From positions 16,864,001-16,928,000 of the forward strand of contig OZ296658.1 in NCBI GenBank assembly GCA_965655095.1: a stretch of DNA of 64,000 bases, written 5' to 3'. The position numbers and the translations under genes are program-made. The stretch is from Haplodiscus bocki (Eukaryota). The notes below the pieces were generated by a model. That model was not told the DNA's origin and did not search any database. It saw only the letters and a list, made by a program, of their open reading frames with translations. Shown piece after piece: positions 1-64,000 of this stretch (within the stretch, counting starts at the first letter, position 1; each line of letters begins with the position of its first letter).

Positions 1-1853
1 TTAGCGTTAACATTACCCGTGGAACGAACATTTATGTGGACCGACAGCACTACCGTCCTTCAGTGGCTGCAGACTACCGACAAATTACCAGTATTTGTGG
101 CAAACCGAGTGGCAGAAATTCTGGAGTCGACTACAACAGACGAATGGAACTACTTTCGAACTTCTGAGAATCCAGCTGATGCTGGCATACATGGGCTCTC
201 AGCAAATGCTCTTTCGGAGAGCCATAGGCTGAAAGGCCCAGACTTTCTCAAGAGAGACGACTGGCCTTTTCAACCGTCAAGGGACATTTTGCAAAAAATC
301 AAAAAGAACAAGTCTAAATCCGACCAATTTCCATCAGAACCCGAAAAACAAGAAGCAACGGCAGTTGCCGCAAATGTCGCTAACATCGCATCAACTTTCG
401 AGTGGCAATAGTATAGTTCGTACGAAACTTCTGCGCATTGTAGCGTATAGGTTGTGTTTAATGCTCATGTTTGTTTGTAACCGGACCAAAACTGGGTCAA
501 TTATTGATCCAGCAGAATTGGAAGTTGCACAGCAGAAACTTTTCCTGCTCGTCCAGCAAGAATCCTTCTCTCTTGAAAGAAAAAGTTTGCTGAAGTCTCC
601 ACCAATCAGCAAGACCTCAACAATTCCGAAACTCTCCCTTTATTGGACCGAATGGACTACTTCGCGCAAAAGGACGTACCCATCAATTGGCAGTCCCTAC
701 ATTTGGAACAAAGCATCCTGTGATACTCGATGCTCGACATCCCTTAGTCCGCTTGTTCCTGCAGCAACTACACGAAAGACATTGCCATCACGGTGTAGAG
801 TACTTGAGGGCTTTGACCCAACAGAACTTCTCGATTATGAAACTTCGCACGACGTTAAAGTCTATTCAGTCGAAGTGTGTTACATGCCGGAAACGAAAAG
901 CGGAAACTGTCACACCAGTTATGGCTGACGTCCCACGAGAAAGATTAGCTTTTAGATCTCCTCCATTCTCTAACACCGGGATCGATTACTTTGGACCTTT
1001 CTATGTTTCAGTTAAACGTTCGACGGAAAAGCGGTGGAGATTCCTTTTCACTTGCCTTACAACTCGCGCCGTCCACTTCGAAGTAGTACCATCAATGGAC
1101 ACCAGTAGTTGCGTCATGGGAATTGAGAGATTTGTAGCCCGTCATGGCGTCCCTGGCGTTATTTGGTCTGACAATGGCACCAACTTCATTGCAACTGAAA
1201 AGGAACTCCTGAACAACGTTCTGAAATGGAACCAACAGACGTTGACTGACTCACTTGTAAAGAAAGGCATGAAGTGGAAGTTTAATCCTCCAAGCGCACC
1301 GCACCATGAATGTGTGTGGGAACGACTTGTGCGCAGCTTCATAAACACTTTTTACGCCATCCTAGTTAATCGACGACTGACTGATGAAATTCTCTACTAC
1401 AATCTGTATTGTCGAGCAAAGCCTCAATGCTCGCCCGCTAGTGCAGACGTAACCGAGTTAGATGTTCTCACTCCAAACCACTTCCTGCTGGGAATAGCTG
1501 GCTCGAGCCTACCATCGTTGGCAAATTGTGACTTTGACAACCGCAAGCGCTATGCACGGGTGCACGCTTACTCCGATGCCATCTGGAACCAGTGGTTGAA
1601 AGAATATGTACCATCCTTGAACAGTAGAGCCAAATGGCATTTACCTTCAAATCGAGACCTCAAAACCGGCGATCTTGTTTGGATTGTGGAGTCAACTACT
1701 CCGAGAAGTTATTATCCTCTTGCGCGCGTAGTGAAATTGAACTTTGGCAGCGATGCAATTGCCCGCTCGGCCGAAGTCCGAACTGCCTCCGGCAACTTGA
1801 TCCGTCCCGTTGTCAAACGTGCCCCTGTTCCTCCCGTTTCCGATTCCGATTAA
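1..1853 (+). pseudogene. pol: BEL/Pao pol remnant: RNase H, H2C2 zinc finger, DDE integrase and BEL C-terminal domain
   Basis: RNase H motif WTDSTTVLQW...FVANRVAEI...SENPAD; zinc finger HERHCH...CVTC; integrase D/D/E in GIDYFGP, WSDNGTNF and VWERLV; tail LTPNHFL...WLKEY...GDLVWI...YPLARV. Interrupted by a TAG at 409-411 and by frameshifts near 425, 635 and 1395. Confidence 0.92.
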
Positions 1854-2071
1854 AAAATTGTCTTCATCAATGTTAGTCTTTCAAAATTGGCATAGTCATC
1901 GATTCTGGTTACGAGAACGTTTGCATTATTAGTTTCTGTGATATTGCATGTAAATCAAAAAACGAAAAGTTTTTTTCATGTATTTTCATTTTTTTGTTAG
2001 TTGTTAAAATCATTTCCGTTGATCTTCGTTTTCCTCTAAACTATTTGGCACATCTTCTTAGGCCCGGCGGA

Positions 2072-2530
2072 TGTTGTAAACAAATAGCAGACCAACATAC
2101 CGCTAAGTAAGATCGTTTAATCTAGCAGTAGGGCTCGCGGTTCGAGAGTTGACGGTAGGGGTTCGTTGCCCAAGGGTGGCTAATTCTTTTTATAATTGAA
2201 TAAATTACCGGATAATCACGTTAATATTACGACATGATACGTAGAAAAAGTACTTCTAAACTTTCTTGCTATCACAGTAAAGTTGTTTACAGTTGTTTAC
2301 GTTGATGCTGTTGTTGAACGTTTATACATTGATGCTTTATTCGTCAAAAAAGCTTGTCCGACCGTACTACAATAAAGTTCTCTCTAAAAACGATCTTTGT
2401 TTTGGTATCAAAGATTTACATGGTCCGTCGACCCGGAGGAAAATATTTTCATTTCGAATTTTTTTTTCGACGGAAAATAAAAATAGCATTTAACCCCTGA
2501 AAACTACAGAAATAACTTTTCTCTACAACA
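2072..2530 (+). repeat. 3' LTR of the BEL/Pao element (459 bp)
   Basis: Starts TGTTGTA directly after the PPT-like tract and ends TACAACA (7-bp terminal inverted repeat). Contains AATAAA at about 2371 and 2477. The partner LTR is outside the window. Confidence 0.8.
2111..2191 (+). promoter_or_regulatory. Degenerate tRNA-like segment (A-box/B-box-like) inside the BEL LTR
   Basis: TAATCTAGCAGTAGG ... GGG-TTCGTTG-CCC with tRNA-like spacing (34 nt from TCTAG to GGTTCG), followed by TTTTT at 2187-2191. Acceptor and anticodon stems do not pair, so it is not a functional tRNA. Confidence 0.4.
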
Positions 2531-4480
2531 ACGCGCCGTTATTTGTCTAAAACTTCAAATTGAGAATTTCGACACTAACTAGTGCATGTAAAACAGAATT
2601 TACAACAACTGCGGGCATGATTGACGCTACCATCAGTCAAAGGAAGCAAGAAAACTGACTTACCGAAAAATCGGAAAATTCAATTTTCTTCGCTCATTTC
2701 TAGTCAAAACTTGCTGAAAGAAGTTTGAGAAAAAATGTCGAAACACGTTCCTCTATCGAATGACCTGTCATCTATTAGTCGAAAAGTATTACCACTTCCA
2801 TTTCTTGTGTAGACTAAAGTCAAAAATATAGCCTTTGCCCTCTAAAGTCCGAAAATAGCTTTTTTCGCTATAAAAATTTTGGTAACAGGAAATTCAATAT
2901 ATGATAGATCATGAACCCGCCGTAGTTTTAATCCAAAAATCATTCCAATAGGAACCGAGCCATTTAATTTTAAAAAGAAGAAAAAGAGGGTCCTCACGCC
3001 GAGAAAAAAAGGGAAATCATTTTGACGTGCCATCGTGCGAAAAGGCTTCCCTCCGCTCGTGTAAAAAGAGAAGAAGGACCTCTGGATAAGAGGGAATTAC
3101 CTTACCAACACAATCAGTACCTATGCGAAAACGGGAATTCGTCACCTTCAATCACCCATGGAGACTGGCAAATCTGCACTGCGAATAATTTGACGAACAT
3201 TTCAAAGTAAATGCAGAAAAGGAACTAAACTTTGACTCAAATTGGCTGGGGAACTACTAAACCCCCAAAGGAAGCTTCTCGCAATCCATTTCTGCTTCTA
3301 CTACTAATATGATTTAATTCATGTCAATTGTGTCCCTTTTAGGTCACTCCAAGTTTAATGTCAATGCATTCTCACATTGTAGTACGCTAGAAATAAGAGA
3401 CCGCCAGATGTCTCGAAAGTTGCGCCGATAAATTTTCTGACTACGCAAGAAAATGCAAGTTTTGGACGAGAAAGTAGAGTTCGGCATGCTAGCTAACAGT
3501 TCAATATTTTCCAACAGCATTTTATCTCGAACTTCTACAGTAAATCGAAGTTCTCTATCTCGCAGAACAAAAAAAATGAAAAAGACCCGGGGCCAGGTAA
3601 AGAGTGGGAATTTTTTTCAGTAACCCGTGTTCTAGTGAGGGGTAGTCAGAAACCAGAAAAGAAGTACGTCCCGCTGAAGACTCCGTAGCGAGTCAATGAC
3701 GGTCCCATGTATTAAAAAAGCATAGTAAATATCAGCAACTGGAGGAAAATTTATAAATTAGGTCATTATATCACAAAAATAGGATCTCGCTGGACTGGAA
3801 ACTTTCACACACTCATTGAAGTTATTCCCTTGCTATGCTCCTGAAAACCGATTTCGCAATAAACGTGATTCGCAATTAACGACCAATTGACCTGGTCATG
3901 TGCAGACTAACGGCTGGGTCGAAAGAGTGATTTCACATGCTATCATCGCTTCTTATTTTATTACTAAAGCAATATTTCCACAAATAGTCAGTGAGAACTA
4001 ATAGCACAACAAACATGGCGTCCCTTCAACTCAACACCTAAACGTTAAGAGAGAATTAGAAATTGAGATACCCAGATCTAGAAAACATCTCAGGCATTGG
4101 TAAAGCTGCAGCAGATCTTGAAGGAGTCTCGGTAACATTAAGCGAATGGAAATGGAAATTAAGGCAATTACTCACTCTGTAACTTCTATCGCAAGTCACC
4201 CATTCGTACAATCTATCCTCAAAATAAGAGACCCCCTAATTTTGTTGACATAATTTGAATTGTCTGCGAATCAAAATTTCTCACCTTGGCCGCAAACTTT
4301 CGTTGAAGCACGATTAAACTCCATGGTTGGGGACAATTAAACTTGGTGAATCGGAATTTTCTGGAGCCCCCTTCTTATTAGACTGCCCGTCTCAATGCTA
4401 GTAACTTCCAATCGACACCCAATGTTATGCTCTCGATAGGAACCGCGAAGTTATGCAGAGTTATGAAAACGAGAGCTAAC

Positions 4481-5579
4481 CTTTAGTGAGAGCGAGAAAC
4501 AGTTGGTCGATGCCTTTGTTGAGTTTGGCGGAGGTGTAATGGTGAGTTGCAGACACAGAATTGGCATATTCAACGGCGGATTCCTCGGGTACACACTTGT
4601 TTTTCTCCAAATCTATTTTATTACCTAAACCACAAAAAACTACACAAAAATACAAAAATGCATCGGACGTTGCCCCGATGCTACCAAAAACTGGAAAGAT
4701 GTCGTGTTCTTTTAGAACAACATATCTCAAAAAAACTTGAAAGTACCACGTCTTTAGAACCTCATTTTGTAGTTGATTACTTCGGTACCAGAGCAAAGAT
4801 TGAAAAAAACTCACTCTACAGATATACAGATATCCGAAGGTATATATTAGACTCAAAAACTAATCAGAACTTTGAAGTCGATACCATTTGAGGACACAGC
4901 TAGGAAAAATTTATAGTATAGTGGAAAAACTTAATAGTGGAGCAGCAAAATTTGAATCAAAATGATACAAACCAGCTATTACTAAAACAACGTCGTCGCC
5001 CAGTTCTTTCCTCAACTCCCTCACCCAAGACTGCACCTGAAATTACACAAACAAATGCATTCAATTATTCACGCCCAAAAAGATAAGAGACAGACGAAAA
5101 CGCTTTCCTCAGAGAAGCGTTGTTGCGAGACTGTGAGCGAAAATTGTGAACAAAATCGAAACCTCTGAGTAGTTCACTCGATCAAAGGAAGAGTAGTTCA
5201 CTTACTCGATCAAAGGAGTCCATGTCCGTCACATCATACACCAAAATTGCCCCTTGGCTATTTCTAAACAGGAAAACGATAAAAGATAAGCCTAAATTTT
5301 TTATTCCAGGCATTCGTTCCACGATACTTACCTGTAATACATAGGCAAAATGGCGTGGTATTTTTCTTGTCCAGCGGTATCCCATATCTCAAGCTGGACC
5401 CTTTGATTATTTATGTTCAGTCTTTTTGTGACAAAGGAACTCTGCACTGTCTGGTCATGCGTTTCATTGAACTTGTTACTGCAGTACCTGAGCACGAGGG
5501 AAGATTTTCCGACGCAACCTTCCCCCAGCAAAATCACTTTCAAGTTATTTTGCTGTCTAGATTGAATACCAGCAGACAT
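4481..5579 (-). CDS. RAB21: Rab21-like small GTPase, spliced; exons 5579-5332, 5263-5206, 5036-4973, 4624-4481; last exon unresolved
   Basis: Exons joined at GT-AG introns keep frame. They give GEGCVGKSS (P-loop), TVQSSF (effector), WDTAGQE, YYRNSQGAILVYDVTD, VQSWVRELRKELG, IAGNKID and HHYTSAK, all Rab21-like. No prenylation Cys motif before the donor-like GTTAG at 4480. Confidence 0.88.
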
Positions 5580-6578
5580 CTAACATCTGATACTGAAAAG
5601 GAAAAATTACTGAAGAATAAAGCCGAAGTGTGAGAAAAACCAGGTTCATCAACTAAGCTTAAGCATTACTATGGGAACTTAAACCGAATTCTCTCCATAG
5701 TCACTTTTAGAAACACAACATGGCCTGGATATGAAGCTGAGGTTATGGCTCGAAACAGCAAAGCGTCCTCTGCAGAACTTAAGAGATGAAAAGAAATTGG
5801 AAGACAAACTGAAACTCGTTCGCTTTTGGAACTAAAAACAATCTGAACAACTCGAACCGAATTTTGGAGAGTCAATTCCAGCCAAAGTTAAATCACGTTC
5901 AATTTACACTTGGAAAACCACAACTAAACTTTTAGTTTTTAAATTCATCAAACATATTTGTAGTTTGACACAAAATTCGACGCTATCTTGGATCGAAATT
6001 CTGGCGTTCTTATCTCAATTTTACGTGACTTGCAACCGACTTTCTGTTTTTGTCTTCACGGTTTCCCACAAATGCATTTTTTAGAACTTCACTTTTAGGT
6101 TTCAAATTTTGTCGAAAAGTTCTAAGCTTGCAAGATCTAAGACCACTTGGAGATGTCAAATCCTACATAAAAGGTCTAGGAATCTGAATATGAATAAAGC
6201 AATTCCAGAAAAAAATCCAGTGCTTGTGAAATTTTACAGTTCGTTTTTGACTTCCCGTGCTTTACTTGGGGCTTCCAGTATAGAAATGCAGAACAGAATT
6301 GAGATTTAGAGTTTAGACAGAAAGTTTACACCTATGAAACTTTTGAGATGAGGATGCTTAGTGTCACAAACTGACATCAGCATCTGAAAAATTTGACTGA
6401 TTCTCCAACAGCTGACAAATTATTTTTCCAACACCTTAAGAAGTTTTTCCAATGAAAAGAAAAGTAATTCATAATTAAACTCCGTAGAAACAGTATTTCG
6501 TCCGAAGGTTTTTTGAAGTTGGTACTGATCCATCGATGAAAGCTGTATGCCCTCAGGAACATAAAGGTCGAGACCCCT

Positions 6579-6711
6579 TGTAACATTCATCAGAGAAAAT
6601 ATACTCTAATTAACTAATTACTAAAATGACATAGAGCATGATGACTCATATGAACCCTCTATACTTCATAGGCGCAATTAATGATTCACCATTTGACAAA
6701 AAAAGCCCACC
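6579..6711 (+). repeat. Putative left part of the Gypsy 5' LTR, separated from its right part by the Helitron-like array
   Basis: Begins TGTAA, the inverted match to the TTACA at 58605-58609 that precedes the PBS. Ends at the GCCCACC array insertion point. I saw no TGTAA-type LTR start within 58255-58609. Confidence 0.55.
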
Positions 6712-7463
6712 CAGTGGAGGCTAGGGTACCAATTACCAGAGGAGGCTTTAGTGTATGTAAATTAGAAGAAAGTATTTCTTTCTTGAAGTCTTGACCCAAG
6801 TATGTTTATAATAGCGACAGTGGAAACCGTCTTGTGGGATTTAAATTTCCCATAGTTTGAAACATTTTTAGGGAATATATGGAAAAATCCTACAAAATGA
6901 ATCGCCCATTTCGCTGTGAGTTGTTTATGTTTTCCTTAGAAGTAAAAAAACGGTCTGAAGCGACTGCTACCAGTTGTGATTGTGCTCCAGCGATTATAAT
7001 TGTTTTTTTGTTGCAGTATTTGAAAAAAAAATTAGTGAAAGAAAATAGTGAACCATATGAGAAAACTTCGTTGTCATCAGAAGCAGTTGATTCTGAGTGG
7101 TAAAGTAATGTAAATTTTTACTCCAAACTCGTAAAACTTCTAATGAAACAGAAAGTTGTTCGAAACGATAATTTTGTCAGATTGAGAACTGAAAAAAGTT
7201 CAATAATATAATAATTCGAAGTACCAATTTTGCATTACTTTATAACCGAAAGAGAAAATGGTAATCACATATTACATTGAATAACCGATTTGAATTAAGA
7301 ACACAACTACGTGTTCAGAAAAATTCCGCTCAAAATAAAGTAAAGAAAAATATGATCAGAGTTCTAACAACCAACTAGTTGAAAGCTCTTTTTAACCAAT
7401 AATGTCCCCGAGTTACAACTACAAAAAAGTCAACAACAGGATTCTCCGAAAAATCACTGGAAA

Positions 7464-8468
7464 TTAATGTTGTATGTTCAACACATTAGGATTTGCATGC
7501 TGTAGAGGTGGTGGTCCACCGCGTGGTTGTTCCGCTTCGCCAATGCCGTTTTTCATGTTGTCAGGCACCTGAACTGCTGAGATCAAACGACAAACTCTGA
7601 CGCGTTGAACTTCCTGTGTGATTGATTCATCGCTCACACTACTTTTAACAAAACCAGAGACTCCCCATCCGCCGTTAGCATTGACGTGTTGAGAAACACA
7701 ATCACAATCAATAGCTTCGCCCAATTCACCTATATCGACAGAACTTGATGGGAGACGCAATACATCGGTGGTACAGAAGAAGGACGCGACATGATGACTT
7801 TGAGTCATATCACCACTCAGTGGGTCATCGTCTTCATCATCAACATCTCTTGCGATTATTCGTGTTGACAGGGTCCACGCAGAAACAGAACTTTTTTGAA
7901 TGCAAGCACAAACGCTTTCATTCTTCGTCGGTCTTCTGTCACAAAGTGTTCCCGAACAGGTTGGTGCAACCACAATTGAATGCAAGAATGTCAGTGGCCT
8001 ATTTGTCAACGTGTAATGGAACATTGCTGGAGTTGTTGGCGACGTGGAAATGGGTATGGGAGGGAAATCATTGTCATTCAAGTTATTCACAACTGTCAGT
8101 GGATGGCGAGTCTCCACGATGGGGTTATGCATGTCAGTTCCCAGACAAACGTTAGTGTACAGCGGCTCGACGACATCGACGCTGGACCCCACCGTCAGGT
8201 AACGATCAGAGAAAAGATTCGCTGATTTTTGAGCCGACTGTGAAATTACTACACAACACTCCTTACAGTTTTTCTGACCTATTATTGCCATTCGGTCGTA
8301 ATTTCCTTCAGGGGAAGGCCTTTTAAATTTGAGGGTTTGGGGCCGATAGAGCTGCAGTGGACGATCACTTCTTTTAAGGACAAGTACAATTCCTCGCAAG
8401 TGTGTATTCCCACTGATACGTAAAAAACCTTTCGAGGTCACCTGTGCCAGAGATACTCGACGATTCAT
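7464..8468 (-). CDS. 334-aa accessory protein of the Helitron-like element; possible zinc-binding OB-fold (RPA-like) ssDNA-binding protein
   Basis: Uninterrupted ATG-TAA ORF co-oriented with RepHel. The motif TCSGTLCDRR...VCAC...WTLSTRIIARD recalls the RPA70 C-terminal zinc ribbon. The function is inference only. Confidence 0.6.
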   Translation of the reverse strand: MNRRVSLAQVTSKGFLRISGNTHLRGIVLVLKRSDRPLQLYRPQTLKFKRPSPEGNYDRMAIIGQKNCKECCVVISQSAQKSANLFSDRYLTVGSSVDVVEPLYTNVCLGTDMHNPIVETRHPLTVVNNLNDNDFPPIPISTSPTTPAMFHYTLTNRPLTFLHSIVVAPTCSGTLCDRRPTKNESVCACIQKSSVSAWTLSTRIIARDVDDEDDDPLSGDMTQSHHVASFFCTTDVLRLPSSSVDIGELGEAIDCDCVSQHVNANGGWGVSGFVKSSVSDESITQEVQRVRVCRLISAVQVPDNMKNGIGEAEQPRGGPPPLQHANPNVLNIQH

Positions 8469-9453
8469 ATCTTAAGAACGCGACGTACTCAAATAAGTAA
8501 TCATAAATTAACTTGTGATGTTTAATATTTTACTTTCCAATTTTCACCGACAGTCTGACCGTTATCTACCTTCAACTAGACAAAAAGTTTCCTCAACCCA
8601 GACTAACTTTACAACGTAAACATACCTATGATTGTGCAGTTTAGGCATTGATTTCAAAGGCCTTTTTTCAAAACACTCGAAATACCTGCGATACAACAAC
8701 GAAATCTAATGACTTCAAAGTGTTCCTCTCACTGCTGCTTTCCAATTCACCAGAAAACTATACGTTAAACTGCTCATCGATTATTGTCAAGCAAGCTGAA
8801 AAATTGCTCTAATAACTATAATTAAAATTGATTTCCATTTTAAAAATGTAACAGTAAATAAAGGAGAAAAGTAAAAATTCCAAACGCACTCATTCATGAA
8901 ATCTACAATTTCAGATAAAAACACACAACATTCTTAGAACAATTCAAGATATCGAAAACACAAAAGTTTGTTTCCGAAAACAAAAGGTGCGGTTTTGAAA
9001 CACCGACACCTCAACAACAACACATTAAGCAATGAAAAAGTCGTTGCAAGTCTCCAATGAACGAAATAAACACGTTTTTTCAAGTAACACAAGCGGTGAT
9101 GAACACCGACGAATCAAAATTTGTCAGTTGGGCACGACACAATGTTATGCGTTTATGGAGGTCAGCACAGCACAATAGAAATAACAATAAGTTTGGGGCT
9201 CCACAAGAGCTGTTGTTCAGTACCGGCTAACGAGATAACCTAGCTACCTGATAAAAAAAGAGAAACAAATGAATGAAATCAAAATGTGGAAAGCTTGTTT
9301 CCGTGCGGAACAATACCCGCACCCAACAAAAAAACCTATGCTTCTACAGTTAAAAGTATTTTTCTTCCATGCGGAACTGGAAGTTTTTTTAACAGCTCTT
9401 AATATACGTCTTCAAGAGACCCGTTCAAATAATTTCGCCATTCTCTTGTTAGG

Positions 9454-10116
9454 TCATTCCGAGCAATTGAATATCTTGCGACCAATGTCAAGAAAAGCGA
9501 TTGTTAAAGACAAAGAATGATAACTATCAAAACCACTAACTCTATTTTCCAAAATTCTTTTCCTGTTAACTGCTCGTTTTGGGACAGAACATAAAGACTC
9601 TCACAAAAGACTACTCGTGAGACCATGTGAGTTTCTAAAATTGAATTTAAATGCAAATCATTGCCAGGTTCCAGCAGTTTCTTGTACCTTTGTGTGAGAA
9701 TTGCATTGCTTTTGATAAACGTGATACGAGCTGGACAAAAGGAAAGAGCATCAGAAAAGTCGTGCGCACCACGACGAGGTAAATAGGTGAAGCCAATGAC
9801 ATTGTATTGAGTAAGAAGTCGTAACTTTGGAAAAAAATTGATACGGGGTCAATGCTGGATTCTTCTTAGAAGAAAGACTGTTATTTACAGCATCATGCCA
9901 AAAAATTATTTTGTTTGATTTCGTTGGAATTTTATGTGTCCTCAAAAGCACTTCAATGTTTTTCTCTTTATTTGCATGATTTAAAGCCAAACCGGGAACG
10001 CTAAAAACTTTATTTTGTAAACCTCCGAACAGATGTGGTTTTTCATCCATTGCCCAGTACACAGACGAGGCTGCAACAATCAAATACTCATTCATTGTCC
10101 TGAAAAGCTCCTCCAT
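9454..10116 (-). pseudogene. Divergent SGNH/GDSL-hydrolase-like protein (about 220 aa) with one frameshift
   Basis: Blocks LIVAASS, FSVPGL and IIFWHDAVNNSL. After a frameshift in the A7 run at 9831-9837 the frame continues ...FTYLPRRG...PGNDLHLN to a TGA at 9454-9456. Order and spacing follow SGNH blocks I, II, III and V. Confidence 0.55.
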
Positions 10117-10899
10117 GTGTTAGTACTGAACCAGAAAAAGTTCGATTTCTAAGCAGAGAAAAAGATTAATAAAATGAAAGACGCGTTTAGTAAACTTCAG
10201 GGCCCAGAAAACTGTGAAATGAGAGATGTTTTTATTGCGAACACTTTGCAACTTTCACAACTGTTCTCCATTCAAGTATGAACAACTCAAAATTGTTGAA
10301 GAAACATTCCTTGAAAAAAATTTTTTTTTAAACATTTAACGTGCAACCACTAGTGCATTCAATCCCAACCAAAAACCATTCGACGCCTCCTCAATCCTCT
10401 ATCGCCTTCATAAAAAAACAAGTAGTTTAAACAACAGTCAATTGAAGTTTTCAATCGAGAATGATCAACAAAAGGCTATGGATAAAAAATGTTTCTGATG
10501 TAATATACATACTGGCAATTCAACTAAAAAACAGTAAATGAATATTGCACAAAATGGTTTTCAAAGCTGAGAGAAGATAATAGGTTGCCGAGCAACCAGA
10601 GAAAACAATAGGTTTACGGAAGTTTTTTAGAGCTGCAAACATTTTGAAGAAATCAGCACGAACTACACAATAATCACGAAACGGATGGAAACTGTGCAAC
10701 CAAAAATTGACACCCATCAACAGAGTTAACATTCAGTGAAGAAGAAACGTTGACATTGATTGAATTCAGTTTGTCCCGCCATATGCAGACCTTTTCACAA
10801 GGCATTCGCACTGCAACGACCCCTCTACGTTACTAGAACGATACAAATCAATTAACACGTCGTATTCGCTCAGATAGTCAGCAAGTTTCAGTTGCACAA

Positions 10900-11150
10900 C
10901 GATTCTTTTTCTGCGAGACATCGCTTTCTGCCAATCCACTTCGAATGAAGACAAAGAAATTCCGTTCCGGTTACATCAGCGAAACCATGAACATAAGCAA
11001 TTACTGTCCAGGGACGACGAGGTATGGGCTTTGTAAACTCACTTCCGTGCCCGGAATTGTGTTCATGAACACGCCGACGCAGGTTTTTGCAGCGACCGAC
11101 GTAGAACAAATGAGGCAACTTCAAACTCCTCAGCAAATAGCAGAAACCAA
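10900..11150 (-). other. GIY-YIG (SLX1-like) endonuclease domain at the RepHel C-terminus
   Basis: GFCYLLRS...FYVGRCKNLRRRVHEHNSGHGSEFT...RRPWTVIAYVHGF is in frame with the helicase. The FEVDWQ helix follows after a frameshift near 10955. Confidence 0.85.
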
Positions 11151-11319
11151 ACGAAGTGTTAGGAACTTCGCTAAACCGCAAAGGAAAAGGGCTTAATGTT
11201 TCTACAGAGCTCAGATTGCTTCTCATATCATTGTAGCTGTCCAGTAGGTTATTGATGAAAGGCAACAGCTGGTTTTCCTTGACTAACGTGTTGTCAATGC
11301 TTCTCATCGTGGCTAATCT

Positions 11320-12570
11320 GTTGCCCACGAAAGTAATATGGCTGAGATCTCTGACACGGCTAAGGAGGACGTATAGTTGTTGTTTGGCCCAAAACCTAAA
11401 CTTTCGGAAATCATTTATTTGAGTTGCAATCATCGGAACAGTATCACCCATCACTTTGTGAACAGTAAACGCCACGTACATTTTTAAAGGAAACTGCCAT
11501 CGCCGACAGACTGTGGAGGCGTTCAGCTTGGACAGGACAACCATTTGTTTCCTCAGTTTAACTTCTCGCCAATTGAATGAATTAACATTTGTAACTAGAG
11601 TAGATCTGAAAACTGGAGGAGCCACTTTAACTGTAATAGTGCCGCAGTATGTGTCAAAACTTTTAACAAAGCAAAGTTGTCCTTGCTGCAAATTTTCAGC
11701 CGGCAAATTACGGGTTGAGCGAACCACGGCACCTTCATGGACAAATAGTTGCTGGGGCTCCGTGCAAACACGATTCAAGAAAAGAGAAGCTGTCACGTTA
11801 GCTGGAACCCAATTTTGAGTTCCAGAGGGAGTCATTTCGTCAACGGCAATGAAAGTTGTCTTCGAAACATTGCCACTTTTTCGCACAGCCTCTATTCGTT
11901 CGTCAACTGCCTCCCGTTCAGCTAACCCAGTGCTAAGAGCTCGTAAACAATACATGGGAACTTCAGACCATGACCTCACAAAAATACAGTTCTGCTCAAT
12001 TATTGTTAACACTTCATTTCGGATAGTTTCGGTGGACGGATACTGGGCAATTAGGTCGAGGAGTCTTTGTCCGGCTATGTTGATCATTCGCACATACAAT
12101 TTTAGGTGATAAAAAGTAAAACACGTCAACACGGTGTTACTGCAGAGTAGGAAAGTACCGGAAGGAGGTGGTAACTGACGGAAATCTCCACTACAAACCA
12201 AAAACTTCCCGCCAAAAGGAAAACTGTTCCCACAAACACATTGCAAAACGGAATCCATGGAAGACCACAATTCGGACGAAACCATTGACACCTCTTCTAT
12301 GAAAATAACATGAATTCTTTGTAAATACTTGCATTTAACTGGATCCCTGCACAATTTTTCTAAAGCATATGAAGTCATCTGGGAAACCGATGCGTGATCA
12401 TTTACGGGAAACGGAATTTATGTGCAAACCACCAAAAATTGAAGCCCTTTCAGCCGCCAGACTGGTCACCACACAATTGAAACATTTTGCTAGGGCTGCA
12501 GCTATACAGTGAATCAGAACATGACTTTTACCGGTTCCAGGTGGCCCAACAATCACTTGGTGCTTCACAA
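11320..12570 (-). other. Pif1-family SF1B helicase domain
   Basis: Walker A GPPGTGKS, Walker B IFIEEVSM, FGGKFLVCSGDFRQLPP, QFPLKMYVAFTVHKVMGDT and QLYVLLSRV. Confidence 0.93.
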
Positions 12571-13919
12571 AAAATGAGGTACTTTTGTTAAATGTATTCG
12601 TTCTTTCCAGAATCAACTGCAGTATTCGACGTTGATCGGACACAGATTCAATTGTCTGAAGTGTTTCTTGGTATACTTGAGGCTGCCATTCCAAAGGACT
12701 GCTCAGTGAAGCCGACATGAATTCATTGAAGGAAGGGAAAGTAGTCGGGTTTTTCTCCAGTAAGGCTGCTACTAAGTTACTTTTCACTCTGTTGCTTTCT
12801 TCTAAAACTTGTTCCTCTGCTTTCTGGAAAATTGAGGACTCCAGAACATGGGGTAAATCTTTGCAAAAGGTTAGAAGATTGTTTTGAGTAGCCTCCTTCA
12901 GACAGTGATACGCCATTCCAACATGCCTGTCCAAGAGGGTTGATGAACCGGGGTAAAACCGCAGTTGCTCCAACAAAAAAAGCTTAGTCAATGAAACAAC
13001 TTCCTCATTGGTGGCTCCTTCAGGTGACGCAATCAAACCACTGTAGACGCAGGCGGACTTCAAGGACAAATCGGAAAACAAATCAATTTCAGTGGTAAAC
13101 TCACCAAAGGAGAGAAGATAATGAATGAGAATGTTTGATGTACTTTTAGGCACAATTATTGATAAAACAACTTGCACTAGTGGAAAACTCATATTCTCGT
13201 TTATGAAGTGGGACTTGTCTGGTATTAGTAAACATTCAAGTGCTTCCATTGCTTGCCGGACATAATGACTGTTGTTGCTTTGAAAATTCTCACATTAACT
13301 GATTAACGCTGTTAAATAATGCATGTTGACTGTAACTTTGAAACCAAAGTCGTCGATCCAAAACGAACAAAAAATATCTGATTTTATCATCGATTCAATG
13401 GACGCAGTTGGTGACACCTTGGTGCGGACAAACCAAGTGAAATATTTCTCTACAGTACGCAGCAACAAAAGTTCTGGAGGTCGTGCAGAAAAAGCTGTTA
13501 TTTTGTCATAAGACACAGAACTTTTCTCAGCATCAACAATGGTCCATTCTTGTGTCTGTGTGAAAAGTCTATGAGGAGGGAGCTCAAGGTACTTTCGCAA
13601 AAGAACTTGCTGACCATACAAAGGACCCTCCTTAGCAGGACGTACCATCCGTTCTTTCACAATACCAGCTCTTTTCTCTTTGGGAGTTGTCACTACGTGA
13701 ATGAAGTGAATGTTTAAACAAACATAAGGAAACTTCAGAAGCCACCACGCCAACTCTCTCAAGCTGATAGCTCTCCCAGTCAAAGTTTTACGCCTGTGGC
13801 AAGAGCTTTGGTTCTTTGACCAGCGAACTCCGCTTACTTTTTTCGTTTGACTGATCCTCAACGTTGTAGCCAAAAGTTGCATCAGTGGAACTACTGTAAG
13901 GGTTTACGGTACATCGTTC

Positions 13920-14760
13920 TTCTATCCCCGCAGCGTACTTGGCCAAATACCTTGCACTCATATAGACGTCACAAATTTGTAAATTTGTACTTGACCGAAC
14001 CAAAGCGAAAATTAGGGCGTTCGTTGGCGAAAAATGGGTACCTTTCTCTGACGGATAATGATGTTTACCACCATGTAGCTCATCAATGAGAAACAACTGA
14101 CCGGTCACGGAATCTTCAAACGCAACATTCAGTTTCCGTAGAATATCCCATGTCTCTTTGGATAAATTTTTCTCTACTTCCTTGTAGGAAAAAGCGACAC
14201 TGCTTGGATAAGCTGGAACTCTGCAAATTGACTTTTGTAATCTGTTCGATTTCTTGTGGCAACGCAATTTTGCTTTCATGCAATTATGACTTTGGTATTT
14301 TTGAATAAAGATCTGCAATTCTTCTTTCTCCTCCTGTGAAAGTTTTTCCGATCCCACTTCCGCGTTCAGATTACCTAAGAACGTTGATAAGCTACAACAA
14401 ACCCTCGATCGAACTTTTTCGCTGAAAAAATTTTCTGAAGTCCAGATAAGAAAATGGATATGTGGGAAGGCACTTGTTTTATCTTGAAACTCATAACGAT
14501 ACCACAACATCCGTACTCTGCCTAACGGACGTTCCGTAGAAGTTTCGATGTACTTCATCACGAGTCGGGAACTGCGTTCCCACGCTCGTAGCATTGTTAT
14601 CATTTCAGCTTGAACCGCAGAATTTCGAACCTCCGAGCTGGTTATTGTTTCAGGGTATTTCTCTTCCAGAGCTTGAAAAATCTTCCGTACCCCAGGATGA
14701 GTAGACTGACTGCAAGTGTAAATGAAAAAATAGGTTGCAGGTTCATCCTTCAGTGCAGCA
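13920..14760 (-). other. HUH/Y2 rolling-circle Rep domain
   Basis: Motif 1 YFFIYTC, motif 2 YEFQDKTSAFPHIHFLIW, motif 3 ARYLAKY with two tyrosines. Confidence 0.9.
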
Positions 14761-17700
14761 CTAAGTTCATTGACATTTTTTCGTGAATCACTCTGATCGA
14801 AGCGCATAGCTCCTTCTTTGACGCATTGGCCACTTACGTTTTTGTAAGAATCTTGTCCCCAGCCTCTGTTCAACACCAATCTAGTGTCTTTTCCGCGCAA
14901 ATCTAAATTAAAAACCGAATCAAAAGCGTACTGTATGCATCTGGGATCGGATGCCGTCAACAGAGATCCATCTTTGACTCTTGTACGCAGCATATCATCT
15001 AAGCTTGCGAAACCAACTCTGGCATTGCCATTCTTGTTGTTAAACAACGAAGCAGGTATAGCACCTGCGTAACTTCCGTCCTCATTCTGTTTCCAAAAAA
15101 TAGTTGGAAACATCATCGCCTCTGGTTGAATTAGTGGTACCGAATTACACGGCCTGGTAGCTGTAACATTTTCCAACAGTCTTTTGTGTCTTGCAGTCTT
15201 GTAAATGGGAGACCCTTTACTACGTTTCAGAAGGCCACACTGATCATTCAAAAGAATATGTAGAGGTAAATTGAAATTGGTGTCCGTCATTACAGGTTCC
15301 TTGACATAGCTTGGTTCCAGTGCAGCATCCGTTGCCTCCAGTAATGTCAATTCCAAAGAGTCCGTGTGTTCATTCAACAATCCTGCATCCATAAGGAAGT
15401 CACTTTGAGACGTTGACGATGAAGAGACAGAGTTGCTCCACACACCTCCATCTGAAAGATTTTCCTCGCTGACACTCCTGCCGTAACTACTGTCACCACT
15501 GATGCTTTTTGCAGCTTTGTCTCCATCGTTCTCAGACTTCGGCTCAGATTGGTTGTGACAGACCGAAGCGATGTCTTCCGAAGACGATGTCAACGGCAAC
15601 TTATCTGTTCGCCTCACATTCGGAACATCCGCAAGGTTGTCTTGCTGCATTACGTCTTTCCGACAAAGACAAGAGGTGCACTCGTTAACTGGACATCGGA
15701 GAAACGAAACACGACCACATTCACAGAAATAACCGCTTCCAGTAAAATCTCTGGTTAAAGGCAGCAAATGCTCCTCGCAATAAAACTTCCCTTGTCCAGT
15801 GAGTGTTCGGAAATAATCAGGTTTCAATTGTTTGGTGGTTTGCGTTTGCACAAGGTAATAAATTGCGACATCCCAATGACCTTGAGTGTGATGGTCGACG
15901 GCATCCAACGGTGAAAGGTTAACACGACTAGCAAACGGCCTCTTGTTCTCGTAAAGCCAAAATTTATCAAAAGAACCTCCATGCCTCACAAGCGATTTCC
16001 TGCTAATGTTATCTGTCAACGACGAAATGCACCTCAACTCGTAGTCTTTATCGTCAACAGTAATGGTTATGGGTGGGCAACTTTTGTTGCGCAAATTCTT
16101 TCCTGCTGTGCTGGTAACAATAACAGTTTGGGTCGAGCTTTGAAGTGAACTCTCAAAAGCAACAACCATTTTCGTCTTGTCCTTCAAGGGACAATGTGAA
16201 ACTTCATCTAAAGCTTATGTCAAAGTTTCCGCAAATATTATCGCGGGAAACTCACTTTGTGAATTGACTTCAAAAATTTTGGAAACTTCGGCCGTTAAAT
16301 TGACGCTACCAGTCCAATCCTTCCGACCAGAAAAAACATCAGGTTCCAAAAGTTTCAAAATGGGAGCAAGATTGGGAGTGGACATACAAGCTGACGACAA
16401 TTGATCGCAAAGAGGTGGAGAGATGCGAAGCGCTGTCTGTAAAAGAAACATCAGTTCAGAAGTTCTACAACTGATCTTAGGAGGAACGGCGCCAAAGAAA
16501 TTGTTACCATGGGCGAAAGCCAAGGATTTGAATTTAGCGCAAAGAGAGTTCTCCAGAGACACACCCAACGATGACATCAGAGATAAAGAGGACTTCAAAG
16601 AGACACTTGCTGTGGAGAGCAACGATCGCAGAGCTAATCCCTCGTTGGGACGAGACAAAGTCTGCTGTCGAATTTCTTCAGAACCAAGTTTTTGTAGTAA
16701 CACTTGTATATCTGCTCTGACAAAAGAACACTGCACCTCCGCTTTAACCAACAAATCCGACGTGCGAATCCAATTTCGCTTGGACGTTAATGATATACTG
16801 CTTATTCAAGAATAGTTACCAACAGCCTTGAGCAATTGGTATGTATGGCTGGAATATTAAGCCTTGACGTTTTTTTTGAGGCGCAAAGGTGGCATAATTA
16901 AAGCTTAAAGCTAACCTGTCTTTACAAGGCACGCTCAATCTTCCCAGTTGGGGATGTGTAGGTGGATGTAAAAACTGCAAGTTTGATCCATTGTGGTGAT
17001 CAGGACAAGTTCCAATAACAAGACCCTTGGAACAGTCAACGAAAGCAAAGGCGGAAATTTTGAATTTTTCCAGAACATTGAAGGGGTGCTCCAATCTGAT
17101 CTTATTCCACGAAAATGAGAGTTAAAAGACGACTCAAAGGACACAAAGCTTGGTATCAGTCCATTGATGAGATGATGAAACGGAATGAAGCCAGTTTCCT
17201 CAACGAAAGTGAAACAACCGAAGGGACATCGACAATTGGGATAGGCTTCTTGATCCAGTGCTTTTTCCAACCGTTCAGAAGATCCCGAATTAACATGAGC
17301 ATCAAAAATTGACCTTCTCTGTGTGGTGTCGGACACCAACGAAGGAACATTTTGTTCACGTATGGATGGATGTAAATGATCGAAACGATGCTTCCAACTT
17401 TGCTTTATCTCCGAAGGAATCATTGCATACAGAATTTTCACCTCATCATCCAAAAGTGAAGTGTCATGAATGAGGCTACTTAAAACGGTGGGCCAAGCGT
17501 CTTTCCAAGCGGCTGCGCTGCACTGAAAATATCGCAGACAAAATTGGCAAACTTTTTGACCAACACGACAATTGCGCCCAAATTTTTTTTTCCGCCCGCT
17601 AACATTTTCCAAAACAAAGAAAAACAATTCTCAATACTTCGTCGATCTTCGCAAACAATTGGCACATTCTAGGTCCCCAAAAATCTGTGAATCACTATGA

Positions 17701-17919
17701 GAAGTGGTGTCTGAAAAAGCAACAGCTTCACAGTAGTCTACTGTGACATCTGCTGAATCATTGTGTTGTGGTGAATTCTGTCGAAAATTGATCGTTGCAA
17801 AAAATGAGGGAATGAAGTTAGATAACGCTGGCAGCAGTGAAGTTTCCAAATGTGCAAACGAGCTCCGGTTGTGTTTTTCAACTTCATAATTACTGAAAAA
17901 TTGCCTTTTTGCAAAACTT

Positions 17920-18330
17920 GAAACCACGTCGAAATGATTTCCTGAAGTACTGTGACGAACAAAAATCGACGGAATATCCAAAGTGTTCCGGTCACCTTGA
18001 TACTCATAAACAAACCACGAAGAGGTCATACTGTGATAAACCACAACATCAACTTGAGCCAGCTGTGCAAATGTGAAAAGTTCAACGCACGTTCCAAATA
18101 CACCATCCGTACCCATGCGAGACACTTCCAAATAACTGTTGACATTCCGACAAGAAATTGCTCTGATACCTGGCCCTCCAGGAACGAAAGCTTCCAAAAA
18201 TTGGCTTTTTAAGCCCACGGAGGGTAAATGGTAGCAAATAGCAGCCCGTATGAAAGCATGGTTTGTTGCATGCGAACCGATAGCTACAGAAAGTGCAGAA
18301 AAAAGGCAATTTCCGTCTCCTGGAACATCA
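17920..18330 (-). other. OTU-family cysteine protease/deubiquitinase domain
   Basis: Reading upstream of the listed 17631-18218 ORF in the same frame gives VDVPGDGNCLFSALS, then FGTCVELFTFAQL and SGNHFDVV. Catalytic Cys and His are present. Confidence 0.88.
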
Positions 18331-19409
18331 ACACAACTTCCAGGACCAAATCTGACAACGGATGTTCATCAATCAAAGTCGTTGGGAGAAACAAACCTTG
18401 AAAAATGACTCCAAGCTCATTGCAAACATGCTGTAGACTATGCTGACTCCCAATGATTTTTGTACACCTCGGAATTACCGAATACAAATTTGCTTCCAAT
18501 ATTGGATCAGCAACTGATGACACCGGAGTTAATGTAACATTCGAAATATTCGCCAATTTTGGACTTTTCAAACACTTGCATTCCGCTTTCCTTTTGAAAC
18601 AACCGCACCACACACACTGCTCAGTCACATTGGGACGTCGCTTCTTCGTATCTGGGCCAAGGTTCAATTCCAATCCTCCACGAAAAAGAGCTGACACAAT
18701 AAGACGTCTAGTTAAGCTTGAATCGTTGCCACCACAGAATTGAAGTTGTCCTTGAAGGCAACACGCCGATTGACTACTGCGGCATTTTTGTTTCTCAATG
18801 GAGAAACCACCGAACAAAGATACCTTGCAATTATGTGTCTGAGATAACGTTTGCAAACTTTTGTCACTTGAGAAAATTGATGTTGAACACCAAAAAAACA
18901 AAAGCAATGTTAAACAACCGTGAAAATTAATTGAAATCTACAAAATAATCCAATTCAAAAATGGATTAGAACAACAAATCCAATGATCATCCGCAAATCG
19001 AAACAAGCGCTGGCGCTTCTGGGCTGCAAAATCAAAACAAAACTTCCCACATTTGAATGAACAATGTTAGTAATGTTTTTGAGAAAACAAAGTTTAATGG
19101 CATTTTTGGTATGTCATCTCACAGCCGTCAGCATCAGCGACTAAAATATACATCAGAAAAATAGGAAAAACGCAATAGCATTCGAATGCTCTGCCCTCAA
19201 AACCGACATTTAACCACGCATTGTCGGAAAAATAAAATATTGTCAGCACTCACAACATGTTTGGATAACTTTTGAATTCACCAATTTAATAAATGTGTCC
19301 GATCAACGAAACCTTCAGAAAAAAGTAGAGAAAAAAATTGTAAAAGCCCCTGCAACTTTGTTTAGCATATTCTAACCGAAAATCCGCCAAAAAATTTTTT
19401 TTGAAATGT

Positions 19410-19480
19410 CGTCATAACCGTCATTTTTTTCGTTATATCCGTCATTTTTTCGTCATTACCGTCATTTTTTCCGTCATTCT
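19410..19480. repeat. Phased (C)CGTCAT / T-tract mini-array near the right end of the autonomous element
   Basis: Seven CGTCAT-like copies in about 70 bp, period about 20-21 bp per pair, separated by T runs. Confidence 0.7.
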
Positions 19481-20026
19481 GAACAGATAATATTTTTCGT
19501 CGAGAAAAATTCTTTCAATTGGTGTAAGCTGTTCTGCTGTCCGGCAGCGCTAGATGTCAAAGTTGATACTCCGAAAAAGGAGAAATGACGGAATGACCAT
19601 TTCTTTCAAATTTTCTACTATTTTCATACGTCATATCTCCTCTTCTATGACGAGTTGACGGAAATTTTTTTGCATGCGGATAACCCAGAGTCAACATGCT
19701 CTACACAAAAAAAGTTGGCCCCATGCGTATGGTTATTTGTGGAGATTGGGCCAAAAAACCTCGGGAAGGGGCCGAAAATCACGATCATTCCGTCATAACT
19801 CCTCCCGCAATGAATCAATCATGACGGGACCTATGTCAAATATCTTAGAATTAAAAGTTATGGCCACGTGCAAAGTTTGAACAAAACCTAATGGTTGGAA
19901 CGCGAAATCGCCCTATATACCCTCCCCCACGGACGGATACTATTTGCTACGCACTATATTTTAACCTCGGCGAACGGGTCCCTTCCCGGCCTCGCAGATT
20001 GTTAGTCGGGTTCCACCCTGACCACC

Positions 20027-23000
20027 TAGACAACGGGTGCGCCCCCCTAAAATATAGGGCTTTAGTTGAGACGATCGGCGGGCGACAGCGCGCCAGCGGA
20101 CTTTCGAGTGTTGCACCGAAGTTCGACAAGCGTTTAACTCATTGAGCGTATGAAAAGTTTGCGTGCTCCCACTGAGAAAAAAATCCATTAGGTTGATAAA
20201 AATGGAATTTCTTGTTGCTATTATTTTTTGCTTTGCTAAAAAAACTGAATTCTGACGCTGTTGAAAGCCACACATGCAATCTAAACGCTCCATCCTGATC
20301 ATTTCATGCAATTGTTTCAGAACATTACGACAGTTCCCTGTTAAACACGTAAATATCATCAACACAAATTTTTCCGCATCTGAAATTTTATAAATCGGAT
20401 AAGTTTTCATGCGACATTGTAAGTGCACCGTAATGTTGTATTTCAAAGAACATGGAGCCTTTAAAAGAGAAAGTAGCAGGCCTTTCCCACAAAAGTTAAA
20501 CTTAGGGGCTGCTACAATTTCAAGAGGTGATGCATTGGAGAACAGCGTGAAATCAAACGTAAAATAAGGACGACCGCTAAAACCCATCGCAAAATTCACT
20601 TCATATCAACTCATCGTTTCACGTTTTCAGAGTGTGAATCAGTACCAAGCGATGTAGCAGCGAAAGGAAAACAAAACTATACAGAGTAGAGCGGGCAGCT
20701 TTTGTCGCGCGTTCTCACATTGGTTTGAAAACTCAGTAGGTAGATCAAAATATAATCTGTAGATGCTGTTATTTTGTGATTTTGCTTTTACAAAAGTGTA
20801 ATCCGACACGTTACAACGAAATACGCGCTTTCTGAAGCCCGTTCCTGATCAATTCATCCATTTTGTTTTCAGAACAATACTACAGTTCCCTGTTAAACAC
20901 GTAAACATCGTGAACATTTTTTTATGGATCTCAATTTTTACAATTCGGATAAACAATCATGGAACAAAGTGGAGAACACTTCGTGGTGTAGTTCAAAGGA
21001 CATGAAGCTATATATTGCGAATGTAGCAAGCTTTTTCCCCACAAGACAAAATTGGGAACTGCTATTTTTTCAGGTGGTGATGCATTGAAGAATAGCGTGA
21101 AAACCAACCTGAAAAATGAACGACCGCTAAGATACATCAGATAAACTTACTCATGTTAACAGAATGTTTAAAGTTTCACAGTGTAAATCATTAGCAAGCG
21201 ATGCAGCGGGGAAAGGAAAACAAGGCAATACGGAGTAGAGAGGGCAGCTTTTGTCGCTCTGGGCGACAAAAGCTGCATTAAAGCATTTAACTTAGTGAAA
21301 GAATTGCAAATAAAGCTGAAAAACTTTGTTTTCCATTCAATTATTTCTACACGTTTTTGATATTCTTAATAAATTCGATGACAAGTTTTTCCAGTCGTCA
21401 TCTTGTGACAAGCATCCAGGAATTATTCATCAACAATCCAGCAAAAAACAGCTTCTCCGCGAATCCATGTTTTATGAAAAACTTGAGACGTTGAATCGCA
21501 AAAAAATTTCTTTTTTGATTTCATAACAAGCGAACGCTAATTTGAAGGGCTAGGGTTTGGGAAGTTTATTAGCCTTTCTCAAAAGAAAGTCATTGTCTAC
21601 ATTAACACCAGCAGCATTTGTTCGAAAAGAACGCCGTCGCCTCAGTCGCGAAATCTGTACCTCTTGCACTGGTAAGAACTTATCAAAATCCTCATAACTG
21701 ATGGAAACACGTTAAGATCAGTTGCCTGATCTACAACTTTTCTGTGTATTCCTCTAATTGAATGAAATCAACAATTAGTGAGAGCCGTAATTGGAAAATT
21801 CAACCGAAGACATTGTTCGGCTGAATAAAAATACGCAAAAAATTTGAGTTTTAATCGATCGGAAAATCATCCCATTGCACTGACGCCGTGAAACAAAAAA
21901 GTTAACTGCCCGAAGAAATGGGTCCGAGCAAAATATAAGTTGCACTTGCATTGCCCATAAAAACAAGGAACGTTCGTTCCGTTTTTATAGTGCACAATTT
22001 GATTCAAAGTTTTATTCAATTACACGCAGGAAACTGAGCATTTATATATCTAACTTTTCCTTCACTGCTCAAAAAACTTTTCCGTGCCAAACGATTTCGG
22101 AAAAACGAATCTATACAGGTTTATGCGCAGAGGAGGCGATTCTGTTGCTCAGCCGTTCATCCGTTGCGGTTAAATTTTGAATGGATGAAGTTCAATGATT
22201 ACTTCTTTACTTTCATGAATTCATTGTGAGAACTGCATTTGACGATGACAATACCGCATAGCGTAAATTTAAGACATCTGTATTGATAGTGAACCACCAT
22301 GATTTTGTGGTAAACTGTCGTTTAGGGTGCAAAGACAATGTGAAGGAATAAAGAATTTTCAACAAGGTATGAGTAATTACGAAGGAAAATTTTGATTGTT
22401 CTTTTTTACTTGGTATATATCCATTGAAGGGGCCCAGTTTTTGAAACAAAAGAACGCCGTAAATGTGATCCGCAGCAATAAGGAACCCAATTATTATTTC
22501 CGCAAGAAATATTAGAATTTCACTTCTGCAATAACTTTTGACACGGCCATAAATGACCAAAGGGTGTTTCCGACTCTAAGAGTTCCCAATGTGTCCTGGG
22601 TACTGAGCTGAAAGTGTAATGTAGATTTAGTTGACGTCTGGGGGCTATTTTTTATCAGATCGTTCATGGAAAAAGAATGAAGGATTCCATCGACTGATTT
22701 TTCAAGCGACTGTCTAAACATAATCAAAGAAAAAAGATGGACTTTCTCAAATATTAGCTGCCATAAGAACAATAGAGCAATGCACTACTACATATAGATC
22801 TCCCAAAAGGTTTCAATTGCCAATGAAAAACTTCGAAAATGATAAGCTTTGATTTCGTCTTTTCAACAGACGGCCTCGTACCAAAATTCGCATTCACTAA
22901 TGAAAAACTCAGTCTTTTCCGAAAACAACGACAACAAGGCTACTTTTGGAGACAGATGATCTGGTTTTTAACAATTTGACACACGTGACACCCGATCATC

Positions 23001-26000
23001 ACCGCTTGGATTTAACAAACACTGGTAAAGCAAAACACATTTTTTACAATTCTAATGTGGTTAGACACAACGATATTGAGAGATCATTTTGTTCCAAGAC
23101 TCAAACTTTGTTTCTATCCAAGGTTCCATTTTACTCTCAATTTAGTAGCACAAAAATACACTGCTTTGCTCTACTTGAGGCAAATTATTAACAAAACTAA
23201 CGTAATTCATTTTTCAAAAACTTCTGTCAACGTTATCAAATAATACATGCGACAGTGTCAAAAAAGTAATTTTCTCTGTTTTTGCGCCAATAAACCAACT
23301 CAAACCTCTTAACACGCCTTGATATTGCTTTTAGAAAGATTCACTGATCTTCCGACACCAATATGGGTGAACTGCAACGCATTCTTTGGCAGAACAAAAC
23401 TTCGATCAATGTAAACAGTGAAAATTTTTTCATTTTTCGAAGTACTTGGGAAACCAAAAGTGCTTGCAAACATGCCAAATCGAAGTGCAATAGGGCATGC
23501 AACTTTGTGAAAGAACGGCAACAATAACTGAAAAACTTTGTTTCCAATCAAGATGTTCTCTACAATTGATAGATATTTTTACACAGTTCGCTAGCAAGAT
23601 TTCCGTGTGCTTTCTTGTAACAAGTTTCCAGGGAAACTTTCATCAACAATCCTGAAGAAAACAACTTTTCCTTGAACTCATGTTCTAGGAAACTTTTTTG
23701 AGAGGGTCAACTGGAAGCAACAATCGTCTTTTCGATTTCATATAAAGTGCATGTTCAAAATAACGGCCAGGTTATGAAGTAATTGGATTTTTTAAGCCTT
23801 CCTTATAGAATTATATTATCCCCCAAATTAACACTAGCAGCTTTTCCTCAAAAAGTTGGCTGTCGCCACCATCTCGAGATTTGTACCACTTACAATTGCA
23901 GAAAATCTCGAAAAACTTCACTAAAGAAACAGATTAAGATCAGTTGTCTCACTTAAAACTTTGTATAAATTTATCTGAATGAACGACGTCAACAATTATC
24001 AAAAGCTCTAATTGCAAAGTTCGACAAATGATTTTGTTCGAGAGATTACAATGAAAAAGAAAGATTGCTTTTGAATCTATCAGAAGATAACCTCTCTACG
24101 ATGAGGTAGTGAAACAGATAAGCTGACTTCACCGAAAAACATGAGTCCCTTCAATCCTTTACTGTGCACTTGCAAAGATTTTTGCACATAACGAACCTTT
24201 ACTCCATTTTTCTTCGTGCACAAAGTGATTGAAAGTTAAAAACATTTGCTAATAAATTGAGTACCGGAATAAACATCTAACTTGTCCTAAACTGTTGTAA
24301 AACTCTTGGTGCTAAATGACTTCAGGGTCAGATCTTTTAGTGGTTTGAATACAGAGGAAACGGTTCTGTTACTTAATGACTCATCCCTTACGGTAGAGAT
24401 ATGATTGGGTAAAGCTCAGTAAACACTTCGCTTTTCTCACAATTTTGTAATAAAAAATACATTCGCCAGTATCAATGTGGCATGGCGTAGGTTTAAGACA
24501 TTTATGGAGATAGGTAATGGCCATGTTTTTGTGGTAACTTGTCGTTTATGGTCCTAAGACAATGTAAATGGAAAAAATTAACAAGTTTCAGCAAAAGATT
24601 AGTGATTAAGACGACAAAAAAACAATAATCTTTTCTATTTTTTTTACCTTCCTCCAAGGTGTCTACTTTTCGAAGCAAATCACTGCTGTTATTTTGGTCC
24701 GTAAAATTAGGGAACCCACTATTCACTATTACGTCCACAAGAAATATTAGAAATTCAGTTTTGTAATACCTTTCGACACTGCTAAAGAGCACCAAAAAGT
24801 TTTTGCCTTGTAAGAGGTTCAAAAGTCTTGAGGAAATTGAACGGAAGGTAAATTGGAGAGTTGTGCGAATTTCAGGGCTGTGATGAAATCAGAGCATTCA
24901 TGGAAAATGAATGAAAGATTCCATCAGCGAATAATTTTTTCCAAATTTCAAAGGAACATCTAAACATAGTCAAAACCACAAAACGTGTCTTTTTTGATAA
25001 ATCAGCTATCGAAAGGAACCAAAAAACAAAGCACAATCGCAGAAAGATCGCAAAAATGTTTCCTATAACCTGGAAAAATTTCAAAATCGATAATATTTGT
25101 TTTCGGCCCATTGTCAGACGAAATTGAGACAAGATCCCGACTCGCAAATCGAAAGTTCAGTTTTTTCTGAAAACAACAACAAAAAAGCAACTTCTGGGGA
25201 AGAAGATGACGTTGTGTACAACAACATGACATAGCTAACCCCGATTATCACAGCTTTGAATCAACAAAAATCGCTAAAGCTAAATTCATTTTCTAACTTC
25301 TTATTGTGCGTAGGCATATCGATATTGACAGATAATTTTGTTCTAATACTCAAACATAGTTCTGATCCAAGGTTTCGTGGTTAGCCAAGGCTGGTGGCCT
25401 AATTTTATACTATTCTGGTGTACTTGATGCCAAATAACAACAATACTAACATAACCTAATTTTTTAAAACTTCGGACAACTTTACCAAATAAAACATGTG
25501 ACAAAGACAAGAAAAAACTCCATTTTTTCATGAGTTTTCGCTCATAAACATGCCTGAACTACATGATGCACCCTGAAACGGCATACAGTATGCCTCAATC
25601 TGCTTCCGACACCAAAATGGTTTACTTGCAAAGTCTTCATTATCAGTAAAAAACTTCGATCAATGTACACAGTGAAGGTTTATCAATTGACTAAAACTTT
25701 TTCAAAGTACTCGAAAAACCAAAAATGCTTGCAAACATGCCAAATGGAAATGCCAGGAGGAAATTTGGGCAGGGGTTGCCCCCTGTGAGTGTCACTTTGA
25801 AAAAAATGAGCGAAAATGGCAGAGACTCAAAAACGAAATTCAAAAAATTCGAAAAAAACGTCAATTTCTCCAAGACTTTTCACCCACTTTCCACACCTGA
25901 CCCCTTTACAGAAGCGCCAGACAATGCTCGACAATATTGCAGTCCTGTGCGGAAGCGCTCCGAGCCTCCCAAAAAAAGTTATGGGCCAAAAAGTGTCAAA

Positions 26001-26263
26001 ATTATGCAAAAACACCAATTTTGGCACCAAAAATCGTCATTTTGGTCAACAAAAAATGTTTTATTCGAAAAACGTCAGCAGGAACTTCTTCTTATATCAT
26101 CATTTGGTGGCCGCATGCAAAATTTGAGGCGAATCGTATGGTTCAACTCTGAGATCGTGATTTTTGTCAAAGTTTTCTATGCGTAAGCTAAAGACATAGA
26201 GAGGGCCAACAGGACCCTACCCGTTGGCCCAAGTATAAGAGGGGGGAAAGGCCCCCGCCCACC
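20027..26263. mobile_element. Non-autonomous 6.2-kb unit, copy 1 (6237 bp)
   Basis: Left end TAGACAACGGGT...TAGGGCTTTAG plus a GC hairpin. Right end CAGGACCCTACCCGTTG...GGGGG/CCCCC hairpin and GCCCACC. Co-linear with the other three copies. Confidence 0.88.
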
Positions 26264-29200
26264 GAGACAACGGGTGGGCCCCCCTAAAGGATAGGGCTTT
26301 AGTTGAGACGATCGGCGCGCGACAGCGCGCCAACGGACTTTCGAGTGTTGCACCGAAGTTCGACAAGCGTTTAACTCATTGAGCGTATGAAAAGTTTGCG
26401 TGCTCCCATTGAGAAAAAAATCCATTAGGTTGATAAAAATGGAATTTCTTGTTGCTATTATTTTTTGCTTTGCTAAAAAAATTGAATTCCGACTCTGTTG
26501 AAAGCAACACATGCTATCTAAACGCTCCATCCTGATCATATCATGCAATTGTTTCAGATCATTACGACAGTTCCCTGTTGAACACGTAAATATCATCAAC
26601 ACAAATTTTTCCCCATCTGAAATTTTATAAATCGGATAAGTTTTCAGGCGACATTGTAAATGCACCGTAATGTTGTATTTCAAAGAACATGGAGCCTTTT
26701 AAAGAGAAAGTAGCAGGCCTTTCCCACAAAAGTTAAACATAGGGGCTGCTCCAATTTCCGGAGGTGATGCATTGGAGAACAGCGTGAAATCAAACGTAAA
26801 ATATGGACGACCGCTAAAACCCATCACAAAATTCCCTTCATACCAACTCATCGTTTCACGTTTCAGAGTGTGAATCATTACCAAGCGATGCAGCAGCGAA
26901 AGGAAAACAAGACTATACAGAGTAGAGCGGGCAGCTTTTGTAGCGCGTTCTCACATTGGTTTGAAAACTCAGTAGGTAGATCAAAATATAATCTGTAGAT
27001 GCTGTTATTTTGTGATTTTGCTTTTACAAAAGTGTAATCCGACACGTTACAAAGAAATACGCGCTTTCTGAAGCCCGTTCCTGATCAATTGATCCGTTTT
27101 TTTTCAGAACAATACTACAGTTCCCAGTTAAACACGTAAACACCGTGTACACTTTTTATGGATCTCAATTTTTACAATTCGGATAAACAATCAAGGAACA
27201 AAGTTGAGAAGACTTCGTGGTGTAGTTCAAAGGACATGAAGCTATATATTCCGAATGTACCAAGCATTTTCCCCACAAGACAAAATTGGGAACTGCTATT
27301 TTTTCAGGTGGTGATGCATTGGAGAACAGCGTGAAAACCAACATGAAAATTGAACGACCGCTAAGATACATCAGATAAACTTACTCATGTTAGCAGAATG
27401 TTTTCACAGTGTAAATCATTAGCAAGCGATGCTGCCGGGAAAGGAAAACAAGGCAATACGGAGTAGAGAGGGCAGCTTTTGTCGCCCAGAGCGACAAAAG
27501 CTGCATTAAAGCATTTAACTTAGTTGAAAGAATTGCGAAAAAAAATAGAAAACTTTGTTTTCCATTCAATTATTTCTACACGTTTTTGATGTTCTTACAA
27601 AATTCGATAGCAAGTTTTTCCGGTCGTCATCTTGTAACAAGCATCCAGGAAACATTCATCAACAATCCCGACAAAAAGAGCTTCTCCGCGAATCCATGTT
27701 TTATGAAAAACTTGAGACGTTGAATCGCAAAAAAAAGTTCTTCTTTTCTGATTTCATAACAAGCGAACGGTAGTTTGAAGGGCTAGGGTTTGGATGAGTT
27801 GGAAAGTTTATTAGCCTTTCTCAAAAGAAAGTCATTCTCTACATTAAAACCAGCAGCATTTGTTCGAAAAGAACGCCGTCGCCTCAGTCGCGAAATTTGT
27901 ACCTCTTGCACTGATAAGAATTTATCAAAATCCTCATAACTGATGGAAACACGTTGAGATTAGTTGCCTGATCTACAACTCTTCTGTGTATTCCTCTAAA
28001 TGAATGAAATCAACAATTAGTGAGAGCCGTAATTCGAAAGTTCAACCAAAGACATTGTTGTGCTGAATAAAAATAAGCGAAAAATTTGAGTTTTGATCGA
28101 TCGGAAAATCATCCCATTGCACTGACGCCGTGAAACAAAAATAATATTTGCTCGAAAAAATGAGTCCGAGCAAAAGATTAGAGTCACTTGCATTGCTTAT
28201 AAAATTAAAGAACGTTCGTTCCGTTTTTATAGTGCACAACTTGATTCAAAGTTTTAATCAATTACACGCAGGAAACTGAGCATTTATATATCTAACTTTT
28301 CCTTCACTGCTCAAAAAACTTTTCCGTGCCAAACGATTTCGGAAAAACGAATCTATACAAGTTTATATGCAGAGGAGGCGATTCTGTTGCTTAGCCGTTC
28401 ATCCGTTGCGGTAAAATTTTGAATGGATGAAGTTCAATGGCTACTTCTTTAATTTCATGAATTCATAGTGAGAACTGCATTTGACGATGACAATACCGCA
28501 TAGCGTAATTCTAAGACATCTATAGTGATAGTGAACCGCCATTATTTTGTGGTAAACTGTCGTTTAGGGTGCAAAAATAATGTGAAGGAGTAAAGATTTT
28601 TCAACAAGGTATGAGTAATTAGGAAGGAAAATATTGATTGTTCTTTTTTACCTGGTATAAATCCATTGAAGGTGCCCAGTTTTTGAAACAAAAGAACGCT
28701 GTAAATGTGATCCGCAGCAAAAAGGAACCCAATTATTATTTCCGCAAGAAAGATTAGAATTTCACTTCTGCAATAACTTTTGACACGGCCATAAATGACC
28801 AAAGTGTGTTTCCGATTCTAAGAGTTTCCAATGTGTCGTGGAAACTGAGCTGAAAGTGTAATGTAGAGTTAGTTGACGTCTGGAGGGTATTTTTTATCAG
28901 ATCGTTCATGGAAAAAGAATGAAGGATTCCAATTTTTCTAGTTTTCAAGAGACTGTCTAAACATAATCAAAGAAAAAAGACGTACTTTTTCAAATATTAG
29001 CTGCCATAAGAACAATAGAGCAATGCACTACTACATATAGATCTCCCAAAAGGTTTCAATTGCCAATGAAAAATTTCGAAATTGATAGGCTTTGAATTCA
29101 TCTTTTTAACAGACGGCATTGTACCAAAACTCGGATTCACTAAAGAAAAACTCGGTCTTTTCCGAAAACAACGACAACAAGGCTACTTTTGGAGACAGAT

Positions 29201-32200
29201 GATCTGACTTTTAACAATTTGACACAAGTGACACCCGATCATCACCGCTTGGATTTAACAAACACTGGTAAAGCAAAACACATTTTTTACAATTCTAATG
29301 TGGTTAGACACAACGATATTGAGAGATCATTTTGTTCCAAGACTCAAACTTTGTTTCTATCCAAGGTTCCATTTTACTCTCAATTTAGTAGCACAAAAAT
29401 ACACTTCTTTGCTCCACTTGATGCAATTTTTTAACAAAACTAAAGTAATTCATCTTTCAAAAACTTCGGTCAACGTTATCAAATAATACATGCGACAGTG
29501 TCAAAGAAGTAGATTTCTCTGTTTTTGAGCCAATAAACCAACTCAAACCTCTTAACACGCCTTGATATTGCATTTAGAAAGACTCACTGATCTTCCGACA
29601 CCAATATGGGTGAACTGCAACGCATTCTTTGGCAGAACAAAACTTCGATCAATGTAAACAGTGAAAAACTATTCATTTTTCAAAGTACTTGGGAAACCAA
29701 AAGTGCTTGCAAACATGCCAAGTGGAAGTGCAATAGGGCATGCAACTTTGTGAAAGAACTGCAACAATAACTGAAAAACTTTGTTTCCAATCAAGATGTT
29801 CTCTACAAATGATAGATATTTTTACACAATTCGCTAGCAAGATTTCCATGTGCCTTGTTGTAACAAGTCCTCCATGGAAACTTTCATTAACAATCCTAAA
29901 GAAAACGACTTTTCCTTGAACTCATGTTCTACGAAACTTTTTTGAGAGGGTCAACTGGAAGCAGCAATCTTCTTTTCGATTTCATATAAAGTGCATGTTC
30001 ATATTAACGGCCAAGTTAAGAAGGAATTGGAATTTTTTAGCCTGCCTTATAGATTTATATTATCCCCCAATATAACACTAGCAGTTTTTCCTCGAAAACT
30101 TGGCTGTCGCCACAATCTCGAGATTTGTACCACTTACAATTGCAGAAAATCTCGAAAAACTTCACTAAAGAAACAGATTAAGATCAGTTGTCTCACGTAA
30201 AACTTTGTATAAATTTATCTGAATGAACGACGTCAACAATTATCAAAAACTCTAATTGCAAAGTTCGACAAATGATATTGTTCGGGAGATTACAATGAAA
30301 AAGAAAGATTGCTTTTGAATCTATCAGAAGATAACCTCTCTACGATGAGGTAGTGAAACAAATAGGCTGACTTCACCGAAAAACATGAGTCCGTTCAATC
30401 CTTTACTGTGCACTTGCAAAGATTTTTGCACATAACGAACCTTTACTCCATTTTTCTTCGTGCACAAATTGATTGAAAGTTAAAAACATTTGCTAATAAA
30501 TTGAGTACCGGAATAAACATGTAACTTGACCTAATTTGTTGTAAAACTGTTGGTGCTAAATGACTTCAGGGTCAGATCTTTCAGTGGTTTGAATACAGAG
30601 GAAACGGTTCTGTTACTTAATGGCTCATCCCTTACGGTAGAGCTATGATTGGGTAAAGCTCAGTAAACACTTCGCTTTTCTCAAAATTTTGTAATATAAA
30701 CTACATTCGCCAGTATCAATGTGGCATGGCGTAGGTTTAAGACATTTATGGAGATAGGTAATGGCCATGTTTTTGTGGTAACTTGTCGTTTATGGTCCTA
30801 AGACAATGTAAATGGAAAAAAAATAACAAGTTTCAGCAAAAGATGAGTGATTAAGACGACAAAAAAAACAATAATCTTTTCTATTCTTTTTACCTTCCTC
30901 CAAGGTGTCTACTTTTCGAAGCAAATCACTGCTGTTATTTTGGTCCGTAAAATTAAGGAACCCACTATTCACTATTACGTCCGCAAGAAAGATTAGAAAT
31001 TCAGTTTTGTAATACCTTTCGACACTGCTAGAGAGCACCAAAAAGTTTTTGCCTTGTAGGAGGCTCAAAAGTCTTGAGGAAATTGAATGGAAGGTAAATT
31101 GGAGAATTGTTCGAATTTCCGGGCTGTGATGAAATCAGAGCATTCATGGAAATTGAATGAAAGATTCCATCAGCGAATAATTTTTTCCAAATTTCAAAGG
31201 AACATCTAAACATAGTCAAAACCACAAAACGTGTCTTTTTTGATCAATCAGCTATCGAAGGGAACAAAAAAGCAAAGCACAATCGCAGAAAGATCGCAAA
31301 AATGTTTCATATGCCCTGGAAAAATTTCAAAATCGATAATATTTGTTTTCGGCCCATTGTCAGACGAAATTGAGACAAGATCCCGACTCGCAAATCGAAA
31401 ATTCAGTTTTTTCTGAAAACAATAACAAAAAAGCAACTTCTGGGGAAGAAGATGACGTAGTGTACAACAGCATGACATAGCTAACCCCGATTATCACAGC
31501 TTTGAATCAACAAAAACCGCTAAAGCTAAATTCATTTTCTAACTTCTTATTGTGCTTAGGCACATCGATGTTGACAGATAATTTTGTTCTAATACTCAAA
31601 CATAGTTCTGATCCAAAGTTTCGTGGTTAGCCAAGCCTGGTGGCCTAATTTTATACTATTCTGGTGTACTTGATGCGCCAAATAACAACAATAATAACAT
31701 AATTTAATTTTTTAAAACTTCGGACAACTTGACCAAATAAAACATGTGATAAAGACAAGAAAAAACTCCATTTCTCCTGAGTTTTCGCTCAAAAACGAGC
31801 CTGAACTACATGATGCACCCTGAAACGGCATACAGTATGCCTCAATCTGCTTCCGACACCAAAATGTGTTACCTGCAAAGTCTTCATTATCAGTACAAAA
31901 CTTCGATCAATGTACACAGTGAAGGTTTATCAATTGACTAAAACTTTTTCAAAGTACCTCGGAAACCATAAATGCTTGCAAACATGCCAAATGGAAATGC
32001 CAGGAGGAAATTTGGGCAGGGGTTGCCCCCTGTGAGTGTCACTTTGGAAAAAATGAGCGAAAATGGCAGAGACTCAAACTGGAAATTCAAAAAAATCGAC
32101 AAAAAACGTCAATTTCTCCAAGACTTTTCATCCGATATCAAAACCTCACCCCTCCACAGAAGCGCCAGACAATGCTCAACAATATTGCCGTCCTGTGCGG

Positions 32201-32511
32201 AAGCGCTCCGAGCCTCCCAAAAAAAGTTATTGACCAAAAATCGTCAAAAAATGGCAAAGACACCAATTTTGGCACCAAAAATCGTCATTTTGGTCAACAA
32301 AAAATGTTTTAATCGAAAAACGTCAGCAGGAACTTCTTCTTATATCATCATTTGGTGGCCGCATGCAAAATTTGAGGCGAATCGTATGGTTCAACTCTGA
32401 GATCGTGATTTTTGTCAAAGTTTTCTATGCGTAAGCTAAAGACATAGAGAGGGCCAACAGGACCCTACCCGTTGGCCCAAGTATAAGAGGGGGGAGAGGC
32501 CCCCGCCCACC
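26264..32511. mobile_element. Non-autonomous 6.2-kb unit, copy 2 (6248 bp)
   Basis: Co-linear with copy 1 over its full length, with scattered substitutions and the same ends. Confidence 0.88.
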
Positions 32512-34384
32512 TAGACAACGGGTGCGCCCAAAATGGTGTAGGGCTTTAGTTGAGACGATCGGCGCGCGACAGCGGGCCAACGGACTTTCGAGTGTTGCAC
32601 CGAAGTTCGACAAGCGTTTAACTCATTGAGCTTATGAAAAGTTTGCGTGCTCCCACTGAGAAAAAAATCCATTAGGTTGATAAAAATAGAAATTCTTGTT
32701 GCTACTATTTTTTGCTTTGCCAAAAAACACTTCCGACTCTGTTGAAAGCAATTTATGCAATATAAACGCTCCATCCTGATCAATTCATGCAATTGTTTCA
32801 GAACATTACGACAGTTCCCTGTTAAACACGTAAATATCATCAACACAAATTTTTCCGCATCTGAAATTTTATAAATCGGATAAGTTTTCATGCGACATTG
32901 TAAATGCACCGTAATGTTGTATTTCAAAGAACATGGAGCCTTTTAAAGAGAAAGTAGCAGGCCTTTCCCACAAAAGTTAAACTTAGGGGCTGCTACAATT
33001 TCAGGAGGTGATGCATTGGAGAACAGCGTGCAATCAAACGTAAAATATGGACGACCGCTGAAACCCATCACAAAATTCCCTTCATATCAACTCATCGTTT
33101 CACGTTTCAGAGTGTGATTCAGTACCAAGCGATGCAGCAGCGAAAGGAAAACAAGACTATACAGATTAGAGCGGGCAGCTTTTGCCGCGCGTTCTCCCAT
33201 TGGTATGAAAACTCAGCAGGTAGATCAGAATATAATCTGTGATGCTGTTATTTTGTGATTTTGCTTTTACAAAAGTTTAATCCGACACGTTACAAAAAAG
33301 TACGCGCTTTCTGAAGCCCGTTCCTGATCAATTCATCCATTTTGTTTTCAGAACGATACTACAGTTCCCTGTTAAACACGTAAACATCGTGAACATTTTT
33401 TTATGGATCTCAATTTTTACAATTCGGATAAACAATCATGGAACAAAGTGGAGAATACTTCGTGGTGTAGTTCAAAGGACATGAAGGTATATATTGCGAA
33501 TGTACCAAGCTTTTTCCCCACCAGACAAAATTGGGAACTGCTATTTTTTTTAGGTGGTGATGCATTGGAGAACAGCGTGAAAACCAACATGAAAAATGGA
33601 CGACCGCTATGATACATCAGATGAACTTCCTCATGTTAACAGAATGTTTAAAGTTTCACAGTGTAAATCATTAGCAACCGATGCAGCGGGGTAAGGAAAA
33701 CAAGGGAATACGGAGTAGAGAGGGCAGCTTTTGTCGCCCAGGGCGACAAAAGCTGCATTAAAGCATTTAACTTAGTGAAAGAATTGCAATTAAAGCTGGA
33801 AAACTTTGTTTTCCATTCAATTATTTCTACATGTTTTTAATATTCATACAAAATTTGATAGCAAGTTTTTCCAGTCGTCATCTTGTAACAAGCATCCAGG
33901 AAACAATCATCAACAAACCAGACAAAAACAGCTTCTCCGCGAATCCATGTTTTATGAAAAACTTTAGACGTGTAATCGCAAAAAAACTTCCTCTTTTTTG
34001 ATTTCAGAACAAGCGAACGCTAGTTTGAAGGGCTAGGGTTTGGATGAATTGGAAAGTTTATTAGCCTTTCTCAAAAGAAAGTCATTCTCTACATTAACAC
34101 CAGCAGCATTTGTTCGAAAAGAACGCCGTCGCCTCAGTCGCGAAATCTGTACCTCTTGCACTGATAAGAACTTATCAAAATCCTCATAACTGATGGAAAC
34201 ACGTTAAGATCAGTTGCCTGATCTACAATTCTTCTGTGTATTCCTCTATATGAATGAAATCAACAACTAGTGAGAGCCGTAATTGGAAAGTTCAACCAAA
34301 GACATTGTTCGGCTGAATAAAAATAAGCAAAAAATTTGAGTTTTAATCGATCGGAAAATCATCCCATTGCAGTGACGCCGTGAA

Positions 34385-35020
34385 TCAAAAAAGTTCCTCG
34401 TTGACACAGTTGACCATCTCCGCAAGAGGCATACCCTGTTTGAAAGCGTTGAAATTTCTCAGCCTTTCTGGTACATCAGTGAAAACAGGAACACTTACCA
34501 AGTCCATTCTACTCCAAAAAACCAAATTTTCACATGCTGTTTTCTTCAGCCAACTCGATCTCAACGAAAAAGGAATAAATTGCCAAAAGTTGCAAGTGAT
34601 ATTCTCGTCCGTAAGCATTTTCCAGAAAACTGCTGGCCAAGCAGATTTGAAAGCGGCACTTTTGTTGTACGAAGGGTTAGATGGTTTCATAAATGCGCTA
34701 CAAAATTGACAGAGAGTAATATTGCTGGATGTTTTGCCGGAGCCAAATTTCTGTCGATTTACTATGCTGGTGCCTTCTACTGTTTCAAACTGTAAGGGAA
34801 AAACCTGAGTCAAAATACGATGACAACTGTGACTGGTCCTTTCATCGGGAAAATTTATAGATGATTCATCATCCTGGGGAGGCGACAAAATGGAATTTTC
34901 GAATATACCTGGGTCCGAGACTCGATCTTTGTTTGCCTCACACTTTGAACAATAACCAGTAGCAGTATAAACTCGGCCAAAAGGTCGACACTTCGAAAGA
35001 GGAGGTCGTTTTCGACCCAT
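34385..35020 (-). pseudogene. Truncated N-terminal fragment of a second, different RepHel-type polyprotein
   Basis: LCQFCSAF...SAAFKSAWPAVFWKML...FIPFSLRSSW...VFTDV parallels VCQFCLRY...SAAAWKDAWPTVLSSLI...MIPSEIKQSW...LVSDT in ORF 16935-17627. The ORF stops at the junction with the host unit. Confidence 0.75.
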
Positions 35021-35727
35021 GACATCAGCAAAAACTGAAAAATCCGCGCATGCCGAACAATTAGTTTTCGGATTGTTAGTGTTGCAAATTGATAAGCCAC
35101 TTTTTCAGTTGACCTTCCGGAACCAAAACGAGGAGATTTAGCTTCTATGGATTGTTTTTGTCACCGATAAAAGGCCACTTTCGCAGTCGGCCTTTCGGAA
35201 AAAAACGCCGATTTGGAAGTTTAATTTTGGAACTATGGATTCAAAGCGCTTTTTAAGCGAACGAAAGTCTATCCTGGAGAACTATAATGATTTTGTCCAA
35301 TCAAAAACAGCGCCTCCACGTCTCCGTTTTCTTTTGATGAGGGGAGCTGTTTTTAAAACGTCCAAAGCACATTTTCTAAATATCCGTGGGAACAAACAAT
35401 AAAACTTATAGGCCACTTTTAAAAGTCGACCGCACTACTATTTAATCCTGTTGGCTGAAGATGAAAAGAACCATCGTAATGAACACAGTAAATTGATGGG
35501 GAAAGAGCAATTTTCCAATTCATAAACTAATACCAAAACAACAAATCAAAAACTAGAAATCTTCAAAAAAATTTCAACAGATGAATTCGGAAATAGTTGC
35601 TTGGCAGTTGTAACAAACAATTCGGTATAGATAGGAAAGATACAATCGAAAACAGCTGCATACAGGCTTTCAAAAAGAGAGATACTTAACCCTCTAAAGA
35701 CGAGCTGAAAATCGAACAATTTTTTGT

Positions 35728-36327
35728 CTAAATCCGATCATTCAGCTTTACAGATTGAGGAAAGAATGCAGTATACTCACGGAAAATTTTGTTGATAACT
35801 ATGGATCTCAATTGGCTCCGTCCGAACTGGCTTAGATGTATATGATCATCTCCAACAATGAACTTACTGCTTAACTTGGAGCCCACACCCACAAACTTGT
35901 ACACACCAGTTGCACTAAGCCGAAGAGCATTGTTGAGTTTTTTTATAGCAAAAAACACTTCATCGTTGATCGTTCGATGTGGCACTCCCAAAACAAATAC
36001 ATTACCGTAGTATTTCAAGTACTGGGTTGCTGCCAAGATGTCAAATGTGATTTGGGGAATTGTTCTTTGCCAATGCATTCGTCCCTGTTTTGATCTACTC
36101 TGCAAGCTATTTCCCCCTATCATCACAAGAAAATAAGAATAATTTTGCAAGGGAAAATTGGAAACAATACTAGGCAAATCTTCCGCTCTGGCCCCAGGAA
36201 CACACACAATATCACAATGGTTGATAACCAAATCTCGCAAAAGAGAATCACCAACAAATACAATTTCATTTCCGGGTTGAGTTGAGTAAATCAATTCCAA
36301 TTTGAAACCATTAGAGTAAAAAAACAT
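35728..36327 (-). CDS. SGNH/GDSL hydrolase (esterase-like), 199 aa
   Basis: Intact ORF with block I VFVGDSL, block II CVPGAR, block III MIGGNSL and block V DHIHLS. Confidence 0.82.
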   Translation of the reverse strand: MFFYSNGFKLELIYSTQPGNEIVFVGDSLLRDLVINHCDIVCVPGARAEDLPSIVSNFPLQNYSYFLVMIGGNSLQSRSKQGRMHWQRTIPQITFDILAATQYLKYYGNVFVLGVPHRTINDEVFFAIKKLNNALRLSATGVYKFVGVGSKLSSKFIVGDDHIHLSQFGRSQLRSIVINKIFREYTAFFPQSVKLNDRI

Positions 36328-38715
36328 TATTCGGTCTGAAAAGAGATTCGTTACCTCTGTCTTTTTTTCAACTATATGAAAAGTTATTGCAAAAACTCGA
36401 GCAATGTAGGCTTTAACGACGATTTCAACACATTAGAAAAAATTTAATTGACGTTTTGCGCCCCTTTCATTTCAATGATTTGATCGATTGGTAGAGACAT
36501 AGTGCACGATTAGAACGCTTTTAATTGGAACTAATATCACATTTATACGATGGCATGGTTGATATTTACCCATACAAATCTACCGTACAATATCCAAAGG
36601 AAGACGGCTGAAATTGAATTACTTTAGTACGGCTAAACATTACAGATTTGACACAAAAAAGCCCTAAGGAGGGCACGAAGAAGGAGAGAGTAAAGTTGCT
36701 CAAAGGTTTGGAAAAACGAATGCAACTCGAAACGCAATTGTGTGAGTCCGGCACTTTCATTTGAACCACTCATGAAAATTGAAAGTCGTCAAACTAAAAA
36801 AAAACAAAATTTTGGAAAACGATTTCAGGTGGAAGTGAATTTTTGAAAATTGAGCGCAGTATCTTTTCCAAAAAGTGCTTCAAAGGACTTCAAACTTCAC
36901 ATACGCTTTGCTGCCCACCAGGGGAACTAATTTTGACGTACGTTTAAGACATTTATGGAGATAGGTAATGGCCATGTTTTTGTGGTAACTTGTCGTTTAT
37001 GGTCCTAAGACAATGTAAATGAAAAAAAATAACAAGTTGCAGCAAAAGATTAGTGATTAAGACGAGAAAAAAACAATAATCTTTTCTATTCTTTATACCT
37101 TCCTCCAACGGGTCTACTTTTTGAAGCAAATCACTGCTGTTATTTTGGTCCGTAAAATTAGGGAACTCACTATTCACTATTACGTCCGCTAGAAAGATTA
37201 GAAATTCAGTTTTGTAATACCTTTCGACACTGCTAGAGAGCACCAAAAAGTTTTTGCCTTGTAGGAGGTTCAAAAGTCTTGAGTAAATTGAATGGAAGGT
37301 ATATTGGAGGATTGTTCGAATTTCCGGGCTGTGATTGAATCAGAGCATTCATGGAAAATGAATGAAAGATTCCATCAGCGAATAATTTTTTCCAAATTTC
37401 AAAGGAACATCTAAACATAGTCAAAACCACAAAACGTGTCTTTTTTGATAAATCAGCTATCGAAGGGAACCAAAAAGCACAGCACAATCGCAGAAAGATT
37501 TCAAAAAAGTTTCATATGCCCTGGAAAAATTTCAAAATCGATAAGATTTGTTTTCGGCCCATTGTCAGACGAAATTGAGACAATATCCCGACAGGCAAAT
37601 CGGAAATTCAGTTTTTTTCTGAAAACAACAACAAGAAAGCAAATTCTGGGGAAGAAGATGACGTAGTGTACAACAACATGACATAGCTAACCCCGATTAT
37701 CACAGCTTTGAATCAACAAAAACCGCTAAAGCTAAATTCATTTTCTAACTTCTTATTGTGCTTAGGCATATCGATACTGACAGATAATTTTGTTCTAATA
37801 CTCAAACATAGTTCTTATCCAAGGTTTCGTGGTTAGCCAGGGCTGGTGGTCTAATTTTATACTATTCTGGTGTACTTGATGCCAGATAACAACAATAATA
37901 ACATAATTTAATTTTTTAAAACTTCGGACAACTTGACCAAATAAAACATGTGACAAAGACAAGAAAAAACTCCATTTCTCCTGAGTTTTCGCTCAAACAC
38001 GAGCCTAAACTACATGATGCACCCTGAAACGGCATACAGTATGCCTCAATTTGCTTCCGACACCAAAATGTGTTACCTGCAAAGTCTTCATTATCAGTAC
38101 AAAACTTCGATCAATGTACACAGTGAAGGTTTATCAATTGACTAAAACTTTTTCAAAGTACCTCGGAAACCATAAATGCTTGCAAACATGCCAAATGGAA
38201 ATGCCAGGAGGAAATTTGGGCAGGGGTTGCCCCCTGTGAGTGTTACTTTGGAAAAAATGAGCGAAAATGGCAGAGACTCAAACTGGAAATTCAAAAAAAT
38301 CGACAAAAAACGTCAATTTCTCCAAGACTTTTCACCCACTTTCCACAACTGACCCCTTTGCAGAAGCGCCAGACAATGCTCGACAATATTGCAGTCCTGT
38401 GCGGAAGCGCTCCGAGCCTCCCAAAAAAAGTTATGGGCCAAAAAATGTCAAAAATATGCAAAAACACCAATTTTGGCACCAAAAAACGTCATTTTGGTCA
38501 ACAAAAAATGTTTTAATCGAAAAACGTCAGCAGGAACTTCTTCTTATATCATCATTTGGTGGCCGCATGCAAAATTTGAGGCGAATCGTATGGTTCAACT
38601 CTGAGATCGTGATTTTTGTCAAAGTTTTCTATGCGTAAGCTAAAGACATAGAGAGGGCCAACAGGACCCTACCCGTTGGCCCAAGTATAAGAGGGGGGAA
38701 AGGCCCCCACCCACC

Positions 38716-41700
38716 TAGAAAAGATGACGGCAAAGCCGGCAAGTAGGGCTTTAGTTGAGACGATCGGCGCGCGACAGCGCGCCAACGGACTTTCGTGTGT
38801 GGCTCAACACAGTGGGATTGATGAAACCGGGGGAGTGCCCCCCCCCCGAGGGGGGATTGATTGGTGGTGGCAGGAATTGTCGTAGCAGCAAGGAAGGCCC
38901 ACTGGAGTGGTCCAACCGCAGATTTGGCGCAAAAAGCGCGCAAATCTGCGGTAAAATAGTGACTTTGGACCAAAAATCGGAAAAACGGGCAAAAATGTTG
39001 CGTAGCGGGCAAAAATGTTGCGTAGCGGGCAAAAATGTTGCGTAGCGGGCATAAACAGAGGGCGTAAGTGGGTTCCCCTGATTCGCCTGCACGCGCCGCA
39101 AATTATTGCCTATACGATCCATGCCTCCAAACCCCTTCACTTCCCCTCAAAAAACAGTCTAACTGCCCAAAAAACTACATTTCGGGCATAGTCTCCCAGG
39201 GGGGGAAATCGATGCACAAAACAACTATATCACTGGAAAGCACTCCAGTAGTACTACAAATCATTCCTTATGCATGGACACGCTACGAGCACTCCTTCAC
39301 CGACTTTTTGGACATTTACCCCTAAAAGGGGCGTGGGCTGGGAAGTCAACTTTTAGGGGGGGAATTGTGGCCAAAAACAAAAATACCCCCCGTAACCCCT
39401 GGCCGACGCTGATCGTTTTTGCACTCCACACTCGACCCTCTAAACCCAATTGTTGGCGAGAAAAATCCAAAAATATGCAAAAATGGGCGTTTTTACCCCA
39501 AAAAGGGGTGAAAGGGGGGGTCCCAGAGTTTTCAATCAAATTTTAACCACTACCATCGTAATCAGCGTCCAAAAAAACAGTGGGGGCCGCTCGCTCATCA
39601 AAATCTTACGGTTAGTTTAAAAGTTAGCATTTTTGAGCTCCGGGCTTTGTATCCGTAAACCTGGTACTGAGAAGGGCAATCAGGACCCTACCCGCTTGCC
39701 CAAATATTGAGGGGAATGAGGCCCCCGCCCACCTAGAGGGAATGGGGGCGCCTGCTGGCAAGTAGGGCTTTAGTTAAGACGATCGGCGCGCGATAGCGCG
39801 CCAACGGACTTTCGTGTGTGGCTCAACACAGTGGGAACGATGAAACCGGGGGAGTGCCCCCCCCCCCCGAAGGGGGATTGATTGGTGACAGGAACTGCTG
39901 TCGTAGCAGCAGGGAAGGCCCACTGGAGTGGTCCAACCGCAGATTTGGCGCAAAAAGCGCGCAAATCTGCGGTAAAATAATGACTCTGCACCAAAAATCG
40001 GAATAACGGGCAAAACTTTTGCGTAGCGGGCAAAAATGTTGCGTAGCGGGCATAAACAGAGGACATAAATGGGTTCCCCTGATTCGCTTGCACGCGCCGC
40101 ATATTATTGCCTATACGATCCATGCCTCTAAACACACTCCTTCCCCCTCAAAAAACAGTCTAAGTGCCCAAAAAACCACATTTCGGGCATAGTCTCCGAG
40201 GGGGGGAAACCGATGCACAAAACAACTATATCACTGGAAAGCACTCCAGTAGTACTACAATTCATCCCGTATGCATGGACACGCTACGAGCACTCCTTCA
40301 CCGACTTTTTGGACATTTACCCCTATAGGGGGCGTGGGCTGGGGAGTGAACTTTTAGGGGGGAAAATGTGGCCCAAAACAAAAATACCCCCCGTAATCCC
40401 TGGCCGACGCTGATCATTTTTGCACTCCACACCCGACCCGCTAAAACCAACCGTTGGCGAGAAAATTTGCAAAATATGCAAAAATGGGCGTTTTTACCCC
40501 CAAAAAGGGGCAAAAATGGGGGTCCCAGAGTTTTCAATCAGAATTTGACCGCTACCATCGTAATCAGCGTCCAAAAAAACGGTGGGGGCCGCTCGCTCAT
40601 CAAAATCTTACGATTAGTGTAAAAGTTAGCATTTTTGAGCTCCGGGCTTTGTATCCGTAAACCTGGTACTGAGAAGGGCAATCAGGACCCTACCCGCTTG
40701 CCCAAATTTTGAGGGGAATGAGGCCCCCGCCCACCTAGAAAAGATGACGGCAAAGCCGGCAAGTAGGGCTTTAGTTGAGACGATCGGCGCGCGACAGCGC
40801 GCCAACGGACTTTCCTGTGTGGCTCAACACAGTGGGAACGATGAAACCGGGAGTGCCCCCCCCCCGAGGGGGGATTGATTGGTGACAGGAACTGCTGTCG
40901 TAGCAGCAGGGAAGGCCCACTGGAGTGGTCCAGCCGCAGATTTGGCGCAAAAAGCGCGCAAATCTGCGGTAAAAAAGTGACTCTGGACCAAAAATCGGAA
41001 AAACGGGCGAAAATTTTGCGTAGCGGGCAAAAATGTTGCGTAGCGGGCATGAACAGGGGGCGGAAATTGGTTCCTCCGATGCGCCTGCACACGCTGCATA
41101 TCATTGCTTATACGTTCCATGCCTCTAAACGCACTCCTTCCCCCTCAAAAAACAGTCTACGTGCCCAAAAAACCACATTTCCGGCAAATTCTCCGAGGGG
41201 GGGGGGAACTGATGCACAAAACAAGGATATCAGCGGAAAGTACTCCAGTAGTACTACAAATCATCCCTCATGCATGGACACGCTACGAGCACTCCTTCAC
41301 CGACTTTTTGGACATTTACCCCTATAGGGGGCGTGGGCTGGGGAGTGAACTTTTAGGGGGGAAAATGTGGCCCAAAACAAAAATACCCCCCGTAACCCCT
41401 GGCCGCCGCTGATCATTTTTGCACTCCACACCCGACCCGCTAAAACCAACCGTTGGCGAGAAAAATCCAAAAATATGCAAAAAAGGGCGTTTTTACCCCA
41501 AAAAGGGGCAAAAATGGGGGTCCCAGAGTTTTCAATCAGAATTTGACCGCTACCATCGTAATCAGCGTCCAAAAAAACGGTGGGGGCCGCTCGCTCATCA
41601 AAATCTTACGGTTAGTTTAAAAGTTAGCATTTTTGAGCTCCGGGCTTTGTATCCGTAAACCTGGTACTGAGAAGGGCAATCAGGACCCTACCCGCTTGCC

Positions 41701-42732
41701 CAAATACTGAGGGGAATATGGCCCCCGCCCACCTAGAGGGAATGGGGGCGCCTGTTGGCAAGTAGGGCTTTAGTTAAGACGATCGGCGCGCGATAGCGCG
41801 CCAACGGACTTTCGTGTGTGGCTCAACACAGTGGGAACGATGAAACCGGGGGAGTGCCCCCCCCCGAGGGGGGATTGATTGGTGACAGGAACTGCTGTCG
41901 TAATAGCAGGGAAGGCCCACTGGAGTGGTCCAACCGCAGATTTGGCGCAAAAAGCGCGCAAATCTGCGGTAAAATAATGACTCTGCACCAAAAATCGGAA
42001 TAACGGGCAAAACTTTTGCGTAGCGGGCAAAAATGTTGCGTAGCGGGCATAAACAGAGGACATAAATGGGTTCCCCTGATTCGCTTGCACGCGCCGCATA
42101 TTATTGCCTATACGATCCATGCCTCTAAACACACTCCTTCCCCCTCAAAAAACAGTCTAAGTGCCCAAAAAACCACATTTCGGGCATAGTCTCCGAGGGG
42201 GGGAAACCGATGCACAAAACAACTATATCACTGGAAAGCACTCCAGTAGTACTACAATTCATCCCGTATGCATGGACACGCTACGAGCACTCCTTCACCG
42301 ACTTTTTGGACATTTACCCCTATAGGGGGCGTGGGCTGGGGAGTGAACTTTTAGGGGGGGAAATGTGGCCCAAAACAAAAATACCCCCCGTAATCCCTGG
42401 CCGACGCTGATCATTTTTGCACTCCACACCCGACCCGCTAAAACCAACCGTTGGCGAGAAAAATTGCAAAATATGCAAAAATGGGCGTTTTTACCCCCAA
42501 AAAGGGGCAAAAATGGGGGTCCCAGAGTTTTCAATCAGAATTTGACCGCTACCATCGTAATCAGCGTCCAAAAAAACGGTGGGGGCCGCTCGCTCATCAA
42601 AATCTTACGGTTAGTGTAAAAGTTAGCATTTTTGAGCTCCGGGCTTTGTATCCGTAAACCTGGTACTGAGAAGGGCAATCAGGACCCTACCCGCTTGCCC
42701 AAATATTGAGGGGAATGAGGCCCCCGCCCACC
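38716..42732. mobile_element. Four tandem 1.0-kb GC-rich non-autonomous units (38716-39733, 39734-40735, 40736-41733, 41734-42732), ABAB order
   Basis: Same terminal motifs as the 6.2-kb units but an unrelated interior. The interior has a C-run/G-run hairpin, the CCGCAGATTTG...CAAATCTGCGG palindrome and 20-bp CGGGCAAAAATGTTGCGTAG repeats. Confidence 0.88.
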
Positions 42733-45700
42733 TAGACAACGGGTGCGCCCCCCTAAAAGATAGGGCTTTAGTTGAGACGATCGGCCCGCGACAGCGCGCC
42801 AACGGACTTTCGAGTGTTGCACCGAAGTTCGACAAGCGTTTAACTCATTGAGCGTATGAGAAGTTTGCGTGCTCCCACTGAGGAAAAAAATCCATTAGGT
42901 TGATAAAAACAGAATTTCTTGTTGCTATTATTTTTTGCTTTGCCAAAAAAACTGAATTCCGACACTGTTGAAAGCAACACATGCAATCTAAACGCGCCAT
43001 CCTGATCAATTCATGCAATTGTTTCAGAACATTACGACAGTTCCCTGTTAAACACGTAAATATCATCAACAAAAAATTTTCCGCATCTGAAATTTTATAA
43101 ATGGGATAAGTTTTCATGCGACATTGTAAATGCACCGTAATGTTGTATTTCAAAGAACAAGGAGCCTTTTAAAGAGAAAGTAGCAGGCCTTTCCCACAAA
43201 AGTTAAACTTAGGGGCTGCTGCAATTTCAGGAGGTGATGCAATGGAGAACAGCGTGAAATCAATAGTAAAATATGGACGACCGCTGAAACCCATCAAACA
43301 TTCCCTTCACATCAACTCACCGTTTCACGTTTCAGAGTGTGAATCAGTATCAAGTGATGCAGCAGCGGAAGGAAAACAAGACTATACAGAGTAGAGGGGG
43401 CAGCTTTTGTCGCGCGTTCTCCCATTGGTATGAAAACTCATTAGGTAGATCAAAATATAATCTGTAGATGCTGTTATTTTGTGATTTTGCTTTTACAAAA
43501 GTGTAATCCGACACGGTACAAAGAAGTACGCGCTTTCTGAAGCCCGTTTCTGATATTTTCATCCATTTTAATTTCAGAACAATACTACAGTTCCCAGTTA
43601 AACACGTAAACACCGTGTACACTTTTTATGGATCTCAATTTTTACAATTCGGATAAACAATCATGGAACGAAGTGGAGAACAGTTCGTGGTGTAGTCCAA
43701 AAGACATGAAGCTATATATTGCGAATATACTAAGCTTTTTCCCCACAAGACAAAATTGGGAACTGCTATTTTTTCAGGTGGTGATGCATTGGAGAACAGC
43801 GTGAAAACCAACATGAAAAATGGACGACCGCGAAGATATATCAGATAAACTTACTCTTGTTAACAGAATGTTTAAAGTTTCACAGTGTAAATCATTAGCA
43901 AGCGATGCAGCGAGGAAAGGAAAACAAGGCAATATGGAGTAGAGAGGGCAGCTTTTGTCGCTCTGGGCGACAAATGCTGCATTAAAGCATTTAACTTAGT
44001 GAAAGAATTGCAAATAAAGCTGGAAAACTTTGTTTTCCATTCAATTATTTCTACACGTTTTTGATATTCTTACAAAACTCGATAGCAAGTTTTTCCAGTC
44101 GTCATCTTGTAACAAGCATTCAGGAAACATTGATCAACAATCCAGACAAAAACAGCTTCTCCGCGAATCCTTGTTTTATGAAAAACTTGAGGAGTTGAAT
44201 CGCAAAAAATTTCTTTTCTAATTTCATAACAAGCGAACGCTAGTTTGAAAGGCTAGGGTTTGGATCAATTGGAAAGTTTATTAGCCTTTCTCAAAAGAAA
44301 GTCATTCTCTACATTAATACCAGCAGCATTTGTTCGAAAAGAACGCCGTCGCCTCAGTCGCGAAATCTGTACCTCTTGCACTGATAAGAACTTATCAAAA
44401 TCCTCATAACTGATGGAAACACGTTGAGATCAAATGCCTCATCTACCACTCTTCTGTGTATTCCTCTAAATGAATGAAGTCAACAATTAGTGAGAGCCGT
44501 AATTGGATAGTTCAACCAAAGACATTGTTCGGCTGAATAAAAATAAGCAAAATAATTGAGTTTTAATCGATCGGATAATCATCCCATTGCACTGACGCCG
44601 TGAAACAAAAAGTTAATTGCCCGAAAAAATGAGTCCGAAAAGTTATGCAAAAGATGAGTTATGCAACAGATAAGTTGCACTTGCATTGCCTATAAAAACA
44701 AAGAACGTTCGTTCCGTTTTTATAGTGCACAACTTGATTCAAAGTTTTAATCAATTACACGCAGGAAACTGAGCATTTAAATATCTAACTTTTCCTTCAC
44801 TGCTCAAAAAACTTTTCCGTGCCAAACGATTTCGGAAAAACGAATCTATACAGGTTTATATGCAGAGGAGGCGATTCTGTTGCTTAGCCGTTCATCCGTT
44901 GCGGTAAAACTTTGAATGGATGAAGTTCAATGATTACTTCTTTACTTTCATGAATTCAATGTGAGAACTGCATTTGACGATGACAATACCGCATAGCGTA
45001 AATTTAAGACATCTATAGTGATAGTGAACCGCCATGATTTTGTGGTAAACTGTCGTTTAGGGTGCAAAGACAATGTGAAGGAATAAAGAATTTTCAACAA
45101 GTTATGAGTAATTAGGAAGAATAAGATTGATTGTTCTTTTTTACTTGGTATAAATCCATTGAAGAGGCCCAGTTTCTGAAACAAAAGAACGCCGTAAATG
45201 TGATCCGCAGCAATAAGGAACCCAATTATTATTTCCGCAAGAAAGATTAGAATTTCACTTCTGCAATAACTTTTGACACGGCCATAAATGACCAAAGGGT
45301 GTTTCCGACTCTAAGAGTTCCCAATGTGTCCTGGGTACTGAGCTGAAAGTGTAATGTAGATTTAGTTGACGTCTGGCGGCTATTTTTTATCAGATCGTTC
45401 ATGGAAAAAGAATGAAGGATTCCATCGACTGATTTTTCAAGCGACTGTCTAAACATATTCAAAGAAAAAAGACGTACTTTTTCAAATATTAGCTGCCATA
45501 AGAACAATAGAGCAATGCACTACTACATATAGATCTCCCAAAAGGTTTCAATTGCCAATGAAAAACTTCGAAATTGATAAGCTTTGATTTCGTCTTTTCA
45601 ACAGACGGCCTCGTACCAAAATTCGCATTCACTAATGAAAAACTCAGTCTTTTCCGAAAACAACGACAACAAGGCTACTTTTGGAGACAGATGATCTGGT

Positions 45701-48700
45701 TTTTAACAATTTGACACAAGTGACACCCGATCATCACCGCTTGGATTTAACAAACACTGGTAAAGCAAAACACATTTTTTACAATTCTAATGTGGTTAGA
45801 CACAACGATATTGAGAGATCATTTTGTTCCAAGACTCAAACTTTGTTTCTATCCAAGGTTCCATTTTACTCTCAATTTAGTAGCACAAAAATACACTGCT
45901 TTGCTCTACTTGATTCGAATTATTAACAAAACTAACGTAATTTATGTTTCAAAAACTTCGGTCAACGTTATCAAATAATACAAGCGACAGTGTCAAAAAA
46001 GTAATTTTCACTGTTTTTGCGCCAATGAACCAACTCAAACCTCTTAACACGCCTTGGTATTGCTTTTAGAAAGACTCACTGATCTTCCGACATCAATATG
46101 GGTGAACTGCAACGCATTCTTTGGCAGAACAAAACTTCGATCATTGTAAACAGTGAAAATTTATTCATTTCTCAATGTACTTGGGAAACCAAAGTGCTTG
46201 CAAACAAGCCAAATGGAAGTGCAATAGGGCATGCAACTTTGTGAAAGAACAGCAACAATAACTGAAAGACTTTGTTTCCAATCAAGATGTTCTCTACAAA
46301 TGATAGATATTTTTACACAATTCCCTAGCAAGATTTCCATGTGCCTTCTTGTAACAAGTTTCCAGGGAAATTTTCATCAATAATTTTGAAGAAAACAACT
46401 TGTCCTTGAACTCATGTTCTACGAAACTTTTTTGAGAGGGTCAACTGGAAGCAGCAATCCTCTTTTCGATTTCGTATAAAGTGCATGTTCATAATAACGG
46501 CCAAGTTAAGAAGGAATTGGATTTTTCTTAACCTTCCTTTGAGAATTATATTATCGCCCAAAAAAACATTAGAAGCTTTTCCTCAAAAAGTTGGCTGTCG
46601 CCACAATCTCAAGATATGTACCACTTACATTTGTAGAAAATCTCGAAAAACTTCGTCGCTAAAGTAACAGATTAAGATCAGTTGTCTCACTTAAAACTTT
46701 GTATAAATTTATCTGAATGAACGAAGTCAACAATTATCAAAAGCTCTAATTGCAAAGTTCGACAAATGATATTGTTCGAGAGATTACACTGAAAAAGAAA
46801 GCTTGCTTTTGAATCTATCAGAAGATATCCTCTCTACGTTGAGGTAGTGAAACAAAAAAGCTGACTTCACCTAAAAACAGGAGTCCGTCCAATCCTTTAC
46901 TGTGCACTTGCAAAGATTTTTGCACATAACGAACTTTTACTCCATTCTCCTTCGTGCACAAATTGATTGAAAGTTAAAAACATTTGCTAATAAAATGAGT
47001 ACCGGAATAAATATCTAACTTGTCTTAAACTGTTGTAAAACTGTTGGTGCTAAATGACTTCAGGGTCAGATCTTTCAGTGGTTTGAATACAGAGGAGACG
47101 GTTCTGTTACTTAGTGGCTCATCCCTTACGGTAGAGATATGATTGGGTAAAGCTCAGTAAACACTTCGTTTTTCTCACGATTTTGAAATGAAAACTACAT
47201 TCGCCAATATCAATGTGGCATGGCCATGTTTTTGTGGTAACTTGTCGTTTATGGTCCTAAGACAATGTAAATGAAAAAAAATAACAAGTTTCAGCAAAAG
47301 ATTAGTGATTAAGACGAGAAAAAAACAATGATCTTTTCTATTCTTTAAACCTTCCTCCAAGGGGTCTACTTTTTGAAGCAAATCCCTGCGGTTCTTTTGG
47401 TCCGTAAAATTGAGGAACCCACTATTCACTATTACGTCCGCAAGAAAGATTAGAAATTCAGTTTTGTAATACCTTTCGACACTGCTAAAGAGCACCAAAA
47501 AAATTTTGCCTTGTAGGAGGTTCAAAAGTCTTGAGGAAATTGAATGGAAGGTAAATTGGAGAATTGTTCGAATTTCCGGGCTGTGATCGAATCAAAGCAT
47601 TCATGGAAAATGAATGAAAGATTCCATCAGCGAATAATTTATTCCAAATTTCAAAGGAACATCTAAACGTAGTCAAAACCACAAAACGTGTCTTTTTTGA
47701 TAAATCAGCTATCGAAGGTAAGCAAAAAGCAAAGCACAATCGCAGAAAGATCTCAAAAAAGTTTCATATGCCCTGGAAAAATTTCAAAATCGACAAGATT
47801 TGTTTTCGGCCCATTGTCAGACGAAATTGAGACAAGATCCCGACAGGCAAATCGGAAATTCAGTTTTTTTCTGAAAACAACAACAAGAAAGCAAATTCTG
47901 GGGAAGAAGATGACGTAGTGTACAACAACATGACATAGCTAACCCCGATTATCACAGCTTTGAATCAACAAAAACCGCTAAAGCTAAATTCATTTTCTAA
48001 CTTCTTATTGTGCTTAGGCATATCGATACTGACAGATAATTTTGTTCTAATACTCAAACATAGTTCTTCTCCAAGGTTTCGTGGTTAGCCAAGGCTGGTG
48101 GTTTAATTTTATACTATTCTGGTGTACTTGATGCCAAATAACAACAATACTAACATAACCTAATTTTTTAAAACTTCGGACAACTTTACCAAATAAAACA
48201 TGTGACAAAGACAAGAAAAAACCATTTCTCCTGAGTTTTCGCTCAAAAACGAGCCTAAACTACATGATGCACCCTGAAACGGCATACAGTATGCCTCAAT
48301 CTGCTTCCGACACCAAAATGGGTTACCTGCAAAGTCTTCATTATCAGTACAAAACTTCGATCAATGTACACAGTGAAGGTTTATCAATTAACTAAAACTT
48401 TTTCAAAGTACCTGGGACACCAAAAATGCTTGCAAACATGCCAAATGGAAATGCAAGGAGGAAATTTGGGCAGGGGTTGTCCCCTGTGAGTGTCACTTTG
48501 AAAATAATGAGCGAAAATGGCAGAGACTCAAAATGGAAATTCAAAAAATTCGACGAAAAACGTGAATTTCTCCGGGAATTTTCATCCAATTCCCACATCT
48601 GACCCCTCCCCTCTACAGAAGCGCCAGACAGTGCTCGACAATATTGCAGTCCTGTGTGGAAGCACTCCGAGCCTCCCGAAAAAAGTTATGGGCCAAAAAA

Positions 48701-48971
48701 TGTCAAAAAATGGCAAAGACACCAATTTTGAGACGAAAAATCGTCATTTTGGTCAACAAAAAATGTTTCAATCAAAAAATGTCAGCCGCAACTTCTTCTT
48801 ATATCATCAATTGGTGACGGCATGCAAAATTTGAGGCAAATAGTATGGTCCAACTCTGAGCTCGTGATTTTTGTCAAAAGATGTTTCAGCGTAAGCTATG
48901 AGCAATAAGAGGGCCAACAGGACCCTACCCGTCGGCCCAAATTTAAATGGGGGGAAAAGCCCCCGCCCACT
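42733..48971. mobile_element. Non-autonomous 6.2-kb unit, copy 4 (6239 bp)
   Basis: Co-linear with copies 1 and 2; ends GCCCACT. Confidence 0.88.
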
Positions 48972-51900
48972 TAATGTCAGGACCGTGTGGGCTGTAAGTT
49001 TTTCGTGACTTGTGGAGGAAAGGTGGGCAGCCTCGCCAGCCTACGTTCGGTGAGCTTGGTGCAACTGATATTGCGGCCCGTTCGTCCTCGCTCCGCTACG
49101 TTGCGATTCGCTCCGACTGATTGCAATAACTTATGGAGGCCCATTTTTCAGTGTGCTTATAGATTGACCCACTTTTGTTTTTGTTTATTGAAACATTACG
49201 ATGTAGCCCAATGCAAGCGGTCTGTCGCGTTTCGTCAACGCTGAACGTCAGTGTTCTGAATTCACCGTGGCGGTCTTAAGTCACCACACGACAAATTGTT
49301 TTGAAGTTATGAGCGAAGGTTCCGGGCACCAAAAAAATTCAAGTCCAGAGTTTTTTTCAACTAGGCAACTTTGTTGCCATTGTTAGGATCCCGTGGGGAT
49401 GTCTAAACGGTGACACGAGCGTCATTTTTATTGCTTTATCGACCCAATGCTTGGCACATGCGTTCCGCTTTCGTTCCCATACACGCGGGTGAGAAACGTT
49501 GTCGGATTGCGCTCATAAGTTGGAGCGCTTCCACCCAATTATATTGATGCGCTTTCATTACAACAGCGGAGCTGAATTCACAGGATGACATTGATTTTTT
49601 GCGTCTGGAAATTTGCAACCGTTCGCCGTCTCCATTGCCCTATGGTCAATTGGAACGGGCTCACCGACTCACCGGAGTTACTCAATCAAACAACAAGTAA
49701 CAGTTCTGTAAATTCACTGATGCGTACAAGTTCCCAACGAATCGTAACAAGTAGTCTTGCTTGAGCACAAGACTTCGAAATGACGGAAGATTCCGAAAAC
49801 GATGTACTCAACTGCCCTAACCCCGTTTTGTTAAGGTTGCATAACGCCCTCGTGGTGAAAAATCACATTAAAGTGGTCATCGTGAACTTGTTCCATTGGC
49901 GTCTTTCGAAAAAAACGCATAGGTTTAGGACTAATTCGTTTTCCTACAAACATAAATGTAGGACCATTTATCTCAAACAAGGAAATGAATTAAATAAACA
50001 ACGTGTAATGGTCGGCTGGGCCCAACTACTACGTACTAGGTGTCCGTAGAAGCCAAAATACTTTGATTGAGCAGAATTTTTCGACATATCTTTGAATTTC
50101 GTGACTTAATGACTGAAAATTGAAACAGCAACGTTTACACAAATGATGAAACTTTTGACCCGACTGAGGATTTTATGACAACTACTAAAGAAGACAAATC
50201 TGATGACGCATCTCAGCAACCTGCAGCGATGTTACTGTGTATGCAAATTTTTTAGCTCAGAGACATTTCAGCTTTGAGTTGCCAATTAGTTGATCCGTTG
50301 GTTAAAAAGTGTTGACTTTCGAACAAAATATAAGCTAAAAGTTGTATTTCTCAATGAAAGGCCCTGCCTGATCAATACATGAAGCAGAAATACGCATCGC
50401 AGAAATAAAATCTAATTTGATAGCATTTTTTAGAGGAGCGTCAAAGTAATGGCAGTTTCCATCTGAATATTTGAAGACTCTCAATATTTGCCTTTAAACC
50501 CAATGTGAAAACTTTAAAAATTTCGAGAAACACACACATTGAATCTTGGTGGTAAAGAGTGAGTCAAAATTTTCGAAACACACGACACGCACTTGAAATA
50601 AAACCGGTATTAGAAGATTAAGCTTGACGCTCAGACCACAAATTTTCTTTTCCAAGCACAGAGCTGATGTAGCGGGAAGTAACCAGTTTTGCGCCACTAG
50701 TTTACTTCTTCTGAAAGTTTGAAAAAGCTCAATGTAGATCTTCGGAAAAAAGGCTGCACTAAGTAGAATCAGCATTAATTTTCGTGTTTATCACTAGAGT
50801 ATTAAAAAGTAATCAAGTTAATATGCCACACGATAATCTACACTACTGACTGAGGGGATATAAACAAAGTACTATGTCAAAACATAAATTCACAAAATTG
50901 TCACTGTCGGGGACCAATTTTCGGACAATGAAAACTGTTATCATGATTCAGTGATTTTTTAAACATCATTGTTTTCAATAAAAGCAAGCTTGCTGGGAAA
51001 ATGATTGACTGATTTTCAGGATTGTCCCGAATAAAAAAGTGAACCGTAAAATCCATCACAAAGACAGACAATTAATGTCGGTTGGCACCTTTACGGTATC
51101 GTTTATTGACATGCAATTATGTCATCTATGGACGCATACAAATGGCACCTGAATCTTTTTTGCGTTGAAATAAAATCAAAGAAAAATGCAAAGGAAATGT
51201 ATAGCATACTCCAGAATTTGAGTGGAAAAATTGAGAAAGAGCACGAAAAAAAAACAAAAAAATAACAGATGGCTTCAATGGAGCTGAAGAGCGAGTGGGC
51301 CTACTTTTTTGGGGTTTTGCCGGACACGGTTTTTGAAAAAAATCAAAAGCTGAAAAATGAATTCCTAAAAACAACTTGTGTTGCCTTCAAAAAAAATTTA
51401 GAAAAAAACTTAAACTTTTTTCAACAAGTTAATTGCCCCAAAATTTTGGCAAAAGTGTACAAACTTTTTACTGAAAAAAATCGTCAGCAAGTTTTTTTTA
51501 CAAAAAGCAGCCACAGGGACCATGTGCTTCACTTGTTAGCGCTCAATTAAACTTTGGACTGAAAATTAAAGAGATAACTGAGCTTTTGTAAATTTAACGG
51601 CGATACGCATCCTGTGAAATTTTTCGAAAAATTGGAAATGCGAAAAATTGAAAAAAATTGACGCAATCAAACTTATTGCAGCGGGATGGCCACGGAACGC
51701 AGGTTCTTAGCTCATCAAAAACAATTTATTTGAGAGATTTTTGACCGTAAATGAAATTTTTTCCAAAAAAACGGCAAAATCACGCCCAAAAATTCAGAAT
51801 TCTCAATGAAGAACAACTTTTTAGCCAAAATTCCAGCAGGAACAAGTGATTTTTTCATCGAATCAGTGCCGCATGCAAAAAAATAGCCAAATCGTAAGCT

Positions 51901-52013
51901 AAGTTTTCGAAATCGTGCTCACTGGCACACATGGCATATGTGTTACTAAAGGTCTCGGCACGGGGCCCCTACGCCGGCCTCGTAATGTAAATTGGGCGAA
52001 ACCCCAAACCAAC
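48972..52013. mobile_element. Non-autonomous 3.0-kb unit (3042 bp)
   Basis: About 200 bp near the left end resembles the 2.1-kb family. The right end has GCCGCATGCAAAA, GGGGCCCCTAC, hairpin TTGGG-CGAAAC-CCCAA and CCAAC. No convincing coding sequence. Confidence 0.75.
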
Positions 52014-55000
52014 AAGAATGACGACGCGGTGCGGCAAGTAGGGCTTTATTGTCGACGAAAGGCGGGCGGCCCCGCCCGCCTACGGTCAGGTGAGCGTGGT
52101 CCAACGGGTATTGCGGCCCGTTCGACCTCGCACTCGCTCCGCTACGCTGCGCTCCGCTCCGCCTGAGTGCGATGACTTATACAGGCCCGCTAGTCTGTTG
52201 ACTGTACTTACAGGTTGACGCAACTAAGAATTGGTTTGATGCAACATCGAAATGTAGCTTTATCAATGCGCTCTGCTAACTCCCAATACTGTTTATCATA
52301 AAGCAGTAGCAGTTGCTACTAGAGACATTTGGAATTGGATAGGGTAGAGAAAATATCTCAGTTCAACTTTCCATTTGATTGAAGAAATTGGAAAATTGAC
52401 AATGAAGAGAGAGTTTGGCCCGCAGAATTGGTCACCCGAGGCGACCAAATCTGCGGAAATTGTTCTTGCCGATGGAATATTACTGCCACAAAGCAGATAC
52501 GATACTTGGCTGCTGAAAAACCCATGATTTTGTAACCAGTTTTTTGTCCCAGTTTTACTAGCCTAAAGATGGTCAGAGGCTCGAGGTATAGATACAAATA
52601 TTTCAAAAACATCGGTCTTTAAAGAAGTTTCAGCTGTGGATTCCTTTAAGACATGGTTCAACTGTGAAATGCTGGATATCCCAAGGTTTTTAACTCAGAG
52701 TGCAAGGTTTTTCAACTATCTAATACTCGCTTTGAAAAGAAAAATCTCATTTTTTTCACTTCAGTTTTAATGCGAAAATGTTGTTTAAGGTAGCAGTAAA
52801 TATTCAGTTCCCATCATTAGTTCGATCCCAGGGAACACTTCTTTAGGACACTAAGTAAGAGGATAAAGGTTAAAAGGTAGCAAGTTTTGACATGGTTTTG
52901 AAAGGAGAAACAAATCGACGAAAGCTTATGTTGTGTATCATGAAATCCAATTGTTTGCAAAAATGGACAGCAAAAACATTTCCAAAACCTCCAAAAATCT
53001 CTCTTACATTTTCTGATTTGGCTGCGGCGCATACTCAGTTATCTGAGGCGTCGCTCAATTGTTGTTGGTTTAGTTTAAGCCACCGCTTCTGGTAGTGAGG
53101 GAAATGATTGTTGACAAACCAACAACTGGGCGCGGTCAAGTTGGAGGAATATCATGTTAATATGTGAAGTAGTCAGCAGTTTGGCAATTCCGGTAATAGC
53201 AGGCACCAGAGTATCATGTTTGGCTGGTAAAGCAATGATAACATCATACATTTTTACATGTGCGTTCTGACGTCCACGTCCAAATTTTTGAAACTTTGAT
53301 GATTTTTAAAAATTCAAATGTCTAGAGCACAAAATATTTAAGCATAAACCACAAAAAAAAGTAAAAAAGAACGCAAGTTTTCTATAGCAACGTGCTACTT
53401 GTGGTACTCTTATACGTCTGCAGACACTCCTGTCCAAAAAACTTGAAACTATCATGGAAACAAGACACAAAAAAAGAAAAATTCGATGCAGTTATGACCA
53501 AACGATGTCAATAAACAGAGAACTTTTTCAATTTGCAGGCAAAAAAGACCCCGGATTTCCTGCCAAATGGATTTGCCGGGACTGTATTCGGCCAGGGGTT
53601 ACCCCCTGTGAGGGTCAAAAGGAAAAAAAATAGGCGAAATTGGCAAAGACAAGGAAATGATTTCTTGATTGGCGCCAGAAAAAGGGCCATATCTCGCGCA
53701 CTTTTTTTTTGTAAAGACACTAAAAAAACATCAGCCGACGCCCAACAAAGTGCCGAACAAAACATGTCTGCTATAACTAGGCACTCCGAGCAACCCAATT
53801 TGAGATATTTGCCGTCAAAGTCAAAAAATTCCCGTTTTTGCATCTCTGGGACCGAAAATCGCGTTTTTGGTCAACAAAGTCGTCGATTTGGGCAAAACAT
53901 CAGCAGGACAAAGTTCCTAGAATGTACCCGGAAGGCCGTGTGCCAAATTTCAGCCGAATCTGTTGGAAACTTTTCAAAATCGTCTAAATTTACCCCCTAG
54001 CTGCCTAGTATAAATGCTTCGCCCTTTTTTCTATAACGCTTGCACATGGGGCCCTACCCTAGCTCGCAGCATTATTTTTTTGGTAAAACCCGACCACCAA
54101 GAATGACGGCGCGCATAAAAATTAGGGCTTCATTATCGACGAAAGGCGGGCGGCCCCGCCCGCCTATGGTCAGGTGAGCGTGGTCCAACTGGTATTGCGG
54201 CCCGTTCGACCTCCGATCAGTCGGAGCGGAGCGGAGCGCAGCGATGACTTATGGAGGCCCGCTAGTCTGTCGACTGTACCAATTTTTTGTTGCAACTAAG
54301 AATTGGTTTGATGAAACATCTAAATATAGCTTTCTCAATGAGCTCTGCTAACTTCCAATACTGCGTATCATAAGACAGTAGCAGGTGCTACTAGAGACAT
54401 TTGTAATTCGATACGGTAGAGAAACTATCTCAGTTCAACTTTCAATTTGATTGAAAAAATTGGAAAAATGACAATGAAGAGGGAGTTTGGCCCGCAGATT
54501 TGGTCACCCGAGGTGACCAAATCTGCGGAAATTGTTGCTGCCAATGGAATATTACCGCCATAAAGCAGACACGATACTTGGCTGCTGAAATACCCATGAG
54601 TTTGTAGCCCGCTTTTTGTCCCAGTTTTATTAGCGTAAAGATGGTCAGAGGCTCGAGGTATAGATACAAATATTTCAAAAACCTCGGTCTTTAAAGAAGT
54701 TTCAGATGTGGCTTCCTTTTAGGCAGGGTTCAACTGTGAAATGCTGGATATCCCAAGGTTTTTAACTCAGAGTGCAAGGTTTTTCAACTATCTAATACTC
54801 GCTTTGAAAAGAAAAATCTCAATTTCTTCACTTCAGTTTTAATGCGAAAATGTTGTTTAAGGTAGCAGTAAATATTCAGTTCCCATCACTAGTTTCAGCC
54901 CAAGGAACACCTCTTTAGGACACTAAGTAAGGGGATAAATGTTAAAACGTAGCAAGTTTTGACATTGTTTTGAAAGGAGAAAAAAATCGACGAAAGCTTA

Positions 55001-58000
55001 AGTTGTGTATCATGAAATCCAAATGTTTGCAAAAATGGACAGCAGAATCATTTCCAAAACTTCCAAAAAATCCTTCGTACATTATCTAATTTGGCCGCGG
55101 TGCATACTTAGTTATCTGAAGCGTCGCTCAATTGTTGTTAGATTAGTTTAAGCCACCGCCTCTGGTAGTGAGAGAAATGATTGTTGACAAACCAACAACC
55201 GCGCGCGGTCAAGTTGGAGGAGCATCATTTTAATATGTGAAGTAGTCAGCATTTTGGCAATTCCGGTAATAGCAGGCACCAGAGTATCATGTTAGGCTGT
55301 TAGAGCAATGATAACTTCATACAATTTTAAATGTGCGTTTTGAAGTCCACATCCAACTTTTTTTAAAACTTTGATCATTTTGAAAATTTCAAATGTATAG
55401 AGCACGAAACATTTCATGATAGACAACAAAAAAAGTTAAAAAAACGCAACTTCTCAATAGCAACATGCTACTGGTGGTATCCTTGTACGTCTGCAGACCG
55501 TTCTGTCCAAAAAACTTGAAACTTTCATGGAAGTAAGACCCAAAAAAAAGAAAAATTCGGTGCAGGTATAACTGAACGCTGTCAATAAACAAAAAACTTT
55601 TTCAATTTGCAGGCAAAAAAAGACCCCGGATTTCCTGCCAAATGGAATTGTTGGGACCAAATTTGGGCAGGGGTTGCCCCCATTTGAATGTCAAATGGAA
55701 AAAAGTAGGCAAAATTGGCAGAGACATCAATTCGATTTTTTCATTCGTGCCTGAATAAATGCCATTTCTCGCCCATTTTTTATCGTAAAAACAACATTTA
55801 CGCCTCAGCCAACGCCCAACGAAGTGCTGAACAAAACATGTCTGCTATACCTTGGCGCTCCGAGCAACCCAATTTGAGATATTTGCCGTCAGATTCAAAA
55901 ATTTCCCATTTTTGCCTCTCCGGGACAGAAAATTGCATTTTTGGTCAACAAAGTCGTCGATTTGGGCAAAACGTCAGCATGATAAAGTTCTTAGAATATG
56001 TCCAGGATGCCGTGTGCCTATTTTCAGCAAAACCTGTTGGAAACTTTTCAAAATCGTTTAAATTTAACCCCCAACTGCCTAGTATAAATGCTCCGCCCTA
56101 TTTTCTATAACGCTCGCACATGGCGCCCTACCCAAGCTCGCGACATTATTTTTTTGGTAAAACCCGACCACCAAGAATGACGGCGCGCGGCAAAGTTGGT
56201 AGGCCTTCATTGTCGACGAAATGCGGGCGGCCCCGCCCGCCTATGGTCAGGTGAGCGTGGTCCAACTGGTATTGCGGCCCGTTCGACCTCGCATTCGCTC
56301 CGTTACGCTGCGCTCAGCTCCGACTGAGTGCGATGACTTATACAGGCCCGCCTGTCTGTTAACTGTACTTATAGGTTGACGCAACTAAGAATTGGTTTGA
56401 TGCAACATCGAAATGTAGCTTTATCAATGCGCTCTGCTAACTCCCAATACTGTGTATCATGAAACAGTAGCAGGTGCTACTAGAGACATTCGTAATTCGA
56501 TACGGTAGAGAAACTATCTCAGTTCAACTTTCAATTTGATTGAAAAAATTGGAAAAATGACAATGAAGAGGGAGTTTGGCCCGCAGATTTGGTCACCCGA
56601 GGTGACCAAATCTGCGGAAATTGTTGCTGCCAATGGAATATTACCGCCATAAAGCAGACACGATACTTGGCTGCTGAAATACCCATGAGTTTGTAGCCCG
56701 CTTTTTGTCCCAGTTTTATTAGCGTAAAGATGGTCAGAGGCTCGAGGTATAGATACAAATATTTCAAAAACCTCGGTCTTTAAAGAAGTTTCAGATGTGG
56801 CTTCCTTTTAGGCAGGGTTCAACTGTGAAATGCTGGATATCCCAAGGTTTTTAACTCAGAGTGCAAGGTTTTTCAACTATCTAATACTCGCTTTGAAAAG
56901 AAAAATCTCAATTTCTTCACTTCAGTTTTAATGCGAAAATGTTGTTTAAGGTAGCAGTAAATATTCAGTTCCCATCACTAGTTTCAGCCCAAGGAACACC
57001 TCTTTAGGACACTAAGTAAGGGGATAAATGTTAAAACGTAGCAAGTTTTGACATTGTTTTGAAAGGAGAAAAAAATCGACGAAAGCTTAAGTTGTGTATC
57101 ATGAAATCCAAATGTTTGCAAAAATGGACAGCAGAATCATTTCCAAAACTTCCAAAAAATTCTTCGTACATTATCTGATTTGGCCGCGGTGCATACTTAG
57201 TTATCTGAAGCGTCGCTCAATTGTTGTTAGATTAGTTTAAGCCACCGCCTCTGGTAATGAGAGAAATGATTGTTGGCAAACCAACAACTGGGCGTGGTCA
57301 AGTTGGAGGAGCATCATGTTAAATTGAAAAATAAACAGCAGAACGGTATTTTTGGTAAAAGCACGCCCCGGAGTATCTTGTGAGGTTAATGAAGCCTTGC
57401 AATAAATGCACTGCAAAAAAATTGTTTTAATGATCCAAATTAATTATTCTTTGAAGACATCTGTAAATTTGTAAACTTCAAACGAATGCATCACAAAAAA
57501 TTCGTTAAAAAAACAGAAAAACGAAAGGTTCCCAACTTCCCAATGCAACATGCTACTTGTGTTACTGCTGAACTTACGTGGATCGTTGTGCCCGAAAAAG
57601 ATGAACTTTTAATAATGTGAGGACGTAAAACTAAAAGCTTGCTTGCACCTATACGAGAACGATATCAGTAAACAAAGAACTTTTTCAATTTGCAGGCAAA
57701 AAAAGACCCCGGATTTTCTGCCAAATGGATTTGCCGGGACTGTATTCGGCCAGGGATTACCCCCTGTGAAGGTCAAAAGGAAAAAAATAGGCGAAATTGG
57801 CAGAGACAAAAAAATGATTTCTTGATTGGCGCCAGAAAATTGGTCATATCTCGCTCATTTTTTTTCGTAAAAACACCAAAACTACATCACCTGACGCCCA
57901 ACAAAGTACCGAACAAAACATGTGTGCTGTAGTTTGGCGCTCCGAGCAACCCAATTTGAGATATTTGCCGTCAAATTCAAAAAACTCCCATTTTTGCCCC

Positions 58001-58254
58001 TCCAGGACCGAGAATTGCAATTTTCATCAACAAAGTCGTCAATTTGGGCAAAATGTCAGCAGGACAAAGTTCTTAGAATGTGCCCAGGAGGCCGTGTGCC
58101 AGTTTTCAGCAACATCTGTTGGAAACTTTTCAAAATCGTCTAAATTTACCCCCCAGCTGCCTAGTATAAATGCTCCGCCCTTTTTTCTCTAACGCTCGCA
58201 CATGGGGCCCTAACCAAGCTCGCGACATTATTTTTTTGGTAAAACCCGACCACC
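52014..58254. mobile_element. Three tandem 2.1-kb non-autonomous units (52014-54098, 54099-56172, 56173-58254)
   Basis: Each starts AAGAATGACG, followed by a TAGGGCTT-like motif and a GGCGGGCG/CGCCCGCC-type hairpin. Each has a GCTCC microsatellite and a 17-bp-stem palindrome, and ends with a GCCCTA motif...GACCACC. Confidence 0.87.
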
Positions 58255-58609
58255 CAGGAACACAAAAAGCAATTTCCAGAACAATAGAACTTATTAAAAA
58301 ATATATTGGACTCCGAGCCCTCATCATATGCATGAGTTAATTTCTGATAAAAACGACGATTCTTTAAACAAAAAAACTTTAAAAGTTTCCGCAGGCAAAA
58401 GAATTAATATGGAAGCAGTAAATTTAATAAAGAAAAAGTGATGAATTATTATTAATTCACGGAGGGAAAAGAACTCTCTAGACTCCTACTGAACAGTTAA
58501 CTTGAAGACCAACAATAAATTCTTTCGAAAAACTCTTCCTCACGCCCCGCACTGAAGATAGCCGAAAACAAAAGAGATCGCAAACTAGTAGAAGCACAAA
58601 GATTTTACA
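58255..58609 (+). repeat. Right part of the Gypsy 5' LTR
   Basis: Contains AATAAA and ends TTTTACA immediately before the TGG of the primer-binding site. Confidence 0.65.
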
Positions 58610-58623
58610 TGGTGACAGGAAGG
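58610..58623 (+). promoter_or_regulatory. Primer-binding site, tRNA-Leu-like
   Basis: TGGTGACAGGA directly after the LTR-terminal CA and 38 nt before the gag ATG. It resembles the Leu PBS TGGTGTCAGGA with one mismatch. Confidence 0.65.
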
Positions 58624-58647
58624 AAGTGAGGAAAAGAACAAACAAGA

Positions 58648-59794
58648 ATGGCAGCTGCAAACCCTCAACGCCACATTACACTCAACACTTTCTTCGGAAA
58701 ATCAGACGAGAATTGGCCAGATTTTAACTTTACTCAGGAGTCTATTCAACGTTGGAAATATCGCAGCAGGAAACCAACCTCAACTCCTACAACTTCATTT
58801 ACTGGACCAGGCCTAATAGTTCTTCAGAACTTTACCACAACCAACTGGAGACTTCTTCAACCATTTAACTTCTCAATTACAGCCCTCAAAAATCACTATT
58901 GTAACACAAACATCAGGGAACTACAAAAACTTCAAATCCAGAAATTGAAGTTCGACCACAAAACAGGTAATCCAGAAGATTTTTCTGGTATAAGTTCAAA
59001 TAGAGGCAAGACAAGCTGACCCTGACCCAGTATTTGCCCCAATTGCAAACCCACCAGGCGATCAAGCCGAAATGGACAGAGTAGCATCAGCTCAACCAGC
59101 AAACCACGTAACCCTAAACAATGCGGTGAATGAAAGAAACAGGAGAATCAAAGAAATCTTCACAAATGCAATGCCAAATTTTATCAAAAGAACACTGTTG
59201 GATCGAAATGAAGCAGCAACAGTACAAGACCTATGTACAGGGGCTAGGAGACAAATGGTTTTCTTCGCACGATGCCCAAGTGACGAATGGTCGAGAGATA
59301 CATTCAACGAGGTAAACTCATCACTTTCACAAGACTTAGTACGCGCACTAACAAAACTTAGACAACAACAAGATGAACCAAAACAACAACAAACTGACCT
59401 TTCAAACAGAAATAGTTCGCTGAACAATCCAATCATCAAACACCTAATCAGGACTACATCAGAAGCAACCAAGCACAGTACAGAGGTAGCAATAGGTTCA
59501 AGAACTCGCGAGAATTCCGAGGACATGGAAACTTCAACACAGGACGCGGCAGATTCAATAATCACAGAGGATATTACGGCATACACTACAACAGGTTCAA
59601 CAACCCACATATACAACAATCTTCGAAAAACGGACCTATCGCACAGACAAATTACCCAAAACAAGATTGCTACACTTGCGGATACCGAAATCAATATGCG
59701 AGGGACTGCAATCAGAGAAAATCAGCAAACCGAAATCAACATATCCCTTACCACACAGCACCAAAAAACGAATAGAGCCACGCCAGTATCATGA
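58648..59794 (+). pseudogene. gag: Gypsy gag remnant
   Basis: ATG at 58648, frameshifted ORF pieces, an RG-rich stretch and a degenerate zinc knuckle CYTCGYRNQYARDC at about 59668-59709. Confidence 0.75.
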
Positions 59795-62700
59795 CGTACC
59801 ACAGGAAGCACAAAGGACTCAAGAAAATGGAATAACCGCTTGTATCTCATTTGAAGGAGATTTTCTTTCAAATGTGCCCTTGAAATTCTCAGCAAGTAAA
59901 CAGAGAAGAGCACTAATAGACACTGGTGCCTGCCCGAACGCAATTAACGAAAAGGACTACCAGGAATTGAAATCATTTGGAACTCCAATTGCCACCCCAT
60001 CAGAAGTCAATAAAAACAAAGTAGCTTCCGGAAAACTTATACCTGTGCGTGGCCAGATAAAATCAACATTTTCCATAGCAAAACACTCGTTCAAGGAAAA
60101 ATTTTTAGTCTTACCTAGCACAAATGGTATTATACTGGGAAAACCAGTTTTCAAAAACAACTCCATTGAACTGCACCCCAAAGAAAACCTCATGAAACTG
60201 CCAGACTTCACCCTCTAACTGATCAAAGTACAACCAAATTCGACAAAAAAACAAACCAAGTTCCCAGATTCACTGAGAACGACGGCAAAAACAACAATTG
60301 CCCCAAACGAACAAACAACACTAAAATTTAACCTACTTTCGAAGAAAACAGTCGCTGATGCTGATGTCTGTGGAATAGTTGAAGCAAAAGTGTGTTTTGA
60401 AGACCAAACAGGCTTCTGCATCATATCTTCTTTATCTAGAACAGACCAAAATGGACCCTTTTCATTTCTGCTTCAGACTTGCAAAACAATGCATTTACAA
60501 AACCACGCAATTCAGATATTGCGTGCTTCAAATTTATTTCCCCGCAACAAGCAGAAACATTAACTCCAATGACCCCGCAACTACTCACCTGAGCAAAATC
60601 AAGAAACCTAGACGACTTTGTACAAGAAATAAAACAGCTCATCATAGAAGAAGAATCCAATTCAGACTCGCAACTACCACGACCCCAACAAGAACACAAA
60701 AAAATTTGGATCCCAACGCCAGAAACCTGTAAATACCCAGAAAAAATACAGGGAGTAGAAAAACGAATTTACAATAAATTATCAAGATTTCAAGAGTTGG
60801 ACAAATTTGATCCAAAAACCGACAAAAAACACTGCACAAAGCTCCAACAGAGATTCAAATGGAAAGACTCAGTACTCAGTTGTGAAAACGACAAGTCGAA
60901 GAATTGTTGGTAGAATTTTCGGATGTATTTGCGAAACACAGATTCGATGTTGGCTACAACTCAGAAATTACAATGAAACTTACTCCTGAGCATGACCAAC
61001 CGGTATATACACAGATTCCCCCAACACCCATTCATTTACGTTAGGAACTTCAGGTTGAACTGGCTCTTTCACGATAATTTGGGATAATAACAAGTCTAAA
61101 CCACTCAAAATATAGTAGCCCAAATTTTGCTCATCACAAAACTAACGGAGAACTCACAATTTTAGTCAACTTACGACGAAAAAACCCTGTGTTTCTGCGC
61201 GACCACCACAACAACACTTTCCCAACCTCAACAATGGCTGATACAACAGCTCACTTTGCAGGGAAATCAATATTCTGCAAACTTGATTGTTCTCGAGCAT
61301 ACCACTGCGTACAAATGGCAGACCAATTTTTTCATGCAACTACTTGCTTTTAATTTTGCATCAAGGACAATGGCCTATCAAACATTAGCTAGAGGACTCA
61401 ACTGAACAGTAACGGGATTCAGTGCATTCGTACGCCACTATCTAGACCCATGCTTTTCTGCTAACATCTGCACCCAATTCATGGATGACATTGGCTGTGG
61501 AGTTGATTCCCCAAAACTTCCTTCCTCACTCAGACAAATTTTTCAAAGTCTTCGGAGATCGGCACTCAATTTGTCATCTAAGAATTGCGTTTTTGGGTCG
61601 GCACAAGTTAGCTTCCTTGGTGATGTTATTACAAAAGAAGGCCTAAAACCCGAGAAAGAAAAGATTGAAAAATTCCTACGAACACTGGAATTAGCAAAAT
61701 CAGTGAAACAAGTGAAGGATTTATTGGCTTCCTTCAATTCTTCAAAAACTTCTTTCCGCACCTAAATGAACACCTGATACCATTTTACACACTCCTCGGA
61801 AAAAAAAGTTTCATTTGAACTTACGGGAGAAAAACTGAAAGCGTTCGAAACCCTCAAAGAAAAACTACAAACGACAGCAACCCAAACTCTTCGACTAGCA
61901 AAACCAGGTCTACAGTATGCAATCCTTTGTGACGAAAGTTATTAGTCAAGTGGATTTGTCCAAATATTTAAAGACTATGTAAAAAACGACAACAGCCAAT
62001 CTGTCAAATCATACGCACCGGTCTCATTAGGCTCAAAAGTCTTTAACACAGCACAACTGAAAATGTAAATATCTTGTAAAGAATTCTTATCACTTTACTT
62101 TGCCTTGAAAACCTTTTCCCACTTCATTTGGGGTAGAGATAACCCCGTACTAGTACTAACGGATCAAAAGCCTAATTCAATTCTTCCAAGCAAAGACGAT
62201 ACCACCATCACTTTGGAGTTACGTCGACCGAGTAACAGCTTTCAACATAGTTTTAGCTCATATTACCGCAAAAACAAATGCAGCACCAGATTTCCTATCT
62301 CGCCTTCAATCTGACCGCAACGAAAGGATTGAACTGAAATGTGCGGACCGCATACCTATCAGAGAGGTCGAAATAGATGTTCGTTCAACACTACCTGACA
62401 ACACAAAAAATGAACTCTTTGCAGATGACCTCCCGGACGAACTGCTACAAGTGGTTGACTTCAACACCCTAATAGCACTGAAACAATCTGGAAACAATGA
62501 GCAAACTTCACAAAGACTCAAAGGTATTACGGAAAACAACACAGAAAATGAACTGATTAAATACACGACCAACAAAACAAATAATGTGATCCAATTACCA
62601 AACCCAATGGACACCTACCCAGAACTTCAAACAAAGATGGCCCAACTAGAGTGAACAACAGAATGATATATTGCTCTCAATGATGAAGAACTTGGAAAAC

Positions 62701-64000
62701 TGATGGCTTTATACCTGACAACAACATATATTCGACTGGAGATGAGCAGAAATCTATCCAACAATTGCCACGGTTGCTGAGTGATAATGAAATCCTGAAA
62801 CGTAGATACTAAAACCATGACGGCACAACCCTATACAATCAATCATGTGTCCCAAAAGCCATGTTAAAGGAAATATTATATCGAATCCACAATTCACCAA
62901 AGGGCGGGCACTTGGGAACAACTAAAGCAACAGCAGAATTCCGAAAACGCTTGTACTGCCCAAATTACATTGACAAAATTGCGGACAACATCAAAAACTG
63001 TTCTTCATGCCTCCAACTGAAACACATTCATCCTTCTCAACTGAAGCCACAACTACAAGAAATTTCGACAAAAACTTCAATTCCAGGAGCCATCCTACAA
63101 ATTGACACATGGGAGCATTCCCTACTACACCCTACAGACACGTCTTGACAGCCATAAATGCATTCTCTAAATATATTTTTACAGTACCATTACAAACAGT
63201 GAGTGCTTCAACAGTAGCCTCAGCTTTAGTTTCTATAATGTTTAACCACAGTTATATCCCAAAAGAAATCATGTAAGACTTGGGAATTCATTTCGTCTCG
63301 GAACTCCTTCACGAACTTACAAAACTTTTTGAAATTAAAATATCTCACGCTTCGCTAAAACACCCACAAACAATAGGAGTAGTGGAGGGATCACATGCAG
63401 CTCTCACTCGTATTTTGAAAATGAACAGTAACCAGGAGTTTACGAATTGGCATGAGTATGTACCCTTGACTACTTTCATCCACAACAGGTCCTACCACTC
63501 ATCAATTGGATGCTCTCCTACAGTTCTTTTTCACGGCAGAGAACCATCGAAAACCTTGGATTTGAATTTCTACATCAACTTCATCCAAAAACCGGCATTT
63601 GAATATGACTTCGTTGAATTGCTTAGAGATGAAAAGCTAAAGGAAAATCTCAAATGCAAAAGAAAGCTTAGTAAAATCAATTGCTAAATGCAGAAGATTT
63701 TACGACCAAAAAGCAAGAGCAAACCCAATGAAAGGCCAGACCTACTGCTTACTACTAAACCCATAAATGACTGAACGAGCCGCTTTCAGCCCGAAACTAA
63801 TGCAAAAATGGTTGGCACTGTACCGTCTAGGGACTTTACTGACTGACTCCAACTACTTGATTCGCAAGTAGGAACGAAATCTACATAAAATGTACAAAGA
63901 ATTAGAATGAGACCAATCACTCCACAACACCTTGTTGATGATATTGCAGATACCAACCCACAAAACCTCAAAACAGACACACTGTGGGGAAAATCCAGAG
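59795..64000 (+). pseudogene. pol: Gypsy pol remnant (protease, RT, RNase H, integrase)
   Basis: Protease ALIDTGA; RT KLDCSRAYH and FMDDIG, plus VSFLGDVITKEGLKP; integrase HNSPKGGHLG...CSSC and HPQTIGVVE. Many disablements. Confidence 0.9.

Follow-up and report, generated by a model that had tools for sequence, protein, structure and literature searches.

Target choice by Helitron-like elements (HLEs) is thought to depend on hardly more than a dinucleotide, and their tandem arrays are usually ascribed to replication accidents. Among GIY-YIG proteins, the homing enzymes and the Penelope-like element nucleases are known for sequence preference in cutting. For IS801 and IS1294, the target GTTC equals the terIS cleavage motif GTTC, and in the IS91 family, insertion proceeds without target duplication, while failed termination drags adjacent DNA along (PMC13181058). 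Another case is provided by the telomere-targeting Helitrons of Paramecium, a third HLE clade with the right end CCAA and CCC(C/A)AA repeats as target (PMC13085455). For Helitron2/Helentron elements, one captured GIY-YIG domain is known, that of HelenSM92 of Sphagnum (PMC11417382).

Here, we analyzed a 64-kb stretch of DNA (the window), in which self-BLAST and direct reading revealed a train of 13 Helitron-like rolling-circle units of five families, spanning 51.5 kb of the plus strand (6712-58254). All units have the same orientation and abut head-to-tail with zero spacer; coordinates are listed in Table 1. The right ends read CCACC in 11 of the 13 units, CCACT in one and CCAAC in another. The composition of five size classes, this tally of ends and the GCCCACC of the left flank had been reported in a preliminary description of the locus and were all confirmed, while its range up to 58262 was too long, since the train stops at 58254 and the final 8 nt are flank.

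Table 1. Units of the train, its two edges and the genes detected in unit 1
Feature	Position	Strand	Length (nt)	Remarks
Left edge, non-element DNA finishing GCCCACC	6705..6711	+		
Unit 1, autonomous-type element, 13.3 kb	6712..20026	+	13315	genes on minus strand
Intact 334-aa accessory ORF, unit 1	7464..8468	-		present in every autonomous relative
Frameshifted homologue of second accessory ORF (~217 aa), unit 1	9582..10095	-		tblastn
Decayed OTU-Rep(HUH, Y-x3-Y)-Pif1-GIY-YIG transposase gene, unit 1	10981..18398	-		tblastn, Pfam
Unit 2, non-autonomous 6.2-kb family	20027..26263	+	6237	
Unit 3, 6.2-kb family	26264..32511	+	6248	
Unit 4, 6.2-kb family	32512..38715	+	6204	internal replacement
Unit 5, 1.0-kb family	38716..39733	+	1018	left-end type a
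Unit 6, 1.0-kb family	39734..40735	+	1002	left-end type b
Unit 7, 1.0-kb family	40736..41733	+	998	left-end type a
Unit 8, 1.0-kb family	41734..42732	+	999	left-end type b
Unit 9, 6.2-kb family	42733..48971	+	6239	right end CCACT
Unit 10, 3.0-kb family	48972..52013	+	3042	right end CCAAC
Unit 11, 2.1-kb family	52014..54098	+	2085	
Unit 12, 2.1-kb family	54099..56172	+	2074	
Unit 13, 2.1-kb family	56173..58254	+	2082	final unit of the train
Right edge, flank starting CAG	58255..58257	+		

Unit 1 begins with CAGTGGAGGC and finishes with CCCTGACCACC, and both ends are kept in the related loci L001, L002-L004, L007-L010, L012 and L013. Also, the left end of unit 10, TAATGTCAGGACCGTGTGGGC, has a homologue in L009, TAGGGTCAGGACCGCATGGGC. 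In unit 4, about 2.5 kb (34396-36933) have been swapped for unrelated sequence. The ~28 nt located 3′ of each CCACC go with the downstream unit irrespective of the upstream sequence and therefore represent the left end of a unit and not a spacer. The window contains 12 copies of GCCCACC versus 2.9 expected, a number reached in 0 of 100 shuffles, and at the left joint of unit 3 GCCCACC forms a 7-bp hairpin with GGTGGGC. Tandem Repeats Finder called no arrays in the window because the unit periods exceed its longest period of 500 nt.

By tblastn, the transposase gene of unit 1 runs collinearly along residues 81-2618 of P0018, an intact protein of 2684 aa; it is split over three frames with internal stops and is dead. 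The window has no autonomous partner for any of the other four families. In the alignment, the Rep motifs PHIHFLIW and SARYLAKYAAG (HUH, two catalytic tyrosines) are conserved, the Pfam match to Helitron_like_N has an E value of 7e-6 and lies under the gathering score, and every atlas neighbor is a Helitron_like_N cluster. A Pif1 helicase is fused downstream of Rep (Pfam PIF1 matches; solved Pif1 structures match with E 7e-11), and 16 of 19 long relatives carry a GIY-YIG domain, while neither DUF6570 nor an AP endonuclease was found in P0018 or these 19 relatives. With a HUH and Y-x3-Y Rep, a Pif1 helicase and a GIY-YIG nuclease detected, the rolling-circle nature initially assigned to the units holds. 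The 334-aa accessory ORF shares 48-65% identity with an ORF downstream of RepHel in L001-L004, L007-L010 and L012; it has zero Pfam matches, and its AlphaFold model has a pLDDT of 32. For the second accessory ORF, tblastn with L002:3686-4339 gave ~51% identity in two frames. The elements probably belong to a distinct Rep(HUH-Y2)-Pif1-GIY-YIG lineage of HLEs. The clade comprises 184 cluster representatives at E<=1e-30, with GIY-YIG in most of those examined.

For the analysis of the joints, 26 element-to-element joints from the window and two ENA assemblies were compared, covering at least eight left-end types; the same architecture is present in other assemblies, and L013 contains four further joints. 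The joint core is G(24/26)-M-CCACC^N-A(26/26)-G(25/26), where ^ marks the joint, so that on the plus strand left ends begin with N-A-G and right ends finish with G-M-CCACC. All 12 top-strand CACCNAG sites of the window lie at unit boundaries. Inside units, the top strand contains none versus 7.9 expected (0 of 1000 dinucleotide shuffles), whereas the bottom strand contains 6 versus 6.3 expected; with one unit per family, the internal top-strand count is 0 versus 4.0 expected (p ~0.02). The preliminary description had named CCACC as the target and proposed its regeneration with each insertion. CCACC is indeed part of the joint core but alone is not the target: within the array, 17 CCACC sites on the top strand and 34 on the bottom strand carry no insertion. 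CCACC is half of the signal only, the core being G-M-CCACC^N-A-G. Regeneration agrees with a CACC count of units plus one, found here and at two apparently solo relatives.

Three edges, train or solo, were assessed, none with a verified empty site. All three left edges end in CACC (GCCCACC in the window, CTTCACC and ACACACC), and two of the three right flanks start with NAG. Rejoining the window flanks yields GCCCACC^CAG, which is the 10-nt joint consensus and occurs nowhere else in the window, while T^T was found at 0 of 26 joints and 0 of 6 edges. The extra CACC may stem from a target motif or from a 4-bp duplication, the sequence being ambiguous as to which side's CACC belongs to the target. 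Also, the DNA bordering the train may itself consist of units that have decayed or escaped recognition, but such an origin is not demonstrable: the two flanks resemble neither the units nor one another nor related loci, and folding of their terminal 90 nt was no better than that of shuffles. Against a firm rule of site choice, internal [A/G/T]CACC^NAG sites exist unused in relatives, yet two edges in relatives carry CACC only.

A subterminal hairpin at the right end reached significance in the 6.2-kb family (z -3.2) and unit 1 (z -2.1), and was not significant in the 2.1-kb family, L001 and L012. In the left flank, a weak hairpin rich in AT, with the loop CCCT, lies at the distance typical of right ends; it is not significant. 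Terminal inverted repeats were scored by comparing the reverse-complemented left 34 nt with the element's own right 95 nt. The outcome was not significant: the scores were near the shuffled mean in most families, the best cases being reached in 8 and 18 of 500 shuffles, and own-family scores were no better than cross-family scores.

The units differ in age. Units 6 and 8 are 99.2% identical and not adjacent; unit 7 lies between them with 93.3% identity to both, and units 5 and 7, the neighbors of the pair, share 91.4% identity. The tract of high identity stops within 15 nt on the left and 5 nt on the right of the unit boundaries, suggesting that one of the two was recently copied from the other with unit precision; gene conversion could in principle also have produced this identity. 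Divergence is 12-14% in the 2.1-kb family, 5-6.5% in the 6.2-kb family and 0.8-8.6% in the 1.0-kb family, which argues for several insertion episodes. In L007, a foreign unit (58% identical) lies precisely between relatives of 80% identity. The near-identity of units 6 and 8 without adjacency, together with the unequal family ages, favors serial, unit-precise insertion into joints, in line with the serial addition suggested earlier.

We consider it probable that the polar train arose by repeated unit-precise insertion of Helitron-like elements into joints between earlier elements. By analogy with IS801 and IS1294, the likeliest mechanism would be that HUH cleaves a single site, used at either end and also as the target. 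The presumed cutting domain, HUH, would nick a short top-strand sequence, (C)CACC^NAG, that recurs three times: at the left boundary, its CACC being contributed by the upstream neighbor, whatever its identity; at the right boundary, the CACC being the element's own end; and in the target. The intermediate would presumably be a single-stranded circle, and sub-trains between two joints may move together; neither a circle nor a joint polymorphic for filled and empty states was seen. With one nick site at boundaries and target, the right end of each newly inserted unit would again be a perfect target, as would any joint of a train; because strand and side would be fixed, all units would be co-oriented. 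More tentatively, and with a little less than even confidence, the OTU-Rep-Pif1-GIY-YIG elements with their ~330-aa accessory protein might be a widespread separate eukaryotic lineage acting as a site-specific cassette system, which nicks and integrates at its own joints, builds polar mixed-family trains and has mobilisable runs between joints, comparable to integron cassettes and ISCR.

The train could also have formed without any target specificity, if rolling-circle concatemers or terminator read-through were followed by unequal crossing-over and gene conversion between joints, thereby shuffling the units. This is the usual account of tandem Helitron arrays (PMC4067079, PMC5148889, PMC11934779); as a possible substrate for recombination, 20-60 nt are conserved on either side of the joint in all families, and a 13.5-kb tandem duplication in L002, located away from termini, means that ordinary duplication occurs in these regions. 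However, read-through of a single element cannot juxtapose different families, and the train switches five times between unrelated families, each time exactly at a joint. An unequal crossover duplicating unit 6 predicts a neighboring copy of ~99% identity, of which there is none in the train. Neither the strand-specific absence of CACCNAG inside units nor the joint-like outer flanks are explained by this model, which we consider unlikely. It appears highly improbable that the array arose by satellite-like amplification of a segment or from misassembly of a repeat-rich region, with CCACC simply passed on: long repeats assemble poorly and one related ENA contig is flagged as circular, as collapsed arrays can be, but the copies are 0.8-14% apart with private indels and a 2.5-kb replacement and are therefore not collapsed duplicates. 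Moreover, five unrelated families are involved, and the same joints are present in two other independent assemblies.

For the choice of the site, the C-terminal GIY-YIG nuclease has to be weighed against the HUH domain. It would act by a homing-like double-strand cut, and the extra CACC would be a short target duplication or repair product; the CACC count of units plus one is what a 4-bp duplication would yield. The domain is carried by 16 of the 19 long relatives at the position of the Helentron AP endonuclease, and sequence preference is known for GIY-YIG homing and Penelope-like nucleases. The strand-specific avoidance of the site, however, is more readily reconciled with recognition of single strands than with a double-strand cut. 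Also, HUH elements of the IS91 family follow the same logic with no second nuclease and no duplication (PMC13181058), and we regard site choice by the GIY-YIG nuclease as doubtful.

In the literature searched, no named third class (Helitron3/HLE3) matching the clade was found, and the clade seems to be without a name there, Repbase and Dfam being outside that scope. The joint sequences matched only unrelated primers in the full-text literature, and a metagenome scan yielded two distant relatives (29-33% identity), both without the joint. Docking in joints between older copies, which the evidence favors, is a behavior not described for HLEs. If repeated insertion into joints is correct, a cleavage site doubling as target would be the eukaryotic counterpart of the IS91/ISCR logic, the origin of large one-directional blocks of mixed elements would be explained, and a defined 7-10-nt site would become available for the biochemistry of HUH target choice. 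The clade would extend the scheme of HLE1, HLE2 and the Paramecium elements.

Tandem Helitron arrays in bat, silkworm, maize, rice, Arabidopsis, Metarhizium and Hydractinia are likewise head-to-tail, occasionally with different Helitrons adjacent, but they are mostly of a single family, terminator bypass or concatemers are invoked for them, and a conserved joint serving as target is unreported (PMC4067079, PMC5148889, PMC11934779). As already stated in the preliminary description, neither the pattern of TC...CTRR ends in an A^T site nor that of a T^T site applies to these ends (PMC11417382). Canonical Helitrons (HLE1) have 5'-TC/CTRR-3' ends and A-T insertion, whereas the units described here start with NAG, end with CCACC and have CACC and YRG as flanks. 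With Helitron2/Helentron elements (HLE2), they share a large RepHel protein that bears an N-terminal OTU domain plus an extra nuclease, hairpins towards the two ends, which are putative in the present units, non-autonomous derivatives with the ends of autonomous elements, and a variable ORF direction relative to the termini (PMC3627910). In contrast to HLE2, the joints are CACC^NAG instead of T^T, the DUF6570 marker and AP endonuclease were not found in P0018 and the 19 relatives, and terminal inverted repeats, which in HLE2 are short, asymmetric and 8-16 nt long, score mostly near the shuffled mean. The Paramecium Helitrons also show sequence- and strand-specific insertion that fixes the orientation, a target mirroring the element end and ORF orientations differing among elements, but their target is the host telomeric repeat and not their own joint, and GIY-YIG is unmentioned for them (PMC13085455). 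Mixed-family trains are not described for the IS91 family in the literature covered, and its members are bacterial, have neither helicase nor GIY-YIG and use a four-base target. The IS91 analogy drawn at the outset is nevertheless apt, as IS801 and IS1294 share the HUH rolling-circle logic and a short target, flanking the initiating end, that equals the motif of the terminating end; because the lineage carries Pif1 and GIY-YIG domains, this is a resemblance in logic and not membership.

The 13 units of the train were found by self-BLAST of the window and reading of every boundary to abut directly in one orientation and without spacer, as stated in the preliminary description (Table). The extent given there (6705-58262) was shortened on the right to 58254, the final 8 nt being flank. 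The 3′ termini also proved to be as described, with CCACC in 11 of the 13 units, CCACT in unit 9 and CCAAC in unit 10, and the DNA left of unit 1 has GCCCACC as its last bases. The ~28 nt after each CCACC are apparently variable, yet track the downstream unit regardless of its upstream neighbor; for example, TAGACAACGGG was found downstream of units from the 13.3-, 6.2- and 1.0-kb families. Therefore, these nucleotides are the left end of the downstream unit, and their reading as a spacer was ruled out. Further features were observed inside the 6.2-kb units, namely an internal tandem duplication of ~550 nt with two copies ~75% identical, and in unit 4 the exchange of ~2.5 kb for other sequence. 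A 211-aa ORF in the replaced stretch is weakly similar to regions upstream of Rep in two related loci (L001 and L004; 24-27% identity, E 1e-6 to 7e-8). A 7-bp hairpin spans the joint of units 2 and 3, formed by the right-end GCCCACC and a GGTGGGC that lies 9 nt inside unit 3; the partner in the remaining 6.2-kb copies is GGTGCGC.

Features of the train and its flanks
Feature	Position	Strand	Length	Family or content	Identity between copies
Train, 13 units	6712-58254	+			
Unit 1			13315 nt	13.3-kb family	
Units 2, 3, 4			6237, 6248, 6204 nt	6.2-kb family	93.5-94.8%
Units 5, 6, 7, 8			1018, 1002, 998, 999 nt	1.0-kb family	91-93% (units 6/8: 99.2%)
Unit 9			6239 nt	6.2-kb family	93.5-94.8%
Unit 10			3042 nt	3.0-kb family	
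Units 11, 12, 13			2085, 2074, 2082 nt	2.1-kb family	86-88%
Accessory ORF, intact	7464-8468	-	334 aa	unit 1	
Internal tandem duplication	20293-20708 vs 20843-21257			unit 2; same positions in units 3, 4, 9	
Unit 2/unit 3 joint hairpin	26257-26279				
Replaced stretch	34396-36933			unit 4	
ORF in replaced stretch	34385-35020	-	211 aa	unit 4	
Integrase remnant, left of train	687-1853	+		BEL/Pao-type (DUF5641, rve, Integrase_H2C2)	
Aspartyl protease, right of train	59667-60218	+		retrotransposon remnant	
Strongly A-rich stretch	58-64 kb			C-over-G skewed; holds the aspartyl protease remnant	

From 26 element-to-element joints with at least eight left-end types, taken from the window and from loci of the ENA assemblies ERZ25074608 and ERZ26859043, the consensus G-M-C-C-A-C-C/N-A-G was obtained (slash, joint), with the first G in 24/26, the A in 26/26 and the last G in 25/26 cases. 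CCACC, earlier proposed as the target, is thus part of the joint core but insufficient alone, since 17 additional top-strand (+ strand) and 34 bottom-strand copies inside the array are without insertion. CACCNAG occurs 12 times on the top strand of the 64-kb window, each time at a unit boundary. Inside the units (6712-58254), none was found on the top strand vs 7.9 expected (0/1000 dinucleotide-preserving shuffles), and six on the bottom strand vs 6.3 expected; when each family was represented by a single unit, the top strand had 0 vs 4.0 expected (p ~0.02). The avoidance inside units is strand-specific. Top-strand depletion next to normal bottom-strand frequency indicates that the heptamer is recognized on one strand, and that copies of it are either always used or purged from interiors. 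In the other loci examined, CCACC/NAG occurs at boundaries only, and some unused sites inside elements were found for CACC/NAG preceded by A, G or T.

Edges with non-element DNA were examined at only three places per side (window, L001, and L012, the latter two being autonomous relative loci). The left flanks end with GCCCACC, CTTCACC and ACACACC, i.e. with CACC in 3/3 cases, and the right flanks start with CAG, CGG and TAG. Rejoining the window flanks yields GCCCACC/CAG, which fits the 10-nt joint pattern and has no other such match in the window. Therefore, the CACC count always equals units plus one; going by sequence, the copy belonging to the target could be that of the left or of the right side, and a 4-bp duplication would also be compatible. 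The train flanks showed no resemblance to the units in sequence comparison and no right-end-like fold; that they are decayed units is conceivable.

The earlier proposal of serial insertion was supported by several observations. Units 6 and 8, 99.2% identical, enclose unit 7, which is 93.3% identical to either; in the relative L007, a foreign unit (58% identical) lies exactly between two relatives at 80% identity; and in the window the family switches exactly at the joint five times. The near-identical tract of units 6 and 8 (11 differences per 1002 nt) is confined to the unit, with differences restarting 15 nt left and 5 nt right of its boundaries, and units 5 and 7 share just 91.4% identity. 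Duplication of unit 6 by unequal crossover would also have duplicated one of its neighbors, which was not seen. A gene conversion confined to exactly one unit might also explain the identity of units 6 and 8, though less parsimoniously than serial insertion, and read-through of one element cannot yield five family switches exactly at the joint.

On its minus strand, unit 1 encodes a Helitron-type Rep (HUH motif PHIHFLIW, tyrosine motif SARYLAKYAAG), a Pif1 helicase and, at the C-terminus, an SLX1-related GIY-YIG nuclease. An intact relative, P0018 (2684 aa), is collinear with the gene over its residues 81-2618, and a weak N-terminal OTU domain was also detected in P0018. Because it is spread over three frames with internal stops, the transposase gene of unit 1 is a pseudogene. 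The accessory ORF beside this broken gene is intact; it shares 48-65% identity with an ORF downstream of the fused Rep and helicase (RepHel) in every autonomous relative fetched and has a conserved Cys pattern (PTCSG..CDRR...C.C). A Pfam search gave no match, and its AlphaFold model, at a pLDDT of 32, was too poor for use. For the remaining four families, no coding relationship to unit 1 was detected; the end architecture is common to all, and therefore the 6.2-, 1.0-, 3.0- and 2.1-kb families are non-autonomous sisters of unit 1 with partners outside the window. Since the right ends on the + strand bear a subterminal hairpin and the terminal CCACC, the + strand is the transposon top strand, and consequently the unit 1 gene is antisense to its own termini. 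The same holds for L002, L009, L010, L012 and L013, while the gene is sense in L001, L003, L004, L007 and L008; RepHel direction thus differs among subfamilies, even inside one assembly. Such antisense genes have been described in certain Helitron2 elements (PMC3627910) as well as in Paramecium Helitrons (PMC13085455).

A word-based search recovered only five relatives, and an exhaustive HMMER search yielded 767 cluster representatives, of which 184 reached E<=1e-30. In a domain search of 19 long relatives (22-46% identity), GIY-YIG was present in 16, and DUF6570, a marker of Helitron2/Helentron (HLE2) elements (PMC11417382), and AP endonuclease were absent from all 19. Judged by sequence, the window elements and their relatives look like a distinct Rep-Pif1-GIY-YIG lineage. 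Both ENA assemblies contain the same trains, including runs of ~1.04-kb non-autonomous units between autonomous copies. One contig built of these trains (L003; ERZ26859043, ctg79433_56.38x_c, 59123 nt) carries the assembler's 'circular' flag, which may stem from collapse of an array or from a genuine extrachromosomal circle. In L002 (9465/9466 and 22969), two autonomous copies, 99.8% identical, recur at a 13,504-nt period; their junction lies inside the element, 64 nt before its true end, and this repeat is an ordinary tandem duplication, not joint-mediated. On a public metagenome scaffold (L011; ERZ23495554, ROBB19-1_SAMN11878271_METAG-scaffold_171501, 821 nt), a coding fragment of 93 aa shares 91% identity with the unit 1 Rep ORF, and therefore a very close relative of the unit 1 element has been sequenced elsewhere.

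We infer from sequence and analogy a single HUH nick site, (C)CACC/NAG on the top strand, which would serve both ends and the target. It would act as left cleavage site with CACC coming from upstream DNA, as right cleavage site with CACC being the element's own end, and as insertion target; each insertion would thereby regenerate a target on its right, and the fixed strand and side would make the trains polar. As main mechanistic rival, the GIY-YIG nuclease may nick the opposite strand or add specificity.

As previously claimed, ends and sites differ from known Helitrons: canonical elements (HLE1) have TC...CTRR ends and insert between A and T, whereas the window elements have neither, and the T-T site, DUF6570 and AP endonuclease of HLE2 were not found in them or in the relatives examined; a test for HLE2-type inverted repeats was not significant in the window elements. 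The suggested resemblance to IS91 was upheld, as in IS801 and IS1294 target and terIS cleavage motif are both GTTC, without duplication (PMC13181058), which is the logic proposed here. Likewise, Paramecium Helitrons, whose right ends finish with CCAA, insert strand-specifically into CCC(C/A)AA repeats (PMC13085455), a target mirroring the right end as proposed for (C)CACC/NAG. Helitrons in tandem arrays are already known, as are different Helitrons that occasionally lie directly side by side (PMC4067079, PMC5148889, PMC11934779). A literature search turned up no account in which a conserved joint serves as target, and it is this joint, acting as target, that would be new relative to such arrays.
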